Shown here: positions 1-64,000 of the stretch, one piece after another
Position numbering within the stretch: the first letter of the stretch is position 1
How the letters are laid out: each line of letters starts with the position of its first letter
Assembly (NCBI GenBank): GCA_030691625.1
Contig: JAUYDX010000088.1
Coordinates: 1,856-65,855 of the forward strand
Length of the DNA stretch: 64,000 nt
Source of the DNA: Candidatus Omnitrophota bacterium
GTDB taxonomy: Bacteria > Omnitrophota > Gorgyraeia > Gorgyraeales > Gorgyraeaceae
Direction of reading: 5' to 3'
The notes under the pieces: model-generated
The model's input: the letters and a program-made list of their open reading frames with translations, nothing else
What the model was told of the DNA's origin: nothing
Databases searched by the model: none
Translations under genes and position numbers: made by a program

Positions 1-548
1 CTTATATAATGGATATCGAAAACGAGATCTACGTGAATCCAAGCCCTTCTCCGGGCCAGAACGAGAATTATGACAAGACAAGGAGATCAGGCGTGGAGCT
101 TGGCATGGAGACGGATCTGCGCAAATTTTATGACATACCCGCGCTCGACAAGCTGGAGTTTTTTACAAATTACGCTTTCCAGGACGCTGAATTCAGAGGC
201 GGCGCGTACAGCGGTAAACAGATACCAATGGTGCCTAAAAATCAGGGCAATGCCGGCTTAAACGCGGGGTTTATGAAAAATTACATCCTGAACGTAACAG
301 GTAAATACGTGGGCGATAGATACGCCATAAACGATACCGGCAATGCGACGCCCAAGGTAAAAAGCTACATCACCATGGACACAAAGCTTTCTTATAAAAG
401 AGACGCTATGGAGATATACGGAAGCATGAACAATGTGTTCAACGAGAAATATTCAACATACGTAGCCAAGAGCACGTCTTCCGCGAAAAAAGATTACTAC
501 CCCGCGCCTGAGAGGAATTTTGAAATCGGCGCGGTCTATAAATGGTGA
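1..548 (+). CDS. C-terminal part of an outer-membrane beta-barrel (TonB-dependent receptor-like); 5' partial
   Basis: ORF runs in from the window edge. Alternating beta-strand pattern; ends ...FEIGAVYKW with a terminal aromatic typical of OMP barrels. Confidence 0.5.
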   Translation, partial: YIMDIENEIYVNPSPSPGQNENYDKTRRSGVELGMETDLRKFYDIPALDKLEFFTNYAFQDAEFRGGAYSGKQIPMVPKNQGNAGLNAGFMKNYILNVTGKYVGDRYAINDTGNATPKVKSYITMDTKLSYKRDAMEIYGSMNNVFNEKYSTYVAKSTSSAKKDYYPAPERNFEIGAVYKW

Positions 549-675
549 GGGTTCTCGACTAAGCTTGCGCGATTAGCCGCAACGTCCGCTCGAACAATAT
601 TGCAGCAAAGGACAAAGTCCCCTAATATTCTTCGAGCGGTCACGAGAGCGTATCATGGGAGCGGAGTCGAGAAGT
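549..675. mobile_element. family-4 MITE (~127 bp) with GGTTCTCGACT / AGTCGAGAA terminal inverted repeats
   Basis: TIRs plus internal palindrome GTCCGCTCGAACAATATT..AATATTCTTCGAGCGGTC; ~90% identical to copy at 5992-6097. Confidence 0.8.
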
Positions 676-714
676 TCTTGTATTTGACAAATCAGCGCGC
701 AATTGATATCATAG

Positions 715-1395
715 ATGCAAATGTTTGAAAATAAATCTTTTCAGCTGGCTGTCCTGGTTTCGATCTTTTTGCATTTTTCCGTGTTCCTGATCACGCCTTA
801 TACAGGCGCGTTGCCAAGAAAAGAACGCATCGATCCCATAAAGGTAGCTTATTTTAAGGTAAAGGCCGAGCCTAAAAAGGTTGTGGGAGAGAGGCCGCGG
901 CCCATTTCTCCTCTGGCGCCAGAGGCATTGCCTAAAGTAAAGAAGGATGAGATTTTAAACCCGCCGCAGGCGCAGGCAAAAAAAAAGGAAGAGCCGACCG
1001 TTGAAACCATAACCTCTGACTCCAGGGCCATAATAGGCGCCAAAGGCAAAAAGTTTGAAACAGTTGTCAATGACGAGAAGGATAGCGGCAAGAAAGCCGC
1101 TTATATAGGTTACTACAGATCAGTAAGGGAAAGGATAAGGTATTACGCTGATAGAAATTATATAAAGCAGGGCAGCGCGGCCCAGGGCGAGGTTTTTCTG
1201 TCCTTTGTGGTGACCTCCAGCGGAGAGCTTCTTCATATAATGGTTATTGACGCAAAGTCAGCGGATGACGCGATGTTGAGAAACATAGCTGTGGACAGCG
1301 TGAGAGACGCGAGCCCCTTCCCGGCATTTCCCCAGGGCATGAACCAGTACCAGGTCACCTTCAACGTAATAATCTCCTTCGAACTCAACAAATAA
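715..1395 (+). CDS. TonB family energy transducer (N-terminal TM, Pro/Lys-rich linker, TonB_C domain)
   Basis: N-terminal hydrophobic anchor, PKKVVGERPRPISPLAPEALPKVKK proline-rich spacer, C-terminal TonB-like fold (GEVFLSFVV...NVIISFEL). Confidence 0.6.
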   Translation: MQMFENKSFQLAVLVSIFLHFSVFLITPYTGALPRKERIDPIKVAYFKVKAEPKKVVGERPRPISPLAPEALPKVKKDEILNPPQAQAKKKEEPTVETITSDSRAIIGAKGKKFETVVNDEKDSGKKAAYIGYYRSVRERIRYYADRNYIKQGSAAQGEVFLSFVVTSSGELLHIMVIDAKSADDAMLRNIAVDSVRDASPFPAFPQGMNQYQVTFNVIISFELNK

Positions 1396-1434
1396 CTTTA
1401 CACTTCAAACAATGTTACAAGTGTCAAGTTGTTT
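1394..1434. repeat. family-1 40-bp palindrome (AACTTKACACTT..AAGTGTCAAGTT) copy A, upstream of groES promoter
   Basis: near-perfect inverted repeat. Confidence 0.9.
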
Positions 1435-1444
1435 AAAAAAATAC

Positions 1445-1473
1445 TTGACAAAGAGCCAGGGTTTGGTATTATA
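1445..1473 (+). promoter_or_regulatory. sigma-70-like promoter of groES (TTGACA, 17 nt spacer, ATTATA)
   Basis: TTGACA at 1445-1450, 17 nt spacer, ATTATA at 1468-1473, immediately upstream of CIRCE. Confidence 0.55.
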
Positions 1474-1482
1474 TTACAATAA

Positions 1483-1509
1483 ATAGCACTCCTCTTGGTA
1501 GAGTGCTGA
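1483..1509 (+). promoter_or_regulatory. CIRCE operator (HrcA binding site) aTAGCACTC-N9-GAGTGCTgA
   Basis: Matches consensus TTAGCACTC-N9-GAGTGCTAA; located between promoter and groES RBS. Confidence 0.85.
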
Positions 1510-1528
1510 CAAAATAAGGAGGTGTTAT

Positions 1529-1816
1529 ATGGCAATACAACCTTTAGGAGACAGAGTTCTCGTAAAAAGGCTTGAAGCAGAGGAAAAGACCAAAGGAGGC
1601 ATTGTTTTACCAGACACTGCCAAGGAAAAGCCCCAAAAAGGCGAGGTGGTAAGCTGCGGCAAAGGCAAGACGCTTGAGAGCGGCAAGGTAGAGCCTTTGG
1701 AGGTTAAAAAAGGCGATGTGGTGCTTTTTGGCAAATATTCAGGCGCGGAAATCACTTATAAAGAGGAAGAGTATCTGATATTAAAGGAAGAGGACATTTT
1801 AGCAATAATCAAATAA
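1529..1816 (+). CDS. groES: co-chaperonin GroES
   Basis: 95 aa, [14 protein letters not shown]...[14 protein letters not shown] classic Cpn10; SD AAGGAGG upstream. Confidence 0.95.
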
Positions 1817-1859
1817 ACAACTTTACACTTCAAACAATGTTACAAGTGTCAAGTTGTTT
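1815..1859. repeat. family-1 palindrome copy B, between groES stop and groEL RBS
   Basis: AAACAACTTTACACTTCAAACAATGTTACAAGTGTCAAGTTGTTT. Confidence 0.9.
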
Positions 1860-1881
1860 GGGAAAAAGGGAGGGAAATAAG

Positions 1882-3522
<1,641 letters not shown>

Positions 3523-3530
3523 TAGTTTGA

Positions 3531-3609
3531 CTTCTCGACTCTGCTCTCCTGATATGCTTTCGTGACCGCTCGAAGAATATTGCTCGAGCGAACGAAGTGA
3601 GTCGAGAAC
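3531..3609. mobile_element. family-4 MITE, shorter copy in inverted orientation
   Basis: TTCTCGACT...GTGACCGCTCGAAGAATATTGCTCGAGCG...AGTCGAGAA. Confidence 0.75.
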
Positions 3610-3623
3610 ATTAGGCCACACTT

Positions 3624-3657
3624 AAGCCCGCGGCGAGAAATCGCCGCGGGCTTTTTA
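3624..3657 (+). terminator. rho-independent terminator after groESL
   Basis: 12 bp GC stem AAGCCCGCGGCG/CGCCGCGGGCTT, AGAAAT loop, T-run. Confidence 0.75.
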
Positions 3658-3665
3658 TTGCCTCC

Positions 3666-3712
3666 CAAACAACTTGACACTTCAAACAATGTTACAAGTG
3701 TCAAGTTGTTTG
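3666..3712. repeat. family-1 palindrome copy C
   Basis: inverted repeat, same consensus. Confidence 0.9.
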
Positions 3713-3729
3713 TTGTTCAAATAGCGTAT

Positions 3730-3758
3730 TTGACAATAAGATATCTATGTGATATATT
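3730..3758 (+). promoter_or_regulatory. sigma-70-like promoter (TTGACA-17-TATATT) for MoxR operon
   Basis: consensus hexamers with 17 nt spacer about 60 nt upstream of RBS. Confidence 0.5.
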
Positions 3759-3816
3759 TGAGGTAATATTTTATATTAAATTAATTAGATAATCAAACTC
3801 ACAAGGAGGATGCGGC

Positions 3817-4755
3817 ATGCCAGACCTTTACGAAATCCCCAAAAAGCTTATTGAGAATATCTCAAAGGTTATAGTGGGCAAAAAAGATGTAATTGAGCTG
3901 GTTGTTGTGGGCCTTATGGCCAATGGGCACGTGCTGCTGGAAGATGTGCCCGGACTGGGAAAAACAATGCTTTCCAGGACGCTCGCGAAATCCATAGCGG
4001 GCAGATTCAAAAGAATCCAGTTCACGCCGGATCTTCTGCCATCGGATGTTACCGGCGTTTCGATATACAATCAGAAAACAGGCGAGTTCGAATTCAACGA
4101 AGGCCCTGTATTCGCGAATATAGTGCTGGCCGATGAAATAAACCGCACCACGCCAAGGACCCAGTCAGCCCTGCTGGAAGCCATGCAGGAATTTAACGTT
4201 ACCATAGATGGGATCTTAAGGGAACTGCCGACCCCGTTTTTTGTAATAGCCACAGAAAACCCCATAGAATTTCACGGCACATATCCTCTGCCGGAGTCGC
4301 AGGTGGACAGGTTCCTTATGCAGCTTGCGGTAGGGTATCCTTCAAATGTGGAAGAGGTAAATATCCTTACAAGGAATTTCAGGGAATCCCCCCTGGAGAC
4401 CCTGCAGAGCGTAGTCAGCATAGAAGAAATAATAGAGGTCCAGAAGGCAGTGATGTCGGTGCACATAGACCAGAAAGTGGCTGATTACATAGTCCAGATA
4501 GTTTCCAGTTCCAGAAATATGCCTGGCGACATAAAGCTCGGGGCCAGTCCCAGGGCGTCGCTGGCGCTCATGCGCACGTCAAGGGCGCTGGCATTCCTTG
4601 ATAAAAGGGATTATGTAATACCTGATGATGTAAAAAATCTCTCGTATCATGTGCTTAAACACAGGCTTATCCTTCAGCCGCGCTCCATAGTGCGCGGGCT
4701 GACAACAAGAGACATTGTAAATCATATATTAAAAAAGGTCTCTGTGCCGGTTTAG
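3817..4755 (+). CDS. MoxR-like AAA+ ATPase
   Basis: Walker A GLGKT, Walker B DEINR, MoxR family length and motifs. Confidence 0.9.
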   Translation: MPDLYEIPKKLIENISKVIVGKKDVIELVVVGLMANGHVLLEDVPGLGKTMLSRTLAKSIAGRFKRIQFTPDLLPSDVTGVSIYNQKTGEFEFNEGPVFANIVLADEINRTTPRTQSALLEAMQEFNVTIDGILRELPTPFFVIATENPIEFHGTYPLPESQVDRFLMQLAVGYPSNVEEVNILTRNFRESPLETLQSVVSIEEIIEVQKAVMSVHIDQKVADYIVQIVSSSRNMPGDIKLGASPRASLALMRTSRALAFLDKRDYVIPDDVKNLSYHVLKHRLILQPRSIVRGLTTRDIVNHILKKVSVPV

Positions 4756-4758
4756 TAT

Positions 4759-5991
4759 ATGCTGATAACCCTCAAAGGCATATCTCTTCTTTTAGCCGTA
4801 ATAGTCCTCATAGCTATTGCCTGGAATACCGACATAACAATGGTGTACATATTTTTTGTGGTGGCCTTTGTTATGTTTGTACTGTCCCTGGCGCATACCT
4901 ATCTTAACATCCCGGATATAGATGTCCAGCGCGCGGTCCAGGAAACCGCATTCGAAGAAGAAGTGCTTAATATCAAGATGCGCATCCGCAATAAACTGTC
5001 CAGGCCTGTTTACTTTTTTGAGCTGTTGGATTTTTTTCCAGGCGGCCAGCCGGGCAAGGAGAAGATATCCCTGTTTATCCTGGCCATAAACCCGGGAGGG
5101 GAGATCAATTTTAATTACAGCGCGGATTGTTACAAAAGAGGCGTATGGAAACTCGGGCCTATAGAGATTACGTCTCAGGATGCCCTGGGTTTTTTTAGAA
5201 TGAAAAAAATCCTGGACGTAGTATCTGATATAGTTGTATATCCGGCTGTTTTCAGGATAATGGCTTTTCCTGCCCTGGCCAGCGGGTCTGTTTCATGGAT
5301 GGGAGTGGAGACAGCCAAGATAAGCGGAGACAGCCACGAATTTTTCGGGATCAGGGAATATCAGCGCGGAGACACGATAAGCAAGATGCATTGGCCGTCC
5401 ACAGCCAAGCATAATAAATTGATAGTGAGGCAGTTTGAGCGCAACGCGGTCCAGGAGGCGACCATAGTGCTGGACCTTATGAAGGGCCATGATATAGGCG
5501 CGGGCAGGGAAACTACGCTTGAGTACGCTGTAAAGATATCCGCATCCATAGCGAAGTTTCTGCTCAATAGCGGTGTCTTTGTGCAGGTAATGGGATATAC
5601 AGACGAGGCGCTGGTGATACCGTTCGGAAAAGGCGAATCCCATATGTATAAAATACTGGAATACCTGGCAAAGGTCCAGTCTACAGGAGGGCATAATCTC
5701 AGCGAGACGCTGGAAGAGGCGAGTTTTCTTACGCCTTATAGCTCCACGCTTGTGGTGACAATGCTGGACAATGACATGGACGCGCTTTCCAGCCTGGTGC
5801 AGTTCAGGGCAAAAGGCGTAAAGCTCATAGTGGCTGTGCTTTCTGTTTCAACTTTTGGCCACTCTGATGAGATTGAGTATCTGGATACAGAGGCCGCTAA
5901 AAAGTTTGACGAGGCGCTGGTGGGCCTGGATGCCTACGTGTACAGGATATCCAAAGGCGATGATTTTGAGAAAAAATTCGAGACAGCGTAA
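4759..5991 (+). CDS. DUF58 (vWA-like) protein, MoxR partner
   Basis: conserved EFxGxREYxxGD motif (HEFFGIREYQRGD), N-terminal TM helices, operon position after MoxR. Confidence 0.8.
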   Translation: MLITLKGISLLLAVIVLIAIAWNTDITMVYIFFVVAFVMFVLSLAHTYLNIPDIDVQRAVQETAFEEEVLNIKMRIRNKLSRPVYFFELLDFFPGGQPGKEKISLFILAINPGGEINFNYSADCYKRGVWKLGPIEITSQDALGFFRMKKILDVVSDIVVYPAVFRIMAFPALASGSVSWMGVETAKISGDSHEFFGIREYQRGDTISKMHWPSTAKHNKLIVRQFERNAVQEATIVLDLMKGHDIGAGRETTLEYAVKISASIAKFLLNSGVFVQVMGYTDEALVIPFGKGESHMYKILEYLAKVQSTGGHNLSETLEEASFLTPYSSTLVVTMLDNDMDALSSLVQFRAKGVKLIVAVLSVSTFGHSDEIEYLDTEAAKKFDEALVGLDAYVYRISKGDDFEKKFETA

Positions 5992-6097
5992 TGGTTCTCG
6001 ACTGGGCTTGCGCATTACGATAATAACGTCCGCTCGAACAATACTAATATTCTTCGAGCGGTCAGAAGAGCGCATCATGGGAGCGGAGTCGAGAAGC
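5992..6097. mobile_element. family-4 MITE
   Basis: TIRs GGTTCTCGACT / AGTCGAGAAG, same internal palindrome. Confidence 0.8.
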
Positions 6098-6111
6098 CCT
6101 TTAATATTTAT

Positions 6112-7743
6112 ATGAATAGAGACTTTTTATATTTTCATTTTGCGAATCTGGGGCTTATTATGATAGGGATATTGTCTGCGCAGAAAATCCTGGGCCCTAT
6201 TATCACAGCAGGGCTTTTAGCCGGGATTGTGGCGGGATTTTTCTTCAGCTGGAGTATCAGGAAGGCCAGGCCTCCGCACATAGATACTTTTATAGGCATG
6301 CTCTCGCTGGCCAGCGTGGTGATTATACTGAGCAGGTTTTACGAGGTGCAGATAACCTTTGAAAATCTCATAAAGATTTTTTCAACAGCCCTTGTCTGGC
6401 TCAGCCTTTTCCAGTCTTTCGGGCTGGAGGACTACAAGAATTATAATATAGTCCAATTTATATCAGTCTGCCTTTTGATCGCTTCTGTAAGCCTCGCGCT
6501 TGAAAATGAGGCGATCTACGTCTTTTACCTTACGGTTTTTCTGTTTCTGTTTATTTTCACTACGCGCCTGGGCCTTGTGTGCAAAAAACAGACCCAGGGC
6601 TCTGTCATCATAGGCGATAAGGAAGAGATAATGAGCCTGTGGCAGCAGATAAAGATAGGCGCGATCATGTTTTCTATTGTCCTGATGCTCTCTGCCCTGG
6701 TTTACCCTATGGTGCCCAGGTTCAACAGCCTTTCTTTAAGCTGGGTGCCTGCCTCGCTTCTGGGCCTGCCTGAGAAGATCCCGCTTTTAAAATTGATAAA
6801 TGACGCGAGGCAGAAGATCAAAGACAAAAAAAATAAGAAAGACCAGCTGATAACGGACAATCTTAAGAAAAGAGAGACAAGCGGAGACAAGATTCAGCAA
6901 AAAAAGCTTGAAAAACAAAAAGAGAAGCAGACATCTACAGAAAGATTCAAGGCGGGAGATTTTGATAAATCCGTGGATGTTTTAAAAATAGAGAGCCTTA
7001 CGATAAAGGCGGATAAAAACGAGATACCGCTTGATCAAAAAGCAAATCTGAAGGCGGAATTAAAACTGACAGACGGTTCCGGTATCCCTGCCACAAGGCT
7101 TGTGGACTGGAAGGTCATAGGGTCAGGGCAGGGCTCAGGCGGCGGCATCGGAAGAGTTATGATAGACAAAGACGGGAATATTACCCCCAGGGGGCCTGGG
7201 TTTGTCACTATATCCGCCTCTTACATGGGGACCTTCAGCAACGACGTGAAAATCAAGATAAAAGAACCGCTGAAGCCTAAAAAGAAAAGAGGTTTTTTAT
7301 TTTATTTTTTTATTTTTTTCTTATGGTTATTATTGCTATCGCTCGTTATCCTGACCATAAGGACTATTATAAGGGTATACACCTTGACGGAGATGCGGGA
7401 ATTGGCCCCGAAGAGGTTCATAAAAGAACTGTATTTTGCGCTTTGCAGGGCGCTTAAATTTTACGGGGTCCGCAAAATGAATTATACGGCTTACAGGGAA
7501 TTCTATAAGTTCATCAAAGAGCTTATCCGCGCGAGGCCGGAGCCGATGTACGCCTTTACAGAAAATTTTATGGAATCGCATTTCTCCGAGCACGAGATTA
7601 CCACAGAGCATTCCCATAAATACCTGGATTTATTCCACGAAACAAAAGACGTCATCCTGGAAAGAGACGATAAAAATAGCTTTTTGAGGGGTATCCTCTT
7701 CAGGCTGTATTTGCTCGACATATTACTCATACCCAAAAAATAA
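6112..7743 (+). CDS. multi-pass membrane protein with Big_2 Ig-like domain and DUF4129-like C-terminus (third gene of MoxR/DUF58 operon)
   Basis: N-terminal TM bundle, K/E-rich linker, Big_2-like segment (KVIGSGQGSGGG...VTISASY), TM helix, C-terminal domain typical of DUF4129. Confidence 0.5.
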   Translation: MNRDFLYFHFANLGLIMIGILSAQKILGPIITAGLLAGIVAGFFFSWSIRKARPPHIDTFIGMLSLASVVIILSRFYEVQITFENLIKIFSTALVWLSLFQSFGLEDYKNYNIVQFISVCLLIASVSLALENEAIYVFYLTVFLFLFIFTTRLGLVCKKQTQGSVIIGDKEEIMSLWQQIKIGAIMFSIVLMLSALVYPMVPRFNSLSLSWVPASLLGLPEKIPLLKLINDARQKIKDKKNKKDQLITDNLKKRETSGDKIQQKKLEKQKEKQTSTERFKAGDFDKSVDVLKIESLTIKADKNEIPLDQKANLKAELKLTDGSGIPATRLVDWKVIGSGQGSGGGIGRVMIDKDGNITPRGPGFVTISASYMGTFSNDVKIKIKEPLKPKKKRGFLFYFFIFFLWLLLLSLVILTIRTIIRVYTLTEMRELAPKRFIKELYFALCRALKFYGVRKMNYTAYREFYKFIKELIRARPEPMYAFTENFMESHFSEHEITTEHSHKYLDLFHETKDVILERDDKNSFLRGILFRLYLLDILLIPKK

Positions 7744-7761
7744 TCAACCTAACCGCCCCAG

Positions 7762-7804
7762 CAACTTTACACTTGTAACAATGTTTGTAGTGTCAAGTTG
7801 TTTG
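7762..7804. repeat. family-1 palindrome copy D (inner segment in opposite orientation)
   Basis: outer arms conserved, inner 19 nt reverse-complemented relative to copy A. Confidence 0.85.
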
Positions 7805-7823
7805 ACCAAGGGTGTCAACTTTC

Positions 7824-7852
7824 TTGACTTTATGGCGGATTTGCTGTATTAT
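7824..7852 (+). promoter_or_regulatory. sigma-70-like promoter (TTGACT-17-TATTAT)
   Basis: hexamers with 17 nt spacer upstream of 7895 gene, just after a family-1 palindrome. Confidence 0.5.
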
Positions 7853-7894
7853 ACAATCTCTAAACAGTTGTTTCGTAAATTCAGGAGGTATTAA

Positions 7895-9055
7895 ATGGGC
7901 GAGTGGGTTGGAAGAGGCAGGAAGGCAAGGAGATGTTATGGGTTTGACGAGATCGCGCTTGTCCCCGGCAATGTTACGATAAATCCAAAAGAGACAGATA
8001 CGAGCTGGGAACTGGACGGAAAGAAATACAAGGTGCCTATTCTGGCAGCTGCCATGGACGGGGTAGTGGATGTGAAATTCGCGATAGAGATGTCCAGGCT
8101 CGGCGGGATAGCCGTCCTTAATTTAAACGGCGTGCAGACCAGGTATGAAGATCCTGATGAGGTGCTTGAGAAAATATCGCGCGCTAACCCGGAAGAAGCC
8201 ACAAAACTTGTGCAGTCGCTTTATCTGAAGCCTGTGCAGGAAAAACTTATCGCGAAAAGGATCAAGGAGATCAAATCCAAGAAAGGCGTGGCAGCTGTAA
8301 GTGCCATACCGCAGGACGCAGAAAAGTTCGGCAAGGTGGCTCAGGAGGCTGGCGCTGATATCTTTTTTATTCAATCAACTGTCATAAGCGTCAATCATGT
8401 CTCCAGCGAATATAAGATCGTGGACCTGGCGAAATTTATCAAATCAATGAAGATACCTGTGGTGCTGGGAAATTGCGTTACGTATTCCGTGGCGTTGGAA
8501 TTAATGGAGGCCGGGCCTGCGGCTATCCTGGTCGGGATAGGTCCTGGCGCGGCGTGCACCACTCGGGGCGTCTTAGGTATAGGCGTGCCTCAGGTAACAG
8601 CCACTTCGGATATAGCTGCGGCAAGGGATTTTTATTACAAGAAGACAGCGAAATACATACCTATTATAACAGACGGCGGCATGGATTCAGGCGGAGATAT
8701 ATGCAAGGCATTTGCCTGCGGCGCAGACGCGGTAATGGTGGGCTCTGCTTTCGCGAGGGCAAAGGAGGCGCCTGGCAAGGGATATCACTGGGGAATGGCA
8801 ACGCCACACGCCAACCTTCCCCGCGGCACCAGGATTCACGTTGGCACCACAGGGACACTGGAAGAGATCCTCCTGGGCCCTGCGAAGCTCGATGACGGCT
8901 CTCAGAATTTAGTAGGCGCTCTTATGACGTCAATGGGAAACCTCGGCGCTAGAAACATTAGAGAGATGCAGCTCACTGAAATTATCATAGCCCCATCCAT
9001 CAAGACCGAAGGCAAGATCATGCAAAGGGTCCAAAAGGTTGGCATGGGTAAATAA
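7895..9055 (+). CDS. IMP dehydrogenase/GMP reductase family protein (no CBS pair)
   Basis: TIM-barrel IMPDH motifs (GIGPGAACTTR catalytic Cys loop, GGMDSGGDICKAFACGADAVMVGS). Confidence 0.75.
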   Translation: MGEWVGRGRKARRCYGFDEIALVPGNVTINPKETDTSWELDGKKYKVPILAAAMDGVVDVKFAIEMSRLGGIAVLNLNGVQTRYEDPDEVLEKISRANPEEATKLVQSLYLKPVQEKLIAKRIKEIKSKKGVAAVSAIPQDAEKFGKVAQEAGADIFFIQSTVISVNHVSSEYKIVDLAKFIKSMKIPVVLGNCVTYSVALELMEAGPAAILVGIGPGAACTTRGVLGIGVPQVTATSDIAAARDFYYKKTAKYIPIITDGGMDSGGDICKAFACGADAVMVGSAFARAKEAPGKGYHWGMATPHANLPRGTRIHVGTTGTLEEILLGPAKLDDGSQNLVGALMTSMGNLGARNIREMQLTEIIIAPSIKTEGKIMQRVQKVGMGK

Positions 9056-9068
9056 AGTTAACCCGGAT

Positions 9069-9115
9069 TCAAACAACTTGACACTTGAAACAATGTCACA
9101 AGTGTCAAGTTGTTT
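9069..9115. repeat. family-1 palindrome copy E, between IMPDH-like stop and dnaE start
   Basis: inverted repeat. Confidence 0.9.
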
Positions 9116-9125
9116 GGTTGATTAT

Positions 9126-12100
9126 ATGCTTCATAGCGATTTCGTCCACCTGCACGTCCACACGCAATACAGCCTTCTTGACGGCGCCTGCATAATACCT
9201 AATCTCATTGACCTCGCGAGGCGCATGAAGATGCCTGCCTGCGCCATAACAGACCACGGCAACATGTTCGGCGCCATTGAATTCTACCAATCATGCATGA
9301 CGAATGGGATCAAGCCTATAATAGGGTCAGAGGTTTATATCGCCCCCAAAGGCAGGCTTGACAAGACCTTTTCCGCCGGAGAAGAAACAGCCAATCACCT
9401 GATACTGCTTGTCAAAGACGAGGCAGGATATAAAAATCTGATGAAGCTGGTCTCCATCGGTTATCTGGAAGGTTTTTATTATAAACCGAGGATCGATAAA
9501 GAGGTCCTGGCGCAGTATTCAAAAGGATTGATCGCGCTATCCAGCTGTTTAAAAGGCGAGATCCCCAGGTCTATAATGTCAGGGAAGGAAGAAAGGGCAA
9601 AACAGCTGGCAGATGAGTATTGCGCTATCATGGGCAAGGAAAATTTTTATTTTGAACTGCAGGATAACGGGATACCTGAGCAAAGGGAGGTCAGCAGGGA
9701 ACTTATAAGGCTTGGCAAAGAATTGGGCATAGGAGTAGTTGCCACTAACGACGTGCACTATCTTACCAGGGACAGCGCTAAGGCGCACGAGGCGCTTCTA
9801 TGCATACAGACGCAGACCACGCTGGATGACCCTAACCGCATGAAACTGCAGACAGACCAGTTTTATTTCAGGTCTGGCGAAGAAATGAAAGCGCTTTTTA
9901 AGGATACGCCGGACGCCATTTCCAACACAATAAAAATAGCGGAAAGGTGTAACCTGGAACTGGATTTCAAAAAGACATATCTTCCTCATTATGCCGCGCC
10001 TGAAGGCACCACGCGGGAAAAATTTATGAGAGAGCTCTGCGAAAATAATCTGGAGAAAAGATATCCCTTGTCTACCTGTCCAACTTCGCAAGTTGCCCCG
10101 ATGGGCAACTTGCGAAGTTGGACAGGTGGGGATATGAGACAAATAAAGGAAAGGCTGGATTATGAATTAAAGGTCATAAGCAAGGCAGGCTACACAAGTT
10201 ATTTCCTCATAGTGTGGGATTTTATAAGCCACGCGAAATCAAAAGGCATAGCTGTCGGGCCGGGAAGAGGTTCTGCGGCAGGGAGCATAGTGAGCTATCT
10301 CTTAGGCATAACAGACATAGACCCGCTCAGGTACAATCTCCTCTTTGAAAGATTTTTAAACTCTGAGCGCGTGAGCATGCCTGATATTGACATAGATTTC
10401 TGCTACGAAAGAAGGCCGGAGGTTATAGATTATGTCGTGCAGAAATACGGCAAGGACAATGTCGCGCAGATAATAACCTTCGGGACCATGGCAGCCAGGG
10501 CAGTAATAAGGGATGTGGGCAGGGTGATGAACCTTCCTTACGCTGATGTCGACAGGATAGCGAAGCTTGTGCCGATGGAACTGGACGTGACCCTGGAACT
10601 CGCGCTTGAAAAAGAACCGGAGCTCGCGAGATTATACAAAGAAGACCCAAGGGTGCGCGAACTTATAGATACCTCAAAAAAACTGGAAGGCCTTACGCGC
10701 CACGCGTCCACGCACGCGGCAGGGGTGGTCATAAGCGAGGATTCGCTCACCAACCACGTCCCAATATTTAAGACCAGCGATGGGCAAATTTCAACAGGCT
10801 ACGCCATGGGCTCTCTTGAAAAGATAGGGCTTTTTAAAAATGGATTTCCTGGGCTTGAGGACATTGACCGTTATTCAGGAGGCGATAAAGATAATCAACA
10901 GGGTCAATAATGTAGGGGCGGTCAATGACCGCCCCCTACGGGTTGAGGACATACCAATGGACGACCCTAAGACTTACAGGCTTTTGAATAACGCTGAATC
11001 AGAAGGCATATTCCAGCTGGAAAGTTCAGGGATGAGAGACCTTTTGAGGAAATTAAAGGCAGAGAAATTCGAGGACATAATAGCTCTTCTCGCGTTATAC
11101 AGGCCCGGCCCGATAGGAAGCGGCATGCTTGATGATTACATGAAGCGCAAGCACGGCAAGGTGGACGTGAGGTATGACCACCCGCTTCTTGAGGCGAGCC
11201 TGAAAGAGACATACGGCATCATTGTGTACCAGGAGCAGGTAATGACAATAGTCTCCTCGCTCGCTGGCTTTTCGCTGGCGCAGGCAGACCTTTTAAGAAG
11301 GGCTATCGGCAAAAAAACACCGGAGATAATGGAGCAGCAGAAAAAGGCCTTTATCGACGGCGCCGCGAAAAATAAAATAGACAGGCGTATTGCGGAAAAG
11401 ATATTTAACCTGATAGAGCATTTCGCCGGTTACGGCTTCAACAAAAGCCATTCAGCGGCGTACGCCATGATCTCTTACAGGACAGCGTACCTGAAGGCGA
11501 ACTTTCCCGTTGAGTTCATGACAGCCCTTCTCACCAGCGAAAAAGATAACACGGATAAGATAGTGGAATACATAGACGAGGCAGAGCGCATGGGTATAAA
11601 GATACTGCCTCCTGATATAAACGAGAGCTACGCGAATTTTACCATGATAAATAAAAATGAGATAAGATTTGGTTTGAGCGCTGTTAAAAATGTGGGCGAA
11701 GGCGCCATAGAATCCATAATCGAGGCCAGGAAAAAATACGGCCGTTTCTCGTCCCTGTACGAATTCTGCGAAAAGACAGATTCGAGGCTTGTGAATAAAA
11801 AGGTCATGGAGAGCCTTATAAAATGCGGGGCGTTTGACAGCGCGGGCCTTAAAAGATCCCAGCTGATGGCAATGCTGGCGGACACAATGAATGCCGCGGA
11901 TTCCGCGCACAAGGAATCCGCCACAGGCCAGATGACGCTTTTTACCAAGGACAGCCGCGAACCGCAGGCCCCGGATATAAAGGAGTGGCCTGAGAGCCAG
12001 CTTTTGAATTTTGAAAAAGATATGATAGGGTTTTATATAACAGGCCACCCTCTCGCCAAATACGAAAAGATGATCAAGGAATATTCCACAGCAGGCAGCG

Positions 12101-12633
12101 CCGGGCTGAGGAAGCTCGAGGACGGCCAGAAGGTCTGGTTCGGCGGCATAATAAACAAAATAAAAAACACGGTCACAAAGCGTTCCGGGGAAAAAATGGC
12201 TATCATGATGATGGAGGATATGGAAGGCAGCGTAGAAGCGCTTGTATTCCCAAACTCGTACAAAAACGTCTCCAGGAACATATTGCCTAATGCGGCAGTA
12301 TTTGTGAACGGCAGGCTCAGCCTTAAAGAGGAAAGGCCTAAGATAATCGTGGAGGAGATAATACCTATAACAGACGCCAGGAAAAAATTTACCCAGTCCA
12401 TTTCCATAAATCTCGCCAGCCAGGGCTCGGACGAGGAATTTTTCAACAGGCTCAGGAATGTCTTTTCAAGGTATCAGGGAGATACGCCTGTTTACATCAA
12501 TTTTTCCACTAAAGAAAACGGGTCTTTCCGCCAGGTCGTGGACAGGAAGCTTTTCGTGAGCCCCACCAATGAACTCGCCTCCGAGCTCGAGTCCCTGCTC
12601 GGCCGCGAACACATCCACTTCGAAAAATCCTAA
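9126..12633 (+). CDS. dnaE: DNA polymerase III alpha subunit DnaE, interrupted by a 1-nt frameshift in T5A5 run (10831-10840); contains two in-frame palindromic insertions
   Basis: PHP domain start MLHSDFVHLHVHTQYSLLDGA; two overlapping ORFs 9039-10910 and 10840-12633; removing one A restores ...GLFKMDFLGLRTL... Confidence 0.85.
10073..10127. repeat. family-2 palindrome, variant CCAACTTCGCAAGTTGCC, in frame inside dnaE
   Basis: 23-bp arms CCTGTCCAACTTCGCAAGTTGCC / GGCAACTTGCGAAGTTGGACAGG; adds ~18 aa STCPTSQVAPMGNLRSWTGG. Confidence 0.9.
10912..10939. repeat. GTAG-type REP-like hairpin GTAGGGGCGGTC-AAT-GACCGCCCCCTAC in frame inside dnaE
   Basis: 12/13-bp inverted repeat bounded by GTAG/CTAC; a related copy at 30949-30982. 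Confidence 0.8.
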
Positions 12634-12635
12634 CC

Positions 12636-12682
12636 CCAAACAACTTGACACTTCAAACAATGTCACAAGTGTCAAGTTGTTG
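12636..12682. repeat. family-1 palindrome copy F, after dnaE
   Basis: inverted repeat. Confidence 0.9.
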
Positions 12683-12694
12683 CATTGAAATCTG

Positions 12695-12723
12695 TTGACA
12701 ATAACCGGCTAAACTGTTACACT
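12695..12723 (+). promoter_or_regulatory. sigma-70-like promoter for hup (TTGACA-17-TACACT)
   Basis: consensus -35, 17 nt spacer, -10-like hexamer. Confidence 0.5.
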
Positions 12724-12767
12724 ACCCCTTGTATTTACGATAGATAGAAAAACCAAGGAGGATTTTT

Positions 12768-13052
12768 ATGGCCAAGAGTATGACTAAGAAAGAAATAGTG
12801 ATGAAGATTGCCACTGACACCAATATCAAACAAATAGATGTTAAAAAAGTGGTGCAGATGACGTTTGATATTATTGTGGACGCCCTGGCCAGGGGTGAAA
12901 AGATAGAGCTGAGGAATTTCGGCGTTTTTAAGACAAAGTCCAGAAAAGGCAGAATGGGCCGCAACCCCAGGACAGGCGTTCAGGTACCTGTCCAGCCTAA
13001 AAGGGTGGCTGTGTTCAAACCAGGCCTTATAATGAAGGCAAAGGTAAAATAA
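12768..13052 (+). CDS. hup: DNA-binding protein HU
   Basis: 94 aa, MTKKEIV...RNPRTG...KPG HU/IHF fold signature. Confidence 0.9.
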   Translation: MAKSMTKKEIVMKIATDTNIKQIDVKKVVQMTFDIIVDALARGEKIELRNFGVFKTKSRKGRMGRNPRTGVQVPVQPKRVAVFKPGLIMKAKVK

Positions 13053-13062
13053 TTGTAGCGAT

Positions 13063-13099
13063 TGGTGCCAGGCACTATTTAAATAGTGCCTGGCACCAA
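13063..13099. repeat. family-3 GC-rich palindrome TGGTGCCAGGCAC..GTGCCTGGCACCA
   Basis: 13-bp arms around TATTTAAATA. Confidence 0.9.
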
Positions 13100-13109
13100 A
13101 AAGGTAAGC

Positions 13110-14393
13110 ATGATTAAAGCATTGCGCGGCACAAAAGATATTCTGCCAGGCGAGTCGGATTTATGGCAATTTATAGAATCTACTGGCAGGGATATATTTA
13201 ATATATATGGGTATAATGAGATAAGGACGCCGATAATAGAGGAGGCGTCTTTGTTTATAAGGGGCATAGGAGACCTGACTGACATAGTGCAGAAAGAGAT
13301 GTATGTTTTTTCTGACAGGGGCAATAGGCGAGTTGCGCTGAGGCCTGAGGCCACAGCGTCTATTGTCCGCGCGTATATAGAAAATTCAATGTCCCAGTCA
13401 GGCGGGGCCGCAAAGCTATTTTACACAGGCCCGATGTTCAGGAGCGAGAGGCCTCAGCAGGGCAGGCAGAGGCAGTTCTATCAGATAGGCGTGGAGGCAA
13501 TAGGCTCGGACAGCCCGTTTCTTGACGCTGAGGTTATTGCGCTGGCTGTGAGATTTCTTGACAGGCTTGGCGTTAAAAATTATCACGTGAAATTGAACAG
13601 CCTGGGCTGTCAGAAGGATAAAATGGCCGCAATAGCAAAACATAAAGAGAACTTTAAGCCTCATTTTGAAAAATTATGCGACACCTGCAAGGCCAGGTTT
13701 GACAAAAATGTCTTGAGGATATTTGACTGCAAGGGCGATACGTGCAGGGTCATTGCTGAAAATGTAAAGGTGGAGGCAGCGCTCTGCAATGACTGCGAGT
13801 CGCATTTTAAAAAGGTGAAACAGTGCCTGGACGAACTGGGCGTTAAATACACTGTGGATCATAAAATAGTAAGGGGCCTGGATTATTATACAAAGACTGT
13901 ATTTGAGATAACCCAGGATGACCTGGGCGCGAAAGACGCCATATGCGCCGGAGGCAGATATAATAATCTGGTAAAGGAACTGGGCGGGAAAGATACGCCT
14001 GCTACCGGGTTTGCTTTTGGCGTGGAGCGCCTGGCGCTTGCGTTAAAAGCTGTCAGCTGTCAGCATTCAGCTGTCAGCCCTAAAGTTTTTGTTGCGGTTG
14101 CGGGAGAAGGGCTTTACCCTGAAGCGTTTAAATTGCTGGATTCTTTGCGCGGCGCCGGGATCGCAAGCGAAATGGATTATGACGAGAGAAGCTTAAAGAG
14201 CCAGATGAGAAAGGCAGAGAAGCTCGGGGCAGGGTTTGTGGTTATTTTAGGGGAAGATGAGTTTAAAAAAGGCAAAGCTGTATTAAAGGATATGAGTAGC
14301 GGAGACCAAAAAGAAATAATGCTGAATGAAATTATTTCGGCGCTCCATACCATAAAAACTTCGCAGGTTGCCGAAGGCAACCTGCGAAGTTGA
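13110..14393 (+). CDS. hisS: histidyl-tRNA synthetase; C-terminal 11 aa and stop supplied by a family-2 palindrome
   Basis: class II aaRS motifs, MIKALRGTKDILP start; ends TSQVAEGNLRS* inside REP. Confidence 0.9.
   Translation: MIKALRGTKDILPGESDLWQFIESTGRDIFNIYGYNEIRTPIIEEASLFIRGIGDLTDIVQKEMYVFSDRGNRRVALRPEATASIVRAYIENSMSQSGGAAKLFYTGPMFRSERPQQGRQRQFYQIGVEAIGSDSPFLDAEVIALAVRFLDRLGVKNYHVKLNSLGCQKDKMAAIAKHKENFKPHFEKLCDTCKARFDKNVLRIFDCKGDTCRVIAENVKVEAALCNDCESHFKKVKQCLDELGVKYTVDHKIVRGLDYYTKTVFEITQDDLGAKDAICAGGRYNNLVKELGGKDTPATGFAFGVERLALALKAVSCQHSAVSPKVFVAVAGEGLYPEAFKLLDSLRGAGIASEMDYDERSLKSQMRKAEKLGAGFVVILGEDEFKKGKAVLKDMSSGDQKEIMLNEIISALHTIKTSQVAEGNLRS
14048..14078 (+). repeat. short tandem repeat (GCTGTCAGC x3) inside hisS coding sequence
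   Basis: gctgtcagctgtcagcattcagctgtcagc encoding AVSCQHSAVS. Confidence 0.7.
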
Positions 14394-14398
14394 GGTGG
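14356..14398. repeat. family-2 palindrome forming hisS 3' end and aspS RBS
   Basis: AACTTCGCAGGTTGCC-GAA-GGCAACCTGCGAAGTT + GAGGTGG. Confidence 0.9.
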
Positions 14399-14402
14399 TT
14401 AA

Positions 14403-15776
14403 ATGATGAAACGCACGCATACATGCGGTGAATTGACAAAAAAAGATATAGGCAAAAAAGCCACGCTTGTCGGCTGGGTGTATAAGAGGCGCGATCACGG
14501 GAAATTGATTTTTATAGATATCCGCGACAGGTACGGCGTGACCCAGATAGTGTTTTTTAAAATGAAAGAGGCGGAGGAGCTTCGCAGTGAATACGTCATA
14601 GCGGTAAAAGGCGTTGCGCAGGAGAGGCCAAAAGGCACGGTAAACCCCAATATACCCACAGGAGAGGTGGAGCTTGGCGTCACAGAGCTGGAGATATTGA
14701 ATCCATCGCTGACCCCGCCTTTTGAGCTGGATAATACAGGCGAGATCTCGGAAGAGGTCAGGCTGAAATACAGATATATTGATCTAAGAAGGCCTGATAT
14801 GCAGAAAAAACTTATCCTGCGGCACAAGGTAATAAAATCAATGAGGGATTATCTGGATAAGCAGGATTTTATAGAAGTCGAAACACCTGTACTCACAAAA
14901 TCAACCCCTGAGGGCGCAAGAGATTTTCTGGTGCCGTCCAGGCTCAATCATGGGAAATTTTTTGCGCTTCCTCAGTCTCCGCAGTTATTCAAACAATTGC
15001 TGATGGTGTCAGGCCTTGAGAGGTATTTCCAGATAGCCAAGTGTTTCAGGGATGAAGACCTCAGGGCAGACAGACAGCCTGAATTCACCCAGCTGGACAT
15101 GGAATTTTCATTCACGGACGAGGACGAGATTTTCGCCACGATAGAGAAGCTCCTCAAATATACGTTCAAGGAAGCCCTGGGGCTTGATCTAAAAACGCCT
15201 TTTCCGCGCATGTCATATAAAGACGCGATGGAAAAATACAATTCAGACAAGCCTGACATCAGGGAAAAGAAAGAGGGATTTCAATTCTTATGGGTCACAA
15301 GTTTCCCGCTTTTCAAATACAATGAAGAAGAAAAAAAATGGGACATGGAGCACCATCCTTTCACATATCCTCTGGTGGAGGATATTGACCTCATAGAAAA
15401 GGACCCTGCTAAAGTCAGGTCCAGGGCTTATGATCTGGTCATTAACGGGGTCGAGATAGCCTCAGGCAGTATAAGGATCCATAAAAGAGATTTGCAGGAA
15501 AAGATATTCAAACGCATAGGCCTGAGCGCGGAAGAGGCAAAAGAGAGGTTCGGATTTTTACTGGAGGCGTTTCAATACGGCGCGCCGCCGCACGGAGGCA
15601 TTGCGCTCGGCCTGGACAGGCTGATCGCGCTCATGGCAGGGTCTGATACAATAAGAGATGTTATAGCTTTTCCAAAAACTCAGAAGGCGATCTGTCCTTT
15701 GACAGACGCCCCATCGTCAGTGGACGAGACTCAGCTAAAGGAGTTGGGGATTAGAATAGAAAAAGAGGCCAAATAA
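14403..15776 (+). CDS. aspS: aspartyl-tRNA synthetase, short archaeal/eukaryal-type (457 aa)
   Basis: class II AspRS motifs ([28 protein letters not shown]); lacks the bacterial GAD insertion by length. Confidence 0.88.
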
Positions 15777-15824
15777 CCAAACAACTTTACATTGAGACAA
15801 TGACGGAATGTAAAGTTGTTTGGG
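15777..15824. repeat. family-1 palindrome copy G (TTTACATTG/CAATGTAAA compensatory variant)
   Basis: stem substitutions on both arms preserve pairing. Confidence 0.85.
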
Positions 15825-15846
15825 CAATATGAAAAAAGGAGGGGTT

Positions 15847-16482
15847 ATGAAAAATATGATTTTGTGCTGTATAGTACTTGCAATATTTATGATGTCCGGC
15901 TGTGTCACAAGAACGTACACCACGCAAATTGACAGGGTTGATCAGGAAATATATGGCAATAGGGGCGTTATAGTGGGCACGCCTCCTCCGGTTGAAGAGA
16001 CAGATGTGAAGAAGACAAGAGAGGTTTACAATCTGGAAGTAGAAGTGCCTTCCTTATATAAAGGCGCGTCAAGCCAGAACCAGCGCAGGGCATATAAAAA
16101 AGAACGGGTCAGGGAAGATGACAGGGATCTGGACGGCAACAGGGGATATGTGCAGGGGAGCATCAGCCCTGAAAAAGAGGTCTATGTGCCTGAAACTACT
16201 CAAGGACAGCAGTCTAATGTGCGGATCAGCGGAGGGTCGTATTCAGGAAGAACGCCGCAGGTAGTTTACAGCGAGCCTTCCAGTAAGACAAGTTCCAGTT
16301 CTGTCTCAGGAGAAGCTAAAGAGTATTACGTGGTAGAGAAAGGCGACACCCTGCAGACTATATCTGAAAAGTTTTACGGTACCACTAAAAAATGGACTGT
16401 CTTGTACGAAGCGAACAAACATATTCTTAAAAGCCCTGACAGGATAAGGCCAGGCCAGAAATTAGTGATACCCAAAGATTAG
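15847..16482 (+). CDS. LysM-domain lipoprotein
   Basis: signal and lipobox MMSGCV; C-terminal LysM (YYVVEKGDTLQTISEKFYG...GQKLVIP). Confidence 0.7.
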   Translation: MKNMILCCIVLAIFMMSGCVTRTYTTQIDRVDQEIYGNRGVIVGTPPPVEETDVKKTREVYNLEVEVPSLYKGASSQNQRRAYKKERVREDDRDLDGNRGYVQGSISPEKEVYVPETTQGQQSNVRISGGSYSGRTPQVVYSEPSSKTSSSSVSGEAKEYYVVEKGDTLQTISEKFYGTTKKWTVLYEANKHILKSPDRIRPGQKLVIPKD

Positions 16483-16508
16483 CAAAGCAGGGAACAGCCG
16501 CGATCGTA

Positions 16509-16571
16509 CCGCCTCAACCTCGCAGGTTACCTCGCAGGTTACCTCGCAGGTAACCTGCGAGGTTGAGGCGG
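16509..16571. repeat. family-2 palindrome with internal triplication (CCTCGCAGGTTA x3)
   Basis: CCGCCTCAACCTCGCAGGTTACCTCGCAGGTTACCTCGCAGGTAACCTGCGAGGTTGAGGCGG. Confidence 0.9.
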
Positions 16572-16605
16572 TTTGTTGTAAAGTTGTTGAGGGTGTAAAC
16601 CTTGG

Positions 16606-17553
16606 ATGGAAAGATTAATTGATATATCTAACAATGACGAGGCCAGGCAGCTTTTCGGGAGTTTTGACGAAAATCTGAAGACAGTGGAGTCTAATTTCGG
16701 GGTCAAGATAGTATCGCGCGGGGAGAAGCTGGCTATTAAAGGGGCCAAGAGGTCAGTAGACAATAGCGCGAGGCTTTTAGAGGAGATGCTTTTTGTAATA
16801 AGGAGGGGCGGCGCCATAAAAAGAGACGAGCTTTCATATTCCATAAGGTCTTTTAAAATAAATCCAGGCGTTGACCTGGAGGCCATATACCTGGACAGAA
16901 TAGAGGTGTCTTCCAGGCGGCAGTTTATAACCCCGAAAACACAAGGCCAGAAAAAATATATAGACGCTATAAGAGAGCACGATATCGTATTCGGCGTTGG
17001 GCCTGCCGGCACAGGCAAGACATACCTTGCCATGGCAATGGCTGTGAATGCCCTTAAAAGGCGCGAGGTATCAAGGATTATACTTACAAGGCCGGCTATT
17101 GAGGCAGGGGAAAGCCTGGGCTATCTGCCAGGCGATCTCTATCAAAAGGTAACCCCGTACTTGAGGCCGCTCTACGACGCCCTCTACGACATGATGGAGA
17201 TAAGCGAGATACAGGACTCTATTGAGCGCGGGGTCATAGAGGTGGCGCCTCTTGCCTACATGAGAGGCCGCACGCTTAATGATTCTTTCATTATCCTCGA
17301 CGAAGCCCAGAATTCCACAACAGAGCAGATGAAGATGTTTCTAACCAGGTTAGGTTTTGACTCCAAAACAGTCATTACCGGAGACAATACCCAAAGCGAC
17401 CTTCCTTCAGGCAGAGAGTCAGGCCTGACCCAGGTCCAGAAGATCCTGAGCCGCATAAAAGGCATAGCCTTCGCGTATTTCACAGGAGAAGACGTGGTGA
17501 GGCACAGCCTGGTGCAGGAAATAATAAAGGCATATGAGGAAAACTCTAAATAA
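16606..17553 (+). CDS. phoH: PhoH-like ATPase
   Basis: Walker A GPAGTGKT, PhoH family conserved blocks. Confidence 0.9.
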   Translation: MERLIDISNNDEARQLFGSFDENLKTVESNFGVKIVSRGEKLAIKGAKRSVDNSARLLEEMLFVIRRGGAIKRDELSYSIRSFKINPGVDLEAIYLDRIEVSSRRQFITPKTQGQKKYIDAIREHDIVFGVGPAGTGKTYLAMAMAVNALKRREVSRIILTRPAIEAGESLGYLPGDLYQKVTPYLRPLYDALYDMMEISEIQDSIERGVIEVAPLAYMRGRTLNDSFIILDEAQNSTTEQMKMFLTRLGFDSKTVITGDNTQSDLPSGRESGLTQVQKILSRIKGIAFAYFTGEDVVRHSLVQEIIKAYEENSK

Positions 17554-19726
17554 AAAACAGAAAAACCCGGGATTTTCCAGTAAGCTATCGCATGTCCTTA
17601 TAGCTGTAATCACGTGCCTGGTGCTGGTATTGATAGTGGAATGGGACACAAGCCTTTTCGACGCTGTATTTACCGAGGGCGACATAGTGCTGAAGTCCAC
17701 CTACGCGCCTTTTGATTTTAAGATAAAAGGCGAGATAGACTCTAATGCCACTGAATCCGCCAGAAAAAGCGCGATGGAAAAAGTCCCGCCTGTATACCTC
17801 ATTGACAGCTCTATCAAAGAAACAGTTTTAAGCAGGGTAAATTCTATTTCCGACGCAATAAACTCCCTTCATGTCCCTAAAGAGGGAGAGTCCCCTGAAG
17901 ACAGGCTCTCCAGGATCAAGGAAACTATGGCGCCTTTTGAAATACCAATGCCTTTAACGCATAACATGCTGGAACTTAAAGACCCAAAGGGGTTTTTTGA
18001 AGAAGCTGTAAAGACCGCGGAATATATCCTGGACACCGGCCTTATATCCAGCCAGGAGCTCGCCAGGCTGGATAAGGAATCTGTAAAGACAGTGACGCTG
18101 TTAGATAAGGCAAAAAACACGGAACAGGTTAAATTCACGAACGAGCTGTGGTTATTTTCTGACGCGAGAAAGAGGGCGGATAACCTGTTGGCCGCGTTGA
18201 AGGAAAAAAAGGAAAAGGCCCTGCTCATAGATCTTATAAGCGGCGTAATAACAACCCCGAATATAAAATATCAGGACTCTGAAACTGATTTTAGAAGGCA
18301 GGCCGCGGCTGCCAAGGTAAAACCTATATACACCACTCTGGAAGTAAAAAAGAACGAACTTATAATAAATAAAGGCGAGCGCATATCAAAAGAGGATATG
18401 CTGAAGCTGGAGGCTATTGCGCAGAAAGAGCCCTATCCCACAAAGGTCGTGGCGTTTTTCGGGATCGCGCTGATAATAATTTTATTCATGCTGATCCTCG
18501 TATTTTATATAGAATTTTATGAACCTGACCTGATAGTGGGCAATAAAGAACTTGTACTTCTCGCGTCAATATGCGTCCTGGTGATTTTAGCGGCAAAGCT
18601 GATCGTGCTATCCCCTTACCCGAGTAACTTTATACCCATAGCAGCGGCGTCCATGCTTATCGCGCTTCTCTTGAATAGCAGGCTCGCGATAATCACGACG
18701 TGTTTCTTGGGCATACTGGCAGGCATGGTTTCCGGCGGGAGAATGGATATAGCGGCAATGTCCATAATAGGAGGCATGATAGGGATATTTGCGGTGAGGA
18801 ATGTTAGAAGGAGATCCCAGCTTATATCAGCCGGATTTTTAGTGGGACTGGCCAATATGACTTATTTCATAGCCATAGGGCTTATAAATTCCCTGGATTT
18901 CCACACCTATATGACAGAGGCGTCCATAGGAATGGCTAACGGCATGGTGTCCGCGATAATAGTGACAGGCGTTTTGCCTATTTTTGAAAGTATGTTCAAA
19001 AGTATTACTGATATAAGCCTTCTTGAGACAGCGGATTTGAACCACCCAATCCTTAAAGAGATGGTTATAAAGGCGCCCGGAACATATCACCACAGTCTTG
19101 TGGTGGGGAACCTGGCTGAGGCCGCGTGCGAGACAATAGGCGCCAATGCGCTCCTCGCGCGGGTGAGCTCGTATTTTCACGATATAGGAAAGATAGAAAA
19201 GGCGGAATATTTCAGCGAAAACCAGGCAGGCGAATCCCCGCACGATAAACTCTCTCCCACAATGAGCAGCCTGATAATAACAAACCACGTGAAAAACGGA
19301 GTGGAACTCGCAGAGAAATACGGCTTAAACACCAGGATCGTGGCTATAATAAAGCAGCACCACGGCACAGGGCTTGTTTTTTATTTTTTCAAAAGGGCGC
19401 TGGAGAAGACCGTGGAAGATCAGGAGGTTTTTGAAGAGGGCTTCAGGTATCCTGGCCCAAAGCCGCAGACAAAAGAGGCCGCGTGCGTGCTTCTGGCTGA
19501 CTCGGTAGAGGCCGCGTCCAGGACTCTTGACGACCCTACGACATCCAGCATACAGGGCCTCGTGAAAAAGATCATAAATAATAAATTCATAGACGGCCAG
19601 CTGGACGAGTGCGAATTAACGCTGAAGGACCTGGAAAAGATAGCGGATGTATTCACGCACATCTTGACCGGCATATACCACAACCGCGTGGAATATCCGG
19701 AAGACACCGGCAAGAAGAAGGCATGA
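17534..19726 (+). CDS. 7TM receptor with intracellular HD hydrolase (PgpH/YqfF family)
   Basis: N-terminal extracellular domain, 7 TM helices, C-terminal HD domain (HHSLVVGNLAE...HDIGK); phoH-pgpH-ybeY synteny. Confidence 0.85.
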   Translation: MRKTLNKKQKNPGFSSKLSHVLIAVITCLVLVLIVEWDTSLFDAVFTEGDIVLKSTYAPFDFKIKGEIDSNATESARKSAMEKVPPVYLIDSSIKETVLSRVNSISDAINSLHVPKEGESPEDRLSRIKETMAPFEIPMPLTHNMLELKDPKGFFEEAVKTAEYILDTGLISSQELARLDKESVKTVTLLDKAKNTEQVKFTNELWLFSDARKRADNLLAALKEKKEKALLIDLISGVITTPNIKYQDSETDFRRQAAAAKVKPIYTTLEVKKNELIINKGERISKEDMLKLEAIAQKEPYPTKVVAFFGIALIIILFMLILVFYIEFYEPDLIVGNKELVLLASICVLVILAAKLIVLSPYPSNFIPIAAASMLIALLLNSRLAIITTCFLGILAGMVSGGRMDIAAMSIIGGMIGIFAVRNVRRRSQLISAGFLVGLANMTYFIAIGLINSLDFHTYMTEASIGMANGMVSAIIVTGVLPIFESMFKSITDISLLETADLNHPILKEMVIKAPGTYHHSLVVGNLAEAACETIGANALLARVSSYFHDIGKIEKAEYFSENQAGESPHDKLSPTMSSLIITNHVKNGVELAEKYGLNTRIVAIIKQHHGTGLVFYFFKRALEKTVEDQEVFEEGFRYPGPKPQTKEAACVLLADSVEAASRTLDDPTTSSIQGLVKKIINNKFIDGQLDECELTLKDLEKIADVFTHILTGIYHNRVEYPEDTGKKKA

Positions 19727-20172
19727 AGATAGATATACAGAATCTGCAAAGTATAATCAAGCTTGATAAGGCTAAGATAACAGAGCGCGCAGGCGCGGTG
19801 TTAAGCGCCATGTCAGAACCTGACGCGGAATTGAGCCTGGTTTTCGTGAACGACATGTATATCAGGAATCTGAACTGGAAGTACAGGAGGATAGATTCCG
19901 CCACAGACGTGCTGGCGTTTCCCATGCGGGACTCGAGAGGGCTTTCAGGCTCCATACTGGGAGACGTGGTGATATCCGTGGAGACTGCGAGGCGCGAGGC
20001 AAAAAAACGAAAAAAGGATTTTCAGGAAGAGCTGGATTTATATCTGGCGCACGGCATATTGCATCTTTTAGGCTACGACGACGAAAAGCCAAGAGCAAGA
20101 AAGAAGATGAGAGAGAAGGAGAAAGAGCTCCTCCGTCTATTCCAAAGTTCTCGACTTAGTATTCATATATAG
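19723..20172 (+). CDS. ybeY: endoribonuclease YbeY; last ~10 codons and stop lie inside a family-4 MITE
   Basis: HGILHLLGYDD metal-binding motif; overlaps upstream stop (ATGA). Confidence 0.88.
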   Translation: MKIDIQNLQSIIKLDKAKITERAGAVLSAMSEPDAELSLVFVNDMYIRNLNWKYRRIDSATDVLAFPMRDSRGLSGSILGDVVISVETARREAKKRKKDFQEELDLYLAHGILHLLGYDDEKPRARKKMREKEKELLRLFQSSRLSIHI

Positions 20173-20245
20173 CCACAATGTCCGCTCGAACACTAATATT
20201 CTTCGAGCGGTCACGAAAGCTGGATGTGAGAGCAAAGTCGAGAAA
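20146..20245. mobile_element. family-4 MITE overlapping ybeY 3' end
   Basis: GTTCTCGACT...GTCCGCTCGAACACTAATATTCTTCGAGCGGTCACGAAAGC...AGTCGAGAAA. Confidence 0.8.
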
Positions 20246-20254
20246 ATATATGAG

Positions 20255-20962
20255 GTGGATGTGCAGCAGCAGAGTTTAGTCGAAAGTTTTAACGCGGCCA
20301 TAGAAGGCTTTGTGTATGTGTTTAAGAGCCAGCGCAACATGAGGCTCCATTTTTTAATGGGCCTTTTCGCGCTGCTTTTAGGCGTGCTCCTGAATTTCAC
20401 ATACGTAGAGCTAATGATATTGTGCCTCACTATAGCGTTTGTGCTTTTCGCGGAGATGTTCAATACAGCCATAGAGTATACAGTGAACCTGGTGAGCCAG
20501 GAATACAATCCTCTCGCCAGGATAGTGAAGGATATAGGCGCCGGAGCTGTTTTATTGAGCTCAATGGCAGCAATAGTGGTAGGGTATATCTTATTTGCCT
20601 CCAGGGCAGGAATAAGGATAGAAGACAATATCGCGAAAATAAGGGATTCCAGCTGGCACATAACGTTTATAGTGCTTATCCTGATCCTGGCTATAGTGGT
20701 TTTAAGCAAGATATTTTTGCAGAGAGGCACTCCTCTTAGAGGCGGTATGCCCAGCGGCCACAGCGCCGTGGCGTTTTCCATATGGGCTATTATCTCGCTT
20801 TTATATCCCAGCGGGCTCGTGATCTTCCTGGTGTTTCTCCTGGCCATGCTGGTGGCCAGAAGCAGGGTAAGTTCGCAGGTGCACAGCTTTATGGAGGTTT
20901 TTATAGGCGCTGTTCTTGGGATCCTGACAACAGTGGCCATATTCCAATTTTTGAGGAGATGA
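20255..20962 (+). CDS. diacylglycerol kinase (DgkA) fused to PAP2-like phosphatase domain
   Basis: N-terminal DgkA-like 3-TM region (EGFVYVFKSQRNMRLH...), C-terminal PSGHS...SRVSSQVHS PAP2 motifs. Confidence 0.7.
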   Translation: MDVQQQSLVESFNAAIEGFVYVFKSQRNMRLHFLMGLFALLLGVLLNFTYVELMILCLTIAFVLFAEMFNTAIEYTVNLVSQEYNPLARIVKDIGAGAVLLSSMAAIVVGYILFASRAGIRIEDNIAKIRDSSWHITFIVLILILAIVVLSKIFLQRGTPLRGGMPSGHSAVAFSIWAIISLLYPSGLVIFLVFLLAMLVARSRVSSQVHSFMEVFIGAVLGILTTVAIFQFLRR

Positions 20963-20963
20963 T

Positions 20964-21641
20964 ATGTGGCGTAAATTAAGGGCGTATTTTTTTACAGGGC
21001 TTCTGATAATCGTACCGAGCGTGATCACTTTCTGGGTGCTGTATTTTATAATAGCAAAGCTTAATTTTTTACTACTCGAGCCCCTGACAAAGATTTTTGG
21101 CGCGTGGATACCTGATAGGATTTATCTGGAGATCCTTACGAAGCTGGTAATAGTAATAATAGTAGCGGCATTGCTTGTCTTGATCGGTTTTGCGGGCAAG
21201 GTTATCGTAATAAGAAGGATATTCCGATGGGGGGAGAGAGTTCTTTATAAAGTACCCATAATAAGCCCTATATATAAAAGCATAAGAGATATGTCGAACG
21301 CGTTCTTCTCTGAAAAAAATCCTATTTTCAAGAGAACAGTGCTGATAGAATACCCAAGGAACGGGATATATTCCATAGGTTTTGTTACTTCTGAAGCGGG
21401 CGGCGAGCCGGGCAGAAAGGCAGGGAAAGATGTTGTAAATGTATTTGTGCCGACCTCGCCTACTCCAGGATCGGGTTTCTTTGTAATAGTCCCGAGGGAT
21501 CAGGTTATACAGCTTGACATGAGTGTTACAGATGGAATTAAAATGGTCATATCAGGCGGCGCGGTTGTGCCTGGTTTGAATTATGGCAATACAAAAGACA
21601 GAAGCGATACTGTTAAAAAAGAAGGACTTCAGGGAAACTAG
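20964..21641 (+). CDS. DUF502-family membrane protein
   Basis: two N-terminal TM helices, conserved DUF502-like core; overlaps recO start. Confidence 0.55.
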   Translation: MWRKLRAYFFTGLLIIVPSVITFWVLYFIIAKLNFLLLEPLTKIFGAWIPDRIYLEILTKLVIVIIVAALLVLIGFAGKVIVIRRIFRWGERVLYKVPIISPIYKSIRDMSNAFFSEKNPIFKRTVLIEYPRNGIYSIGFVTSEAGGEPGRKAGKDVVNVFVPTSPTPGSGFFVIVPRDQVIQLDMSVTDGIKMVISGGAVVPGLNYGNTKDRSDTVKKEGLQGN

Positions 21642-22221
21642 CCTCATCCTTACTTTTTTTACAAAAGATTTCGGGAAGATAGACGGCATCATAAAAGGCG
21701 CCAGGGGCGCCAGGCCCAGGGGCGACGCTAACCCGATATTTTTCAGCCTGGACCAGATAGTTTTTTACGAAAAAAAATTTGGAGGCATCTCCATAATCTC
21801 GCAATGCGAGACAGAGGAGGTGTTCCTCAATATATTGAAGGAGTGGGCCAGGGCGTCGTCAGCTTATTACATGCTGGAACTGGCAGACGTATTCACCGAG
21901 CCTGAAGGCAGGTCAGAAGAGGTTTTCGAGGCGCTTTACAGCGGCTTTAAATCCCTAGACAGCGGGAAGGATGCCTCAGGTATAACCAGGCTTTTTGAGA
22001 TAAAATTACTCATGGCGCTTGGTTTCTGGCCTGGCGCGGAATATTTCAAGCTGACCAAAGGCGCGATGTCCAGCGTCATGCATCTTGAAAAAGAACCCTG
22101 GAAAACAGCCTCTAATATAAAACTGGCAAAAGAGGTAAATGGCGAGATCAGGGCTGTTACGGCTAAACTTATCGAAGAAAATCTTGACAGGCCGCTAAAA
22201 ACCGTCAGATTTTTAACTTAA
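21583..22221 (+). CDS. recO: DNA repair protein RecO
   Basis: MAIQKTEAILLKKKDFRETSLIL N-terminal OB fold typical of RecO. Confidence 0.75.
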   Translation: MAIQKTEAILLKKKDFRETSLILTFFTKDFGKIDGIIKGARGARPRGDANPIFFSLDQIVFYEKKFGGISIISQCETEEVFLNILKEWARASSAYYMLELADVFTEPEGRSEEVFEALYSGFKSLDSGKDASGITRLFEIKLLMALGFWPGAEYFKLTKGAMSSVMHLEKEPWKTASNIKLAKEVNGEIRAVTAKLIEENLDRPLKTVRFLT

Positions 22222-22262
22222 ACCTCGTAGGTTGCCGTAGGCAACCTACGAGGTTGTGGTGG
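22222..22262. repeat. family-2 palindrome between recO stop and glyQ start
   Basis: ACCTCGTAGGTTGCC-GTAG-GCAACCTACGAGGTT + GTGGTGG. Confidence 0.9.
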
Positions 22263-22267
22263 TTTCT

Positions 22268-23113
22268 ATGAAAAAACTATCTTTTCAAGAAGTTGTGGAG
22301 AAGCTGAATAAGTTCTGGGCTGATAAGGGGTGTCTGATTGTCGAGCCGCTGGATACAGAGGTGGGCGCAGGCACTTTTCATCCAGCCACTTTTTTTAAAT
22401 CCCTTGGGAAAGACCCGTGGAGGGTGGCGTATGTCCAGCCTTCAAGGCGGCCGTGCGACGGAAGATACGCGGATAATCCTTTAAGGCTTCAGCATTATTA
22501 TCAGTATCAGGTGGTCATAAAGCCGACAGTCCCTGACATAAGAAAAATCTATCTGGACAGCCTCAAATACCTGGGTATAAATTTAAAGGCCCATGAGGTG
22601 AGATTTGTGGAAGACGACTGGGAATCTCCCACGCTGGGAGCGTCAGGACTGGGCTGGGAAGTCTGGCTGGACAGCCTGGAGATCACGCAGTTTACTTATT
22701 TTCAGCAGGTGGCAGGCATAGAGCTGGACATGGTGCCGTGCGAAATCACTTACGGGCTCGAACGCATATGCATGTTTATCCAGGAGAAATTCAATCTGTT
22801 TGACCTGGAGTGGCATAAGGGCGTGACCTACGGAGATATTCACAGGCGCCACGAACTGGAATATTCAAAATATAATTTCGAGGAAGCTGACATAGAGATG
22901 TATTTAAAGATGTTTGAATGGTTCGAGAAAGAGGCGAATAGGCTGGCGGATAAAGGCCTGGCGTATCCCGCGTACAGTTTCGCGCTCAAAGCGTCTCACG
23001 CGTTCAACGTGCTGGACGCGAGAGGCGCGATAAGCCAGAACGAGAGGCCGCGTTATATCGCGAGGGTGCGCGGACTTGCCAAACGCTGCGCCGAGACATA
23101 CCTTCAATCATAA
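22268..23113 (+). CDS. glyQ: glycyl-tRNA synthetase alpha subunit
   Basis: highly conserved GlyQ sequence ([16 protein letters not shown]...); start codon 6 nt after GGTGG provided by family-2 palindrome. Confidence 0.95.
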
Positions 23114-23156
23114 ACAACTTGACACTTGTGACATTGTTATAAGTGTCAAGTTGTTT
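23112..23156. repeat. family-1 palindrome copy H, between glyQ stop and glyS
   Basis: inverted repeat beginning at the glyQ TAA. Confidence 0.9.
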
Positions 23157-23172
23157 GGGGATGGGGAGTAGT

Positions 23173-25221
23173 ATGACGGATTTTTTGCTGGAGATAAATG
23201 TGGAAGAGCTGCCTTGCGGTTATGTGAGGCCTGGCCTGGATAGATTAAGGAGCGCGTTTTCCGAAAAGCTCAAGCTAAACCGCATAGCTCATGGCGAGAT
23301 ATATAGTTTCGGGACAGCAGGCGCGCTTGTTTGTTATATAAAGGATATGGCGTTGAAACAGGAGGAGCTCATCGAGGAAGTGAGCGGCCCGCCAAAAAGG
23401 GTGGCGTTTGATGAAAATAACAATGTCACGGCTCAGGGCGCTGGTTTTGCGAAAAATCAGGGCGTGGACGTAAAAGACCTGCAGGTAAAATCAACGCCTA
23501 AAGGCGAGTACGTATTCATTGTCAGAAAAATAAAGGCAAGGCCGGCAAAAGAAATCCTGGCAAGCCTGGTTCCTGAAATTATAAAATCCCTCACTTTTCC
23601 AAAGACAATGAAATGGGACAGCTCAGGCCTGAGATTCGCAAGGCCTATAGAGTCTATATTGGTTTTACTGGACAAGGAAAATATAAATATCAAAATGGGA
23701 AACGCGCCTGCCAAAATTATTAAAGGCGTATCAGCGGCCGCGTATCTTAGAAAACTTCAAAAAACCTATATCCTGGACCAGGACAAAAGAAAACAGGAGA
23801 TAGAAAATATGATCGCCTCAGCCCAGAAAAAACTCGGCCTGGACGAGGCAATTGACCAGGCGCTTCTCGAGGAGACGACGTTTCTTGTCAAATCGCCTGT
23901 ATTAATGACAGGGGATTTTGACAAGAAGTTTCTCGCCATACCAAAAGATGTCCTGGCTGCCAGCATGTCAAAGCATCAGAGGATTTTTACGCTTTCCAAA
24001 GGCGGAAAACTCGTGAATAAATTTATCGCCGTGATCGACGGAAAAGGCAGGGATATATCAAAGATGAAAAGGGTCTACGCGAATATCCTGGAGGCCAGGC
24101 TAAAGGACAGCCTGTTTTTTTACAACGAAGACATTAAGAGGCCTCTCGACAGCCAGACCGAAAAATTAAAAGACTCGATTTTTCAAAAGGATTTAGGTAG
24201 TATGTTCGAAAAAATTCAAAGGCTGGAAGAGCTGTCTTTATTTATCGCGGAAAAGCTGGGCATAGACGCTTCAAAAAGAGCAGACATAAAAAGGGCGGCG
24301 CGTCTTTCGAAATCAGACCTGGTAACTCACATGGTAGGCGAATTTCCGAGCCTGCAGGGCGCCATGGGCATGGAATACGCCATTAAAAGCGGAGAAAAAG
24401 AAGCAGCAGCGATAGCCATAAAAGAGCATTATCTGCCTAAGGGCATGGACGATAGCCTCCCATCGACAATAGAAGGCGCTGTGTTAGCGATAACTGACAG
24501 GCTGGACAATATAGTCGGATTTCTGGGAAGCGGCATGGAGCCTAAGGGCAGTTTTGATCCGTTTGGCATCAGGAGAAACACCCAGGGCCTGATCCAGATT
24601 TTAAATAACAGGTGTTTCAGGCTGGACATCACTACGCTGATCAGCAAGGCAATAGAGCTGTATAAAGGCAAGCTCAAGGTGCCGGCCAGCGAGTTAGAGC
24701 AAAAGGCGATCGCCTATATAAAGGAAAGGATAGGATTTCTCGCGCCTGACACAAGGCCGCTGGAATTAAAACAGGCGGTGCTTAAGGCCGGCTGCAATGA
24801 CATTGTGGCTGTATTTAAAAGGGTGGAGGCGCTTTCAGAGATAAGCGCTGAAAAATATTTTTTAAAGGCGGCCAAGGTATGCGAAAGGACGAGCAATATC
24901 CTGAAAGGCGCCAGGGGAGAAAAAATAGGCTCAGTGGACCAGGCCCTTTTAAAGGAGGATCTGGAAAAAGAGGTATGGAAGCTATACTCAGCCAATAGCG
25001 AAACGATACGAGATTTGATAAAAAAAGAAAGATACAAAGAGGCCACCAGGGTGTATGGAGAGGCGTTTTTCGAAGCCCTGCATAAATTTTTCGACAACGT
25101 TCTTGTGAACGCGGAAGATAAGGCCTTGAGGCAGAACAGGCTTGCGATGATGCATGCTATAAACAGGCTATATACGGATGATGTAGCTGATCTGGCAATG
25201 TTGCCGCAGATAGTAGTTTAA
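23173..25221 (+). CDS. glyS: glycyl-tRNA synthetase beta subunit
   Basis: GlyS family, follows glyQ. Confidence 0.9.
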   Translation: MTDFLLEINVEELPCGYVRPGLDRLRSAFSEKLKLNRIAHGEIYSFGTAGALVCYIKDMALKQEELIEEVSGPPKRVAFDENNNVTAQGAGFAKNQGVDVKDLQVKSTPKGEYVFIVRKIKARPAKEILASLVPEIIKSLTFPKTMKWDSSGLRFARPIESILVLLDKENINIKMGNAPAKIIKGVSAAAYLRKLQKTYILDQDKRKQEIENMIASAQKKLGLDEAIDQALLEETTFLVKSPVLMTGDFDKKFLAIPKDVLAASMSKHQRIFTLSKGGKLVNKFIAVIDGKGRDISKMKRVYANILEARLKDSLFFYNEDIKRPLDSQTEKLKDSIFQKDLGSMFEKIQRLEELSLFIAEKLGIDASKRADIKRAARLSKSDLVTHMVGEFPSLQGAMGMEYAIKSGEKEAAAIAIKEHYLPKGMDDSLPSTIEGAVLAITDRLDNIVGFLGSGMEPKGSFDPFGIRRNTQGLIQILNNRCFRLDITTLISKAIELYKGKLKVPASELEQKAIAYIKERIGFLAPDTRPLELKQAVLKAGCNDIVAVFKRVEALSEISAEKYFLKAAKVCERTSNILKGARGEKIGSVDQALLKEDLEKEVWKLYSANSETIRDLIKKERYKEATRVYGEAFFEALHKFFDNVLVNAEDKALRQNRLAMMHAINRLYTDDVADLAMLPQIVV

Positions 25222-25222
25222 C

Positions 25223-25265
25223 TTTGGTGCCAGGCACCGTGCCAGGCACGGTGCCTGGCACCAAA
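25223..25265. repeat. family-3 palindrome with duplicated arm
   Basis: TTTGGTGCCAGGCACCGTGCCAGGCACGGTGCCTGGCACCAAA. Confidence 0.9.
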
Positions 25266-25288
25266 TGAGAAAGGAAGGCAGTAGCAAA

Positions 25289-28015
25289 ATGGGCAAGATG
25301 GTTTACTTCTTTGGCGGTGGAAAGGCGGACGGAAAAGAGAGCATGAAAAATCTCTTAGGGGGAAAGGGCGCTAACCTGGCTGAAATGGCGGGCCATAAGG
25401 ATTTAAGGCTGCCCGTGCCTCCCGGTTTTACAATAACTACAGAGGTGTGCGCTTATTATTATCAGAATAAAGGCAGATACCCGAAGGCCCTGAAAGAAGA
25501 GGTTGAGAAAAATCTGGCAAAGGTGGAAAAATTAATGGCTAAGGGCTTTGGCGACACAATGAACCCGCTCCTGGTTTCTGTGCGTTCCGGCGCGCGCAAA
25601 TCAATGCCGGGCATGATGGAGACAGTTTTAAACGTAGGCCTGACTGAAAAAACAATACCAGGACTCATAAAACAGACAGGCAACGAGAGGTTTGTTTACG
25701 ACGCGTACAGGCGGCTCATAATGATGTATTCAGACGTTGTCATGGAAAAGGCAGCCGGAGTGGAACCTGAAGGCGACATGGGTATACGTAAACAGCTTGA
25801 GAAGATAATGAGCGCTGTAAAACAGAAAAAGGGAGCGAAGAGCGACACTGATCTGAACGCGGCGGACCTTAAGAAACTCTGCGGTGATTTCAAGAAAAAG
25901 ATAAAAGAGGCGCTTGGCAAGGATTTCCCGGATGATCATTATGAACAGCTCTGGGGCGGCATAAGCGCTGTATTCGCGTCGTGGAATGGCAAGCGCGCCA
26001 TATCTTACAGGAGGATAGAGAACATACCTCACGAGTGGGGCACTGCTGTGAATGTGCAGACAATGGTGTTCGGCAACATGGGCAATGACTCAGCCACAGG
26101 CGTGGCGTTTACCAGAAATCCCGGCAACGGCGAAAATGATTTTTACGGCGAGTATCTCGTGAACGCGCAGGGAGAAGATGTGGTTGCGGGCATCAGGACC
26201 CCTGCCCCGATAAACGCGTATTCCGCGAGCGAACACAATAAAGAGCTTGTAAGGCTTGAAAAATTCATGCCTGATATTTACAAAGAACTTTGCGGCATAA
26301 GAAAGAGATTGGAAAAACATTACAGGGACATGCAGGATATTGAGTTTACCATTGAAAAGGGAAAGCTTTTTATGCTCCAGTGCCGCTCAGGAAAAAGGAA
26401 CGGGCCGGCCGCGGTAAGGATGGCCGTGGACATGATAAAGGAAAAACTCATAGACGCTAAAACAGCTGTTATGAGGGTTACCCCGGATCAGATGGATGAA
26501 TTACTGCATCCTATAATAGACCCTAAAGCAGAGAAGGCGACTAAGCCGGTCGCGAAAGGTTTGCCTGCAGGCCCCGGAGGCGCGGTGGGCCAGGCGGTGT
26601 TCACAGCCGAAGACTCTGTCAAGTGGAAGAAAGACGGCAAAAAGACAATACTTGTGCGCGAAGAGACGAATCCTGAAGACGTTGAGGGTATGAGGGCGTC
26701 TGAAGCGATACTTACAGTGAGGGGCGGAATGACTTCTCACGCCGCGCTTGTCGCGAGGGGCTGGGGCAAGTGCTGTATCGTGGGGTGCGGCAGTATAACA
26801 GTTGACCTGGAGGCGAAGGAATTTTCCGTCGGAGGAAAGACCTTCAAGGAAGGCGACTGGATTACGCTTAACGGCACAAAAGGTTATGTGTATGAAGGAA
26901 AACTTTCTATGATGGACGCGACAGAAGAAAATGATATACTGAGCCAGTTTCTCAAGACGTGCGATTCTGTCAGAAAACTGAAAATCAGGACCAACGCTGA
27001 CACGCCGCAGGACGCGAAGAAGGCAAGGTCGTTCGGAGCCGAGGGCATCGGCCTTTTCAGGACAGAGCACATGTTTTACGGCAAGGGTTCGGAAGAGCCT
27101 TTGTTTAAATTAAGAAAGATGATTGTTTCCAAGACAGTGGAGGAGAGAAAGGCGGCTCTGGCTGAACTTTTTGTTCACGTGAAGAGCGACATAAAGGGCA
27201 CACTTGAGGCCATGGAAGGATATCCTGTTACAATAAGGCTTCTGGACCCGCCGCTTCATGAGTTTGTGCCGCACGAAGAGGCAAAATTAAAAGAGCTGGC
27301 AGAGAGCCTGAATATCTCAATGGAAGAGCTGGAAAAGAGGGCTTCGAACCTGCGCGAGTCAAATCCTATGATGGGGCACCGCGGTGTAAGGCTCGGGGTC
27401 ACGTATCCTGAAGTCACTGAGATGCAGGTCCGCGCCATACTTGAATCAGCAGTCGAACTTATCCAGGCGGGGAAAAAGATTTCGCCTGAGATAATGATAC
27501 CTGTGGTGTGCGACAAGAACGAACTGGTGAATCAAAAGGATATCGTAGACAGGGTTTATCAGGAGGTGACCAGTAAATATAAGGTAAAGAAACTGCCTTA
27601 CATGTTCGGCACCATGATAGAAATACCCAGGGCCGCGATAATGGCCGGCCGCATAGCGGAAAGCGCTGAGTTCTTTTCTTTCGGCACCAATGACCTCACC
27701 CAGATGAGTTTTGGTTTTTCAAGGGACGATATGGGCGGGTTCATAGGCGATTACCTGGAAAAAAATATTCTTCCAGCGGATCCGTTCCAGACCATTGATC
27801 AGGACGGGGTGGGAGAGCTGATAAAGATCGCTATTGAGCGCGGAAGAAAAACGCGGAAGGATCTGAAAATAGGGATTTGCGGAGAGCACGGCGGGGAACC
27901 GAAGTCAGTGGAGTTCTGCCACAAGGCCGGTATGAATTACGTGAGCTGTTCGCCGTTCAGGGTGCCGATCGCGAGATTAGCCGCGGCCCAGGCAGTGGCA
28001 AAGGAAATAAAATAA
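25289..28015 (+). CDS. ppdK: pyruvate, phosphate dikinase
   Basis: MGKMVYFFGGGKADG..., catalytic His region GGMTSHAALVARGWGKCC, PEP-utilizing C-terminal domain. Confidence 0.95.
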   Translation: MGKMVYFFGGGKADGKESMKNLLGGKGANLAEMAGHKDLRLPVPPGFTITTEVCAYYYQNKGRYPKALKEEVEKNLAKVEKLMAKGFGDTMNPLLVSVRSGARKSMPGMMETVLNVGLTEKTIPGLIKQTGNERFVYDAYRRLIMMYSDVVMEKAAGVEPEGDMGIRKQLEKIMSAVKQKKGAKSDTDLNAADLKKLCGDFKKKIKEALGKDFPDDHYEQLWGGISAVFASWNGKRAISYRRIENIPHEWGTAVNVQTMVFGNMGNDSATGVAFTRNPGNGENDFYGEYLVNAQGEDVVAGIRTPAPINAYSASEHNKELVRLEKFMPDIYKELCGIRKRLEKHYRDMQDIEFTIEKGKLFMLQCRSGKRNGPAAVRMAVDMIKEKLIDAKTAVMRVTPDQMDELLHPIIDPKAEKATKPVAKGLPAGPGGAVGQAVFTAEDSVKWKKDGKKTILVREETNPEDVEGMRASEAILTVRGGMTSHAALVARGWGKCCIVGCGSITVDLEAKEFSVGGKTFKEGDWITLNGTKGYVYEGKLSMMDATEENDILSQFLKTCDSVRKLKIRTNADTPQDAKKARSFGAEGIGLFRTEHMFYGKGSEEPLFKLRKMIVSKTVEERKAALAELFVHVKSDIKGTLEAMEGYPVTIRLLDPPLHEFVPHEEAKLKELAESLNISMEELEKRASNLRESNPMMGHRGVRLGVTYPEVTEMQVRAILESAVELIQAGKKISPEIMIPVVCDKNELVNQKDIVDRVYQEVTSKYKVKKLPYMFGTMIEIPRAAIMAGRIAESAEFFSFGTNDLTQMSFGFSRDDMGGFIGDYLEKNILPADPFQTIDQDGVGELIKIAIERGRKTRKDLKIGICGEHGGEPKSVEFCHKAGMNYVSCSPFRVPIARLAAAQAVAKEIK

Positions 28016-28021
28016 AAACTG

Positions 28022-28061
28022 TTTGGTGCCTGGCACCATTTTAAAAGGTGCCAGGCACCAA
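28022..28061. repeat. family-3 palindrome
   Basis: TTTGGTGCCTGGCACC-ATTTTAAAA-GGTGCCAGGCACCAA. Confidence 0.9.
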
Positions 28062-28068
28062 TAAAATT

Positions 28069-28890
28069 ATGGACGCTATAAAATTATATCTCAAGGCAAT
28101 AAAGGATACGCCGTTATTGACAGCTGCGGAAGAAATTTCCCTGGCTAAAAAAGTCAGGGCAGGCAATGTCCACGCCCAGAAAAGGATGATACAATCCAAT
28201 CTGAGGCTCGTGGTAAATATTGCCAAGAGATATTCCAAGCTTGGCGTTCCCATGATGGACCTTATAGAGGAGGGGAATCTGGGCCTTATGAAGGCGGTGA
28301 AAAAATACAACCCTCATAAAGGCTACAGGTTTTCCACATATGCCGCGTGGTGGATAAAGCAGTACATCACAAGGGCCATTGCCAACCAGGGCAAGACCAT
28401 CAGGATACCTGTTTACATGACAGAGATCATTAACAGGTGGAAAAGGGTGACTGAGCATCTGACGCAGAAATACGGAAGGAAGCCGAAGACAAAAGAGGTG
28501 GCAAAGCTTATGAGACTGCCTATGAGAAAGATCAGGGAGATAAGCGAGACAGCCACCAAGATCTCCTCGCTTGACGCCCCTATCGGCGAAGAAGGCACGG
28601 GCCAGTTTATTGACCTCATAGAAGACGCCTCGAGCATTTCTCCGACAGACAATGTGACTGACAGCCTCCGCCGCGAAAGGGTGGTCCAGCTTTTGGACAG
28701 GATGAACGAGCGCGAGAAAAAAATACTGGACCTCAGGTTTGGCCTGACTGACGGAACTACTCATACGCTGGGCGAGACAGCGAAGATGTTCGGCATCACG
28801 AGAGAAAGGGTCAGGCAGATAGAAAGCGCGGCGCTGGAAAAATTAAGGCAATACATCATGCAGCAGACAGGGGAAATGGGGGAATACTAA
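28069..28890 (+). CDS. sigma-70 family RNA polymerase sigma factor (short; regions 2-4 only)
   Basis: region 2.4 YAAWWIKQYITRAI, region 4 helix-turn-helix TLGETAKMFGITRERVRQIES. Confidence 0.85.
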   Translation: MDAIKLYLKAIKDTPLLTAAEEISLAKKVRAGNVHAQKRMIQSNLRLVVNIAKRYSKLGVPMMDLIEEGNLGLMKAVKKYNPHKGYRFSTYAAWWIKQYITRAIANQGKTIRIPVYMTEIINRWKRVTEHLTQKYGRKPKTKEVAKLMRLPMRKIREISETATKISSLDAPIGEEGTGQFIDLIEDASSISPTDNVTDSLRRERVVQLLDRMNEREKKILDLRFGLTDGTTHTLGETAKMFGITRERVRQIESAALEKLRQYIMQQTGEMGEY

Positions 28891-29405
28891 TGGACGACTT
28901 AAAGAAATATATCCGCAATATCCAGGATTTTCCTAAGAAAGGCATTCTTTTCAGGGACATTACCACGCTGATCGGGAATAAAGAAAAATTCAGAGAGGTA
29001 ATAGACGCGCTGGCTGAAAGATATTCCGGCAAAAAAATAGACGCGGTTATTGCCATTGAATCGCGCGGTTTTATTTTCGGCGCGGCCCTGGCTTATAAAT
29101 TAGGAGCCGGTTTTGTGCTGGTGAGAAAAAAAGGGAAACTTCCTTATAAGACAATCCAGGCGGCATATTCCCTGGAATACGGCGAAGATACGCTCGAGAT
29201 GCACCAGGACGCCATAGCGCCTGGCGCAAGGGTATTGCTCATAGATGATTTGCTGGCAACGGGCGGTACCATGGCCGCGGTGACAGGCCTTGTGAAAAAA
29301 TTAAAAGGCGAGATCGCGGAGATCGCGTTTATCATAGAGCTGAAGGACCTGAAAGGCCGCTCCAAGCTCAAAGATTTCCCGGTCTATTCCATGATCCAAT
29401 ATTAA
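28890..29405 (+). CDS. apt: adenine phosphoribosyltransferase
   Basis: PRTase motif VLLIDDLLATGGT, Apt length. Confidence 0.9.
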   Translation: MDDLKKYIRNIQDFPKKGILFRDITTLIGNKEKFREVIDALAERYSGKKIDAVIAIESRGFIFGAALAYKLGAGFVLVRKKGKLPYKTIQAAYSLEYGEDTLEMHQDAIAPGARVLLIDDLLATGGTMAAVTGLVKKLKGEIAEIAFIIELKDLKGRSKLKDFPVYSMIQY

Positions 29406-29424
29406 GTCGTAGAGCTTATGCAGG

Positions 29425-29526
29425 AGTTCTCGACTAGGCTTGCATTTTAAGATTACTGCGTCCGCTCGAACAATAATATTCTTCGAGCGGCCCCGGGAGC
29501 GGGATACGTAAGCAGAGTCGAGAACT
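29425..29526. mobile_element. family-4 MITE between apt and tRNA-Arg
   Basis: GTTCTCGACT...CGCTCGAACAATAATATTCTTCGAGCGG...AGTCGAGAAC. Confidence 0.8.
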
Positions 29527-29548
29527 AATTACGGAACTGCGCGGAAGA

Positions 29549-29625
29549 TGTCCCAGTAGCTCAGATGGATAGAGCACAGGTTTCCTAAACCTGGGGTCGG
29601 GCGTTCGAATCGCCCCTGGGACGCC
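29549..29625 (+). tRNA. tRNA-Arg (anticodon CCT)
   Basis: manual fold: acceptor GTCCCAG/CTGGGAC, D-arm GCTC..GAGC, anticodon stem CAGGT/ACCTG with loop TTCCTAA, T-arm GGGCG-TTCGAAT-CGCCC, discriminator G, encoded CCA. Confidence 0.88.
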
Positions 29626-29670
29626 AAACAACCTTACACTTGTGACATTGTTATAAGTGTCAAGTTGTTT
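29625..29670. repeat. family-1 palindrome copy I, abutting the CCA end of tRNA-Arg
   Basis: inverted repeat starting at the final A of the tRNA CCA. Confidence 0.9.
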
Positions 29671-29684
29671 GAGGGGGATGAGAA

Positions 29685-30332
29685 ATGATAGATTTACATA
29701 CGCATACATTGCTTAGCGATGGGGAGCTTTTACCGAGCGAGCTTGCCAGGCGCGCGCAGGAAAAGGGTTACAAGGTTATTGGTATAACTGATCACGCGGA
29801 TTCTTCCAATATTGATTTTGTGGCGCCGCGCGTTGTGACAGTGTGCAGTGATATAAACAAGCACTGGAAGATAAAGGCGGTCCCTGGCATAGAGATCACG
29901 CACATGCCGCTCGAGCTTATAAAAGGCGCGGTGAAATTCGCCAGGTCTAAGGGCGTGAAGCTTATATTGGCGCACGGAGAGACAATCGCGGAGCCGGTTA
30001 TTGAAGGCACGAATAAGCAGGCGCTGCTTTCAGGCATTGATATTTTAAGTCATCCCGGGCTTATTTCTCCGGAAGACGCGAAGCTCGCCGCCAATAAAAA
30101 CATATACCTTGAAATTACAGCCCGCAAAGGCCACTCGCTTACTAACGGCCATGTTGTGAAAATTGCCAGGGCCGCAGGCGCGAAACTGGTCTTAAACACA
30201 GATTCCCATTCGCCTGAAAATCTCATTACAAAAGATCTCGCGGAAAAAATTCTTTCTGGCGCGGGGCTTGATAAAAAAGAAATCGCGCAGGTGTTTAAAA
30301 ATTCCGAAGACCTGGTTAAGAAGCTATCTTGA
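29685..30332 (+). CDS. PHP-domain phosphoesterase (histidinol-phosphatase-like)
   Basis: MIDLHTHTLLSDG start and HD.. motifs of the PHP family. Confidence 0.7.
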   Translation: MIDLHTHTLLSDGELLPSELARRAQEKGYKVIGITDHADSSNIDFVAPRVVTVCSDINKHWKIKAVPGIEITHMPLELIKGAVKFARSKGVKLILAHGETIAEPVIEGTNKQALLSGIDILSHPGLISPEDAKLAANKNIYLEITARKGHSLTNGHVVKIARAAGAKLVLNTDSHSPENLITKDLAEKILSGAGLDKKEIAQVFKNSEDLVKKLS

Positions 30333-30378
30333 CAATAATAGGCATGTGTAGTAACCTTATTACAAAAAGGGGGATGAT

Positions 30379-30849
30379 ATGAACAAAACAAGGTTTTTAG
30401 TTCTTATTGCTTGTTTATTGGCTTTATCGGCAGGCTGTGTCACGCTTCCTAAAGACGAATCTGTCGATGGAGAAAAAAATGCCGCGCCGCTTTCCGTGGC
30501 GCCTATCCTTAAATTTGAAGACATACCTGTTCCTGCGGGTTTTAAGCTTCTGGACAAGGAGTCTTTCGCGTTCCAGAACGATAAGTCGAGAGTCGCGCTT
30601 TTGAAATATTACGGCGGTAAGAATTCTGAAAATGTGATTATGTTCTACAAAGAGCAGATGGCGGCATTTAACTGGTCTTTGGTCAACATAATAGAGTATG
30701 AAAGAAAGGTCATGAACTATGAAAATTCAGAGGAAAGCTGTATTATCACCATACAGCCACAGGGCGGGAAAAGCCTGATAACAGTGGCGCTTTCTCCTAA
30801 GTCAAGGCCTATGAAACCGGAAAAATCCAGCTCCAGGGAATACAAATAG
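30379..30849 (+). CDS. hypothetical lipoprotein
   Basis: signal peptide plus lipobox LSAGC; no recognisable domain. Confidence 0.45.
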   Translation: MNKTRFLVLIACLLALSAGCVTLPKDESVDGEKNAAPLSVAPILKFEDIPVPAGFKLLDKESFAFQNDKSRVALLKYYGGKNSENVIMFYKEQMAAFNWSLVNIIEYERKVMNYENSEESCIITIQPQGGKSLITVALSPKSRPMKPEKSSSREYK

Positions 30850-30853
30850 TATA

Positions 30854-30896
30854 AAATGGTGCCAGGCACTACTACAAATAGTGCCTGGCACCATTT
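30854..30896. repeat. family-3 palindrome
   Basis: AAATGGTGCCAGGCACTACTACAAATAGTGCCTGGCACCATTT. Confidence 0.9.
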
Positions 30897-30913
30897 AAAC
30901 ACCCTTTTTCCAC

Positions 30914-30942
30914 TTGACAAGTATATATATATAAGGTATACT
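30914..30942 (+). promoter_or_regulatory. sigma-70-like promoter (TTGACA-17-TATACT) driving long leader of porin-like gene
   Basis: consensus hexamers, 17 nt spacer; transcript would begin with the 17-bp GTAG hairpin at 30949-30982. Confidence 0.6.
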
Positions 30943-30948
30943 TTTTTG

Positions 30949-30982
30949 TAATGTAGGGCGGGTTTAAACCCGCCCTACATTA
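30949..30982. repeat. GTAG-type REP-like perfect 17-bp-arm palindrome TAATGTAGGGCGGGTTT/AAACCCGCCCTACATTA at 5' end of porin leader
   Basis: perfect inverted repeat right after the -10 box. Confidence 0.85.
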
Positions 30983-31167
30983 GTGCAAAAGAAGTAAACG
31001 CTTTCAAGTAAGCGTATACCGCTATAGGCAGCTTTAATCTTTGCGAGAAAGGAGAGTGAAAAACTTAAAGCAGAAGCAGCCAAAACATATAGCGATATAT
31101 CATAGAGAGAAAGATAATTTTAGGTAAAACCTAGTTATAATAAAATGTAACCAAGGAGGAAAAGTAA

Positions 31168-32631
31168 ATGAGTAGATTCTTAAAATTAATGAGTATACTA
31201 GCGATAGTAGCTCTCATTGCTGTGCCGGCGTTCGCAGAAGTGCAGAACGTAAAGGTCAGCGGTGATATTGATTCAAAGGCTATTTCGAGGAACCAGTATG
31301 ATTTTTCCAATGGTAACTCAAATGGCAACGCGCAGCCAGGTACCTTCTCTTACAATGATAATGATACATGGTTCAACACAACTGCAAGGGTTCAGGTTGA
31401 CGCAGATTTGACTGACAATGTATCTACTGTCGTAAGGCTTTTGAATGAAAGAGATTGGGGCGTAGAAGCACCTGCAGGTAACACATCTGGCGACACAACT
31501 ATAGCTCTGGATCTCGCGAACGTAAAGATGAAAGAGATATTTTGTCAGCCTCTAGCCTTAACCATTGGCCGTCAGAACATCAGATTAGGCAGTGGATTAG
31601 TGGTTGGGGATCCTGATACAAATGACATGAGCGTAAACGGCGCTGCTTTTGCAGGGGATCTTTCTGTGAGAAAATCTTTCGACGCTATAAAGGCAACATT
31701 GGATTATAATCCTTTGACAGTTGACCTTATTATGGCAAAGATTGATTCAAATACCGTTGGAAGAGCTCTTACAACAACCGGTTCCAGGACCAAAGATGAT
31801 GTTGACCTGTATGCAGTTAACGCGGCGTACAAGTTCAATAAGTATAATTCAGAATTAGAAGGATATTTAATTACAAAGATTGACCAGTCAATCGGCACAA
31901 CAACACCTCTTAAAGATCAGGTTAATGTATATGGAATAAGAGGCAGTTTGGAACCTATATCAAAGTTAATCCTGGATGCAGAACTGGCATATCAGAATGG
32001 TTCGTACGCAGATGCTACAATCAGCAGAACGATTGACAGGGAAGCATGGGCAGGCGACGTAGGCGCGCAGTTGGCAGTAGGTACAAAGTGGTCACCTGTA
32101 CTCGCAGCAAGATACAGCTATCGTTCCGGCCAGCAATCTCCGGGCACAGATGCTGATGCGGATGCAGAAAATTATGCCGGCGGCCAGGCAAAAACCAATA
32201 AATACGAGGCGTGGGACACCATGTTTGAAGACCAGACTCACGGCATTATCGCGAACGCGATTTTCTCCAACAATAATGACGGCGTGGATTCAAACGGCCA
32301 CACGATCAATGTAATGGCTTCTGTAGTGCCTTTACAGGACCTCACAGTGGCAGTGGATTATTACCATTATCTGTTAGCTGAAAAATGGTACTCAGACAAC
32401 CAGGCCGGAAGCACACTCAGCAACAGGATCATGAACAACGGCAACACAAGCTATGAAGTAAAAGACAAGACAGATTTAGGAGATGAAGTTGACGTATCAT
32501 TGGCGTATGACTACACAGAGGATGTGAAGCTTGGTTTAACAGCAGGGTTCTTTTTACCAGGCAAAGCGTTCCAGACGAACAACGAGAACATGGCATCAAC
32601 AGTCATGGCTGATGTAAAGGTTAGCTTCTAA
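31168..32631 (+). CDS. outer-membrane porin-like beta-barrel protein
   Basis: signal peptide, amphipathic beta-strand periodicity, C-terminal ...DVKVSF. Confidence 0.5.
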   Translation: MSRFLKLMSILAIVALIAVPAFAEVQNVKVSGDIDSKAISRNQYDFSNGNSNGNAQPGTFSYNDNDTWFNTTARVQVDADLTDNVSTVVRLLNERDWGVEAPAGNTSGDTTIALDLANVKMKEIFCQPLALTIGRQNIRLGSGLVVGDPDTNDMSVNGAAFAGDLSVRKSFDAIKATLDYNPLTVDLIMAKIDSNTVGRALTTTGSRTKDDVDLYAVNAAYKFNKYNSELEGYLITKIDQSIGTTTPLKDQVNVYGIRGSLEPISKLILDAELAYQNGSYADATISRTIDREAWAGDVGAQLAVGTKWSPVLAARYSYRSGQQSPGTDADADAENYAGGQAKTNKYEAWDTMFEDQTHGIIANAIFSNNNDGVDSNGHTINVMASVVPLQDLTVAVDYYHYLLAEKWYSDNQAGSTLSNRIMNNGNTSYEVKDKTDLGDEVDVSLAYDYTEDVKLGLTAGFFLPGKAFQTNNENMASTVMADVKVSF

Positions 32632-32657
32632 CCTGGTTTCGGCTTTAAGTTTTACAG

Positions 32658-32689
32658 CCCCCGGAGGAGTAATCCTCCGGGGGTTTTTT
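32658..32689 (+). terminator. rho-independent terminator
   Basis: CCCCCGGAGG-AGTAAT-CCTCCGGGGG stem-loop followed by TTTTTT. Confidence 0.85.
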
Positions 32690-32725
32690 ATTTACATTGG
32701 ATTGATTTAAATGTATAATATATCC

Positions 32726-34021
32726 ATGAGAAAAATATTCGTGCTTGATACAAACGTGATTATCCATAACGCGGATGCGATAAATGTGTTCGCGGATAAC
32801 GAAGTGGTCCTGCCCATTGATGTCATAGAGGAGCTGGACATATTCAAAAAAGACAGCGATGAAAAAGGCCGCAACGCCCGCGCGGCAATCAGGATGCTGG
32901 ATGATCTAAGGGAGCGCGGAAAACTGGGCGAAGGCGTGCCTCTGGAAAATGGCGGGGTATTAAGGATTATCATGCATCACCCTGATACAAAGGGGCTTTT
33001 AAACATCGCTCCGAACGAGCGCGACAACAGGATCTTAATGGTAGCGTATGACCTCCAGCAAAAAGGCAATAAGGTAGTATTTGTCTCCAAGGACATAAAC
33101 GCCAGGGTCAAGGCAGATGCCCTGGGCATAAAGGCAGTGGATTTTGAAAAGCAAAAGGTGGATATAGAAACCCTTTACAGCGGCTGGAAAGAGATAATGG
33201 TAAGCTCAAGGGAAGTGGACACTTTTTATGAAAGGAAATTTTTCAATGTAAAAGAAAACGGCATGTTCCCCAATCAGTATGTCCTTTTGAAAGACAGCGC
33301 TTCAGATAAGCACACCGCGCTCGGAAGGTTTGATGTAAAGCAAAAAGGCGTTGTGCCTTTAAAATCAGACCAGGGGGATGTGTGGGGCATAAAGCCGAGG
33401 AACAAAGAGCAGGCAATAGCCCTGGACCTGCTTCTGGACGATAACATAAAGCTTGTCACGCTCGTAGGCGTCGCAGGCACAGGAAAAACGCTTCTCGCTC
33501 TCGCGGCAGGATTAAAAAAGACAGTGGACGAACACGCGTATAAAAGGATACTTGTTTCAAGGCCTGTAATCCCGATGGGAAAAGACATAGGATATCTTCC
33601 GGGCACAAAAGAGGAGAAGCTGGTAAACTGGATGCAGCCTATCTTTGACAATCTGGAATATATCCTTACCATCAGAAAACGAAAAGAGCACGTGGATGAC
33701 CTTATAGAGAGCGATCTTCTTCAGCTAGAGGCGCTTACCTATATGAGAGGAAGAAGTATCCCGAACCAATTCATAATAATAGACGAGGCGCAGAATCTTA
33801 CCCCTCATGAAATAAAAACAGTTGTGAGCCGCGCCGGCAACAATACGAAAATGGTGCTCACAGGAGACCCTTACCAGATAGACAGCCCATACCTTGATTC
33901 ATCCTCCAACGGCCTCAGCTACGCAGTAGAGCGCATGAAAGGCCAGGAAATGTTCGGCCACGTCACCCTTACCAAGAACGAACGCTCAGGCCTCGCGTCC
34001 GTCGCAGCAGAACTTTTATAA
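32726..34021 (+). CDS. PIN domain + PhoH-like ATPase (YlaK family)
   Basis: N-terminal PIN (MRKIFVLDTNVIIH), C-terminal PhoH ATPase with GVAGTGKT. Confidence 0.85.
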   Translation: MRKIFVLDTNVIIHNADAINVFADNEVVLPIDVIEELDIFKKDSDEKGRNARAAIRMLDDLRERGKLGEGVPLENGGVLRIIMHHPDTKGLLNIAPNERDNRILMVAYDLQQKGNKVVFVSKDINARVKADALGIKAVDFEKQKVDIETLYSGWKEIMVSSREVDTFYERKFFNVKENGMFPNQYVLLKDSASDKHTALGRFDVKQKGVVPLKSDQGDVWGIKPRNKEQAIALDLLLDDNIKLVTLVGVAGTGKTLLALAAGLKKTVDEHAYKRILVSRPVIPMGKDIGYLPGTKEEKLVNWMQPIFDNLEYILTIRKRKEHVDDLIESDLLQLEALTYMRGRSIPNQFIIIDEAQNLTPHEIKTVVSRAGNNTKMVLTGDPYQIDSPYLDSSSNGLSYAVERMKGQEMFGHVTLTKNERSGLASVAAELL

Positions 34022-34063
34022 ATGGTGCCAGGCACCGTGCCTGGCACGGTGCCTGGCACCATC
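34021..34063. repeat. family-3 palindrome with duplicated arm
   Basis: AATGGTGCCAGGCACCGTGCCTGGCACGGTGCCTGGCACCAT. Confidence 0.9.
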
Positions 34064-34121
34064 TGCACTTGTTTTTTTCTATTTCTGTGGCATACTTATG
34101 AGTAGAGACAACTGAATAGCA

Positions 34122-34250
34122 TTACGACAAAGGCAAACCATTCGAAAGAATGGGGCGCAAAGTCAACAGGCCTAAAGCCCTGAAGGGCAACGGCGGCTGG
34201 ATTACCGAAATTAAAAACCTATTCTGCCATGAGGCCGGATAGGTTTTTTA
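34122..34250 (+). ncRNA. c-di-GMP-I (GEMM) riboswitch candidate with intrinsic terminator, in leader of RlpA-like gene
   Basis: GGCAAACC-AUUCGAAAGAAUGG-GGCGCAAAG-..GGCCUAAAG..GGAUUACCGAAAU closely matches the Vibrio Vc2 GEMM aptamer as recalled from memory (GGGCAAACCAUUCGAAAGAGUGGGACGCAAAGCC..GGCCUAAAC..GGUUACCGAUGG); followed by AACCUAU..AUAGGUUUUUU terminator 15 nt before the RBS. Confidence 0.6.
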
Positions 34251-34265
34251 TTTGGGAGTCTCAAG

Positions 34266-34649
34266 ATGAAAAAGGCCGCAGTCATATTGATAATTCTAAT
34301 GGCTGTGGTTTTTTCTTTAAATAATGCAAAGGGGGTCGCGACTTCCTCTGCCACCATTATTAAAGGTAAGGCATCCTGGTATTCCCAGAATGACCCCGGA
34401 ATCCTCCTCACTACAGCCAATATGGAGAGATTTGACGATTCCCAGTTTACCTGCGCCATATGGGACTTGCCATTCAACACTATATTAAAGGTAACAAACC
34501 TTGAGAACGGCAAATCTGTCATTGTCCGGGTTAATGACAGGGGCCCGGCAAAGAGGTTAAACCGCGCAATAGACCTCACCAAAACCGCGTTTTCCCAAAT
34601 ATGCGACCCTGAAAAAGGCCTCGCAGATGTTTCTGTGGAAACAATGTAA
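34266..34649 (+). CDS. RlpA-like double-psi beta-barrel (DPBB) lipoprotein
   Basis: signal peptide; GKASWY...ANGE..RVNDRGP motif typical of RlpA/3D DPBB domains. Confidence 0.65.
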   Translation: MKKAAVILIILMAVVFSLNNAKGVATSSATIIKGKASWYSQNDPGILLTTANMERFDDSQFTCAIWDLPFNTILKVTNLENGKSVIVRVNDRGPAKRLNRAIDLTKTAFSQICDPEKGLADVSVETM

Positions 34650-34838
34650 AACTCGCCTATTATACCTAAGTACAATTGATTTCATTTTGACATTCCTCTA
34701 TAGTATAAGCAGGTTTTAGAATGAGGAGAAAGGAGGCAATATGAAAGCGGAGGAAAAGGGGTTCAAAAAATTTTTATTGACAAATCAATTAAGGTAATTT
34801 ATAATACTTATTAACAAACTTTTAAAAGGAGGTGCGTG

Positions 34839-37409
34839 ATGCACAAGAAATTCTTGTTTTTGACTATCACAGCTATTGTATTTTGCTCATTTGTATTGGT
34901 GGGACTGGGATTCTGCTACCAGGTTCCCGGAGAACAGAGTAACGTTAAATACCTTTATACATTCGGAAAAGACGGCCAAAAAACATACGGCGCAATGAAA
35001 ACCGGGCCTCTGGTAATATTCGTCAGAGTTCCCAGTACCTATAATGGCAACATCCAGATAGGTATTTATGATCCTGATACAGGCGGCGCAATAGATGAAA
35101 AAGACGGCCAGTGGGATACAATCACAAAGTTTTCTATTTTAGGCGGAAAGAAAACGTATACTTCACTCCTGGAAGCGGACGAGAGTCATGTGCTTATTGA
35201 TAAAGAAAGCGACACGAATCCTGTGGATCCTTACCATGGAGATCTATTAGCTGAAAAGACATTCGGCAATGATGAGCAGTATGACAAAAAGATTTATAGC
35301 TTTGACCCTATTGACGCTTCAAAGGGCGAAGAAGCAGGCGGCTACAGGTATTTTAAAATAGTGATAGAAGGGCTTTCAGGCAACGATAACAATCTTTTTT
35401 CATTAGATATCTCTCCTGATACGTTAGAGGCCTTTAGCTTCGCGCCTAGGATAAGATTAGCGGAAACACGCGGCGCGAAAATGGCTTTTTATCCAGAAAT
35501 ACCTTCTGACTCAAGTAGAATTTATGAATATAACTATGACTTGGATCCTACAGGCGGAACCATAGACCTCATAAGCGCTTCCAGGGATTTCAGGATAAAA
35601 GGTTCTGCGACAGGCATGTGGGAAAGCACAGAAATTAAAGTCCCCAGCCAGGACGCAGGCAAAAGATGGGTTTATGAAATAACAAAAGACAGGCAGAAAC
35701 AGGGTAATATGGCATTTAGTTTATTGACAGACAAGGGCAGGTCAATACCTATATACTTTACTCCCGGCGCCGAAGGCCCTAAGCTGGTATTTGTTGAAAA
35801 ACCAAAAGAAACGCCTGCGCCAACCGGACAGCCTCTTTCGTGCAATACCTTCACATTTGACGGCTCGAAATCCTATGCGGCTGATAATAGCAAGCTGGCG
35901 TATTTCTGGGATTTCGGCGACGGAACTACAAGCACGGATATGAGAATAATGCATACCTATAAAGATGCGGGCAAATACCTTGTTAAATTGACAGTAAAAG
36001 ACGCTTCAGACGCGGAATGCAACACCGCAGACACACAGCAGATGGTAAAGGTAAACCAGCCGCCATGCGCTATCGCGGACGGCCCTGATCTGTCATGTTT
36101 GAACGAAGAGATCACATTTGACGGTTCGCAGACAACAGACAGCCCGGATGACAAGCTTACTTACAGATGGGATTTCGGGGACGGCCAGACAGCTGACGGT
36201 ATAAAGGTGAAGCATAAATACGCAAGAGGCGGGAATTATCAGGCTACGCTGACGGTAACGGATGATTCCGGTACCATATGCGACACCAGCGTTGATAAAA
36301 TAAAGGTAGGTATTAATACGCCTCCTACGGCAGACGCGGGCAAGGACACATTTATATGCAGTGTGAACCCGAGCCAGCCTCTGGATGTGGCGTTTGACGC
36401 TGCCGGTTCAAAGGATCAGGACGGAGACAAGCTTACTTATACATGGGATTTCGGCGATGGCCAGACAGGCGAAGGAAGGACCGTAAAACACACCTACGCT
36501 AAAGGCGGAGAGTATATAGCGAAGCTTATAGTGAGCGACAATACAGACACAGAATGCGACAAGGCAGTATCTACTAAGACAGTGGTGCTGAACAGAGCCC
36601 CCATAGCGAACGCGGGCAACGATCTTCAGATATGCACGGGCGATACAGCCAGTTTTGACGCGTCCGGTTCAACAGATAACGACGGAGACAGACTTAGCTA
36701 TGCCTGGGATTTTGGGGACGGTGAAAAAGCTGAAGGCAAGACTGTTTCCCATAAATATACAAAAGGCGGGGTTTATCAGGTTAAACTTATCGTGGACGAT
36801 GGCGCAAAAACAGACTGCTCGAGCGCGTCTGATAAACTGCTCGTTAACGTGAACACAGCCCCGAGCGCGATAATCGCTTCCAAGGATACCGCTTCTGTGG
36901 GCCAGACTGTGAATTTTGACAGCGCCAACTCAAATGATCTGGACGGCGACAAGCTCGGCTACACATGGGATTTTGGCGATGGCACCAGCGCGAGCGGAAG
37001 CGCGGCAAAGCACAGCTATTCAAAAGGCGGGCTTTATAAGGTAACGCTCGTTGTAGACGACCAGAAGAGGACAGACTGCTCGTCAGCCATCAATTCCCAG
37101 TACGTGAAGGTCAATACGCCTCCTGCGGCAGTCACGGGCCCGAATCTGATAGCCTGCGTAGGTGACGAAATTGAATTTGACGGGTCTAAGTCTACTGACC
37201 TGGATGGAGATAAACTGACATACAGGTGGGATTTTGGAGACGGGGAAACAGCGGAAGGCTTGAAAGTAAAGCACGCTTATAAAAAGCTTGGAACTTACAA
37301 GGTGAGCCTGATGGTTACAGATGACTCCGGCGTTGAAGGTAATTCATCAACATCCAGTCTTATGGCAACTATACATGATCAGCCTGTTTCGAAAATAGAG
37401 GTCATGTAA
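34839..37409 (+). CDS. secreted protein with N-terminal domain and ~8 tandem PKD domains
   Basis: repeated Y(R/T/A)WDFGDG(Q/T/E).. blocks about 85 aa apart, signal peptide. Confidence 0.8.
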   Translation: MHKKFLFLTITAIVFCSFVLVGLGFCYQVPGEQSNVKYLYTFGKDGQKTYGAMKTGPLVIFVRVPSTYNGNIQIGIYDPDTGGAIDEKDGQWDTITKFSILGGKKTYTSLLEADESHVLIDKESDTNPVDPYHGDLLAEKTFGNDEQYDKKIYSFDPIDASKGEEAGGYRYFKIVIEGLSGNDNNLFSLDISPDTLEAFSFAPRIRLAETRGAKMAFYPEIPSDSSRIYEYNYDLDPTGGTIDLISASRDFRIKGSATGMWESTEIKVPSQDAGKRWVYEITKDRQKQGNMAFSLLTDKGRSIPIYFTPGAEGPKLVFVEKPKETPAPTGQPLSCNTFTFDGSKSYAADNSKLAYFWDFGDGTTSTDMRIMHTYKDAGKYLVKLTVKDASDAECNTADTQQMVKVNQPPCAIADGPDLSCLNEEITFDGSQTTDSPDDKLTYRWDFGDGQTADGIKVKHKYARGGNYQATLTVTDDSGTICDTSVDKIKVGINTPPTADAGKDTFICSVNPSQPLDVAFDAAGSKDQDGDKLTYTWDFGDGQTGEGRTVKHTYAKGGEYIAKLIVSDNTDTECDKAVSTKTVVLNRAPIANAGNDLQICTGDTASFDASGSTDNDGDRLSYAWDFGDGEKAEGKTVSHKYTKGGVYQVKLIVDDGAKTDCSSASDKLLVNVNTAPSAIIASKDTASVGQTVNFDSANSNDLDGDKLGYTWDFGDGTSASGSAAKHSYSKGGLYKVTLVVDDQKRTDCSSAINSQYVKVNTPPAAVTGPNLIACVGDEIEFDGSKSTDLDGDKLTYRWDFGDGETAEGLKVKHAYKKLGTYKVSLMVTDDSGVEGNSSTSSLMATIHDQPVSKIEVM

Positions 37410-37499
37410 TTTGTAAGCAGAGTTTCTTGGGAGAGAGGCCCCGCTCAGAGCATTAAAAAAATGTTTTGTCCGGGGCCTTTTTTATGGTATATTAATTAT

Positions 37500-39623
37500 A
37501 TGAGAAAGATACTTTTAGCTTTTATATTTTTATCGCTTTTCATTTTCTCCTCACAGCCATGTTCTGCGGAGCCCAGGAAGCTTACTATTATTTTCACCGG
37601 CGATACAAGGGGCGAGCTGGAGAATTGTCATTGCCCAAAGAACGACTTCGGCGGTTTCCAGAGAAGGTTTAATTACATCGACGATGCAAGAAAGGATGCG
37701 GATGAAATTCTTCTTCTTGACGTGGGCGATGTCCTGCCTTTATTAAACTCCAGTTTTACCAGAAAAAATATAACATATGCCGCGTTTATATCGTTTAAAT
37801 CAATGCAGTATATTGGTTATGACGCCATGAACGCTGGCGAAAGCGATCTTGTGCTCGGAGAGGCGTTTCTGAAGAATAAGTCTAAAAATCTGGAATTCCC
37901 GATAATTTCCTCTAATATTGTTTCTAAATCCGGGTACCTGCCTTTTTTCAAGCCATACGCAATAAAGACAATGAATAACGGGCTAAAGGTGGGCATAATA
38001 GGCGTGACAAATGAGCGCTACGTGATAAATTCCGAAAGGCTTGAGGTGGCGGCCAACAGAGAGGCTGTTAAGAAATATGTCAATCAGATAAGGGACCAGG
38101 TTGACGTTGTAATAGCGCTGGGCCATATAGGCCTGCCTTATTCTATTGAGCTGGCGGAAAAGGTAGAAGGCATAGACGTGATACTCAGCGGCCACTGGGA
38201 CAGCGAAACGCAGGAGCCCCAGAGAGTGGGAAAGACCATAGTCATGCCGACAGTATCCTATTCCAGGAGCGTAGGCAGGCTGGACATGGAGATAGAAGGC
38301 GAAGGCGTAATTTCTTCTTATGAGTGGCAGTCTGTACAGCTGGACGCAAAATATGACGGAGACGATCTTATAAAGAGACTTGTATCCAAAATGCCGTCTG
38401 AAAATAACATGGAATCGCGGGGATCTGCCGGCGCGGAGAGAAAATCCGCGGTAGAGAAGCCCAGGCCTGTTTTAATCGACACTGCTTCCAGACCGGAGCC
38501 TGACAGGCCTTTGAGGGTGTTTGTATTTTACGCCGCAGGGTGCAGGTCCTGCGCGGTAATCAAAAGGGATGTGCTTCCAGGGATTGAGGAAAAATACGGC
38601 AATAAGATTTCTATTGAAAGATACGACATAGGGATTTCCAGGAATTACGCGCAAATGGTGAGGCTGGAAAAACTTTACGGCGCAGAAGGCGGTTATGTGC
38701 CTGAGGTGATAGTTTCAAAATACGTGCTAATGGGCGAGGAGAAGATACGCTCCAGCCTTGATAAAACCATAGAAAAGGCGCTTTTGGAGCCGCGCCGGGA
38801 AGAAACAGCTAAGCTCACCGAGTTGGACGCTGCTGGATATCAGGTACCTGACGCCCAGTCGCTTATACTCTCGAGGTTTGAGTCATTCAGCGCCTTTACC
38901 GTAGGAGCAGCCGGGTTTTTAGACGGCATAAACCCATGCGCTTTTACAACAATAGCGTTTTTCATATCGTTCCTGGCATTTGCGGGTTACAGGAAACGCG
39001 AGATGATCATGGCAGGGAGTTTTTTTACCCTGGCTGTTTTTCTGGCGTATTTTCTTATAGGCCTCGGGATCTTCAGGTTTTTAAGGTCAATAAGCGCTTT
39101 CAGCTATCTTACTCTCGCGATAAATATTTTAATAGGCGGCCTTGCTTTTACGCTGGGCATATTGAGCCTCGTAGATTATTTTAGATTCAGAAAAACGCGC
39201 GATGTAAAAACAAGCATACTCCAGCTTCCCAAGTCAATAAAAAACAGGATACATTCCGTGATAGGCGGGGATTTCAGAAAGGGCGGGAAAGTGAAAAGAG
39301 GAGCTCTTTTGAAAATAGCATGGATTGCTTTTACCTCCGGCTTTATGGTGTCTATACTTGAATCAATATGCACCGGCCAGGTATATCTGCCTACAATAGC
39401 TTACGTGCTCAGGATGCCGGCTAAGCACACGCCTGCCCTGTCATATCTCGTGCTTTACAATCTGGCCTTTATAACCCCGCTTGTGATAGTGTTTATCCTC
39501 GGCCTTTTCGGAGCTACTTCAGGCGCCTTTGCAAAATTCATGCAGAAGCACTTCGGATTCGTAAAACTTTCCACAGCGACCCTGTTTTTCATCCTTGCCG
39601 CAACCCTGGTCCTCGTCAGATAA
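37500..39623 (+). CDS. fusion: periplasmic metallophosphatase/5'-nucleotidase-like domain + thioredoxin-like CxxC + DsbD/CcdA-like membrane domain
   Basis: signal peptide, calcineurin-like N-terminal segment, AAGCRSCAVIK thioredoxin motif, C-terminal 6-TM region with conserved Cys pair as in CcdA/DsbD. Confidence 0.55.
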   Translation: MRKILLAFIFLSLFIFSSQPCSAEPRKLTIIFTGDTRGELENCHCPKNDFGGFQRRFNYIDDARKDADEILLLDVGDVLPLLNSSFTRKNITYAAFISFKSMQYIGYDAMNAGESDLVLGEAFLKNKSKNLEFPIISSNIVSKSGYLPFFKPYAIKTMNNGLKVGIIGVTNERYVINSERLEVAANREAVKKYVNQIRDQVDVVIALGHIGLPYSIELAEKVEGIDVILSGHWDSETQEPQRVGKTIVMPTVSYSRSVGRLDMEIEGEGVISSYEWQSVQLDAKYDGDDLIKRLVSKMPSENNMESRGSAGAERKSAVEKPRPVLIDTASRPEPDRPLRVFVFYAAGCRSCAVIKRDVLPGIEEKYGNKISIERYDIGISRNYAQMVRLEKLYGAEGGYVPEVIVSKYVLMGEEKIRSSLDKTIEKALLEPRREETAKLTELDAAGYQVPDAQSLILSRFESFSAFTVGAAGFLDGINPCAFTTIAFFISFLAFAGYRKREMIMAGSFFTLAVFLAYFLIGLGIFRFLRSISAFSYLTLAINILIGGLAFTLGILSLVDYFRFRKTRDVKTSILQLPKSIKNRIHSVIGGDFRKGGKVKRGALLKIAWIAFTSGFMVSILESICTGQVYLPTIAYVLRMPAKHTPALSYLVLYNLAFITPLVIVFILGLFGATSGAFAKFMQKHFGFVKLSTATLFFILAATLVLVR

Positions 39624-39635
39624 TTTCCGATAATT

Positions 39636-39684
39636 CCCAAACAACTTTACACTTGTGACAATGTTTGTAGTGTCAAGTTGTTTT
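39636..39684. repeat. family-1 palindrome copy J
   Basis: inverted repeat. Confidence 0.9.
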
Positions 39685-39730
39685 GAAAAATGTATTTGAC
39701 TGGGCTAATTTTTTAGAATAAACTAACTTT

Positions 39731-40519
39731 ATGGCTTATTTAAGAGGAATGCTTTTAGTTGCGGCGCTTTTATTTTTTGGCGCGGGCTGCGCCACGCATG
39801 AGTACAATACCGCCACAGGCAAGGAAGATATCATCTTTGTAGATACGCAGAAGGAAGTTAATATAGGGAAAAGCATCGCAGAAGGCATTGAAAAAAATAA
39901 AGACATAAAACTGGATCCTGACCCGCTCATGACAGAAAGGGTAAATGAGGTGGGCCAGAAAATAGCCTCTGTCAGCGGCAGAAAAGAAGTGCTGTACTCG
40001 TTCAGGGTTATAGACGAGGATGAAGTGAATGCGTTCGCGCTTCCCGGAGGGTATGTTTTTGTATTTAAAGGCCTGGTGGATAAAGTTGATTCGGACGACG
40101 AACTCGCAGCTGTTATCGCGCACGAAATCGCCCACGTGGTTGCCAGGCATTCAATAAAAAGGCTTCAGGGAAGCGTGGGATATGATATACTTAGGATACT
40201 GATGGCTATCACAGGCGCGGGAAGCAGGGATGCGGGACGCATTGATTCCGCGTTTACCCAGCTTATCATGTCATATTCCAGGGAAGACGAGGCCCTGGCT
40301 GACAAGATGGCGATTAAATATCTGAAGGGAGCAGGCTATGACCCATGGGCTATAGTGAGCCTGCTTAAAAAGCTTCAGGAGGCGGATAAGGTAGCTCCTA
40401 TAAGGCCTTACAGCAGCTATCGTTCGCATCCCTATGTGGCGGACAGGATCAGGATGGTCAAGAAGGAACTTGCGGGCGAAGTGGATTTTAGCGATTATAT
40501 GAATAAGGGCTTGGAATAG
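39731..40519 (+). CDS. M48-family zinc metallopeptidase lipoprotein
   Basis: lipobox GAGC, HEIAHVVARH zinc motif, C-terminal TPR-like segment. Confidence 0.85.
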   Translation: MAYLRGMLLVAALLFFGAGCATHEYNTATGKEDIIFVDTQKEVNIGKSIAEGIEKNKDIKLDPDPLMTERVNEVGQKIASVSGRKEVLYSFRVIDEDEVNAFALPGGYVFVFKGLVDKVDSDDELAAVIAHEIAHVVARHSIKRLQGSVGYDILRILMAITGAGSRDAGRIDSAFTQLIMSYSREDEALADKMAIKYLKGAGYDPWAIVSLLKKLQEADKVAPIRPYSSYRSHPYVADRIRMVKKELAGEVDFSDYMNKGLE

Positions 40520-40531
40520 GCATCTCTGCGT

Positions 40532-40578
40532 CAACAACTTGACACTTAAGACAATGTCACAAGTGTCAAGTTGTTTGG
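40532..40578. repeat. family-1 palindrome copy K
   Basis: inverted repeat. Confidence 0.9.
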
Positions 40579-40608
40579 AGCGTGAAGGGGATAATTAAAG
40601 GAGGCGGC

Positions 40609-41250
40609 ATGTTAAAGAGAGATGATTTTACAACGCAGGACCCGTGGCGGATATTCAGGATAATGGGGGAATTTGTGGAGGGTTTCGAGGAGCTTTCCAA
40701 GATAGGGCCTGCGATTACTGTATTTGGTTCAGCCAGGACAAGGCCCGGCGATAAATACTACAAGTTAGCCGAAGAGATCACGTTTTTACTGGCGAACGAG
40801 GGCTACGCGATAATCACTGGAGCAGGGCCTGGCATCATGGAGGCTGCTAATAAAGGCGCGAAAAAAGGCGGAGCCGCCTCAATAGGACTCAATATACAGG
40901 TACCTGTGGTCCAGAAGCCCAATAAGTTTATAACAAAACTCCTGGATTTCAGGTATTTTTTCTGCAGAAAGGTAATGTTCCTGAAATACGCGAAGGCGTC
41001 TATAATATTCCCCGGCGGATACGGTACTATGGATGAATTTTTCGAGACAATAACGCTTATCCAGACAGAGAGGATAGAAAAATTCCCGGTGATTCTGGTG
41101 GGCAGGGAGTACTGGAAAGGGCTCATGGACTGGGTTAAAAAAGCAATGCTCAATGCCGGCCGCATATCAAAAGAGGACCTGGACATATTCTGCATAATAG
41201 ATAAGCCCGAGGAAGCTGTAGAGGCAATCAAAGATTTCTATTCCAGGTAA
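40609..41250 (+). CDS. LOG family protein (cytokinin riboside 5'-monophosphate phosphoribohydrolase-like)
   Basis: PGGYGTMDE motif and TIGR00730-like length. Confidence 0.85.
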   Translation: MLKRDDFTTQDPWRIFRIMGEFVEGFEELSKIGPAITVFGSARTRPGDKYYKLAEEITFLLANEGYAIITGAGPGIMEAANKGAKKGGAASIGLNIQVPVVQKPNKFITKLLDFRYFFCRKVMFLKYAKASIIFPGGYGTMDEFFETITLIQTERIEKFPVILVGREYWKGLMDWVKKAMLNAGRISKEDLDIFCIIDKPEEAVEAIKDFYSR

Positions 41251-41266
41251 AGTTGACAAACTGTCA

Positions 41267-41296
41267 TTGACAGAAGCGCAAACTTTGGTATATAAT
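41267..41296 (+). promoter_or_regulatory. sigma-70-like promoter (TTGACA-18-TATAAT) ending 7 nt before ATG 41303 (possible leaderless mRNA)
   Basis: near-consensus hexamers; -10 abuts start codon. Confidence 0.4.
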
Positions 41297-41302
41297 CCGT
41301 TT

Positions 41303-42280
41303 ATGGCTCACAGGTTTATCAGCGATCTGAAAGAGGGAGAGGCAATAGATTCTGTTTATCTTGTAAAAGAAAAGTCGTTTGATATCACGAAAAACGGGAA
41401 TCCCTATATATCGCTTGAGCTGTCCGACAGGACGGGAATGGTGGATTGCAGGAAATGGGACGCCCTAAAATCGCTGTTTGACTCTTTTGGCGTTGACGAT
41501 TTTGTAAGGATAAAAGGCAGGGTAGAGTTTTACAGGAATTATCCGCAGTTAAAGCTGGACTTCATAGAAAAGGCGGAAGAAAAATCCCTCGATATCTCGC
41601 ATTACATACCGGTTTCAGATAAAGACAGGGGCGAGATGTTCGCCTCTTTCTTATCAAAGCTGAAATCAATTGAAAATCCTTTTCTCAAGACGCTGCTAGG
41701 CAATATATTCTCGGACAAGGAAATGGCCGAAAAATTCAAAACAGCTCCCGCTGCCACTGATTTTCATCACCCGTACATAGGAGGGCTTCTGGAGCATACC
41801 CTGGGATGCGTTGAACTGGCAGGCCTGGTCGCTTCCAGATACAGAGACATCAATACAGACCTGCTTTTATGCGGGACAGCGCTTCACGACATAGGCAAGA
41901 CAGAAGAGCTTGCGTATAAAAGGAGTTTTTATTATACTGATAAGGGGAGGCTCATAGGCCACATTGTGCTGGGGGCCAATATCGTAAGTTCCGCGATAGA
42001 TAGCATAAAAGGTTTTCCCGAGGATTTAAAAAACCTGGTCCTGCATATAATCCTGAGCCATCACGGCGAGCACGAATGGGGTTCGCCTAAAAGGCCGATG
42101 TGTTTCGAGGCGATAATACTTCATCACATAGACAACCTGGACGCCAAGATCAACGGGTTCAGGCATTTTGTAAACACGTACAATGACCCTGATTCCAGCT
42201 GGACAAAGCACAGCAAGATGTTCGGGGAATTTTTGTATAAAAAATCGGAGGTGAGGCATGAAGAAAAAGAAATCCGGTAA
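41303..42280 (+). CDS. YhaM-like 3'-5' exoribonuclease (OB-fold + HD domain)
   Basis: N-terminal OB-fold, HD motif HHPYIGGLLEHT...HDIGK. Confidence 0.7.
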   Translation: MAHRFISDLKEGEAIDSVYLVKEKSFDITKNGNPYISLELSDRTGMVDCRKWDALKSLFDSFGVDDFVRIKGRVEFYRNYPQLKLDFIEKAEEKSLDISHYIPVSDKDRGEMFASFLSKLKSIENPFLKTLLGNIFSDKEMAEKFKTAPAATDFHHPYIGGLLEHTLGCVELAGLVASRYRDINTDLLLCGTALHDIGKTEELAYKRSFYYTDKGRLIGHIVLGANIVSSAIDSIKGFPEDLKNLVLHIILSHHGEHEWGSPKRPMCFEAIILHHIDNLDAKINGFRHFVNTYNDPDSSWTKHSKMFGEFLYKKSEVRHEEKEIR

Positions 42281-42671
42281 GTCGGTTAAAAAGCCTGTCA
42301 GGAAGGCAAAGAAAAAACCTGCTTGTAAAAAACCTGCCGGCGCGGCAAAGAAGAAAAAAGCGTTAAAGACAAAGAAACAGCCGGTTAAAAAGGCTTCATC
42401 TGTGTCTATTGACGCATCGCTGGAAGAGGTGGGCGTGGTTACCCATTATTTTCCGAAAGTGGACGCCGCTGTAGTAAAACTTACAAAGGCAGGGCTCTCT
42501 GTAGGGGATAAGATCGTCATAAAGGGGCATACCTCGGATTTCAAGGAAAACGTGGAATCCATACAGCTTGATCATGCGCCTATACAGAACGCTGAAAAGG
42601 ACATGGAGATAGGCCTGAAGGTAAAGGCAAAGGTCAGGGAACACGACGTGGTTTATAAGAGATTAAAGTAA
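42258..42671 (+). CDS. histone H1-like lysine/alanine-rich protein with conserved C-terminal beta-rich domain
   Basis: N-terminal KKKKSGKSVKKPVRKAKKKPACKKPAGAAKKKK tail; C-terminal ~85 aa globular part. Confidence 0.45.
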   Translation: MKKKKSGKSVKKPVRKAKKKPACKKPAGAAKKKKALKTKKQPVKKASSVSIDASLEEVGVVTHYFPKVDAAVVKLTKAGLSVGDKIVIKGHTSDFKENVESIQLDHAPIQNAEKDMEIGLKVKAKVREHDVVYKRLK

Positions 42672-42680
42672 TATCCGGTC

Positions 42681-42800
42681 TTGCTTTTATTGAAAAGTGT
42701 GATATACTTTCAGATGAAGCCGATAAAGCTAAGAAAGTTGCCTGAAATAAGGCTATGCCGGGTCGCGCAAGGCGATCAATCTTTATCGGCTTCTTTTTTT
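42681..42800 (+). promoter_or_regulatory. promoter (TTGCTT-16-TATACT) plus ~85 nt structured leader ending in T7 tract upstream of patatin gene (attenuator/riboswitch-like)
   Basis: 13-bp long-range inverted repeat GAAGCCGATAAAG (42717-42729) / CTTTATCGGCTTC (42781-42793) followed by TTTTTTT. Confidence 0.35.
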
Positions 42801-42802
42801 AT

Positions 42803-43708
42803 ATGGAGAACCCTGATAATAAAAATATGATAGGCCTGGCGCTTGGGTCAGGCGCCGCTTTCGGGCTCGCGCACATAGGCGTATTGCGCGTTCTTGAGAG
42901 GGAAAAGATTCCAGTAGGGGTTGTTTCAGGCGCGAGCATAGGCGCCCTTATCGCGGCAATGTGGTGCATTGGCCTGAGTTCAAATGACATAGAAGCGATT
43001 TCCGCGAAACTGAAAAGAAAGCTCAATATCATGAGGCTCCTGGATTTTACATTTCCGATATCCGGGATACTGGCAGGCAGGCGGCTCAAGAGATTTTTAA
43101 GGGCTATCCTGGGGGACAGGACATTCGAAGACCTGAAGATCCCCGTCAAAATAATAGTTTACGACCTGGCAAGCAGGGAGACAATAGTAGCGGACAAAGG
43201 CAGGATCCTGGACGCTGTATATAAAAGCATAGCTGTTCCGGGTATTTTTCAGCCAATAATGGAAGACGGAAGGATGTACGTGGACGGAGGAATCCTGGAT
43301 CCCGTGCCTGTGGATATACTTTTCAGGAGCGGCGCGAAAAAGGTCATAGCGGTCAATGTCCTGCCCGGGCCGAAGAATATACGCGAAAGAAATGTGGCCC
43401 TAAAAGAGATTGCCAAAGAAGAGGAAAACATGCTTAGGCACGGCTCATTGGGAGAAAAGATGTGCGCCTATATCTCCAGGTTTTTCAGAAAGGTTTTTAC
43501 GCCCAATATATTCGACGTCATAATGACCAGTATGCAGGCAATGGAATACTCTATAGCCGAGGTAAATTGCTGCAGGGCTGACGTGAACCTGCACCCTGTT
43601 TTAAGCGACGCCAGCTCGATAGATTTTCATCTTGTGAAGAGTTTTGTGAAAATAGGCGAGGAAGAGGCCCTGAGGCACATAGACAAGATAAGAGCTCTAA
43701 CAACTTGA
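42803..43708 (+). CDS. patatin-like phospholipase; last 3 codons and stop lie inside a family-1 palindrome
   Basis: GxGxxG oxyanion hole (GSGAAFG), GASIG nucleophile elbow, DGG catalytic Asp motif. Confidence 0.85.
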   Translation: MENPDNKNMIGLALGSGAAFGLAHIGVLRVLEREKIPVGVVSGASIGALIAAMWCIGLSSNDIEAISAKLKRKLNIMRLLDFTFPISGILAGRRLKRFLRAILGDRTFEDLKIPVKIIVYDLASRETIVADKGRILDAVYKSIAVPGIFQPIMEDGRMYVDGGILDPVPVDILFRSGAKKVIAVNVLPGPKNIRERNVALKEIAKEEENMLRHGSLGEKMCAYISRFFRKVFTPNIFDVIMTSMQAMEYSIAEVNCCRADVNLHPVLSDASSIDFHLVKSFVKIGEEEALRHIDKIRALTT

Positions 43709-43743
43709 CACTTGTGACATTGTCACAAGTGTCAAGTTGTTGG
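43698..43743. repeat. family-1 palindrome copy L, perfect palindrome, contains patatin stop codon
   Basis: TAACAACTTGACACTTGTGACATTGTCACAAGTGTCAAGTTGTTGG. Confidence 0.9.
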
Positions 43744-43761
43744 CGGGAGGGGCAAAGGGCG

Positions 43762-44916
43762 ATGGCAATGGAAAAACAAAATATCAAGGTATTGATAGCG
43801 GATTTTACAAGCGCCAATATAGCGGACATAAAAAAGGTCCTTTCCGGGATACCGGGAGTTTCATATGATATATCCTGGCCGCAGATGGGAGAGAATATCC
43901 TGGAAAAAGCTGAGGCAGGGAAATACGACATCATACTCCTTTCTTATGATATACCGGGCATGAACGGACTGGAGATACTTGTTGATATGCAATATAAAGA
44001 ATTATCAGGCCCTGTTGTTATGATGGCTGACCCAAAGGATGAGGAATTCGCGCCCCAGGCAATACGTGACGGCGCTTACGATTATGTGTTAAGGGAAAAA
44101 GGTTTTGAGCAGGGCCTCCCTGTGATCATACACAACGCGCTTAACGCGTTTCGCGCTGCCAGGGAAAGAGAAAGGATGCAGAAAGAGATAGCGGCCAAAA
44201 AGATAGAGCTCGAGGCGGCAAATAAAAAATTGCAGCAGCTGGACAAGATAAAGTCAGACTTTGTGGCAAACGTGGCGCATGAATTCAGGACGCCTCTTAC
44301 TATCATAAAGGGCAATGTAGACCTTGTTAATAAGGGCGGGCTGGGAGACGTGGCGCCCGCTCAGAAGGAGATGCTGGACGGCGCCATAAATATAGTCAAC
44401 AGGCTTTCAAGGCTCGTAAACGACCTCCTGGACATATCCAAGATAGAATCAGGGAAGATGGAGCTGAAAAAAGAAACAGTTGACATGAACAGCGTAATAG
44501 AAGAAAATCTGCTTATATTTGACAAGATGATAAAGGATAAAAAACAGAAATTGGAGAAGACTATTGCCAAAGGCCCGGCAAATATAAATGCGGACAAAGA
44601 TAAGGTGACGCAGGTATTCGTGAATCTCCTGAGCAACGCTATAAAATACACCCCGGAATCAGGGGTTATCGCGATAAAGACCACTGACCTTGAAAAAGAA
44701 ATAATGGTGGAGGTCTCTGATACGGGCGAAGGCGTCGCGCCTGAAGACCTGGACAAGATATTCGATAAATTCACCAGGGTGACTGCTGAGAAAAAAGAGG
44801 GCACAGGCCTTGGCTTGCCAATAGCAAAGGATATAGTGGCGCTTCATAACGGCAGGATATGGGTAAAGAGCGAATTGGGAAAAGGCAGCCGGTTCTATTT
44901 TACATTGCCAAAATAA
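43762..44916 (+). CDS. hybrid response-regulator receiver + histidine kinase
   Basis: N-terminal REC domain, coiled coil, HisKA H-box HEFRTPLT, HATPase_c N/G boxes. Confidence 0.85.
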   Translation: MAMEKQNIKVLIADFTSANIADIKKVLSGIPGVSYDISWPQMGENILEKAEAGKYDIILLSYDIPGMNGLEILVDMQYKELSGPVVMMADPKDEEFAPQAIRDGAYDYVLREKGFEQGLPVIIHNALNAFRAARERERMQKEIAAKKIELEAANKKLQQLDKIKSDFVANVAHEFRTPLTIIKGNVDLVNKGGLGDVAPAQKEMLDGAINIVNRLSRLVNDLLDISKIESGKMELKKETVDMNSVIEENLLIFDKMIKDKKQKLEKTIAKGPANINADKDKVTQVFVNLLSNAIKYTPESGVIAIKTTDLEKEIMVEVSDTGEGVAPEDLDKIFDKFTRVTAEKKEGTGLGLPIAKDIVALHNGRIWVKSELGKGSRFYFTLPK

Positions 44917-44929
44917 TATCGGAGGGAAA

Positions 44930-45061
44930 ATGAGACGTTTTATCTGGATTGTTTTAGTGCTGGCGCTTGTGGCAGGGATAGCAGGATGCAGCAGGGCAAA
45001 ACGCATAGCCAATGACGTGGACTGGATTGTTTTTGACGGCCAGCCGTCAAAGGATAACTGA
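44930..45061 (+). CDS. small lipoprotein (43 aa), hypothetical
   Basis: SD GGAGGG, signal with lipobox IAGC; below ORF-track length cutoff. Confidence 0.3.
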
Positions 45062-45066
45062 TAAAA

Positions 45067-45107
45067 ACCTCGTAGGTTGCCAAAGGCAACCTGCGAGGTT
45101 GAGGTGG
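45067..45107. repeat. family-2 palindrome upstream of cysE
   Basis: ACCTCGTAGGTTGCC-AAA-GGCAACCTGCGAGGTT + GAGGTGG. Confidence 0.9.
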
Positions 45108-45113
45108 TATAAA

Positions 45114-45830
45114 ATGTTTTTAGCTAGAATGAGTGAAGATATAAGATCCGCGATCAATAAGGACCCTGCGGCAAAGAGCGGCCTGGAAGTCATGTTCTGC
45201 TATCCGGGCGTTCACGCCATATGGTTTCACAGGATAGCGCATTTTTTCTACAATAGAAAAATGCGCCTCGCCGCCAGGATGATTTCCCATTTTGCCAGGT
45301 TTGTTACAGGCGTGGAGATCCATCCCGGCGCCAGTATCGGAAGGCGCGTGTTTATAGACCACGGTATGGGCGTTGTGATAGGCGAGACCTCTGAGATAGG
45401 CGATGACTCTCTTATTTACAAAGGCGTTGTGCTTGGAGGCACAAGCCTTGAAAAAGGCAAGCGCCATCCCACGCTCGGGAAGAATGTAGTGGTGGGGTCA
45501 AACGCCTGCGTGCTCGGCCCTATTAAAATAGGCGACGGCGCCAAGATAGGCTCGGGCTCTGTGGTCATAAAGGACGTGCCTAGCGGCGCCACTGTGGTGG
45601 GCGTGCCTGGCAAGATAGTGGAAAAGAAAACAGCGGATAAGCTGGCCCTGGATTTCGAGCATGGGAACCTGCCTGACCCTGTGGCAGACGTCGTGAAGAT
45701 CATGCTCAAGATGCAGCACGAGCTGGAGCAGAGGCTGAACACCATTGAAAAGGACCACAATATAAACGTCAGGAGCATATTCCACGATTACGAGGAAAAG
45801 GCTGCTGAAGAGCTTCCTGATGAAAAATAA
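45114..45830 (+). CDS. cysE: serine O-acetyltransferase
   Basis: SATase N-terminal domain and hexapeptide repeats; start 6 nt after GAGGTGG of a family-2 palindrome. Confidence 0.9.
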
Positions 45831-45841
45831 GCTTGCGCGAA

Positions 45842-45870
45842 TTGACAAAATAAAAATCATAGTGTATAAT
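45842..45870 (+). promoter_or_regulatory. consensus sigma-70 promoter TTGACA-17-TATAAT for cspA
   Basis: perfect hexamers with 17 nt spacer. Confidence 0.7.
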
Positions 45871-45909
45871 TTAGTAAATTTTAGGTAACGCGGAAGGAGG
45901 GTAGTGTAA

Positions 45910-46113
45910 GTGCCGAAAGGAAAAGTGAAGTGGTTCAGCAATCAAAAAGGCTACGGCTTCATCACTCCTGAAGATGGCAAAGATGTCTTCGTGCATCATA
46001 CTGCCATAACGGGAGATGGGTACAAGACTCTGCAGGAAGGCCAGGAAGTAGAGTTTGAGATTGTCCAGGGACCAAAAGGAGAACAGGCAGCTAATGTGAA
46101 GAAATTGTCATAA
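45910..46113 (+). CDS. cspA: cold-shock protein CspA family
   Basis: [19 protein letters not shown]1 motif, GTG/ATG start region. Confidence 0.9.
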
Positions 46114-46135
46114 ATCTCGCGGATTAGCAGCCTCT

Positions 46136-46168
46136 GCCCCTCGTCATTTTATGGCGAGGGGCTTTTTT
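46136..46168 (+). terminator. rho-independent terminator after cspA
   Basis: GCCCCTCG..CGAGGGGC stem then TTTTTT. Confidence 0.8.
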
Positions 46169-46173
46169 ATGAA

Positions 46174-47778
46174 ATGAAAAATATACTTATTCTTTCCGCA
46201 ATCCTGATACTGATATCAGCCGCAGCAGCGGTTTACGCCCCGGCCCTGAATACGCCTTTCCAGTTTGATGACGTAAAGCGCATAGTGGGCCAGGCGCAGG
46301 TGGAAAACCTGGATCTCGCAGATATCTTTCATTATTCAAAAAGCAGGTTCCTGCTTTATCTTACGCTGGCGCTTAATTATCATTTTGGCGGATATGGTGT
46401 ATTCGGTTTTCACCTTGTTAACCTGGTTATCCATATAATATCCTCTCTCGCGGTATTTGCTTTAGGCATTATTGTATTTAATTCCCCCAGGCTTAAAAAC
46501 CAGGCCCTATCGCGGCACAGCCGCATGCTGGCGTTCTTTTCCTCAATGATATTCGCGCTCCACCCCATGCAGACAGAGTCTGTTACATATATCTGGCAGA
46601 GGGCTGAATCAATGACAGGGATGTTTTATCTCCTGGCGATATTCCTATACGCGAAATTCAGGCTTGCGAGCGCTGCCAGGCCTCGGTTTATGTTTTACGC
46701 GGCATGTTTATTATCAATAATCCTGTGCTCATTCACAAAACCCAATTCCGTAACCCTCCCGGCAGCCATATTGCTTTTCGAGGCATGTTTTCTCAGCAGG
46801 AGCATTAAGGACTTTAAAGGATCCTTAAAATATCTCGCTCCAATTCTTTTATTTATCTTATTGCCCGCGGCGCTGGCTAAATTTGACGTTGGGGAGAATA
46901 AGGGTGTCAGCGTGAGATTTGACAGTTACTACCTGCCGTATTATTACACCAAACTCAGGGTACTGGCAAATTCCCTGTGGCTTATGTTCGCGCCTTTTAA
47001 TCAGACCATAGAGCATGATTTTAGCTGGAGCGCATCTCTTGTAAATCCGATCTCAACCCTCTATAGCGCGGCGGCGCTTTTATCCCTGGCACTGGCAGGC
47101 ATCTTGAGTTTCAGGCGAAGGGTTCTAATAGCTTTTAGCGTCATGTGGTTTTATCTCACGCTCTCAGTCACAACCATACTTTTTTTAGACGATTTATTTT
47201 TCGAGCATTATTTATACCTGCCTATATTCGGATTCAGCCTTGTCTTGCCGGCATTGGGCATGGAAATCGCGGATAATTTCAAACTGGATAAAAAATGGCT
47301 GGCGGCGTGCCTGATTATTTTACTCGCGGCGTATTCTTACGGGACGTATTCCAGGAATCTTGTATGGAAGACAGAGATAACGCTATGGGAAGACGCTGTT
47401 AAAAAAGCCCCTCTAAATGCCAGGGCGCATTATACGTTAGGCGTGTATTATTTCAGGGAGCATAGAAATAATGAGGCGCTGAGAGAATATGAGCTTTCCC
47501 TGAAGCTTAAACCGGAATATCCTGAGGCTTATTACAGGCTCGGGGAGTATTATTTCGATTCCGGCGCCATAGACAAATCCATTTATAATTATAAAAAGGC
47601 ATTGGACATGAATCCTGATTTTTTTGAGGCATATGTAAATCTCGGGAACGCCTACATGGGTTCGGGCCAGAACAAAGATGCCCTTGCCTGCTTTAAAAAC
47701 GCTTTAAGGCTTACTGTTGACAAAAGGTATATCACGGAAATAAACAGCATAATAGATAGGCTGGTAAAATATGAGTGA
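46174..47778 (+). CDS. polytopic membrane protein with C-terminal TPR repeats (glycosyltransferase GT39/PMT-like fold family)
   Basis: about 11 TM helices then 3-4 TPR repeats; paralog of 49675-51411. Confidence 0.6.
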   Translation: MKNILILSAILILISAAAAVYAPALNTPFQFDDVKRIVGQAQVENLDLADIFHYSKSRFLLYLTLALNYHFGGYGVFGFHLVNLVIHIISSLAVFALGIIVFNSPRLKNQALSRHSRMLAFFSSMIFALHPMQTESVTYIWQRAESMTGMFYLLAIFLYAKFRLASAARPRFMFYAACLLSIILCSFTKPNSVTLPAAILLFEACFLSRSIKDFKGSLKYLAPILLFILLPAALAKFDVGENKGVSVRFDSYYLPYYYTKLRVLANSLWLMFAPFNQTIEHDFSWSASLVNPISTLYSAAALLSLALAGILSFRRRVLIAFSVMWFYLTLSVTTILFLDDLFFEHYLYLPIFGFSLVLPALGMEIADNFKLDKKWLAACLIILLAAYSYGTYSRNLVWKTEITLWEDAVKKAPLNARAHYTLGVYYFREHRNNEALREYELSLKLKPEYPEAYYRLGEYYFDSGAIDKSIYNYKKALDMNPDFFEAYVNLGNAYMGSGQNKDALACFKNALRLTVDKRYITEINSIIDRLVKYE

Positions 47779-48061
47779 CCTTGTGAGGGTGTGGAAAGAG
47801 GTGGATATAGCGGATATAGCTAAAAGCCTTTTAATAATCGGGCTTTCAACAGGCGATTGTTCCAACTGCAGGGAACTGGGCATAGACTATTCCAGCGCCA
47901 AGGCCTGCCCTAAGTGCGGGGCTGTATTTAAATACATAGCTTCCAGGAGTAAAGAGATAAAAAAGATAAAAAATAAAAGGCCGGATTTGATATTTATAGA
48001 TCTTGAGGATTACAAAAAAGTCTCAGGGTCCATCAAGGCCAAGGATTTCTTCTCCGCTTGA
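47771..48061 (+). CDS. hypothetical small protein with CxxC..CxxC zinc-ribbon
   Basis: CSNC and CPKC pairs; overlaps upstream stop. Confidence 0.35.
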   Translation: MSDLVRVWKEVDIADIAKSLLIIGLSTGDCSNCRELGIDYSSAKACPKCGAVFKYIASRSKEIKKIKNKRPDLIFIDLEDYKKVSGSIKAKDFFSA

Positions 48062-48107
48062 CAAACTACTTTACATTGAGACAATGACGCAATGTAAAGT
48101 AGTTTAG
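48062..48107. repeat. family-1 palindrome copy M (TTTACATTG variant)
   Basis: same variant as copies G and Q. Confidence 0.85.
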
Positions 48108-48796
48108 AGGGAGTATTTGATGATGGCCCACAATACGCCCAGAGAATATATCCTTTTGAATTTTTTGCCTTCTTTGAATGTCCTGGCTTTATAGGGGATA
48201 GGGACCTCTCTGATTTTAAAACCCGCCTTGCTTATCTTAGCCGTTATTTCCGGCTCTATGTCAAAACCCCTGGATTTCAGGGTAATATTGCTCAGCGCGC
48301 GTTTTTTAAAGACCTTAAAACATGTCATGCAGTCTGTGAGGGATGTGCGGCACAGGGCATTTGTAAGGTAATTCCCGAAACGGTTTGCCAGAAAATACGA
48401 AAGCCTCATTCCTAAAGGGTGCGGTTCTGCCAGGAACCTGGAACCGTAAACAACGTCGGCATTTTCCGTTATAACAGGTTTCAGCAGGCTGGGATACAGG
48501 GAAGGGCTGTATTCCAGGTCAGCGTCCTGGATTATTATTATGTCGCCTGTGGCGTGCGCTATCCCTGATATGAGCGCCGCTCCTTTCCCCTGGTTTTTCA
48601 CGTGCCTGATAACCCTCGCGCTTGGCATTACTATGGAGGCCTTTTCAACCGTCTTGTCTGTGGACCCGTCGTCAATCAAAAGGACCTCTTTTTCAGATAT
48701 ACCGAAAGGAGAAAGGTCCAGGGATTTTATTTCCCTCATAACCTGGGCTATGGTGGCTTCTTCATTGTAAGCGGGTACCAGGATAGAAAGTTTCAT
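48104..48796 (-). CDS. family-2 glycosyltransferase (dolichyl-phosphate mannose synthase-like)
   Basis: GT2 motifs [22 protein letters not shown]. Confidence 0.85.
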
Positions 48797-48853
48797 AGAA
48801 GGCAGTATATACGAAAAATATCATTTTTGCAACCTTTTACTACCTTAACCTGC

Positions 48854-48886
48854 CCCAACCTACGAGGTAACCTGCGAGGTTGAAGA
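48854..48886. repeat. family-2 palindrome (partial left arm), upstream side of REPtron
   Basis: CCCCAACCTACGAGGTAACCTGCGAGGTTGAAG. Confidence 0.8.
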
Positions 48887-48946
48887 TAAAAAATTAAAAT
48901 TTTTGAAAGAAACCCCTCATCTAAATGTGTCTTATATGGTAAATAA

Positions 48947-48988
48947 ACCACCTCAACCTGCGAGGTAACCTGCGAGGTTGAAGTGGTT
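48947..48988. repeat. family-2 palindrome immediately 5' of RAYT gene
   Basis: AACCACCTCAACCTGCGAGGTAACCTGCGAGGTTGAAGTGGTT. Confidence 0.9.
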
Positions 48989-49008
48989 AAATCAAAGAGG
49001 AGGTGGAT

Positions 49009-49638
49009 ATGTTTGTTACAGGCGAAATTTATCATGTTTATAGTAAGAGTATAGCTGATTTTAAGATATTCAATAATGATTTTGAATACCAGAGAATTAA
49101 TAAAGCAATGCAATATTATCAAGTTTCTAAACGGCCTGGAAGTTTTTCTAACTTTTTGGAATACGGGAAACAGCTTTCAGCGGGTAATACCAATAATAAA
49201 CTGGTGCAAATTATTTCTTATTGTCCGATGCCGACTCATTTGCATTTTACCTTAAAGCAATTAATAGAAAAAGGGATATCAACATTTATGAGCAATGTCC
49301 TCAATAGCTATACCCGTTATTTTAATATCAAGCATAACCGTAAAGGTCCGCTATGGGAAGGGCGGTTCAAGAAAGTATTGGTGAAAAGCGATGAACAGCT
49401 AATTCATCTGACTCGCTATATCCATTTAAATCCTGTTACAGCAGGTTTGGTTAATAATCCGATAGATTGGCCATGGTCTTCTTATCATGAGTTTATTAAT
49501 AAAGATTTAACAGAAGACAGCATTTGTGAATACAAAAATATATTAGACATAAAACCTGATAGTTATAAAGCATTCACAGAAGATAGAGCTTCTTATCAAA
49601 GAGAATTGGCAAAAATAAAGCATATACTGATCGATTAG
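49009..49638 (+). CDS. REP-associated tyrosine transposase (RAYT; IS200/IS605 TnpA-like HUH enzyme)
   Basis: HUH motif HLHFTL, catalytic Tyr region RYIHLNPV, ~200 aa; flanked on both sides by inverted family-2 palindromes. Confidence 0.8.
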   Translation: MFVTGEIYHVYSKSIADFKIFNNDFEYQRINKAMQYYQVSKRPGSFSNFLEYGKQLSAGNTNNKLVQIISYCPMPTHLHFTLKQLIEKGISTFMSNVLNSYTRYFNIKHNRKGPLWEGRFKKVLVKSDEQLIHLTRYIHLNPVTAGLVNNPIDWPWSSYHEFINKDLTEDSICEYKNILDIKPDSYKAFTEDRASYQRELAKIKHILID

Positions 49639-49680
49639 ACCACCTTAACCTACGAGGTAACCTGCGAGGTTGAGATGGTT
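49639..49680. repeat. family-2 palindrome immediately 3' of RAYT gene
   Basis: GACCACCTTAACCTACGAGGTAACCTGCGAGGTTGAGATGGTT. Confidence 0.9.
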
Positions 49681-51411
49681 ATCAGGGTGTGGTATAATAG
49701 ACGCATGGCAGTTAAAAATATATTTTTAATTATCATTATAATTATCGCGGCAGCCGCGCCTTATATAAACTCCATGCACAATCCTTTCATCTGGGACGAG
49801 GAGGAGATTATAGTAAAAAATCCCGTGATAAAAGATTGGAGCTACCTGCCGCATGTTTTTAAGACAAACATTTTCGGGACAGCAATAACCCCGTCCGGTT
49901 ACTACAGGCCCATGTATACGCTGTCATTCATGGCAGATTACAATATCTGGGGCCTTAATACCTTCGGATACCACCTCTTTAATATCCTATTCCATGTTTT
50001 AAACGCTATTTTGCTGTATTTACTTCTCATGAAGCTTGGGCTGGACAGGAAAATCGCATGCTTTAGCAGTGTATTATTCGCTGTGTATCCGATAAACTGC
50101 GAAGCTGTTACGCTTATAGCCGCAAGAGTGGAGCTCATAGCGGGTTTTCTGCTTTTATCGTGCATGATATGTTTTATCAATGGCGTAAAAGGCCGGGGGC
50201 TTAATTTTCTATTGTCCATTATTTTCTTTGCGCTGGCCATGTTGACAAAAGAAAGCGTTATGGTATTCCCGTTTATACTACTGGCTTACACCCTGATATT
50301 CGTAGAGAAAAAGCCCGGGTCAAAGGCTATTTTACCTTTAATGGTTTTGATATTAATGGCCGCGTTTTACGGTATTGCCAGGTTCCTGCTTCTGGGCCAC
50401 TCGCCGGTCACAACCTTATCCCTTATAAACAGCGCCAGTTTTATTGAAAAGGTTTTTACGTTGCCGGGGATATTATTTACATATGTGTCGCTTATATTGT
50501 TTCCTGTCAGGCTGATAAGCGAATACGATTTTGTGCTGCGAAGTTTCTGGGATCCGCGCGTCTGGCTGGCAGCGTTTTTATTAATAGCCATGTTTTCAGC
50601 CGCGTATCTGCGGCTTAAGCCAAAAAAATATCCGCTATTTTTCATATCCTGGTTTTTAATAAGCCTGGCGCCTTACTTTAATATAATAATCCCCCTGCAT
50701 GCCACTCTTATGGAGCATTGGGCGTATTTTTCCACAATGGGTTTCGCTGCCCTGTCAGGGATAGCTGTTTTTAATATGGCTGAATCCGCGTCTTCCAGGT
50801 GGCTGAAAGGGCTTCTGATCCTGATGGCCGCGTCCCTTATCGGATTTTATATCGCGAAGATAACAGAGCGCAACATGGAATGGAGCGATCCTTTCAGGTT
50901 ATACCAGGCAGATGTTAAAAAAGAGCCGAATAGTTTTTTACTGCATTGCAATCTGGGCGTGGAGTATTTCAGGAGAGGGATGACGGAAGAGGCTGAAAAA
51001 GAATTCCTGGAATGCAATAATGTAAGCCCCGGCGGTAAATATGACACAGCCTGCAATAACCTGGGAGTGATATACGCGAGAAAAGGCAGGACAGAAGAGG
51101 CAATAGCTTTATACAAGGAGAGCATAGACATCAATAACTATCCCCTGGCTTATGAAAATTTAGGCGGGCTTTATAATGCCATGGGTAAACATAGAGACGC
51201 TGTATTAATTCTTGAAAAAGGCGCTGAGCTGTACCCATTAAACATTAATATCCTGTACCAGTTAGGGATCGCTTATTACATGAACAAGGAATTTGGCCCG
51301 GCTAAACAGATGTTTCTGAGGGTGGAGGGGATCCAGAAAAATTATTCAGACACAGCCAAATTCCTCAATCTCCTAAACAACTTGACACTTCAAACATTGT
51401 CACAAGTGTAA
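49675..51411 (+). CDS. polytopic membrane protein with C-terminal TPR repeats, paralog of 46174-47778; C-terminus and stop inside a family-1 palindrome
   Basis: same architecture and alignable N-terminus (..WDEEEII / FQFDDVKRIVG..) as the paralog. Confidence 0.6.
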   Translation: MVIRVWYNRRMAVKNIFLIIIIIIAAAAPYINSMHNPFIWDEEEIIVKNPVIKDWSYLPHVFKTNIFGTAITPSGYYRPMYTLSFMADYNIWGLNTFGYHLFNILFHVLNAILLYLLLMKLGLDRKIACFSSVLFAVYPINCEAVTLIAARVELIAGFLLLSCMICFINGVKGRGLNFLLSIIFFALAMLTKESVMVFPFILLAYTLIFVEKKPGSKAILPLMVLILMAAFYGIARFLLLGHSPVTTLSLINSASFIEKVFTLPGILFTYVSLILFPVRLISEYDFVLRSFWDPRVWLAAFLLIAMFSAAYLRLKPKKYPLFFISWFLISLAPYFNIIIPLHATLMEHWAYFSTMGFAALSGIAVFNMAESASSRWLKGLLILMAASLIGFYIAKITERNMEWSDPFRLYQADVKKEPNSFLLHCNLGVEYFRRGMTEEAEKEFLECNNVSPGGKYDTACNNLGVIYARKGRTEEAIALYKESIDINNYPLAYENLGGLYNAMGKHRDAVLILEKGAELYPLNINILYQLGIAYYMNKEFGPAKQMFLRVEGIQKNYSDTAKFLNLLNNLTLQTLSQV

Positions 51412-51420
51412 AGTTGTTAG
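51373..51420. repeat. family-1 palindrome copy N, supplies C-terminus and stop of TPR-membrane gene
   Basis: inverted repeat; host ORF ends ..NLTLQTLSQV* inside it. Confidence 0.9.
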
Positions 51421-51463
51421 GATGGCTTGACCGGAGATGGATTATGCGATATAATAAAAACCA

Positions 51464-52909
51464 ATGAGCGCTGGGAAAAAGAAGGTATTATTAGCTGAGC
51501 ATGAGACAGGCATTGCTGAAATAATCCAGTATCTCCTTAAGGCGTGGGATTACGAAACGATTATTATTTCAAAGGGCTCGGCAGTGCTGGAGGCAGTGAG
51601 GCGGGAACAGCCGGATATTATAATAATAGACTGGGGCCTGCCTGACATGGACGGCCTCAAGGTTTCCAGGGTACTCAAGGAAGATTTTCTCACCGCGCAC
51701 ATACCCGTAATAGTCCTCATAGACAAAAAACAGATAAGAAAAAAGATGCTCGAGATAGAGCAGGGCGTGGACGATTATATCGCCAACCCGCCTGACCCTA
51801 TAGACCTGGAGGTCAGGATGGAGCTTGCCCTGCGCAGGACCAGCCACCAGCTTTACGCGAATGCCCTCACAAAACTCCCGGGAAATAAACAGATAGAAAA
51901 GGCCATACATGCCAGGATGGATGCGAAAGAATTGTTTTCAGTGGCGTATTATGATATAGATAATTTTAAATCATTCAATGACAAATACGGCTACATGAAA
52001 GGCGACAGCGTGATAAGGCACACGGCTTATATTATCTCCACAACGGTCAAGAGATACGGTAATCCCGGCGATTTCGTGGGGCACATAGGAGGGGACGATT
52101 TCGTGGTGGTCACTACGCCTGACAGGGACAGGCTGGTCGCATCAGAGTCTATACTGGCCTTTACCAGGGCAGTGCATTTTCATTATTCAAAAGAGGACAG
52201 GGACAGGACTTATATAGTGGCAAAAGACAGGCGGGGCAACGTGGTGAATACGCCTCTGATGAGCATCTCAATAGCCATAGCGAACAATAAAAATTTCCCT
52301 ATAAAAAATATGGTGGAGCTGATGGAGATTATCACAGAGATAAAACATTACCTGAAGACCCTGCCCGGGAGCAATTTTCTTGTGAATAGGCGCCAGACTG
52401 AAAAGAGGTTATTCATAGAAGAACCCTGCGCCGCGCCGGGACAGGCTAACAAAGAAGATAAATTCAGGCATAAGCCGCTCGGCCAGATACTGCTGGAGTC
52501 GCAGGTGATTACGCCGGAACAGCTTGAAACCGCGCTAAACAGGCATTGGTCCACCGGCCAGAAAATAGGACAAAGCATAATGAACCTTGGCATGGCCAGC
52601 TCAGGTGATATTGCCAGGGCACTGGAAACGCAGTTCAATGTCCCGCACTTTGATATCCGGGACATGAGCGAAAACGGAGAATTAAAAGAGATAATGTCCA
52701 AGGTGTCTTTTGAGATAATGAAACATTACGGGGTTGTGCCTGTGAGAAAGGATAAAAATACGCTGCTCCTGGCAATGCTCGACCCTAAAAATATGGAGGC
52801 AATGGCTAAGATAAAAAGCCTCACTGGGTGCGTCATAGCGCCTTTATTTGTCCTGGAGAGCGAATTCAGCGAGATATTTGACAGGGTGGCGGTTAAATCA
52901 GGGCTATAA
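51464..52909 (+). CDS. response-regulator receiver + GGDEF diguanylate cyclase (GGDDF) + C-terminal MshEN/T2SSE_N c-di-GMP-binding domain
   Basis: REC with conserved Asp; GGDDF active-site variant with RxxD-like I-site region; C-terminal LGQILLESQVITPEQLETAL...LLLAMLDP pattern typical of the GspE-N/MshEN fold. Confidence 0.8.
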   Translation: MSAGKKKVLLAEHETGIAEIIQYLLKAWDYETIIISKGSAVLEAVRREQPDIIIIDWGLPDMDGLKVSRVLKEDFLTAHIPVIVLIDKKQIRKKMLEIEQGVDDYIANPPDPIDLEVRMELALRRTSHQLYANALTKLPGNKQIEKAIHARMDAKELFSVAYYDIDNFKSFNDKYGYMKGDSVIRHTAYIISTTVKRYGNPGDFVGHIGGDDFVVVTTPDRDRLVASESILAFTRAVHFHYSKEDRDRTYIVAKDRRGNVVNTPLMSISIAIANNKNFPIKNMVELMEIITEIKHYLKTLPGSNFLVNRRQTEKRLFIEEPCAAPGQANKEDKFRHKPLGQILLESQVITPEQLETALNRHWSTGQKIGQSIMNLGMASSGDIARALETQFNVPHFDIRDMSENGELKEIMSKVSFEIMKHYGVVPVRKDKNTLLLAMLDPKNMEAMAKIKSLTGCVIAPLFVLESEFSEIFDRVAVKSGL

Positions 52910-52911
52910 AA

Positions 52912-53090
52912 AAGAAAAAAGCCGATAAAGGCTTTTAGCTTCGGCTTTTCATCGCTCGGCAACCCGGCCGCCATATTATTACTGACTGCCTCACTGACCA
53001 TTTGCGTTAGCTCAGGTCACGGCTTGTCAGAATAACTTAGGCCCGTAGGCTTTGCGCCCCCTGATTTCTCAGGGTTTGCCCTTATCGGCT
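52912..53090 (-). ncRNA. c-di-GMP-I (GEMM) riboswitch-like RNA with own promoter and terminator, convergent with/antisense-oriented to the GGDEF gene
   Basis: minus-strand RNA AGCCGAUAAGGGCAAACC-CUGAGAAAUCAGG-GGGCGCAAAGCC-UACGGGCCUAAG...GGCGGCCGGGUUGCCGAGCGAUG matches the GEMM consensus; ends in a hairpin plus U6. Confidence 0.55.
52917..52950. terminator. bidirectional intrinsic terminator (ends GGDEF gene on + and GEMM RNA on -)
   Basis: AAGCCGA..TCGGCTT hairpin flanked by A-run on one side and T-run on the other. Confidence 0.6.
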
Positions 53091-53096
53091 ATAATA

Positions 53097-53125
53097 AGTA
53101 TACCATATAAATCCAGGGTTTTCAA
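53097..53125 (-). promoter_or_regulatory. sigma-70-like promoter on minus strand (TTGAAA-17-TATACT) driving the GEMM RNA
   Basis: reverse complement of 53120-53125 is TTGAAA, 17 nt spacer, TATACT at 53102-53097, TSS about 53090. Confidence 0.6.
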
Positions 53126-53137
53126 GGGCGCTGGTGG

Positions 53138-53183
53138 CAACAACTTGACACTTGTAACAATGTCACAAGTGTCAAGTTGTTGG
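53138..53183. repeat. family-1 palindrome copy O
   Basis: inverted repeat. Confidence 0.9.
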
Positions 53184-53196
53184 AGGGAGGTGAGGA

Positions 53197-54210
53197 TTGA
53201 AGAGATACAGTCTGGCAGTTTTGTTTGGCTTTGCGCTTGTATTGATGTCTTATGAATGCGCGTTTTGCAAGCCAATACCTATACGCAACCAGATGCCTTT
53301 GTATTTATTTTATCTGCAGATGGAGCCTGATAAAGCAGGCGTAACAGAGAAGGATAAATTTGATATAGACGCGGATTATACAGTTTCAAACGTAACCGTA
53401 AGCTGTTTCACCCCTGACACGTCCATGTACAATATAAACATTGACGCTGAGGTTTCCAGGGTGACGCTTGATCTAAGATACGGCGTTTTTGAGAATTTCG
53501 AGGCAGGCCTGGAGGCGCCTTATCTGATCCTGTCGCGGGGTTACTTAGATAGTTTTGTGGAAGATTTTGAGGACGCGATAGGCGCCAGGACGCCGCGCTC
53601 CAGGATACGCCAGGGCACAAATAATTACAATTACTCTTTTATCTACAATGGCCAGGATCTGATAAATAAGAAAAGCGCCTCGGACGGCCTGGGCGATATG
53701 GCGCTGAAGGCCAAATACAGGATTATCGAGGAGGAAGAAGGTTTTTTCGCGCCTAATGTCTCTATAAGGAGCGCGCTGAAGCTTCCCACGGGCAGGAAAA
53801 GGGACCTCCTGGGCAGCGGAGAATTTGACTGGGGCCTGGGCGTGATAGCTGACAAGTCATTTTCCAAGAGGATGAGTTTTTACTGCGGCCTGAATGTCGT
53901 GTTTATACAAAAGCCGGATTTTTTCAGCGCGTTGAATATAAAAAAGGAGATAGCCTCCGGTTTTATTGGCATTGAATATTTTTTCACAGAAAGGTTTTCC
54001 CTGGTGGCGCAGGTCTCAGGCAATACCACGCCTTACCCTGACAGCGGGACAAATGCCCTGGACGAGTCCGCGGGCGATGTGAGTTTCGGTATTAATTATA
54101 TCTGGAAAGAAAAGCGCAATGTTTCGTGGCGTTTCGCGTTTACGGAAAATATAAATTCCGCGTCCAGTCCGGACGTGAGTTTTAATACAGGGTGGGATGT
54201 GGGGTTCTGA
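53197..54210 (+). CDS. outer-membrane beta-barrel protein, hypothetical
   Basis: signal peptide, beta-strand periodicity, C-terminal GWDVGF. Confidence 0.5.
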   Translation: MKRYSLAVLFGFALVLMSYECAFCKPIPIRNQMPLYLFYLQMEPDKAGVTEKDKFDIDADYTVSNVTVSCFTPDTSMYNINIDAEVSRVTLDLRYGVFENFEAGLEAPYLILSRGYLDSFVEDFEDAIGARTPRSRIRQGTNNYNYSFIYNGQDLINKKSASDGLGDMALKAKYRIIEEEEGFFAPNVSIRSALKLPTGRKRDLLGSGEFDWGLGVIADKSFSKRMSFYCGLNVVFIQKPDFFSALNIKKEIASGFIGIEYFFTERFSLVAQVSGNTTPYPDSGTNALDESAGDVSFGINYIWKEKRNVSWRFAFTENINSASSPDVSFNTGWDVGF

Positions 54211-54213
54211 TCA

Positions 54214-55164
54214 ATGAAGATAAAAGGGGTTTTTATAACAGTTTTTGTTATTTTAGTGATTTTAATTGCCGCGCTGGCTGTTTTTATACTGACCTTTGAC
54301 GCCAACCGCTATAAAGGCGCGTTGATAGAAAAGCTGGAGGCGTCTATGGATAAGGACGTGCGCATAGACAGCATCTCTGTAAATATCCTGGCCGGGTTCG
54401 GCGTGGAGGCAAAAGGCATCGCCATAAAAGACAGGGGTAAGCCGTGGACCGATTATTTATTAGAGGCCAAGAGCCTGAATGCGAGCGTAGAGATCTTTCC
54501 GCTTCTGAAAAAGGATATTCGGATTCAGAGATTGCGCATACCCGGCCTGATCATAAATACCGGATCCGGCACAAATTTCAGGTGCGCGCTTGATTTAAAA
54601 ATGAGTATTTTAATCAATAGCATGTCGCAGGAAGACATGTTGAAGACATTAAGCGCGAAGGGAAACATGAAAGTGGACAATGCGGTTCTGGAAAACGTGA
54701 ATGTCCTGAATGCGGCATTGGATAAGCTGAATATGCTGCCTGACCTTGTCCAGAAATTAAAGGATAATCTGCCTGAGAAATACAGCAAGCTTTTAGACCA
54801 GAATAACACTGTGTTTAAGCCCATGGATGCGGATTTCGAAATAAGGGATGCCAGGATTTATTTTGACAAGCTTTTGGTGGAATCAGACGCGTTTTATCTG
54901 GCGGGCAAAGGGTCTATCGGCATGGACCAGGCCTTAGATATAGGCGCTTATCTATCCATACCGCAGGACCTTTCAGAGGCGTTTATTAAAGTCGTGCCGG
55001 AACTAGGCTATCTTACAGATAAAAAAGGCCTTATAACAATGCCGCTCCAGATAACAGGCAGCGCGCCAAATATATCTATCGCGCCTGACCTCAATTACGT
55101 GATACAGAGATTGCTTGTGTCAAAAGGCCAGGAACTGCTGGATAAACTCTTTAAAAGAAAATAG
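54214..55164 (+). CDS. AsmA-like membrane-anchored protein
   Basis: single N-terminal TM anchor, AsmA-family-like repetitive beta-rich region. Confidence 0.4.
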   Translation: MKIKGVFITVFVILVILIAALAVFILTFDANRYKGALIEKLEASMDKDVRIDSISVNILAGFGVEAKGIAIKDRGKPWTDYLLEAKSLNASVEIFPLLKKDIRIQRLRIPGLIINTGSGTNFRCALDLKMSILINSMSQEDMLKTLSAKGNMKVDNAVLENVNVLNAALDKLNMLPDLVQKLKDNLPEKYSKLLDQNNTVFKPMDADFEIRDARIYFDKLLVESDAFYLAGKGSIGMDQALDIGAYLSIPQDLSEAFIKVVPELGYLTDKKGLITMPLQITGSAPNISIAPDLNYVIQRLLVSKGQELLDKLFKRK

Positions 55165-55225
55165 GAAAGGGATGAGCAAAGCGAGTAAGCAGAATTTTAA
55201 TACCCGCCTCTTTAGCCGCTAATCC

Positions 55226-55570
55226 TTAGAATTTCGTCTTAAAGATATATTTTGCCTCGTTATTTTTAAATTCAGGCCTGCCTTTTATGCGGAAGATCCT
55301 GACGCTGGTTTTTTCCCTTACCTTGGATTCCACTTCCTTTGCCTTGAAATAAGCATAAAATATATCTATCCCGAGATTCTGTCTCCATTGTTCCCTCAAA
55401 ACTATCTTTTCCGCGTTTTCGTCAATCCTGGTATTTCCAGGCTGGGCATTTATCCATTCAGAGAAAGAACAGGATGCTGAATTTGCCGCAATTCCGGAAT
55501 CTGCGCCTGCGTACGCCAATGCAGGCGTCATAGCTAAAACCAGGATTAGGGCAATATTCAGCCTGGCCAT
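55226..55570 (-). CDS. small secreted hypothetical protein
   Basis: signal peptide MARLNIALILVLAMTPALAYA; RBS AGGAGGA. Confidence 0.4.
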   Translation of the reverse strand: MARLNIALILVLAMTPALAYAGADSGIAANSASCSFSEWINAQPGNTRIDENAEKIVLREQWRQNLGIDIFYAYFKAKEVESKVREKTSVRIFRIKGRPEFKNNEAKYIFKTKF

Positions 55571-55654
55571 CTTATCCTCCTACTATAACTATACCACATT
55601 TTTACAGCCAATTCAAATTCATAACCATATATATTATAATAAGTTACGCCTCAA

Positions 55655-55738
55655 AAAACAACTTGACGCGGAGACATTGTCTCAATGTCAAGAAACAACT
55701 TTACATTGAGACAATGACGCAATGTAAAGTTGTTTGGG
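55655..55738. repeat. tandem pair of family-1 palindromes (degenerate copy P + variant copy Q) in divergent intergenic region
   Basis: AACAACTTGACGCGGAGACATTGTCTCAATGTCAAG followed by AAACAACTTTACATTGAGACAATGACGCAATGTAAAGTTGTTT. Confidence 0.8.
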
Positions 55739-55872
55739 ATGGGGCGTGGTACGCAATGTCTGCCAGGCAATCTTAAGTGCCTTGTTTGTCCTTGTCTACC
55801 CTATTTTCGGGAGGTATATTAAATTTGCTTATTTTCTCCAATTTAGTATCTCGCCAAACCATGGAGGCCCAC

Positions 55873-57405
55873 ATGAAACCAGCAGTTTTCTTTATCGCGT
55901 TTTCTATCCTGGCAATAAACTTGAGCCTTGCGTGCCTTGCAGCGGAATCGTGGGAACGAGTACCGGGATTCAACGAAGCAGACCTTATGGATATAGCAAT
56001 AGATTTTTACAATAAGGGCGCTGTGTACGCAGCCGGAGAAAATACCCTGTATAAAAGCCAGACAATAAATGGGCCATGGACAGCCGTTTTTTCTATCGAA
56101 GGAGAAAATAACAGCATCAATTTTATAGCTATTTTTGAAAGCGGGATATTTGCCTGCACAAAAAACGGCGTGTTTAAAAGCGCAGACCAGGGCGCAACAT
56201 GGAAAAGGGTATATAAAGGCATGGGCGTAAAAGAGAACAATGTCCGGCATGCGGCATTCCTAAAGGACAGGGGGATTTTTCTGGGGACGCAGGCAGGGCT
56301 TTTTAAAAGCGCGGATAACGGGGCCTCTTGGGAAAAATACCAGGATGAATCCAAAGGGTTTAATATAAGATGGATAGAGTTTTTGGGCGAATATATATTT
56401 CTTGCGACAGAAAAAGGCGCGTACAGGGGTTCGGGATCCGGCTGGAAAAGGATATTCGGCATTATGGCGCAGGAAGGCGAGTTTGATCCTGATGCGATAG
56501 ATGAGTCTATCCAGGCGGTAAAGCCTGTGAATAGCATCCTGGTTCGCGCAGATGACGTATTACTAGCAACGGATTCAGGGATATTTATAAGCCGGGACAA
56601 GGGAGAGACATGGAAAAGGTTTGACCAGGAAGGGCTTTTGTCTCTGGCAGTGAAAAGGCTTTTATTCAGCGAGGCGCTTTACGCAGTTACAGATAAAGGT
56701 ATATTTATTTTTTCAGAAAAAGAGAGGCTGTGGCACAGCCTGTATAGCGGTATGGATACAAGAGGGACAAAAGACATGGCAATCGACCGGGATGGAAATA
56801 TCCTGGCTGCTACAAAAAAAGGCCTGTATGCGCTTTCTAAAAACAAGACTTACGCGGCCGGGGATGACAGCGGATACCCTCAAGATAAGAAACAGGATAT
56901 ATTGAACAGTTTTGATTTCGAGCCTTCTATAGGAGATATCCAAAAGGCAGCTATTGAATATGCGGAGGTGCATCCGGATAAAATAAAGGAATGGAGAAAC
57001 TCCGCTGACAAAAAAGCCCTGCTTCCAAATGTCTCCGTGGGCCTTGATAGATATGTGACCGATCTTCTTCACTGGGATTCAGGGACAAATCCGGACACAT
57101 TGCAAAAAGGAAAAGATACTGTGGAGTGGGATGTCACTATGACATGGGATATGAGCGAGCTTATATGGAATTCAGACCAGACATCCATAGACACGCGTTC
57201 AAAACTGATGGTAGAACTCAGGGATGACATAATGAACGAGGTTACCAGGACCTATTTTGAAAGAAGGCGGCTGCAGATAGAGATGTTGACCTCGCCCCCG
57301 CAGGATTTAAAACTCAGCCTGGAGAAGGAGCTGAGGCTCCAGGAACTCACCGCGGACATAGACGCCCTTACCGGCGGCTACCTCTCTAAGTATACAGAAA
57401 AATAG
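55873..57405 (+). CDS. secreted BNR/Asp-box repeat protein (Ycf48-like beta-propeller) with C-terminal domain
   Basis: repeated S/A-x-D-x-G-x-(T/S)-W motifs (FKSADQGATW, FKSADNGASW, ISRDKGETW), signal peptide. Confidence 0.6.
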   Translation: MKPAVFFIAFSILAINLSLACLAAESWERVPGFNEADLMDIAIDFYNKGAVYAAGENTLYKSQTINGPWTAVFSIEGENNSINFIAIFESGIFACTKNGVFKSADQGATWKRVYKGMGVKENNVRHAAFLKDRGIFLGTQAGLFKSADNGASWEKYQDESKGFNIRWIEFLGEYIFLATEKGAYRGSGSGWKRIFGIMAQEGEFDPDAIDESIQAVKPVNSILVRADDVLLATDSGIFISRDKGETWKRFDQEGLLSLAVKRLLFSEALYAVTDKGIFIFSEKERLWHSLYSGMDTRGTKDMAIDRDGNILAATKKGLYALSKNKTYAAGDDSGYPQDKKQDILNSFDFEPSIGDIQKAAIEYAEVHPDKIKEWRNSADKKALLPNVSVGLDRYVTDLLHWDSGTNPDTLQKGKDTVEWDVTMTWDMSELIWNSDQTSIDTRSKLMVELRDDIMNEVTRTYFERRRLQIEMLTSPPQDLKLSLEKELRLQELTADIDALTGGYLSKYTEK

Positions 57406-57409
57406 GCGC

Positions 57410-57457
57410 CCCCAACAACTTTACACTTGTGACATTGTTTGAAGTGTCAAGTTGTTT
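57410..57457. repeat. family-1 palindrome copy R
   Basis: inverted repeat. Confidence 0.9.
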
Positions 57458-57520
57458 GAAGGGCGTAATTTGTAATTTTACTCTTGACGCAATAGTTCAT
57501 ATATGATAAACTTATGAGCA

Positions 57521-58567
57521 ATGGAAAAAATAAACCGCGGAAGATTTGCAAAAATCGGGCTAGTCTGTCTTGCAATTTTATTTTTCCTGCCGTTATTTAA
57601 TATCTCTTATATATATGCCGCTAAGGATAAAGGAATAGCCGCGGATTCAGAGACCTATAGGGAAAAAGGCTATGAGGCGCAGCAGCGCGGTGATATAGAT
57701 ACCGCCATAGAATGGTATCAGAAGGCAGCCAATATCAAGCCTGATTTCGCAGCCCCGCACAACGACCTGGGAATTCTTTTTGAGACAAAAGGCTGGCTGG
57801 ACAGGGCGGAATCAGAATACCAGAAAGCGCTCGCGATAGATTCAAGCTACAAAGAGGTGCATACGAACCTGGCGCTTCTTTATGAAAGAAAAGGGGAGCT
57901 GGAAAAGGCGGCGTTTCACTGGATGAGAAGGTATAAACTGGGCGACGCCGAGGACCCGTGGACCCAGGAGGCTAAAAGCAGGCTGGAAAAACTAGGGCTT
58001 CTTGATAAGACAGAAAGATCAGGGCAAAATGCCCAGCAGCGGACCTCGATTAAAAAAGCCCTGGAAAAAGAGGAATCGCCGAAGGCCAAGACGTCAAAAC
58101 CTGTTCCGAAAAAGCAGAAACCCGAGGCAAAGGTAAAAAAGGATTCCGGATGGACCAGGGTAGGCGCTGGAAAAACTTCTCCGGAAAAGAAAGAATCCGT
58201 TGACAATACTACGAGTAAGGCTCTTGATAAGGAGCTGGAGGAATCGCTGAAGCTGGCAGAGGAAAGGCTGCGTAAGGAAAAAAGCTCTAAGGTGATAGCT
58301 GAAGGCCGGGCAAACAGCATGTACTCCAAGGCAAGGGATTATTACAGTAAAGGCGAGTACTCAAAGGCATTGGATGCAATAAGGCTCGCCAAGCAGAACA
58401 CACCTGACAATAAATCCCTGCTGGAGCTGGAAGAGGAAATCAAGTTTAAAATGAAGGAGGAGAGGATACAGGATCACTTTAAAGAAGGCATGATACGCTA
58501 CCGCCAGAAAGATTTTGCAGGCGCCAGAAAAGAGTTTGAAGCGATCTTGAGCATTTTACCCGAATAG
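57521..58567 (+). CDS. TPR-repeat protein with lysine-rich linker
   Basis: signal/anchor, N-terminal and C-terminal TPR blocks separated by K/E-rich region. Confidence 0.65.
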   Translation: MEKINRGRFAKIGLVCLAILFFLPLFNISYIYAAKDKGIAADSETYREKGYEAQQRGDIDTAIEWYQKAANIKPDFAAPHNDLGILFETKGWLDRAESEYQKALAIDSSYKEVHTNLALLYERKGELEKAAFHWMRRYKLGDAEDPWTQEAKSRLEKLGLLDKTERSGQNAQQRTSIKKALEKEESPKAKTSKPVPKKQKPEAKVKKDSGWTRVGAGKTSPEKKESVDNTTSKALDKELEESLKLAEERLRKEKSSKVIAEGRANSMYSKARDYYSKGEYSKALDAIRLAKQNTPDNKSLLELEEEIKFKMKEERIQDHFKEGMIRYRQKDFAGARKEFEAILSILPE

Positions 58568-58632
58568 GCGCCCGCTCCTGAAACATGCAAGTAAATCCCA
58601 CTCTATATTAGAAAATCCCAAGTAAATATCAG

Positions 58633-61293
58633 ATGACGAAAAAAGAAAAGCTTTTTTTGATAGACGGAAACTCTTATTGTTACAGGGCTTTTTACGCCAT
58701 AAAGGACCTTAGGAATTCAAAAGGCCGGCCTACGAACGCCGCGTACGGTTTTGTCCTGATGCTAAGGAAACTGCTGGAAAAGGAAAAGCCGGATTATATC
58801 GGCGTGGCGTTTGACCTGAAAGGCCCCACGTTCAGGCATAAACAGTTTGAGGATTACAAGGCGCACAGAAAGCCCATGCCTGATGACCTCGTGAGCCAGA
58901 TGGATTTGATCAAGGAGATTATATCAGCTTACAGGATAGCCATTTTTGAAAAACAGGGTTTTGAGGCAGATGACATACTGGCAACAATAGCGGAAAAGGC
59001 GTCTCTGGCAGGCATAGACGTTTACATAGTTACAGGCGACAAGGACATGCTGCAGATAATAAACAACCGTATAAAGGTTTACAGCACCCATAAAGACGAT
59101 CTCGTGTATGACAATGAAAAGGTAAAGGAGAGGTTCTTGGGCCTCGGCCCTGAGAACATAACGGATTTCATAGCCCTGGCAGGCGATACCAGCGACAATA
59201 TACCGGGCGTACGCGGTATAGGCGAAAAAACAGCCATAGAGCTGATAAAGGAATTCGGCGACATAGACTCTCTTTACAAAAATCTGGACAATATTAAGAG
59301 CGAATCAAAAAGAAAGATGCTGGGGGAGCAGGAGGAAAACGCCAGGATGTCCAAAGAGCTCGCAACAGTGGACAGAAACGTGCCCATAGAGATAGACTTT
59401 GGCGCTATGCGGGTGAAAGGCCCTGACCAGGAAGCGCTTCTCGCTATTTTCAAAGACCTGGAATTTAAGAATTTCGCGAAAGAGATCGCCTCGCGTGATT
59501 CAGATGTCCACAAAGAGGCATGCTATAAGACAATTTCAAGCGCAGGAGGCCTCGACTCATTTATTAAAGAGCTCGGGAAACAAAAGGAATTTGTCCTGGA
59601 TATTGAGACCACGAGCGAACAGCCGATGGAGGCTGAACTGGTAGGTATTTCGTTTTGCTGGAAAGACGGGGAGGCGTATTACGTAGCGCTGAAAAATATC
59701 CCGGACGCAATGAAGGAACTGAAACCTATCCTTGAAGACGAAAAGATAAAAAAGATCGGACAGAATATAAAATACGACAAGCTGGTTTTGTCGCGCTATG
59801 GCGCGGATGTCAGAGGCATAGCATTTGATACAATGATAGCGGCATATCTATTGAATCCTTCCAGTATGAGCCATGGCCTGGATGACCTCGCGTTTGAATA
59901 TCTGGACCACAAGATGACGCCTATTGACGAGCTCCTGGGTAAGGGCAAAAAAAAGGTCACCATGGACATGGTGGACATTGAAAAGGTATCCATGTATTCC
60001 TGCGGAGACAGCGACGTTACGCTGAGGCTTAAAAATATATTCGAAAAAGAGCTTTCCAAAAAAGAGCTCGAGCCCCTTTTCCGGGACATAGAACTGCCGC
60101 TGGTGGATGTCCTGACTGATATGGAAAAAAACGGGGTAAAGATAGACTCAGATTTTTTAAAAGGGGCGTCTATCGATATGGAAAAAGAGCTTTTAGTCCT
60201 CATTAGGGACATATATAAAATAGCCGGCGAAGAATTCAATATAAATTCCCCTAAACAGCTTAGCCGGATCCTGTTTGAAAAACTGGGGCTGCCCGTAGTA
60301 AAAAAGACAAAAACAGGGGCTTCTACTGACGTGGAGGTCCTGGAGAGGCTTTCTCCGATGCATCCTCTTCCAAAGGAACTCCTGAGGTACAGGGAACTGT
60401 CCAAACTTAAATCTACTTACGTGGACGCCCTGCCCGAGCTTATCAATAAAAAAACAGGCAGGCTTCACACGTCTTTTAACCAGGCGATCACAGCCACTGG
60501 CAGGCTTTCGTCGTCCAACCCAAATCTCCAGAATATCCCCATAAAAACAGAAGAGGGCAGAAAGATCAGAAAGGCGTTTATCGGGGAAAAAGGGAATCTC
60601 ATAATGTCAGCTGATTATTCCCAGATAGAGCTTAGGATACTGGCGCACCTTTCAAAAGACCCTGAGCTGATATCAGCCTTTGAGCAGGACAGGGACGTGC
60701 ACAGCCACACGGCGTCGCTTATTTTTGGGGTGAGCGAAAAAGAAGTCACGCCTGAGATGAGGTCTAATGCCAAGACAGTGAATTTCGGGATTATTTACGG
60801 TATCAGCGGATTCGGGCTGGGTAAATCCCTTAATACAGACCCTGCCAGCGCCCAGGAGTTCATAGATGCTTATTTCGAGAGATATCCGCGTGTAAAAGTC
60901 TATATGGAGGATAAAATAGAGGAAGCCAGAAGCTCCGGATATGTGACAACCCTTTTTAACAGGCGCAGGTATATCCCTGAGATCCAGACAGGCGGCATGA
61001 GAGAAAAACAGCAGGCAGAGCGTATTGCCATAAATACGCCTGTGCAGGGCTCTGCCGCGGACTTGATAAAGATAGCCATGATAAATATTTACACAGAGAT
61101 GAGGAAAAGGAAAATGAAGTCGCTGATGACAATGCAGGTCCACGACGAACTTGTGTTCGAGGTGGTTAAAAGCGAATTAGAGGAAATGAAGGAATTGGTA
61201 AAAAGGGAGATGGAAGGCGCTGTGAAGCTCTCAGTGCCTGTCAAGGTAAGCATCCAGTGCGGCAAAAACTGGCTGGATATGGAGGACGCGTAG
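58633..61293 (+). CDS. polA: DNA polymerase I
   Basis: 5'-3' exonuclease, 3'-5' exo-like and polymerase domains; motif A DYSQIELR, motif C QVHDELVFE. Confidence 0.97.
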   Translation: MTKKEKLFLIDGNSYCYRAFYAIKDLRNSKGRPTNAAYGFVLMLRKLLEKEKPDYIGVAFDLKGPTFRHKQFEDYKAHRKPMPDDLVSQMDLIKEIISAYRIAIFEKQGFEADDILATIAEKASLAGIDVYIVTGDKDMLQIINNRIKVYSTHKDDLVYDNEKVKERFLGLGPENITDFIALAGDTSDNIPGVRGIGEKTAIELIKEFGDIDSLYKNLDNIKSESKRKMLGEQEENARMSKELATVDRNVPIEIDFGAMRVKGPDQEALLAIFKDLEFKNFAKEIASRDSDVHKEACYKTISSAGGLDSFIKELGKQKEFVLDIETTSEQPMEAELVGISFCWKDGEAYYVALKNIPDAMKELKPILEDEKIKKIGQNIKYDKLVLSRYGADVRGIAFDTMIAAYLLNPSSMSHGLDDLAFEYLDHKMTPIDELLGKGKKKVTMDMVDIEKVSMYSCGDSDVTLRLKNIFEKELSKKELEPLFRDIELPLVDVLTDMEKNGVKIDSDFLKGASIDMEKELLVLIRDIYKIAGEEFNINSPKQLSRILFEKLGLPVVKKTKTGASTDVEVLERLSPMHPLPKELLRYRELSKLKSTYVDALPELINKKTGRLHTSFNQAITATGRLSSSNPNLQNIPIKTEEGRKIRKAFIGEKGNLIMSADYSQIELRILAHLSKDPELISAFEQDRDVHSHTASLIFGVSEKEVTPEMRSNAKTVNFGIIYGISGFGLGKSLNTDPASAQEFIDAYFERYPRVKVYMEDKIEEARSSGYVTTLFNRRRYIPEIQTGGMREKQQAERIAINTPVQGSAADLIKIAMINIYTEMRKRKMKSLMTMQVHDELVFEVVKSELEEMKELVKREMEGAVKLSVPVKVSIQCGKNWLDMEDA

Positions 61294-61392
61294 GGTTCTC
61301 GACTTTGCTGCCGTAATAAGCTTTCGTGACCGCTCGAACAATATTGTTCGAGCGGACGTTGTGGCTATGCATGTAAGCTTAGTCGAGAACCC
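61293..61392. mobile_element. family-4 MITE between polA and coaE, perfect 12-bp TIRs GGGTTCTCGACT/AGTCGAGAACCC
   Basis: TIRs and internal CGCTCGAACAATATTGTTCGAGCG palindrome. Confidence 0.85.
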
Positions 61393-61408
61393 TTGCGACG
61401 AGAAAGAC

Positions 61409-61948
61409 ATGGTAATAGGCGTTACAGGAAGTTTTGGGAGCGGGAAGACCACAGTGGCCAGGATGTTTGCGAAGCTCGGGGCATATTATATAGACGCTGA
61501 CAGGGTGTATCATTCCCTTTTGAGACATGACAGCGCTATGCGTAAAAAAATTATAAAGCATTTCGGCGAGACCGTAACTATGAGCGCGGGAAAGATAGAC
61601 ACAAAAAAGCTTGCGAAGATCGTGTTCAGCGACCGCGCGAAACTTGATTTATTGAACAGGTTGACCCATCCTGCGATAAAAAACAAGATAAAGGACATGA
61701 TCCGCGCTGAAAAAACAAGGGATATTGTCCTTGAGGCGCCGCTTCTTATTGAATCTCGCTTTTACAGGGAGGCGGATATTGTCATAGTCATTGAAGGGAG
61801 AGAAAAAGAAGACGCGCTCATGAGAACAAGGATGCAGATGCCTTTAAATAAAAAACTGGCATTTGCTGATTTTATCATAGATAATAGCGGAACCAGAGAA
61901 AAGACATTCAGCCAGGTCAGGGAGATCTGGAAAAAAAGAGGAGAATAA
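61409..61948 (+). CDS. coaE: dephospho-CoA kinase
   Basis: [17 protein letters not shown]-loop; ORF-track upstream start lies inside family-4 MITE. Confidence 0.85.
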
Positions 61949-61949
61949 C

Positions 61950-63215
61950 ATGGAAACAAAGGAAAAACTGGATATTGAAAAATTGAAATCAATGAAGATA
62001 TCTGAATTGAACAAGCTCGCCCACGGATTAAACGTGAACAGCGTGAGCGGCCTTAAGAAGCAGGACCTGATATTCAAGGTGCTTCAGGCGCAGACAGAAA
62101 AAGACGGGCTTATATTCGGGGAAGGGGTCCTGGAGATACTGCCGGACGGTTTTGGATTTTTACGCTCTCCTAATTATAATTATCTGCCGTGCCCGGATGA
62201 TATATACATATCCCCGTCCCAGATAAGGAAATTTGAACTGAGGACAGGGGATACTGTGAGCGGCCAGATACGGCCCCCTAAAGAGGGCGAAAGATATTTC
62301 GCACTGCTAAAGGTAGAGGCTGTAAATTTTGAAAGCCCGGAGGCTGCGAAAGACAAGATTCTCTTTGACAACCTCACTCCTATATATCCCAATGTCAGGT
62401 ATAAGCTGGAGACCAAGGCCCAGGACATATCTATGCGCATAATGGATCTGTTGACGCCTGTAGGAAAAGGCCAGAGGGGCATGATAGTCGCGCCTCCGTA
62501 TAGCGGCAAAACCATAATAATGCAGAAAATAGCCAACAGCATCGCGACCAATTTTCCTGATACTGTTATAATGGTGCTCTTGATAGACGAGCGGCCTGAA
62601 GAGGTTACTGACATGCAGAGGTCTGTAAAGGGCGAGGTCGTCAGTTCCACATTTGACGAGCCTGCTGAAAGGCATGTGCAGGTGGCTGAAATGGTGCTTG
62701 AAAAGGCAAAGAGGCTCGTGGAGCATAATAAAGACGTTGTGATTCTCCTGGACAGCATTACCAGGCTTGCAAGGGCGTATAATTCTGTTGTGCCGCATTC
62801 CGGCAAGATACTCTCGGGCGGCGTGGATTCAAACGCGCTTCATAAACCGAAAAGATTTTTCGGAGCTGCCAGGAATATAGAGGAAGGCGGCAGCCTCACT
62901 GTCATAGCCACAGCGCTTGTGGATACAGGTTCCAGGATGGATGAGGTAATTTTTGAAGAATTCAAAGGCACAGGCAACATGGAACTCCAGCTCGACAGGA
63001 CACTTTTCCAGAGAAGGGTTTATCCCGCGATAGACATAAAGAGGTCCAACACAAGGAAAGAAGAGCTGCTTGTAGATCCAAAAGAGCTACAGAGGATATG
63101 GATACTTAGAAAGGTTTTGAACGAGCTCAATAGCGTGGAGGCAATGGAACTTTTAATTGAAAAGATATCAAAGACCAAGACAAACGAGGATTTTCTGAGC
63201 AACATGAACCAGTAG
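61950..63215 (+). CDS. rho: transcription termination factor Rho
   Basis: N-terminal RNA-binding domain, Walker [10 protein letters not shown] and R loops. Confidence 0.95.
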
Positions 63216-63223
63216 ATTAGACC

Positions 63224-63270
63224 ATGTCCAACTTCGCAAGTTGCCCACGGCAACTTGCGAAGTTGGACAT
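63224..63270. repeat. family-2 palindrome (CCAACTTCGCAAGTTGCC variant) between rho and rpmE
   Basis: ATGTCCAACTTCGCAAGTTGCC-CAC-GGCAACTTGCGAAGTTGGACAT. Confidence 0.9.
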
Positions 63271-63282
63271 AAGACACCATAA

Positions 63283-63499
63283 GGGGGAGAAAATGAAAGA
63301 CAAAATTCATCCGGAATACAAAGACGCCACAATCACATGCGCGTGCGGTGAGGTGGTACACACCCGTTCCACAAAACAGAACATACGCGTGGAAATCTGT
63401 TCCAAGTGCCACCCGTTTTTTACAGGCAAGCAGAAATTCGTGGACTCCGCGGGCAGGGTGGAAAAGTTTCTTAAAAAATACAAAAAGAGTTCTTCCTAA
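63283..63499 (+). CDS. rpmE: 50S ribosomal protein L31
   Basis: MKDKIHPEY..CxC...CxKCHPF zinc-ribbon L31; ORF-track start lies inside a palindrome. Confidence 0.9.
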
Positions 63500-63510
63500 C
63501 AACTTTATAC
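63498..63510. repeat. truncated family-1 left arm (copy S) fused to a family-2 palindrome
   Basis: TAACAACTTTATAC only, followed by family-2 element. Confidence 0.5.
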
Positions 63511-63520
63511 AAAAATAAAT

Positions 63521-63567
63521 AACCTCGCAGGTTACCTACGAGGTAACCTGCGAGGTTGAGGTGGTTT
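63521..63567. repeat. family-2 palindrome supplying RBS of prfA
   Basis: AACCTCGCAGGTTACCTACGAGGTAACCTGCGAGGTTGAGGTGG then TTTTAAATG. Confidence 0.9.
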
Positions 63568-63570
63568 TAA

Positions 63571-64000
63571 ATGTTTAAGAGGCTGGATTCTTTATTGAAG
63601 CGGTATGAGGAATTGCACGTTCTGATGGCTGATAGCGAGATCGCGTCTGATTCTGACAAATATCAAAGGCTTGCCAAAGAGCTGGCGTCTATGGAAGACA
63701 AGGTGTCTAAATATAAGGAATACAAAAAGATCCTTTCTGAGATAGAAGGCGCCCTTCATGTAATGGAAAAGGAAACGCACGAGGAGCTGGTCCAGATGGC
63801 AAAAAATGAGCTGCAGGAGCTCGAGGCAAAAAAGGCAGCGCTCCAGGCAGAGCTTGAGGAGAAGATGCTTGACGAGGATCCTGATTCTGACAAGGATGTG
63901 ATAATGGAGATAAGGGCGGGCACAGGGGGCCGAGAGGCGTCACTTTTCGCAGGGGATCTTTTCAGGATGTATTCCAAGTACGCCGCGAACAATGGCTGGA
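63571..64000 (+). CDS. prfA: peptide chain release factor 1 (3' partial)
   Basis: [17 protein letters not shown]... RF1 N-terminus, runs off window; start 5 nt after GAGGTGG of a family-2 palindrome. Confidence 0.9.

Follow-up and report, generated by a model that had tools for sequence, protein, structure and literature searches.

Family 4, a palindromic repeat present in six copies in the 64-kb stretch of Candidatus Omnitrophota DNA analyzed here (the window), is probably an old, phylum-restricted family of the kind represented by REP/BIME repeats and Rickettsia palindromic elements (RPEs), and not a MITE derived from an insertion sequence (IS); we give this reading a probability of about 0.55. 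The best reading of its stems is that they are under sequence-specific constraint. An nhmmer profile of the window returned exactly six copies (E 1e-24 to 1e-33; all else E ≥ 0.25), which lie within 1–2 nt of the places given in the original prediction:

Copy 1, 551–674, plus strand: full-length form, its apical loop carrying a 22-nt insert; nhmmer E 1.5e-33.
Parts of copy 1: outer stem 552–559 / 666–673; inner stem about 587–601 / 624–639; loop 602–623.
Copy 2, 3531–3609, minus strand: short form; nhmmer E 8.5e-25 on the minus strand and 7e-8 on the plus strand; fold z -4.2.
Copy 3, 5994–6096, plus strand: full-length form; nhmmer E 5.5e-32; fold z -6.2.
Copy 4, 20147–20245, plus strand: full-length form; nhmmer E 1.7e-32; fold z -5.6.
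Copy 5, 29426–29525, plus strand: full-length form; nhmmer E 1.9e-32; fold z -6.4.
Copy 6, 61294–61391, minus strand: inverted orientation; nhmmer E 2.4e-32 on the minus strand; fold z -7.9.

The signal for these copies rests on the pairing of the termini together with the internal palindrome. The bare 11-mer terminus alone is not significant (16 matches with at most 2 mismatches, 10.7 expected). The predicted shared termini are borne out as paired GGTTCTCGACT/AGTCGAGAACC with 0–2 mismatches each in the six copies, and alignments likewise place the internal palindrome in all six. The opposite orientation of copies 2 and 6 relative to the other four had been overlooked. The window as a whole is dense in palindromes, with about 40 palindromic repeats of at least five families in 64 kb, one family being tied to a RAYT gene.

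The element is a nested double palindrome. Its outer stem is GTTCTCGAC/GTCGAGAA and its inner stem CGCTCGAACAATATT/AATATTCTTCGAGCG, and the arms and the apical loop differ between copies. The full layout is G-TTCTCGAC-T (arm A) CGCTCGAACAATATT (loop) AATATTCTTCGAGCG-G (arm B) A-GTCGAGAA-G-WTAA, with consensus termini that read RG-TTCTCGAC and GTCGAGAA-GWWAA. All six window copies carry an inverted repeat of 9–13 bp, (G)TTCTCGAC(T)/(A)GTCGAGAA(C), as do 73 anchored copies; it is a perfect 11-nt repeat in copy 5 (AGTTCTCGACT/AGTCGAGAACT) and a perfect 13-nt repeat in copy 6 (AGGGTTCTCGACT). Copies measure 44–135 bp, have no coding capacity and are built of modular arms. Most carry two unlike arms (A1 and B1), near-perfect long hairpins of two inverted like arms occur at L027:608–703 and L024:4621–4748, tandem and half copies also exist, and one arm of copy 2 is shrunk to CACTTCGTT. 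A minimal form of 44 nt was found, and this core can accept exchangeable arms and loop inserts at three predicted-unpaired positions. All six window copies fold as long hairpins (DNA z -3.6 to -7.9, the former for copy 1 at -26 kcal/mol), and none of 200 shuffles folds as well. No match to Rfam 15 at gathering thresholds overlaps any window copy; a permissive Rfam scan of positions 400–6300 gave one sub-threshold partial overlap, that of copy 2 with Bp2_287 (34 bits against a 70-bit cut-off).

The family appears to be confined to one phylum. When the strict 23-nt inner-palindrome pattern was run against 185,579 species genomes, it matched 47 loci, all in Candidatus Omnitrophota MAGs; the taxa matched comprise at least 10 named Omnitrophota MAGs and one "uncultured bacterium" MAG. 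No Rickettsia genome among these species representatives matched the strict pattern. An nhmmer collection holds 93 copies in 48 sequences.

Copies are mostly extragenic (14–22 of the 93 are intragenic) and are fitted closely to gene junctions. With crude ORF calls serving as gene calls, the start of the element falls -1 to +11 nt from a stop codon in 27 of 34 copies, its end falls 2–20 nt ahead of the downstream ORF's first in-frame start codon in 27 of 34, and 10 of the 34 share their first G with an upstream TAG stop, as its final base. Because the element fits exactly between both codons, the base of the stem brings the stop and the next start together. The window copies illustrate this placement. 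Copy 1 starts 2 nt past the stop codon of a TonB-dependent-receptor ORF (9–548) and ends 40 nt ahead of a TonB ORF (715–1395). Copy 2 starts 8 nt past the stop of ORF 1837–3522 and is followed by a GC-rich terminator-like hairpin and a D1-family hairpin, and copy 3 starts 2 nt past the stop of ORF 4759–5991, with 15 nt separating its end from the start of ORF 6112–7743. The ybeY ORF (19609–20172; YbeY, Pfam PF02130) terminates within copy 4, the first 26 nt of which are its final 8 codons (SSRLSIHI) and stop codon, the only coding contribution made by a copy within the window; the copy is followed after 9 nt by a DAGK/PAP2 ORF with its start at 20255. Copy 5 is flanked by a phosphoribosyltransferase ORF (28890–29405) and a tRNA gene (29550–29623). 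Copy 6 adjoins the stop codon of ORF 58633–61293 (gap 0), its terminal repeat taking in the AG of the upstream TAG stop, and the next gene follows 17 nt downstream. The sense orientation of the flanking genes is favored by about 4:1 (34:10, p = 4e-4, or 41:11, p = 4e-5), and both orientations do occur.

These insertions bear no target-site duplication (TSD). The flanks of 73 copies show no k-mer excess over permuted flanks (k = 2–8, boundary offsets 0–5), and the duplications that had been proposed as a check on the MITE reading are therefore absent by this permutation test. At an orthologous junction that is filled in L002 and empty in L027, a duplication of at most 1 nt is possible: the empty site reads GTGTTTTAA joined to TTATG, and the filled site reads GTGTTTTA(G TTCTCGAC...GAGAAGTATAA)ATTATG. 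The only gain or loss seen between close relatives (L013 and L128, 95.8% identical overall) has the look of a tract of about 170 nt exchanged by allelic replacement, not of a clean insertion, and the copy in a MurA-like gene replaces 18 nt of host sequence.

The TSD test weakens the interpretation of family 4 as a classical MITE, namely an IS with internal deletions and 11–12-bp terminal inverted repeats, recently active and dependent in trans on a DDE transposase whose gene lies elsewhere in the genome. We consider this interpretation very improbable. Family 4 does resemble bacterial MITEs such as Correia/CREE, ERIC, Nezha and Chunjie in being short, non-coding, hairpin-capable and present in many copies, every one with terminal inverted repeats, and its presence or absence differs at orthologous sites. 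Some MITEs make in-frame fusions as well (PMC10969869). These features of the original prediction hold, whereas the TSDs that it named as a test and a parent IS find no support, and the recent mobilization that it suggested is contradicted. MITE-finding programs seek the very direct repeats that family 4 lacks. Conservation at the 3′ end (G-W-W-A-A) passes the inverted repeat and at the 5′ end does not. Neither the window nor 373 kb of element-bearing loci showed an IS with family-4 termini, and a non-exhaustive examination of loci revealed neither a long element with these termini nor a DDE transposase. Copies 1 and 3, described as nearly identical at about 90%, are 85.3% identical over 102 aligned positions, apart from a 22–23-nt loop indel, and they are no closer to each other than to copies from other species (85%). 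Furthermore, the stem sequence is kept across at least 10 species, which is unusual for an IS-derived MITE family.

Comparison of copies within and between genomes also speaks against recent mobilization. Identity is 77.1% within genomes and 77.3% between genomes; with no within-genome excess of similarity, neither recent bursts nor concerted evolution is likely, and orthologous copies persist across genes that are 64–82% identical. Among 32 full-length copies taken from 6 genomes, both stems are invariant and only 1 of 20 pairs covaries; to judge from these alignments, the stems are constrained in sequence, not merely in pairing. On the sense strand G·U pairs are not in significant excess over A·C pairs (14 vs 7, p = 0.19). 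Orthologous copies are far better conserved than the flanking coding DNA, codon third positions included.

The intragenic copies provide a further view of this conservation. An open frame runs through copies in MurE, a GT9 heptosyltransferase, GT4 glycosyltransferases (two genes), a radical-SAM enzyme, a PrmC-like methyltransferase, a MurA-like enzyme and a large protein, all from related genomes and not from the window. Homologues of the host genes without the insert exist, and the in-frame copies are presumably translated with their host genes, as VLDSAS.../SSRL...SLEQYSSSG in the sense and LLDSAS... in the antisense orientation. Within these housekeeping enzymes they occupy surface loops and the linkers between domains; in the structure model of MurE, the insert is predicted to form a low-pLDDT loop between two confident strands. 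The murE site is filled or empty by lineage, and about 90 of 119 MurE orthologs have no insert there. At this one site the element is present in six lineages whose genes are 64–82% identical, with identical stems and four different sets of arms. In three of these lineages the element is 96–99% identical and the genes 75% (P ~4e-9 for one difference or none in 80 nt).

Conservation of this kind raises the alternative that family 4 functions in cis as a nucleic-acid module, maintained by purifying selection at the level of the host, an alternative that we regard as possible but on balance doubtful. At the RNA level the module would be an operon-junction hairpin bound or cut by a conserved protein, leading to mRNA processing, stabilization or stop-to-start translational coupling across the stem base. 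At the DNA level it would be a site for a nucleoid or topology protein, as has been proposed for BIMEs. At either level the stems, which contain CTCGA/TCGAG, would serve as recognition sites. Stem invariance with hardly any covariation, orthologous copies that outdo the adjoining coding DNA, the missing excess of within-genome similarity, the 4:1 bias to the sense of transcription and the exact fit from stop codon to next start all agree with such a module. However, copies stand in both orientations, arms are swapped freely, tandem or half copies exist, most orthologous genes and junctions are empty (as in most MurE orthologs and L027), and in-frame copies fall in at least 8 unrelated enzyme genes at loops or linkers tolerant of any insert. 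The insignificant G·U excess and the missing Rfam family match also count against it, and such a module would itself be compatible with a selfish origin. That the nested hairpin with its two CTCGA-containing stems is read by a dedicated protein, at the DNA or RNA level, and is not merely tolerated selfish DNA, is rather unlikely in our estimate. If true, it would constitute a genome-wide cis-element of a new kind in a phylum that has been little studied, located at operon junctions and inside essential genes and kept nucleotide for nucleotide where synonymous sites have changed by about 25–35%, and the translated copies would be under dual coding and structural constraint.

The statement that the window holds no cognate transposase requires qualification. 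A Y1/IS200-like, RAYT-type transposase gene is present at 49030–49638 (Pfam PF01797), yet nothing links it to family 4, and it cannot be called cognate because it is flanked by a different palindrome family. Further RAYT-type genes lie at L004:5651–6142 and L030:73–654; all three carry PF01797 with the HUH and Tyr motifs, and each is flanked by its own palindromes, of families other than family 4. They are the only transposase-like genes found in the window and the 373 kb of loci, and they lie beside other repeats. Family-4 copies flank none of the three RAYT genes in the 373 kb of element-bearing DNA and occur in none of 80 metagenomic RAYT loci.

A strict REPIN, in which two inverted REP units are moved as a pair by a single-copy cognate RAYT, itself flanked by family 4 and located outside the window, is accordingly to be weighed, and we judge it unlikely. 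The presence of RAYT-type genes with flanking palindromes of their own, as in REP-RAYT systems, is consistent with it, and so are the near-perfect hairpins of two inverted like arms, the lack of TSDs and the orientation bias, which fits single-strand transposition tied to the direction of replication. Nevertheless, the 3 genes and 80 loci yielded no RAYT flanked by family 4, most copies combine unlike arms instead of one REP inverted twice, and REPs and REPINs are extragenic by definition whereas family 4 is also found inside ORFs. The stems are identical across species, whereas REPIN consensus sequences normally vary by species in co-evolution with the RAYT (Bertels and Rainey). REPINs are non-autonomous and thought to use RAYTs (PMC3337134, PMC3116915). 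In most REPs one end of the palindrome bears a conserved tag, GTAG or CGTC (PMC3733652), and the family-4 consensus ends have neither.

The behavior of family 4 fits REP/BIME- and RPE-type repeats better than an IS-derived MITE. Like REPs and REPINs it forms dense extragenic palindromes just downstream of genes without TSDs, in genomes that also contain palindrome-flanked RAYT genes, and like BIMEs it is a mosaic combining a few motifs. RPEs are palindromic repeats of about 100–150 bp, intergenic and unusually often in frame in unrelated housekeeping genes, where the peptide is added at fold-compatible positions (PMC10969869). Family 4 shares with them the palindromic form, the lack of a transposase of its own and the occurrence both between genes and in frame in unrelated genes; this likeness is one of behavior. 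It differs in being found in Omnitrophota, in its smaller size, in its nested double palindrome with exchangeable arms, in stems that are invariant across species and better kept than the host gene, and in that most copies lie between genes, at stop/start junctions. PARCELs (palindromic amphipathic repeat coding elements) occur within genes, as tandem repeats in surface proteins. They are palindromic, translated and give similar peptides in either orientation, and intragenic tandem repeats and surface phenotypes are mentioned in their description in general terms (PMC2996958). Family 4 is also palindromic with similar peptides both ways; it is set apart in being mostly single-copy, interspersed and intergenic.

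Under the preferred reading of an old REP/BIME- and RPE-like family, copies may have been laid down by an insertion of the hairpin or single-strand-DNA type. The likeliest agent would be a HUH Y1 (RAYT-like) enzyme, which these genomes encode and which is a candidate only; the lack of any enzyme link in the RAYT genes and metagenomic loci counts against this reading, as do the missing GTAG/CGTC tag, the tract replacement between L013 and L128 and the 18 nt of host sequence replaced in the MurA-like case. Persistence could reflect the little harm that a self-folding insert does at gene junctions and in protein loops, and a trans-acting protein that recognizes the stems, be it the same enzyme or a host factor, could account for their constancy. 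Stem invariance and long orthologous persistence exceed what a purely selfish, decaying repeat would display and point towards a function at the host level.

Omnitrophota are uncultivated, ultra-small bacteria, and a full-text literature search found no published repeat families in them. Our analysis places RPE-style in-frame palindromic inserts in essential enzymes of a distant phylum. What is unusual is that the host gene diverges by 25–35% with no change in the stems from species to species, and that copies are as alike between genomes as within them, a combination that is hard to explain by selfish spread alone. Since selfish spread alone explains the pattern poorly, sequence-specific maintenance or function is directly testable. 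In practical terms, the repeats are going to interfere with MAG assembly, with gene calling (through spurious ORFs and shifted stop codons) and with protein alignments in Omnitrophota, and they also provide a simple sequence marker for Omnitrophota DNA.

The six predicted repeats are real. By itself the 11-mer GGTTCTCGACT is not significantly enriched in the window (16 matches against 10.7 expected, with up to two mismatches), and at this tolerance it forms six facing pairs, one at each copy.

Family-4 copies in the window, with facing pairs of the 11-mer
551-674, + strand, copy 1, pair 550/675
3531-3609, − strand, copy 2, pair 3530/3610
5994-6096, + strand, copy 3, pair 5993/6097
20147-20245, + strand, copy 4, pair 20146/20246
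29426-29525, + strand, copy 5, pair 29425/29526
61294-61391, − strand, copy 6, pair 61294/61391

The internal palindrome is common to all six, which can be aligned over their full length. A profile built from them recovers exactly those six in the window, with E values from 1e-24 to 1e-33 and the best non-member match at E = 0.25. All six fold into a long hairpin that no shuffle equalled (DNA z-scores −3.6 to −7.9). Reverse-complementing copies 2 and 6 betters the alignment; therefore, the element has polarity, with four copies on the + and two on the − strand. Copies 1 and 3, described in the original prediction as nearly identical at about 90%, are 85.3% identical over 102 positions and differ further by a loop indel of 22–23 nt. 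They are no more similar to each other than to copies of other species.

The unit can be written as G-TTCTCGAC-T (arm A) CGCTCGAACAATATT (apical loop, 0–30 nt) AATATTCTTCGAGCG-G (arm B) A-GTCGAGAA-G. Of 73 anchored copies, 70 have a G at position −1 and 67 have one at position +1; positions +2 and +3 are A or T and +4 and +5 are mostly A, so that the conserved 3′ end extends a few bases past the inverted repeat. An intrinsic terminator was also considered, but this conserved 3′ flank is G-W-W-A-A rather than a run of T. Arms can be exchanged as modules. A1 GGGCTTACATGTATAGTCGCAATGTC and B1 TCACGAGAGCGTATCATGGGAGCAG form one type, a loosely complementary pair; further types, for example GGCCTTCGGCC, CCGCCTACGGCGG and GTCCCGAAGTATCGGGAC, fold into small hairpins by themselves, and an extra small hairpin is frequent in the apical loop. 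The two 9-bp stems hardly vary among 32 full-length copies, and a compensatory change occurs at just one of the 20 predicted pairs. The sequence itself is conserved and not merely the pairing. A minimal armless form of 44 nt occurs in another genome (L025:2052-2095). Half copies and tandem arrays were also seen, and the arrays suggest slippage or unequal recombination at repeats.

Tandem arrays in loci of other genomes
L007:1-300, half-element array, five 51-nt units head-to-tail
L047:4223-4507, three copies, each repeated with its left flank
L043:4426-4622, two copies, each repeated with its left flank

One genome from each of 185,579 species was searched with a strict 23-base pattern for the inner palindrome. 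The 47 stretches that match all come from Candidatus Omnitrophota MAGs, of which at least 10 are named and one is labelled only 'uncultured bacterium'; this taxonomic range is a lower bound because the pattern is strict. By nhmmer, the pattern-matched loci and the window hold 93 non-overlapping copies. The placement of the window in Omnitrophota rests on this distribution and on ORFs of the window that cluster with Omnitrophota ORFs. The scan of 2.9 million viral contigs gave one partial match, to the inner palindrome only, which is taken as chance as the contig has 58.6% GC and the outer stems are missing. Rfam, at gathering and permissive thresholds, returned no relevant family, and a full-text literature search found no paper on Omnitrophota repeat elements.

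Target-site duplications were the check that the original prediction proposed, and none flank the copies: flank k-mers (k = 2–8, boundary offsets of 0–5 on each side) match no more often than those of permuted flank pairs. An orthologous junction reads GTGTTTTAA|TTATG where empty (locus L027) and GTGTTTTA[GTTCTCGAC...GTCGAGAAGTATAA]ATTATG where filled (locus L002), which permits a duplication of at most 1 nt; the stop codon at the filled junction is recreated by the element's G. In a synteny block of three species (L003, L025 and L043), copies sit at differing junctions in each species. The filled and empty junctions and the missing duplications therefore indicate that the element was gained or lost, but without the signature of a MITE. 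The original prediction was right that the element is small and repeated, has inverted termini, and comes and goes. It mistook the kind, since the MITE signature is missing and family 4 is better classed with palindromic repeats; a classical MITE is the weakest of the readings weighed here.

By crude, ORF-based gene calls, copies lie nearly always between co-directional genes, and orientation in the sense of the flanking genes is favored 34:10 in the anchored set (p = 4e-4) and 41:11 in the nhmmer set (p = 4e-5). Of the 34 sense-oriented copies, 10 overlap the upstream TAG stop by its final base, which is the element's first G. The element starts −1 to +11 nt from the stop codon in 27/34, and in 27/34 it ends 2–20 nt ahead of the next ORF's first in-frame start codon. 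Copies in the window follow the same pattern, and ybeY ends within copy 4, from which it takes its final eight codons and its stop codon. GC skew is positive throughout the window, whose genes lie almost all on the + strand. The PilT/MshEN/PilB ORFs of locus L022, considered as one gene split by the element, proved to be separate genes. Between copy 2 and a hairpin of D1, another palindromic family, lies a GC-rich hairpin followed by TTT (AAGCCCGCGGCGAGAAATCGCCGCGGGCTTT, 3636-3665) that looks like an intrinsic terminator; three hairpins are thus stacked at one junction.

Evidence on in-frame copies and on conservation comes from related genomes, outside the window. There, 14–22 of the 93 copies lie within long ORFs, in frame and free of stop codons, and from these open frames they are probably translated.

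Hosts of in-frame copies
MurE (Pfam; UDP-MurNAc-tripeptide synthetase in NCBI records)
GT9 heptosyltransferase (Pfam)
two GT4 glycosyltransferases (Pfam)
radical-SAM enzyme (Pfam)
PrmC-like methyltransferase (Pfam)
MurA-like enzyme, EPSP-synthase fold (Pfam)
large uncharacterised protein, carrying two copies

The usual peptide reading is SSRL...SLEQYSSSG...EVEK; its profile, too short for significance, gave two matches among 5.8 billion proteins (best E = 0.014). The large protein, the MurA-like enzyme and MurE also have homologues without the insert. Insert sites are domain boundaries or loops, and AlphaFold models MurE (mean pLDDT 87.9) with residues 290–312 as a low-confidence stretch between two confident strands. 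In this, family 4 acts like the Rickettsia palindromic elements, for which such behaviour is reported (PMC10969869). An 'SSRL' in the MurA-like gene of L003 was rejected as an excision footprint because the DNA there is unrelated to the element, and the radical-SAM comparison of L022 with L043 was not clean owing to runs of N and a variable region.

The alignment of 119 Omnitrophota MurE orthologues contains about 10 with a family-4 insert, others with unrelated inserts, and about 90 without. One β-hairpin loop (alignment columns 346–380, residues ~287–317 of L013:2224-3798) is an insertion hot spot across Omnitrophota, with inserts of several unrelated kinds in ~28/119 orthologues; in some, the inserted peptide is of a type encoded by other palindromic repeats, for instance ...ALPNVVIARPKAEAIS. 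At the DNA level, six filled and two empty murE alleles were compared. The element occupies the same place with identical stems in all six filled alleles, which carry four differing arm sets and whose genes are just 64–82% identical. Across three lineages with 75% identical genes the elements are 96–99% identical; at the flank rate, at most one difference in 80 nt has a probability of ~4e-9. An allele without the element (L128:581-2047) is 95.8% identical to L013:2224-3798. The two differ in a tract of ~170 nt, holding the element in L013 and a different small hairpin (GCGGAGCCGGGTTCCGC) in L128, which looks like allelic replacement by recombination of a short import. Copy identity within genomes (77.1%; arms 58.6%) equals that between genomes (77.3%; arms 58.9%). 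Neither these values nor the murE comparison point to a recent burst or to homogenisation within particular genomes. The copies appear old, with their stems held constant, and the predicted recent mobilisation is contradicted.

Such conservation favors the main rival explanation, in which the module serves the host as an RNA or DNA site. Against it as a full account stand the copies that lie in frame, the large number of orthologous sites with no copy and the ease with which arms are swapped, and a conserved functional module appears rather unlikely to us. On the sense strand, G.U pairs outnumber A.C pairs by 14 to 7, which falls short of significance (p = 0.19).

Palindromes bordering a RAYT gene on both sides are the classic REP-RAYT arrangement. 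Searches by tblastn with E. coli RayT and IS200 TnpA queries served as leads only and pointed to three Y1 genes, including window ORF 49003-49638. Pfam confirmed Y1_Tnp (PF01797) in the window gene and in loci L004 and L030, and the genes carry the HUH and tyrosine motifs.

RAYT gene of the window and palindromes of its flanking family (D3/D6, AACCTCGCAGGTTGCC..GGCAACCTGCGAGGTT)
49030-49638, + strand, RAYT-type Y1 gene, HUH motif THLHFT, tyrosine motif YIHLNPV
48944-48989 and 49636-49681, D3-family compound palindrome ACCACCTCAACCTGCGAGGTAACCTGCGAGGTTGAAGTGGT, on both sides of the gene
14352-14399, 16517-16574, 22216-22265, 45061-45110, D3/D6 palindromes
48846-48898, 63225-63272, 63522-63567, further D3/D6 copies

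The window gene and its D3 palindromes resemble a REP-RAYT system. Still other palindromes flank the L004 and L030 genes; these genomes therefore run REP-RAYT systems. The earlier statement that the window has no cognate transposase needs qualification: a transposase-like gene exists, flanked by another palindrome family and not by family 4. Family-4 units flank none of the three Y1 genes. An HMM built from the three found no further Y1 gene in 373 kb of element-bearing DNA, and none of the 80 loci from a metagenome scan for RAYT relatives has a family-4 copy.

All families together, the 64 kb hold ~40 palindromic repeats among ~57 genes, an unusually high density. D1 is a near-perfect hairpin (AACAACTTGACACTTGTGACAATGTCACAAGTGTCAAGTTGTT, ~43 nt each) with fourteen window copies, and most D1 and D8 hairpins directly follow stop codons.

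Other features of the window
1391, 1816, 3668, 7760, 9072, 12639, 23113, 29627, 39640, 40533, 43699, 51376, 53139, 57414, D1
15779, 48063, 55656, 55693, D8, four copies, related to D1
25225-25275, 34011-34061, D7 palindrome GGTGCCAGGCACCGTGCCTGGCACC; shorter copies at 13081, 28043, 30854
34122-34209, + strand, c-di-GMP-I riboswitch, 81.8 bits
52954-53089, − strand, c-di-GMP-I-GGC riboswitch match, 59.9 against a 59-bit threshold

The first riboswitch lies upstream of a small ORF (34266-34649) and an 857-aa ORF (34836-37409) with five to six 87-aa repeats (261-nt period, 35891-37244; motif DGD.L.Y.WDFGDG), whose sequence resembles PKD domains. The second match, on the strand opposite to nearly all window genes, may be spurious or may regulate a small minus-strand ORF.

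Family 4 is a phylum-restricted, modular nested-hairpin repeat without target-site duplications, with invariant stems, variable arms and old copies, which lie at stop/start junctions or, in frame, within loops of proteins. We class it as a new palindromic repeat family of the REP/BIME/RPE class. Its copies may have been inserted by a hairpin or single-strand-DNA mechanism, because secondary hairpins sit exactly at the three predicted-unpaired positions and orientation follows the direction of genes and replication (positive GC skew, + strand genes). A Y1/RAYT-like enzyme would be the most plausible candidate for the agent. Copies would survive where a self-folding insert is harmless, and the stems may be kept by sequence-specific recognition.

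Follow-up and report, generated by a model that had tools for sequence, protein, structure and literature searches.

Escherichia coli carries short imperfect palindromes, the REP/BIME elements, in high copy number, strictly extragenic and with subfamilies inside one genome; the gene for their transposase, TnpA-REP (RAYT, yafM), is flanked by its own REP copies, the whole forming a 'REPtron' (Quentin 2018, PMC6006769; Messing 2012, PMC3479197). Pseudomonas REPINs are doublets of two REPs plus a spacer; their RAYT is an apparently single-copy transposase with conserved synteny, the short sequences flanking it are highly abundant genome-wide, and they form within-genome sequence populations with sub-lineages (Bertels & Rainey 2011, PMC3116915; Bertels 2017, PMC5581495). 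Among other TnpAY1 groups, subclass 2.6 and class 3 have GTAG-less hairpins that flank the Y1 gene and are dispersed in the genome, subclass 2.4 has 'double-foot' REPs, and subclass 2.1 (Bertels Group 1, TIRYT) is reported with terminal inverted repeats only, not REP-like sequences (Quentin 2018, PMC6006769). The palindrome described here, Family-1, from a 64-kb stretch of an Omnitrophota genome (the window), shares all of these E. coli features and, except for the doublet, those of Pseudomonas. We consider it probable that Family-1 is a REP family of this genome, which a cognate RAYT spreads and homogenises.

A search for the 15-nt arm AACAACTTGACACTT, accepting up to 3 mismatches, found 33 matches in the window against 1.4 expected (reached by 0/100 shuffles), nearly all of which form inverted pairs with a spacing of 13 nt or 11 nt. 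A covariance model built on 62 copies, taken both from the window and from several Omnitrophota MAGs, scored 17 full copies at 51–69 bits (14 of type A, 43 nt; 3 of type B, 41 nt), while the best non-Family-1 match in the scan reached 24.7 bits and belonged to a different palindrome family. The preliminary description of this DNA had counted about 19 copies; the family is real, but the surplus consists of one degenerate copy in tandem and two remnants of half-arms (Table 1). Copies at different loci can be near-identical in sequence. The DNA hairpins of the family (−11.8 to −22.3 kcal/mol, z-scores −4.5 to −8.7), together with the arm excess, bear out the initial reading of a REP-like, hairpin-forming repeat. 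Related genomes, which that reading had proposed to search, hold the exact pattern in at least four Omnitrophota MAG species; a search of viral contigs gave no matches.

All 17 full copies lie at gene junctions, as first reported, even though ORFs take up about 92% of the window. Full copies and remnants alike fall in the ~8% non-coding part, usually touching the upstream stop codon. Pfam identification of the junction genes agreed with the junctions originally named, groES/groEL, glyQ/glyS, tRNA-Arg/PHP, IMPDH/dnaE and aspS/LysM, as well as M48, LOG, hybrid kinase, RR-GGDEF and BNR/TPR (upstream of polA); the exception is rpmE/prfA, which has only a half-arm beside a palindrome of another family. 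Sites of this kind in the window also harbour palindromes from at least three other families. In a ~92% coding genome only short spacers would tolerate insertion, which probably explains why copies gather beside stop codons, the ends of tRNAs, and RBS or promoters. The density and strict junction placement once thought unusual are both normal for REP families. Separately, an in-frame REP insertion inside a host gene (dnaE, 10074-10127) is also present in the window, but its palindrome is not Family-1.

Table 1. Family-1 copies and remnants, and a second RAYT–palindrome unit, in window coordinates
Feature	Coordinates	Strand	Context
Family-1 type A	1391-1433		Overlaps TonB_C gene stop codon; upstream of groES promoter and CIRCE; 61 bits
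Family-1 type A	1816-1858		Fills groES/groEL spacer; starts at last base of groES stop codon, then RBS
Family-1 type A	3668-3710		15 nt past canonical groEL terminator, ahead of MoxR promoter; site without copy in close relative L125
Family-1 type A	7760-7802		Between TgpA-like gene and promoter of IMPDH-like gene
Family-1 type A	9072-9114		IMPDH-like/dnaE junction
Family-1 type A	12639-12681		5 nt past dnaE stop codon, ahead of HU promoter
Family-1 type B, 41-nt	15780-15820		aspS/LysM junction
Solitary right half-arm remnant TGTTGTAAAGTTGTT	16574-16588		Abuts other-family palindrome 16508-16572
Family-1 type A	23113-23155		glyQ/glyS junction; first base is last of glyQ stop codon; orthologous L023 junction occupied too
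Family-1 type A	29627-29669		Directly after CCA end of tRNA-Arg(CCT), ahead of PHP gene; orthologous L021 junction occupied 10 nt further on
Family-1 type A	39640-39682		Upstream of M48 peptidase gene
Family-1 type A	40533-40575		M48/LOG junction
Family-1 type A, perfect palindrome	43699-43741		Provides final codons and TGA stop of patatin gene; upstream of hybrid histidine kinase
Family-1 type B	48064-48104		Between convergent genes: 96-aa ORF (+) and GT2 (−)
Two palindromes (..CAACCTGCGAGGTAACCTGCGAGGTTG..), not Family-1	48846-48990		Upstream of RAYT-like gene 49009-49638 and of its own family
RAYT-like gene, 209 aa, not Family-1	49009-49638	+	HuH motif PTHLHF; Tyr motif RYIHLNPV
Palindrome, family as in 48846-48990	49636-49680		Downstream; starts at RAYT stop codon
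Family-1 type A	51376-51418		PMT/TPR ORF runs through most of it, ending at right-arm TAA; upstream of RR-GGDEF gene
Family-1 type A	53139-53181		Upstream of DUF3187 gene
Degenerate Family-1-like copy AACAACTTGACGCGGAGACATTGTCTCAATGTCAAG	55656-55692		Resembles palindrome downstream of L044 RAYT
Family-1 type B	55694-55734		Upstream of BNR-repeat gene; tandem with degenerate copy 55656-55692
Family-1 type A	57414-57456		BNR/TPR junction, upstream of polA
Solitary left half-arm remnant	63498-63512		rpmE/prfA junction; adjoins other-family palindrome 63521-63557; not a full copy

Three blocks are invariant across the 62 copies, AACAACTT, KACA and a central ACAWTGT, and the stem between them co-varies. 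The inner segment, first described as a fixed 19-mer that flips between constant arms, is instead a variable, mostly self-complementary stem around the invariant ACA-W-TGT, with A at the centre in 12 window copies and T in 5. TTGACA, said to lie in both arms, does so in only 7/17 window copies; in six, a left-arm TTTACA stands opposite TGTCAA as a mismatch. The unit extends to ~49 nt if decayed CCA/TGG feet are counted. Stem cells are paired in 86.5% of cases, compared with 31–42% in slid-partner controls, and 14 pairs are altered on both sides (0/500 shuffles reach the observed values); the covarying columns include 13/39 (GC 26, UA 24), 17/35 (CG 31, UA 15, AU 5) and 22/30 (AU 29, GC 22). 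The three window copies first cited for paired substitutions form one subfamily by descent and so count as one event, but adding copies from other genomes brings out independent compensatory changes. Selection for hairpin pairing, as originally proposed, is thus upheld: the base-pairing of Family-1 is under constraint.

Such constraint could also act on RNA, and we considered it unlikely, though worth weighing, that the hairpin's primary selected role lies there, with dispersal secondary; candidates are an intercistronic RNase III/RNase E processing site, a 3′-end stabiliser, a partial terminator or a translation-uncoupling device between cistrons. Of the 56 classifiable copies, 46 sit between co-directional genes and adjoin the upstream stop codon, and transcription of copies so placed (groES/groEL, glyQ/glyS) is probable; stems of about 20 bp, as in Family-1, are long enough for RNase III. 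Against an RNA role, sense-strand cells show no G·U excess (G·U 12, A·C 22), orientation relative to transcription is random (centre A 26, T 29), and a generic RNA hairpin needs no long invariant blocks of primary sequence. None of the seven copies in a scan of 1-16000 is terminator-like or has a U-tract. One copy in that scan comes after a canonical terminator, and four precede the promoter of the next gene, so these are probably poorly transcribed; the copy directly following a tRNA is that at 29627. We found no specific support for an RNA-level role, the mRNA stabiliser or RNase site suggested at first included.

The preliminary description had also suggested an unidentified dimeric regulator. 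A role as operator, in which a dimeric global regulator would bind double-stranded Family-1 DNA at half-sites containing TTGACA, would agree with the symmetric, invariant outer 12-nt half-sites and conserved centre of the element, and with an XRE-type HTH gene that adjoins the RAYT described below. We nevertheless regard it as very improbable: compensatory spacer changes make no sense for a double-stranded-DNA operator, 43 bp far exceeds the usual operator length, 7/17 copies have a half-site mismatch, the sites are downstream of genes or within operons with no promoter overlap in 1-16000, and the other palindrome families share such sites. In the same scan, which covers seven of the 17 copies, the TTGACA of the element was never paired with a −10 box, and diverged RAYT lineages have TAGACA, GTTACA or GAGACA in its place, which argues for a recognition core and not a −35 box. 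The protein recognising Family-1 is most likely a RAYT, a Y1/HUH transposase whose gene is flanked by the same palindrome in related genomes.

The RAYT of those genomes is ~295 aa long, has a C-terminal HTH and is encoded between thrC and the XRE gene, with Family-1 copies on either side of its gene. In locus L015 the gene (2192-3076, − strand) matches Pfam Y1_Tnp above cutoff (E 3.8e-8) and NCBIfam REP_Tyr_transpos across the full profile (E 1.5e-14), and Family-1 occurs twice upstream of it and once 2 nt past its stop codon; L045 has the same layout. The HuH (NH[IL]H), Tyr (Y-x-H-x-N-P) and WSS motifs are invariant in 31 sequences. The clade scores 54–72 bits on the NCBIfam RAYT model, under its curated equivalog cutoff of 80, which weighs against the REP reading. 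The RAYT behaves as a resident gene: its 686 homologues are nearly all from Omnitrophota, most of them found on a single contig each, and the order hom-thrC-RAYT-XRE is kept in six loci. Across the clade, palindrome divergence parallels RAYT divergence. RAYTs 68% (L042) and 67% (L044) identical carry, respectively, the 41-nt Family-1 and the window's type B/C; those at 69% (L037), 66% (L040) and 48% (L036) carry ATAAACTTGACACTC..., AAGTTGACACTCT... and AATAAGTTGACAGAA...; and those at 40–45% carry TAGACA, GAGACA or TTACCCA types. Of 51 metagenomic RAYT loci, 41 have the same lineage-specific 30–45-nt palindrome upstream and downstream of the gene. That Family-1 tracks the RAYT and not host genes also speaks against an RNA role, although the RAYT–palindrome link, drawn from sequence, should be read as an association. 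The Family-1 RAYT is absent from the 64-kb window, a point against the REP reading, and the window's own genome presumably encodes it elsewhere.

The closest solved structure to the clade is E. coli TnpA-REP (4er8), aligned across both motifs of the shared HuH and Tyr catalytic core; the similarity is weak, however (E 0.0011 with a profile), and the Family-1 RAYT is ~130 aa longer, with its C-terminal HTH. Its Tyr motif consensus YIHLNP, NHxH HuH motif and C-terminal HTH extension are shared, by published description, with TnpAY1 subclass 2.1, from which it differs in being clearly REP-associated (PMC6006769). Family-1 differs from E. coli REPs in being nearly fully symmetric and in its host phylum, Omnitrophota, not Proteobacteria. 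Two features of the element also count against the REP reading: canonical REPs carry a GT[AG]G or CGTC tag that is missing from the Family-1 foot, which makes Family-1 an atypical REP, and its units are single 41–43-nt palindromes, not REPIN doublets, the sole tandem pair seen being at about 55656-55735. Like the double-foot REPs of subclass 2.4, Family-1 has the same motif at both feet (AACAAC...GTTGTT), but it differs from subclasses 2.4 and 2.6 and class 3 in foot sequence and RAYT lineage (PMC6006769).

In close relatives some sites are empty and others are differently occupied. L127 has an empty groES/groEL spacer of 32 nt, other palindromes fill this spacer in L125, L126 and L128, and the post-groEL copy is missing in L125 though the terminator is conserved there. 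Species with 78–80% gene identity have copies at the orthologous glyQ/glyS and tRNA-Arg junctions, each of that genome's own subtype and one offset by 10 nt. Such shared occupancy could alternatively reflect host-selected function and favours an RNA role, against which the empty L127 spacer stands. Target-site duplications were sought at the 62 copies and none was found; as Y1 transposition (IS200/IS605) is not expected to produce them, these observations fit Y1-type mobility. By analogy, Family-1 may share with IS200/IS605 (TnpA-IS200, subterminal hairpins) an enzyme type that recognises single-stranded DNA hairpins, but its RAYT gene stays at one conserved chromosomal locus, apart from the repeats, with a Tyr motif of Y---NP, not Y---Q, and no tnpB. 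The missing duplications weigh against what we rate as the least probable reading, that Family-1 is a DDE-mobilised MITE with terminal inverted repeats, an inverted DNA-uptake sequence pair or an integron attC-like site, which its shortness, inverted ends, many copies and junction placement might suggest; its AAC...GTT ends also loosely resemble attC cores. Yet 41–43 nt is much below typical MITE length, lone arms are rare (about 2–3 half-sites against 17 pairs), which sets them apart from uptake sequences, the neighbouring genes are syntenically conserved core housekeeping genes and not cassettes, no integrase or DDE transposase is among the annotated window genes or those called beside RAYT loci, and the associated enzyme is a Y1 transposase.

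A RAYT and palindromes of another family are present in the window as well (48846-49680; Table 1). The gene product matches NF047646 (E 5.6e-17) and Pfam Y1_Tnp (27.5 bits, cutoff 23), and a conserved TTGAAAGAAA..ATGTGTCTTATAT motif sits between the two upstream palindromes. The unit is complete, so this genome runs REP–RAYT systems.

Taking Family-1 as a RAYT-propagated REP, we propose that it is a non-autonomous mobile element of 41–43 nt. Its single strand would fold into a hairpin of roughly 20 bp, and a ~295-aa tyrosine transposase of the REP-associated Y1/HUH type, bearing a C-terminal helix-turn-helix, would propagate it. The AACAACTT foot, KACA and central ACAWTGT would be determinants of protein recognition and cleavage, and the co-varying stem would need only to pair. 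Effects on polycistronic mRNAs bearing the hairpin, such as 3′-end protection or translational uncoupling, are plausible as side effects. The best explanation makes Family-1 a new family within a known class of elements, not a new regulatory system.

The window holds 33 matches to the Family-1 arm AACAACTTGACACTT at up to 3 mismatches, against 1.4 expected by chance, so that the repeat family of the preliminary description is real. Almost all of these matches form inverted pairs, giving 17 full elements of two types (table). A covariance model built from 62 copies (these 17 and 45 from loci of other Omnitrophota MAGs) recovered exactly the same 17 in the window, at 51–69 bits, with a next-best match of 24.7 bits that was a member of another palindrome family. 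The earlier count of about 19 takes in partial copies, because the full elements number 17; the partial ones are a degenerate tandem copy and two solitary half-arms. As a check for nested insertion, the missing halves of the half-arms were sought beyond the neighbouring other-family palindromes and were not found.

All 17 copies lie at gene junctions, in a window that is about 92% ORFs, as do all 45 of the further copies in other MAG loci. Nearly all window genes are on the + strand, and for 13 of the 17 copies the upstream stop codon or tRNA end is no more than 16 nt away; some supply the stop codon of the upstream gene. Sixteen are solitary, with a single tandem pair, and copies of almost the same sequence recur at window loci that are unrelated. 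The genes named earlier at the junctions were confirmed with Pfam, but the rpmE/prfA junction has a half-arm only. Palindromes of several families together occupy about 30 places in 64 kb, and REPs (repetitive extragenic palindromes) of several families are found at roughly half of all gene junctions in this Omnitrophota lineage; the preliminary description was wrong to regard the density and junction placement of Family-1 as unusual.

Alignment of the 62 copies revealed three invariant or near-invariant blocks: the foot AACAACTT / AAGTTGTT, a KACA / TGTM block and the centre ACA-W-TGT. The stem between them varies and co-varies, for example at columns 13/39 (GC 26, UA 24), 17/35 (CG 31, UA 15, AU 5) and 22/30 (AU 29, GC 22). 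Paired cells made up 86.5% of the stem, compared with 31–42% in slid-partner controls, and 14 pairs were altered on both sides, which was reached by 0 of 500 shuffles; the structural constraint proposed in the preliminary description is thus borne out. Folded as single-stranded DNA, the element forms a hairpin of about 20 bp (−11.8 to −22.3 kcal/mol; z-scores −4.5 to −8.7). The foot is AACAAC/GTTGTT after a decayed CCA, and the flanks prolong the palindrome weakly, as a decayed CCA...TGG outside the feet.

Several other roles for such a hairpin were weighed. In gene-oriented copies, G·U cells (12) were no more numerous than A·C cells (22), while centre bases were balanced (A 26, T 29), revealing neither a selected sense strand nor an orientation preference, and so no sign of selection on a sense transcript; the RNA-level role proposed initially is unsupported. 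Family-1 was rejected as an intrinsic terminator, having a G+C content of 25–43% and a tail, TTGTTTGG, without a U-tract. Terminator and promoter scans covered window positions 1–16000, with seven copies. None of the seven was called as a terminator, while the true groEL terminator was; one Family-1 copy is placed after a canonical terminator and another after a tRNA. The TTGACA of Family-1 was never paired with a −10 box in these seven copies and was rejected as a promoter of its own, with promoter-like sites lying 12–22 nt downstream of four of them. An operator for a transcription factor, put forward earlier as the site of a dimeric regulator, is likewise unsupported: the copies are mostly 3′ of genes or within operons, and a double-stranded-DNA operator needs no compensatory changes in its spacer, which here co-varies. 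A DDE-type MITE was rejected for want of a target-site duplication, as the 62 copies had no identical direct flanks at 3–5 or 8 nt, one at 2 nt (3.9 expected) and one chance match at 6 nt. A DNA uptake sequence (DUS/USS) was rejected because 32 of the 33 arm matches (≤3 mismatches) are paired, the sole unpaired one belonging to the degenerate copy, as its left arm.

A search of related genomes found Family-1 in several Omnitrophota MAGs, as the preliminary description had thought worth checking. In a pattern scan of one genome per species, the exact pattern occurred in at least four Candidatus Omnitrophota MAGs (UBA10183, GWA2_41_15, CG1_02_40_15 and OS_PC_MetaG.mb.108), a lower bound drawn from the matches listed, among which the window’s own genome did not figure. 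Viral contigs gave 0 matches, leaving a viral origin unsupported. One exact match lay in a MAG labelled ‘Patescibacteria group’ (L032; JBBTVS010000045.1), a contig that may be mis-binned, since its source sample, Hainich H43, also yielded an Omnitrophica MAG. In another match, L034, the loop is replaced by AAAGCC-TG-GCTTT.

A candidate partner enzyme was found at L015, a locus of Omnitrophica GWA2_41_15, where a gene of 294 aa is preceded by two Family-1 copies and followed by a third, 2 nt past its stop codon. Its product, a REP-associated Y1/HUH tyrosine transposase (RAYT), matched Pfam Y1_Tnp above cutoff and the whole of NCBIfam NF047646 (‘REP-associated tyrosine transposase’; E 1.5e-14, 54 bits), with weak HTH matches at the C-terminus. 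The RAYTs scored against NF047646 gave full-profile alignments at 54.1, 63.5, 72.1 and 62.0 bits, all short of the 80 bits set as the equivalog cutoff, and are, judged by these scores, distant relatives of the curated family. Invariant residues in 31 aligned RAYTs were H76 and H78 (HuH), Y135, H137 and N139 (Tyr motif Y-x-H-x-N-P) and W154-S155-S156. A profile search of solved structures had E. coli TnpA-REP (4er8) as its top match, the alignment running across the HuH and Tyr motifs; TnpA-REP was found by this profile search only, and not by a single-sequence PDB search. A database search returned 686 homologues of about 295 aa, mostly on one contig each and, where a source was named, almost all labelled Omnitrophota/Omnitrophica transposase. 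The gene order hom-thrC-RAYT-XRE is kept in six loci, which would fit a resident, vertically inherited gene rather than a hopping insertion sequence. A motif, TTGAAAGAAA-N11-13-ATGTGTC[TA]TATAT, is found between the palindromes that precede RAYT genes and is kept even in RAYT lineages with differing palindromes; it may act in all of them as a promoter or regulatory site of the RAYT.

RAYT lineages and palindromes were matched to one another. The Y1 gene has the same repeat on both sides at L015 and L045 (type A), L042 (41-nt type) and L044 (type B/C), and the arms drift stepwise as RAYT identity to L015 falls from 94% to 40%, each lineage having its own REP family. The RAYT of L045 (94% identical) has identical type A arms; that of L042 (68%) has the 41-nt Family-1 type dispersed in UBA10183-like genomes; and that of L044 (67%) has the window’s type B and a variant like the degenerate copy. 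Arms of the types ATAAACTTGACACTC..., AAGTTGACACTCT... and AATAAGTTGACAGAATCGG... accompany the RAYTs of L037 (69%), L040 (66%) and L036 (48%), respectively, and TAGACA, GAGACA, GTTACA or TTACCCA types those of several loci at 40–45%. Metagenomic RAYT loci with sufficiently long flanks numbered 51, and in 41 of these the upstream and downstream flanks shared a 30–45-nt palindrome, well above shuffled controls. Of six loci inspected, four had A as the centre base in the upstream copies and T in the downstream copy, so that the two sides stand in opposite orientation.

Together, these sequence comparisons identify Family-1 as a putative REP family that is both new and atypical and has a recognisable RAYT clade in Omnitrophota, and the initial reading of the element as REP-like and structure-constrained stands. 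Family-1 resembles the REPtron concept (Quentin 2018, PMC6006769; Bertels 2017, PMC5581495) in its extragenic hairpin repeats, its Y1 gene flanked by repeats, its RAYT-specific repeat family and its within-genome subfamilies, and ‘double-foot’ REPs in its symmetric feet. It is atypical because its foot lacks the 5′ GT[AG]G (or CGTC) tag of canonical REPs, as do the ‘atypical’ structures reported for subclass 2.6 and class 3 (PMC6006769), and it occurs as single palindromes, whereas REPINs are doublets. The Omnitrophota RAYT has a C-terminal HTH and a YIHLNP motif, in keeping with how subclass 2.1 has been described, a subclass published as not REP-associated (PMC6006769). A full-text literature search found no relevant paper joining Omnitrophota with RAYTs.

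No Family-1 RAYT was found in the window, so we infer that the one of this genome must lie outside these 64 kb. Because the window contains a complete unit of another family, its genome does run REP–RAYT systems: a 209-aa RAYT-like gene (Pfam Y1_Tnp score above cutoff) is flanked by two upstream palindromes and one downstream (..AACCTGCGAGGTT..), not of Family-1 but of a third family that is also dispersed in the window. Further repeats include a second palindrome family, a MITE-like repeat of about 100 nt, with TTCTCGAC...GTCGAGAA ends and an inner hairpin CCGCTCGAA-AATATT-TTCGAGCGG, and a single GTAG-tagged palindrome of canonical REP type. Within the dnaE frame, a perfect 25+25-nt palindrome of another family sits between the PHP and pol3-alpha domains; at 54 nt it amounts to an in-frame insertion of 18 codons, and in-frame REP insertions within genes are known (PMC6006769). 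The dnaE region itself is divided into two overlapping ORFs, both with DNA pol III alpha domains, which could reflect a frameshift, a sequencing error or a split gene. Rfam at gathering thresholds detected two c-di-GMP riboswitches and a tRNA, and no match at Family-1 elements.

Repeats and associated features (window coordinates unless a locus is named)
Feature	Position	Strand	Description
Family-1 type A			14 copies, 43 nt; AACAACTT-K-ACACTT + 13 variable bases + AAGTGT-M-AAGTTGTT
Family-1 type B			3 copies, 41 nt; AACAACTTTACATTG AGACAATGACG CAATGTAAAGTTGTT
Family-1, stop-supplying	1391, 1816, 23113, 51376		TAA
Family-1, stop-supplying	43699		TGA within AACAACTTGA
Family-1, near-identical sets	1391/1816/3668; 23113/29627; 15780/48064/55694		
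Family-1 tandem pair	55656-55735		degenerate copy 55656-55692
Family-1 half-arms	16574, 63498		solitary
Second palindrome family	13062-13099, 25223-25265, 28023-28061, 30854-30896, 34022-34062		on GGTGCCAGGCACC; five gene junctions
Third palindrome family	14357-14391, 16508-16572, 22221-22255, 48846-48990, 49636-49680, 63224-63270, 63521-63557		AACCTGCGAGGTT / CAACTTCGCAAGTTG types
RAYT-like gene	49009-49638		
RAYT-upstream motif	48903-48940		window
RAYT-upstream motif	L015 ~3190-3150	-	
RAYT-upstream motif	L037 ~4780-4812		
RAYT-upstream motif	L040, L042		upstream of RAYT genes
Palindrome in dnaE	10074-10127		ACCTGTCCAACTTCGCAAGTTGCCC cgat GGGCAACTTGCGAAGTTGGACAGGT
dnaE	9039-12633		ORFs 9039-10910, 10840-12633
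MITE-like repeat	20140-20250, 29415-29535, 3535-3615		also L021, L125
GTAG-tagged palindrome	30949-30982		TAATGTAGGGCGGGTTT/AAACCCGCCCTACATTA
groES promoter and CIRCE-like repeat	1445-1510		TTGACA-16-TATTAT, then TAGCACTC-N9-GAGTGCTGA
groEL terminator	3624-3653		
c-di-GMP-I riboswitch aptamer	34122-34209	+	Rfam, 81.8 bits
c-di-GMP-I riboswitch aptamer	52954-53089	-	Rfam, 59.9 bits; spacer after RR-GGDEF-MshEN gene

Comparisons of orthologous sites, which bear on mobility and turnover of the element, were few because synteny with the window was seen at just two of the first 35 loci, L021 and L023; a further four, groESL loci, were then included. Genes of the nearest syntenic loci are 78–80% identical to those of the window. 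The groES/groEL spacer has Family-1 in the window, a decayed related palindrome in L125 (GroES 95% identical), other palindrome families in L126 and L128, and 32 nt with no palindrome in L127. L125 lacks the copy that comes after the groEL terminator, although it conserves the terminator and the neighbouring repeat of about 100 nt. The groES promoter and the CIRCE-like inverted repeat following it are conserved in L125–L128; the heat-shock operator is thus distinct from the Family-1 copy that precedes it. At glyQ/glyS and tRNA-Arg/PHP the junction is filled both in the window and in L023/L021, the copies at these shared junctions carrying their own genome’s subtype (43 nt versus 41 nt) and one being offset by 10 nt. 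L021 also has a differing palindrome at the site orthologous to the second-family copy at 28023 and, on its reverse strand, orthologous to 29400-29630, a partial duplicate of the tRNA-Arg 5′ half upstream of the complete tRNA.

Annotating Family-1 and the family flanking the window’s RAYT-like gene as REPs explains a conspicuous feature of these genomes and averts mistaking either family for operators, promoters or terminators. Many RAYT contigs of about 950–1000 bp and groES contigs of about 580–660 bp consist of the gene with flanking repeats; as they end in those repeats, the palindromes routinely break metagenome assemblies. The palindromes might be more than tolerated passengers, the resident, HTH-bearing RAYT being a domesticated maintenance enzyme and the hairpins serving a host function (in the processing or stability of mRNA between cistrons, in uncoupling translation, or in replication and the organisation of the chromosome). 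We consider this improbable; it is prompted by REPs at about half of the junctions, by the occupation of glyQ/glyS and tRNA-Arg/PHP across 78–80% gene identity and by copies at shared junctions seemingly re-homogenised to their own genome’s subtype; were it true, a subclass-2.1-like RAYT would for the first time be linked with REPs. As a putative REP family, Family-1 would extend REP–RAYT systems to Candidatus Omnitrophota, an uncultured phylum in which the clade is large, and would join a C-terminal-HTH RAYT with GTAG-less REPs, a combination resembling the subclass reported as not REP-associated. Its dozens of natural RAYT/palindrome pairs of graded divergence would be useful for learning how Y1 enzymes read their hairpin substrates.

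What the first reader, a model, noticed from the sequence alone, without database searches (positions are those of the whole stretch)
10073..10127. Family-2 palindrome inserted in frame inside dnaE (and a second GTAG-hairpin insertion at 10912-10939)
A 55-bp perfect hairpin (CCTGTCCAACTTCGCAAGTTGCC..GGCAACTTGCGAAGTTGGACAGG) lies within the PHP/polymerase junction of dnaE. It keeps the reading frame and adds roughly STCPTSQVAPMGNLRSWTGG.

A second GC-rich GTAG..CTAC hairpin at 10912-10939 also lies in frame (NNVGAVNDRPLRV). Mobile palindromes tolerated inside an essential replicase are noteworthy and would form strong mRNA and DNA secondary structures.
Basis: partly seen in the sequence, partly recalled or inferred. 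Interest (0 to 1): 0.65.

Follow-up and report, generated by a model that had tools for sequence, protein, structure and literature searches.

The report
Mobile REP-like palindromes translated inside dnaE

Summary
Both hairpins are real. At 10074-10127 there is a perfect 54-nt palindrome (25-nt arms, 4-nt loop; RNA fold -59.8 kcal/mol, z = -14). At 10912-10939 there is a GTAG...CTAC hairpin with one bulge. Both lie in dnaE of a Candidatus Omnitrophota MAG, and both are insertions. About 105 of 120 Omnitrophota DnaE homologs have a 6-residue loop at site 1, and 113 of 120 have a short loop at site 2.

The 54-nt element is 18 codons long and has no stop codon in any of the six frames. Its arms are invariant at 33 distinct sites in related metagenomes. 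Ten of those sites are deep inside genes, including ValRS, FabD, HemC, QueA and LpxL-ELM1.

In two metagenome loci the element flanks a RAYT-like HUH/Tyr transposase on both sides. A 65%-identical RAYT at window 49009-49638 is flanked by sister repeats. Both dnaE sites are hot spots, with empty, GTAG and other palindrome states swapped among 97-98%-identical alleles.

Verdict: a REPIN/RAYT system with RPE-like in-frame insertions, which is a new variant of known kinds.

The parts
9126..12633 (+). dnaE (DNA polymerase III alpha). It is 1168 aa after skipping one base of the frameshift and 92% identical to the closest Omnitrophota homolog.
   Evidence: PHP 8-180, DNA_pol3_alpha 300-571, finger, HHH_6, OB.
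10074..10127 (.). 54-nt perfect palindrome, ACCTGTCCAACTTCGCAAGTTGCCC cgat GGGCAACTTGCGAAGTTGGACAGGT. It is a REPIN-like element of 18 codons, read as TCPTSQVAPMGNLRSWTG. Each arm is itself a mini-palindrome (CAACTT-CGC-AAGTTG).
10061..10135 (+). Full predicted hairpin, including the outer stem ATATCCCT/GGGGATAT. The flanks (CCCTTGTCTACCT ... AGGTGG) are shared with the different palindrome that occupies this site in L002. This indicates nested insertion or replacement.
10912..10939 (+). GTAG...CTAC hairpin (REP-like, one bulge), read as VGAVNDRPL. It is 100% identical to the hairpin at the same site in MAG CG1_02_40_15 (L005).
10831..10835 (+). T5 run holding one extra T. It shifts dnaE by +1 and creates a stop codon at 10908-10910.
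49009..49638 (+). RAYT-like Y1 HUH transposase of 209 aa (GenBank MDP2921930.1, annotated 'transposase'). It has the HUH motif PTHLH and the tyrosine motif RYIHLNPV.
   Evidence: PF01797, 27.4 bits, cut-off 23. (NF047646 REP_Tyr_transpos, E 5.6e-17, 62 bits, below the cut-off of 80). (only PDB hit is 4ER8 TnpA-REP, E 3.4e-6)..
48948..48986 (.). REP-like unit CCACCTCAACCTGCGAGGTAACCTGCGAGGTTGAAGTGG, directly upstream of the RAYT gene. A further unit lies at 48857-48883.
49640..49678 (.). REP-like unit CCACCTTAACCTACGAGGTAACCTGCGAGGTTGAGATGG, directly downstream of the RAYT gene.
63224..63270 (.). Sister copy of the dnaE element (22-nt arms, 3-nt loop). It is intergenic, between rho and rpmE.
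   Evidence: the L31 Pfam match starts at residue 24 of the ORF.
14357..14391 (.). Palindrome of the same core family. It forms the last 12 codons of hisS (KTSQVAEGNLRS*) and holds its stop codon. GAGGTGG follows, just before the aspS ATG.
16508..16572 (.). Palindrome of the same core family, intergenic, between the LysM gene and phoH.
22221..22255 (.). Palindrome of the same core family, intergenic, between recO and glyQ.
45066..45100 (.). Palindrome of the same core family, intergenic, upstream of the serine acetyltransferase start at 45114.
63521..63557 (.). Palindrome of the same core family, intergenic, downstream of rpmE.
30949..30982 (.). The only other GTAG...CTAC hairpin in the window (TAATGTAGGGCGGGTTT/AAACCCGCCCTACATTA). 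It is intergenic.

Best explanation
The two hairpins are copies of non-autonomous, REP/REPIN-like mobile palindromes that have landed in two length-variable loops of DnaE. They persist there because they keep the reading frame open.

The 54-nt element belongs to a repeat family tied to a RAYT-type (REP-associated tyrosine, HUH) transposase. By analogy with E. coli TnpA-REP and IS200/IS608 (inference), the enzyme would recognise the folded hairpin on single-stranded DNA at the replication fork and cut and rejoin it elsewhere. The element is exactly 18 codons long and has no stop codon in any of its six frames, so any insertion into a gene simply adds an 18-residue peptide. Selection then keeps only copies that fall in permissive loops. 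In the three frames the peptides are TCPTSQVAxxGNLRSWTG, PVQLRKLPxWATCEVGQ and NLSNFASCPxGQLAKLDR.

The 28-nt GTAG hairpin is a second, classical-looking REP family. It survives in genes only in frames that avoid TAG (GTA GGG ... in every dnaE copy) and with flanking bases that restore a multiple of three.

The two dnaE loops are recurrent hot spots. Palindromes are gained, lost, nested into one another and swapped between alleles as short patches, probably by recombination.

Shown: the palindromes; their family membership; their in-frame position in dnaE and in at least 9 other genes; the RAYT association; and presence/absence and swap polymorphism among near-identical dnaE alleles.

Inferred: that the RAYT mobilises them; the single-strand mechanism; that the peptides are translated and are neutral surface loops; and that the frameshift is an assembly error.
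For: (1) Insertion status. Alignment of 120 homologs shows the short ancestral loops at both sites in most sequences, including those only 60-75% identical.

(2) Repeat family. Metagenome and genome scans found the 19-nt arm at 35 distinct flank contexts (33 distinct sites after merging orthologous genes). The arms are invariant and the 4-nt loops vary.

(3) In-frame copies in real genes. Pfam domains continue on both sides of the element in ValRS, LpxL-ELM1, QueA, FabD, a C1 peptidase, GT2, HemC and GT4. A 708-aa protein with no Pfam match also carries it. That is about 10 of 33 sites. In Pseudomonas fluorescens SBW25, only 14 of 1,067 REP 16-mers overlap genes (PMC3116915).

(4) Coding properties. 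The element is 54 nt = 18 codons and stop-free in every frame.

(5) RAYT link.
- In L039, a protein 65.5% identical to the window's RAYT lies exactly between two copies of the 54-nt element. L046 shows the same arrangement at a contig end.
- The window's own RAYT is flanked on both sides by repeats sharing the core AACYTCGYARGTTRCC with the dnaE element.
- The window has one RAYT gene against at least 9 repeat loci.

(6) GTAG family. In each genome the intragenic hairpins match that genome's intergenic GTAG copies. They occur at dnaE site 1 and/or site 2 in 15 or more homologs, and in rsmD of L009.

(7) Turnover.
- Filled and empty states are scattered over the DnaE tree.
- L058/L061 (97.5% nt identity) and L059/L060 (98.5%) differ by presence or absence at site 2.
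- L062/L063 (98.0%) carry different GTAG hairpins at site 1.
- Six relatives at 85-92% aa identity show five different states at site 1.
- The window and L002 share flanks around different palindromes.

(8) Loops. Site length varies in Thermus and E. coli DnaE. The model has pLDDT < 50 and coil at both inserts.
Against: - No empty-site allele was found for the 54-nt element in dnaE. The nearest relative (L001, 88% nt identity) carries a different palindrome there, so the insertion event itself is not seen.
- Net length changes are not simple insertions: +60 nt at site 1, and +15 to +24 nt for the 28-29-nt GTAG hairpins. Substitutions cluster in the flanks of near-isogenic pairs. This fits patch replacement or recombination as well as, or better than, repeated fresh transposition.
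- No target-site duplication or common target motif is visible.
- The RAYT scores below NCBIfam's equivalog cut-off (62 against 80 bits).
- The RAYT in this window is flanked by a sister subfamily, not by the exact dnaE-type element.
- Freedom from stop codons alone is expected by chance in 8.6% of random 54-nt palindromes.
- The AlphaFold model is poor overall (pTM 0.42), so 'surface loop' rests mainly on alignment.
- dnaE is frameshifted in this assembly, so an intact, expressed gene cannot be proven here.
Confidence: 0.78

Rival explanations
1. Host-selected structural elements. The hairpins are kept at these two dnaE positions because the RNA/DNA stem or the extra peptide loop does something useful. 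Candidates are translational pausing for co-translational folding, mRNA stabilisation, or a partner-binding loop. On this view they are not merely tolerated selfish DNA.
For: The same two loops carry hairpins in many lineages. Stems stay complementary although their sequences differ, for example GACGGTC/GACCGTC against GATGGTC/GACCATC and GTAGAGG/CCTCTAC. Hairpins are exchanged rather than simply lost between 98%-identical alleles.
Against: Most homologs (about 105 of 120 at site 1 and 113 of 120 at site 2) do without them. Identical elements lie in unrelated genes and in intergenic DNA. The peptide differs with the reading frame and the family. Complementarity is explained equally well by replacement with the genome's current REP variant.
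Confidence: 0.1
2. dnaE in this window is a decaying pseudogene. It tolerates insertions because a second functional replicase gene exists elsewhere. The frameshift is real.
For: One-base frameshift at 10831-10835 and a premature stop at 10908-10910. Neither ORF product is present as a protein in the 15-billion-sequence collection, although the neighbouring RAYT from the same NCBI MAG is. This would fit annotation as a pseudogene.
Against: Apart from that one base, the gene is intact over 1168 codons and 92% identical to P0001, with all domains present. Relatives with uninterrupted dnaE carry palindromes at the same two sites (L001, L002, L004, L005, L058, L059, L062, L063). The defect is one extra base in a T5A5 homopolymer context, which is typical of a consensus error. 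No other split gene was seen in the 64 kb window.
Confidence: 0.07
3. The inserts are not translated. They are skipped by ribosomal bypassing (as in T4 gene 60 or the mitochondrial 'byp' hairpin elements of Magnusiomyces; both recalled from memory) or removed from the mRNA.
For: The hairpin is very stable (-59.8 kcal/mol). For the 54-nt family, an open frame is automatic (18 codons, no stops) and so proves nothing about translation.
Against: GTAG hairpins contain TAG in one of their frames and are 28-29 nt long. Yet every intragenic copy is in a frame free of stop codons, and every filled dnaE site differs from the empty state by a multiple of three (+15, +18, +21, +24 nt). That is the signature of selection for read-through translation. 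No take-off/landing codon pair or stop codon at the 5' edge is seen.
Confidence: 0.04
4. Assembly or sequencing artefact: palindromic chimeras introduced by the assembler or by library preparation.
For: The window does hold one probable consensus error, the extra T. Read support could not be examined.
Against: The same elements are found in frame in independent assemblies from JGI, ENA and NCBI projects. An identical GTAG hairpin sits at the same dnaE codon in a different MAG (L005). The frame is preserved.
Confidence: 0.02

Closest known systems
REP/REPIN elements with their RAYT (REP-associated tyrosine transposase; E. coli TnpA-REP, PDB 4ER8; Pseudomonas REPINs)
   Same: Short repeated palindromes occur at many loci: about 30 palindromes of four families in 64 kb. 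A single HUH/Tyr transposase gene is flanked by the repeats. It is most similar to TnpA-REP. The hairpin is a REPIN-like doublet whose arms each hold a small palindrome. The second family starts with the classical GTAG.
   Different: The 54-nt family lacks the 5' GTAG. It is a perfect hairpin with a short loop rather than two REPs around a spacer. About 30% of its sites are deep inside genes and in frame. REPs are extragenic by definition; only 14 of 1,067 16-mers overlap genes in SBW25 (PMC3116915). The host phylum is Omnitrophota, not Gammaproteobacteria. The RAYT falls below the NCBIfam equivalog threshold.
Rickettsia palindromic elements (RPEs; Ogata et al. [quoted passage not shown]
   Same: A repeated palindromic element is inserted in frame in many unrelated housekeeping genes. 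It adds a family-specific peptide without destroying the gene.
   Different: RPEs are about 100-150 bp and add 30-50 residues; this element is 54 nt. No sequence relationship is expected. No mobilising enzyme is known for RPEs, whereas a cognate RAYT-like gene is flanked by the element here. The host is free-living or epibiotic Omnitrophota, not an obligate intracellular alphaproteobacterium.
Small dispersed repeats / very small mobile palindromes of cyanobacteria (Elhai et al. 2008; recalled from memory, not checked here)
   Same: Hairpin-forming repeats of tens of nucleotides that nest into one another and are occasionally found inside genes.
   Different: Different sequence families and phylum. 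No RAYT link was reported for them, as far as I recall.
MITEs (e.g. Correia, ERIC, Chunjie, Nezha)
   Same: Non-autonomous, hairpin-forming and occasionally intragenic with in-frame fusions (PMC10969869).
   Different: There is no target-site duplication and no resemblance to the ends of a DDE insertion sequence. The element is also much shorter.

Membership tests
REP/REPIN-RAYT system | A short palindromic sequence repeated many times in the genome | tested here: met
   The core AACYTCGYARGTTRCC gives 18 arm hits at about 10 loci in 64 kb, against 0.01 expected. The 54-nt form is found at 33 distinct sites in relatives. The whole-genome count for the source MAG is not available.
REP/REPIN-RAYT system | A RAYT gene flanked by copies of the repeat | tested here: met
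   The window RAYT at 49009-49638 lies between units at 48948-48986 and 49640-49678. The L039 RAYT at 211-831 lies between exact 54-nt copies at 139-192 and 864-917.
REP/REPIN-RAYT system | The transposase is a Y1 HUH enzyme of the RAYT clade, not IS200 | tested here: inconclusive
   PF01797 scores above its cut-off. The only NCBIfam hit is REP_Tyr_transpos, at 62 bits against an equivalog cut-off of 80. The only PDB hit is TnpA-REP 4ER8, with HUH and Tyr aligned. No RAYT/IS200 phylogeny was made.
REP/REPIN-RAYT system | Repeats predominantly extragenic | tested here: not met
   About 10 of 33 distinct sites of the 54-nt element are deep inside long ORFs with Pfam domains on both sides. Within the window itself, 8 of about 10 loci of the family are intergenic, one (14357-14391) forms the 3' end of hisS, and one lies deep inside dnaE.
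REP/REPIN-RAYT system | Conserved 5' GTAG tetranucleotide next to the palindrome | tested here: not met
   The 54-nt element begins ACCTGTCC. The second dnaE hairpin and its relatives do begin with GTAG and end with CTAC.
REP/REPIN-RAYT system | RAYT single-copy and vertically inherited | not tested
   There is one copy in the 64 kb window. Homologs number 3,456 (E <= 1e-5), and every named one among the best 120 is from Omnitrophota. One homolog (P0131) is listed with the same longest-contig length (69,217 nt) as the dnaE of P0011.
REP/REPIN-RAYT system | RAYT binds and cleaves the folded repeat on single-stranded DNA | not testable with these tools
   Needs biochemistry.
Rickettsia palindromic elements (RPE) | A repeated palindromic element inserted in frame in many unrelated protein-coding genes | tested here: met
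   dnaE plus ValRS, LpxL-ELM1, QueA, FabD, C1 peptidase, GT2, HemC, GT4 and an unknown 708-aa protein.
Rickettsia palindromic elements (RPE) | Element of about 100-150 bp belonging to one of the RPE sequence families of Rickettsia | tested here: not met
   The element is 54 nt and the host is Omnitrophota. RPE sizes are taken from PMC10969869. It is an analogue, not a member.
Rickettsia palindromic elements (RPE) | Insert maps to a surface loop without disturbing the fold | tested here: inconclusive
   Both sites are length-variable in solved DnaE homologs. In a weak model (pTM 0.42) both are coil with pLDDT < 50.
MITE | Terminal inverted repeats matching an insertion sequence, plus a target-site duplication | tested here: not met
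   The flanks of 35 sites show no direct repeat and no common motif.

The most novel reading that the evidence does not exclude
Omnitrophota may carry a RAYT-driven hairpin family that has evolved to be 'coding-compatible': exactly 18 codons, open in all six frames. Together with GTAG REPs, it would be repeatedly targeted to pre-existing hairpins in a few loops of essential genes. Loops such as DnaE site 1 would then act as hairpin landing pads, where cassettes are inserted, nested and exchanged. [quoted passage not shown] It would also show that REPIN/RAYT systems can diversify protein loops rather than being confined to extragenic space.
Probability: 0.3. Interest if true: 0.8.

Novelty: new variant of a known kind. 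Interest (0 to 1): 0.6.

Why it matters
REPs are by definition extragenic, and the enzyme that spreads the in-frame palindromes of Rickettsia has never been identified. Here a REPIN-like element with a recognisable cognate RAYT-type transposase lies in frame in the replicative polymerase, an aminoacyl-tRNA synthetase, and fatty-acid, haem and queuosine enzymes of an uncultured phylum. The same two DnaE loops are hit again and again.

This gives a testable system for three questions:
- How hairpin transposition reaches coding DNA.
- How much insertion essential enzymes tolerate.
- Whether such elements diversify protein loops.

There is also a practical point. These palindromes, and the homopolymer error beside them, can mislead gene callers and cause an essential gene to be annotated as a pseudogene in MAGs.

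Tried and rejected
- The genome-contig scan for the arm did not find the source genome. It found only MAG CG1_02_40_15 and a chance single arm in a Polaromonas MAG (L007), so no whole-genome census could be made.
- No empty-site allele for the 54-nt element in dnaE was found. The closest relative (L001) has another palindrome at the site.
- A search for target-site duplications or a common target motif around 35 sites found none.
- Freedom from stops in all frames was tested as a signal of adaptation. It is expected by chance in 8.6% of random palindromes and so is not significant alone.
- The AlphaFold model of the repaired DnaE from a 40-sequence alignment was weak (pLDDT 68.6, pTM 0.42). 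Many conserved regions were also of low confidence. I used it only as minor support and ran no fold search.
- Rfam has no family on any of the palindromes.
- Palindromes at 45066-45100 and 63224-63270 first looked intragenic in the mechanical ORF list. Both are upstream of the true starts of cysE and rpmE.
- The exact look-up of P0032 failed. Exact look-ups of the two dnaE ORF products found nothing.
- Programmed +1 frameshifting at CUU UUU A was considered for the T5 run. A slip from CUU to UUU would restore GLLKMDFLGL. I rejected it as the main reading because there is no slow or stop codon in the A site and no properly spaced SD-like stimulator, and relatives simply have T4.
- A literature search found no paper on palindromic repeats in Omnitrophota genes. 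The hits concern CRISPR.
Full report
**What is in the sequence**

The window comes from a Candidatus Omnitrophota MAG. DnaE homologs of 60-92% identity are all Omnitrophota. A neighbouring protein is GenBank MDP2921930.1, on a 72.8-kb contig. dnaE runs from 9126 to 12633 on the + strand.

At 10074-10127 there is a perfect palindrome with 25-nt arms and a 4-nt loop. None is expected by chance. As RNA it folds at -59.8 kcal/mol (z = -14.4), and an outer 8-bp stem extends it to 10061-10135. At 10912-10939 lies GTAGGGGCGGTCAATGACCGCCCCCTAC, a GTAG...CTAC hairpin with one bulge. Both are read through by long ORFs.

ORF 9039-10910 and ORF 10840-12633 are in different frames because the run 10831-10835 has five T. 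L001 and L005 have four (ctt tta aaa atg), and all 120 homologs read GLLKMDFLGL. After skipping one base, the protein has 1168 residues with all DnaE domains.

**Both hairpins are insertions**

At site 1 the ground state in most of 120 homologs, including distant ones, is RY-KEVTPQ-IK. The window has RY-PLSTCPTSQVAPMGNLRSWTGGDMRQ-IK. At site 2 the ground state is RVN-G-IN-LKVE, and the window has RVN-NVGAVNDRP-LRVE.

Thermus DnaE has its own unrelated extra segment of about 43 residues at site 1 and is 6 residues shorter at site 2. E. coli has a loop of other sequence at site 2. These are therefore length-variable loops, not conserved residues.

Pfam places insert 1 sixteen residues into DNA_pol3_alpha (300-571) and insert 2 in the finger domain. 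A weak AlphaFold model (pTM 0.42) shows both as low-confidence coil between helices.

**The 54-nt element is a dispersed repeat that often lies inside genes**

A sister copy lies between rho and rpmE at 63224-63270. Shorter relatives share the core AACYTCGYARGTTRCC and occupy about eight further loci in the window.

Scanning public collections for the 19-nt arm gave two copies in MAG CG1_02_40_15 and 48 metagenome stretches. Together these make 35 flank contexts, or 33 distinct sites. The arms are invariant and the loops variable (CAATTG, CAGCTG, CAGATG and others).

Ten of the sites are deep inside long ORFs. Pfam shows the domains continuing on both sides of the element in valyl-tRNA synthetase, an LpxL-ELM1 fusion, QueA, FabD, a C1 peptidase, a GT2, HemC and a GT4.

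All three reading frames are used, giving [32 protein letters not shown] and NLSNFASCP.GQLAKLDR. The element is 18 codons long and stop-free in all six frames. That property alone has a chance probability of 0.086.

**A cognate transposase**

Annotating the window revealed a 209-aa Y1 HUH transposase at 49009-49638. The evidence is:
- PF01797 scores above its cut-off.
- The only NCBIfam hit is REP_Tyr_transpos, at 62 bits, below the equivalog cut-off of 80.
- The only PDB hit is E. coli TnpA-REP (4ER8), with the HUH and Tyr motifs aligned.
- The gene is flanked on both sides by units CCACCTYAACCTRCGAGGTAACCTGCGAGGTTGARRTGG of the same core family.

In metagenome locus L039, a 65.5%-identical homolog lies exactly between two copies of the dnaE-type 54-nt element. 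L046 shows the same arrangement at a contig end. This is the classical RAYT/REP arrangement.

The protein family is large: 3,456 homologs at E <= 1e-5. Every named member among the best 120 is labelled simply 'transposase' in Omnitrophota.

**The GTAG family**

The site-2 hairpin is identical to the one at the same codon in L005 and similar to the one in L001. GTAG hairpins also occupy site 1 in many homologs, with peptides such as PVGEGFKPSPT and VGAASDRPLQ. One lies in rsmD of L009. In each genome the intragenic copies resemble that genome's intergenic copies.

These hairpins are 28-29 nt long and contain TAG in one of their frames. Even so, every intragenic copy is in an open frame, and every filled dnaE site differs from the empty state by a multiple of three. 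This argues that they are translated.

**Hot spots and turnover**

Six relatives at 85-92% aa identity show five different states at site 1:
- empty;
- two GTAG variants;
- a 46-nt TGTCC... palindrome (L002);
- a 50-nt unrelated palindrome (L001);
- the 54-nt element (window).

The window and L002 share the flanks GATATCCC(T/G)TGTC(T/C)ACCT ... AGGTGG...CAAATAA around different interiors, which indicates nesting or replacement. On a DnaE tree the filled and empty states are scattered.

Near-isogenic pairs differ only locally. L058/L061 (97.5% nt identity) and L059/L060 (98.5%) differ by presence or absence at site 2. L062/L063 (98.0%) carry different hairpins at site 1. In each case extra substitutions lie immediately beside the hairpin. 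That points to exchange of short patches by recombination in addition to, or instead of, fresh transposition.

**Interpretation**

The best reading is a REPIN/RAYT-type system whose elements, unusually, persist in frame inside genes, as the palindromic elements of Rickettsia do (PMC10969869). The contrast with classical REPs is strong: only 14 of 1,067 REP 16-mers overlap genes in Pseudomonas fluorescens SBW25 (PMC3116915).

RAYT-mediated mobilisation on single-stranded DNA is inferred by analogy, not shown. The rivals all fit the data less well:
- a selected functional hairpin or loop;
- dnaE as a true pseudogene;
- translational bypass;
- assembly artefact.

The frameshift is most simply a homopolymer consensus error. 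It is a single base, the rest of the gene is intact, and no other split gene was noticed in the window. Read data are needed to settle this.

**Novelty**

No paper in the searched library describes palindromic repeats inside Omnitrophota genes. REPs, REPINs, RAYTs and RPEs are all known, so this is a new variant of known kinds rather than a new category.

The new points are three. A cognate RAYT is linked to RPE-like in-frame insertions. The element has a coding-compatible design of 18 codons with all frames open. Two DnaE loops serve as recurrent landing sites for several palindrome families.

Noticed in passing
window 10831-10835: dnaE is interrupted by a +1 frameshift: T5 where relatives have T4. 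This gives a stop at 10908-10910 and a second ORF from the ATG at 10840. It is probably a homopolymer consensus error in the MAG. A +1 slip from CUU to UUU would restore the conserved GLLKMDFLGL, so programmed frameshifting cannot be fully excluded.
   Followed up: partly
window 49009-49638, with 48857-48883, 48948-48986 and 49640-49678: A RAYT-like HUH/Tyr transposase gene flanked by REP-like units of the same core family as the dnaE palindrome. It is annotated only as 'transposase' in GenBank (MDP2921930.1).
   Followed up: yes
window 9072-9114 and 12639-12681, plus about 12 more loci (e.g. 1838, 3668, 23113, 40533, 43699, 53139): A third palindrome family, AACAACTTGACACTTGTGACA/TGTCACAAGTGTCAAGTTGTT, with 24 arm hits. 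All copies are intergenic. One sits 10 nt upstream of the dnaE ATG and one 6 nt after its stop. Each arm contains TTGACA, the sigma-70 -35 consensus, so these may be promoters, operators or terminators.
   Followed up: partly
window 13062-13099, 25223-25265, 28023-28061, 30854-30896, 34022-34062: A fourth palindrome family built on TGGTGCCAGGCACC, with 12 arm hits. It is intergenic, its arms are themselves palindromic, and it is open in all six frames.
   Followed up: no
window 14357-14402: The last 12 codons and the stop codon of hisS lie inside a family-2 palindrome (KTSQVAEGNLRS*, the same peptide frame as in dnaE). The element's 3' flank GAGGTGG sits 5 nt before the aspS ATG, like a Shine-Dalgarno sequence. 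The same GAGGTGG-then-ATG arrangement occurs before cysE (45101-45116).
   Followed up: partly
window 34122-34209 (+) and 52954-53089 (-): Two c-di-GMP-I class riboswitch aptamers (Rfam RF01051 at 81.8 bits; RF03167 at 59.9 bits). There is also a tRNA at 29550-29623.
   Followed up: no
L035 5482-5535; L013 5311-5364 (= L008, L031); L015 553-606; L019 3450-3501; L048 2681-2730; L054 2744-2793; L032 8594-8641; L023 1540-1593; L047 5020-5072 (= L053): The same 54-nt palindrome lies in frame inside valS, an lpxL-ELM1 fusion, queA, fabD, hemC, two glycosyltransferases, a C1 peptidase and an unknown 708-aa protein in related metagenomic Omnitrophota.
   Followed up: yes
L009 889-917: A GTAG...CTAC hairpin lies in frame (SRGGFQTRPY) inside a 212-aa ORF that looks like rsmD in MAG CG1_02_40_15. 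No family search was run on this ORF. The hairpin is in a different reading frame from the dnaE copies.
   Followed up: partly
L001 2568-2607; L002 6200-6243: Two further palindromes occupy dnaE site 1 in the closest relatives: CCAATCCAGACGCGTCGTCTGG..., and TGTCCACCTACGGGGTGGACCAA... The second encloses a CTAC...GTAG core. Neither was found in any other fetched locus, so their family status is unknown.
   Followed up: partly
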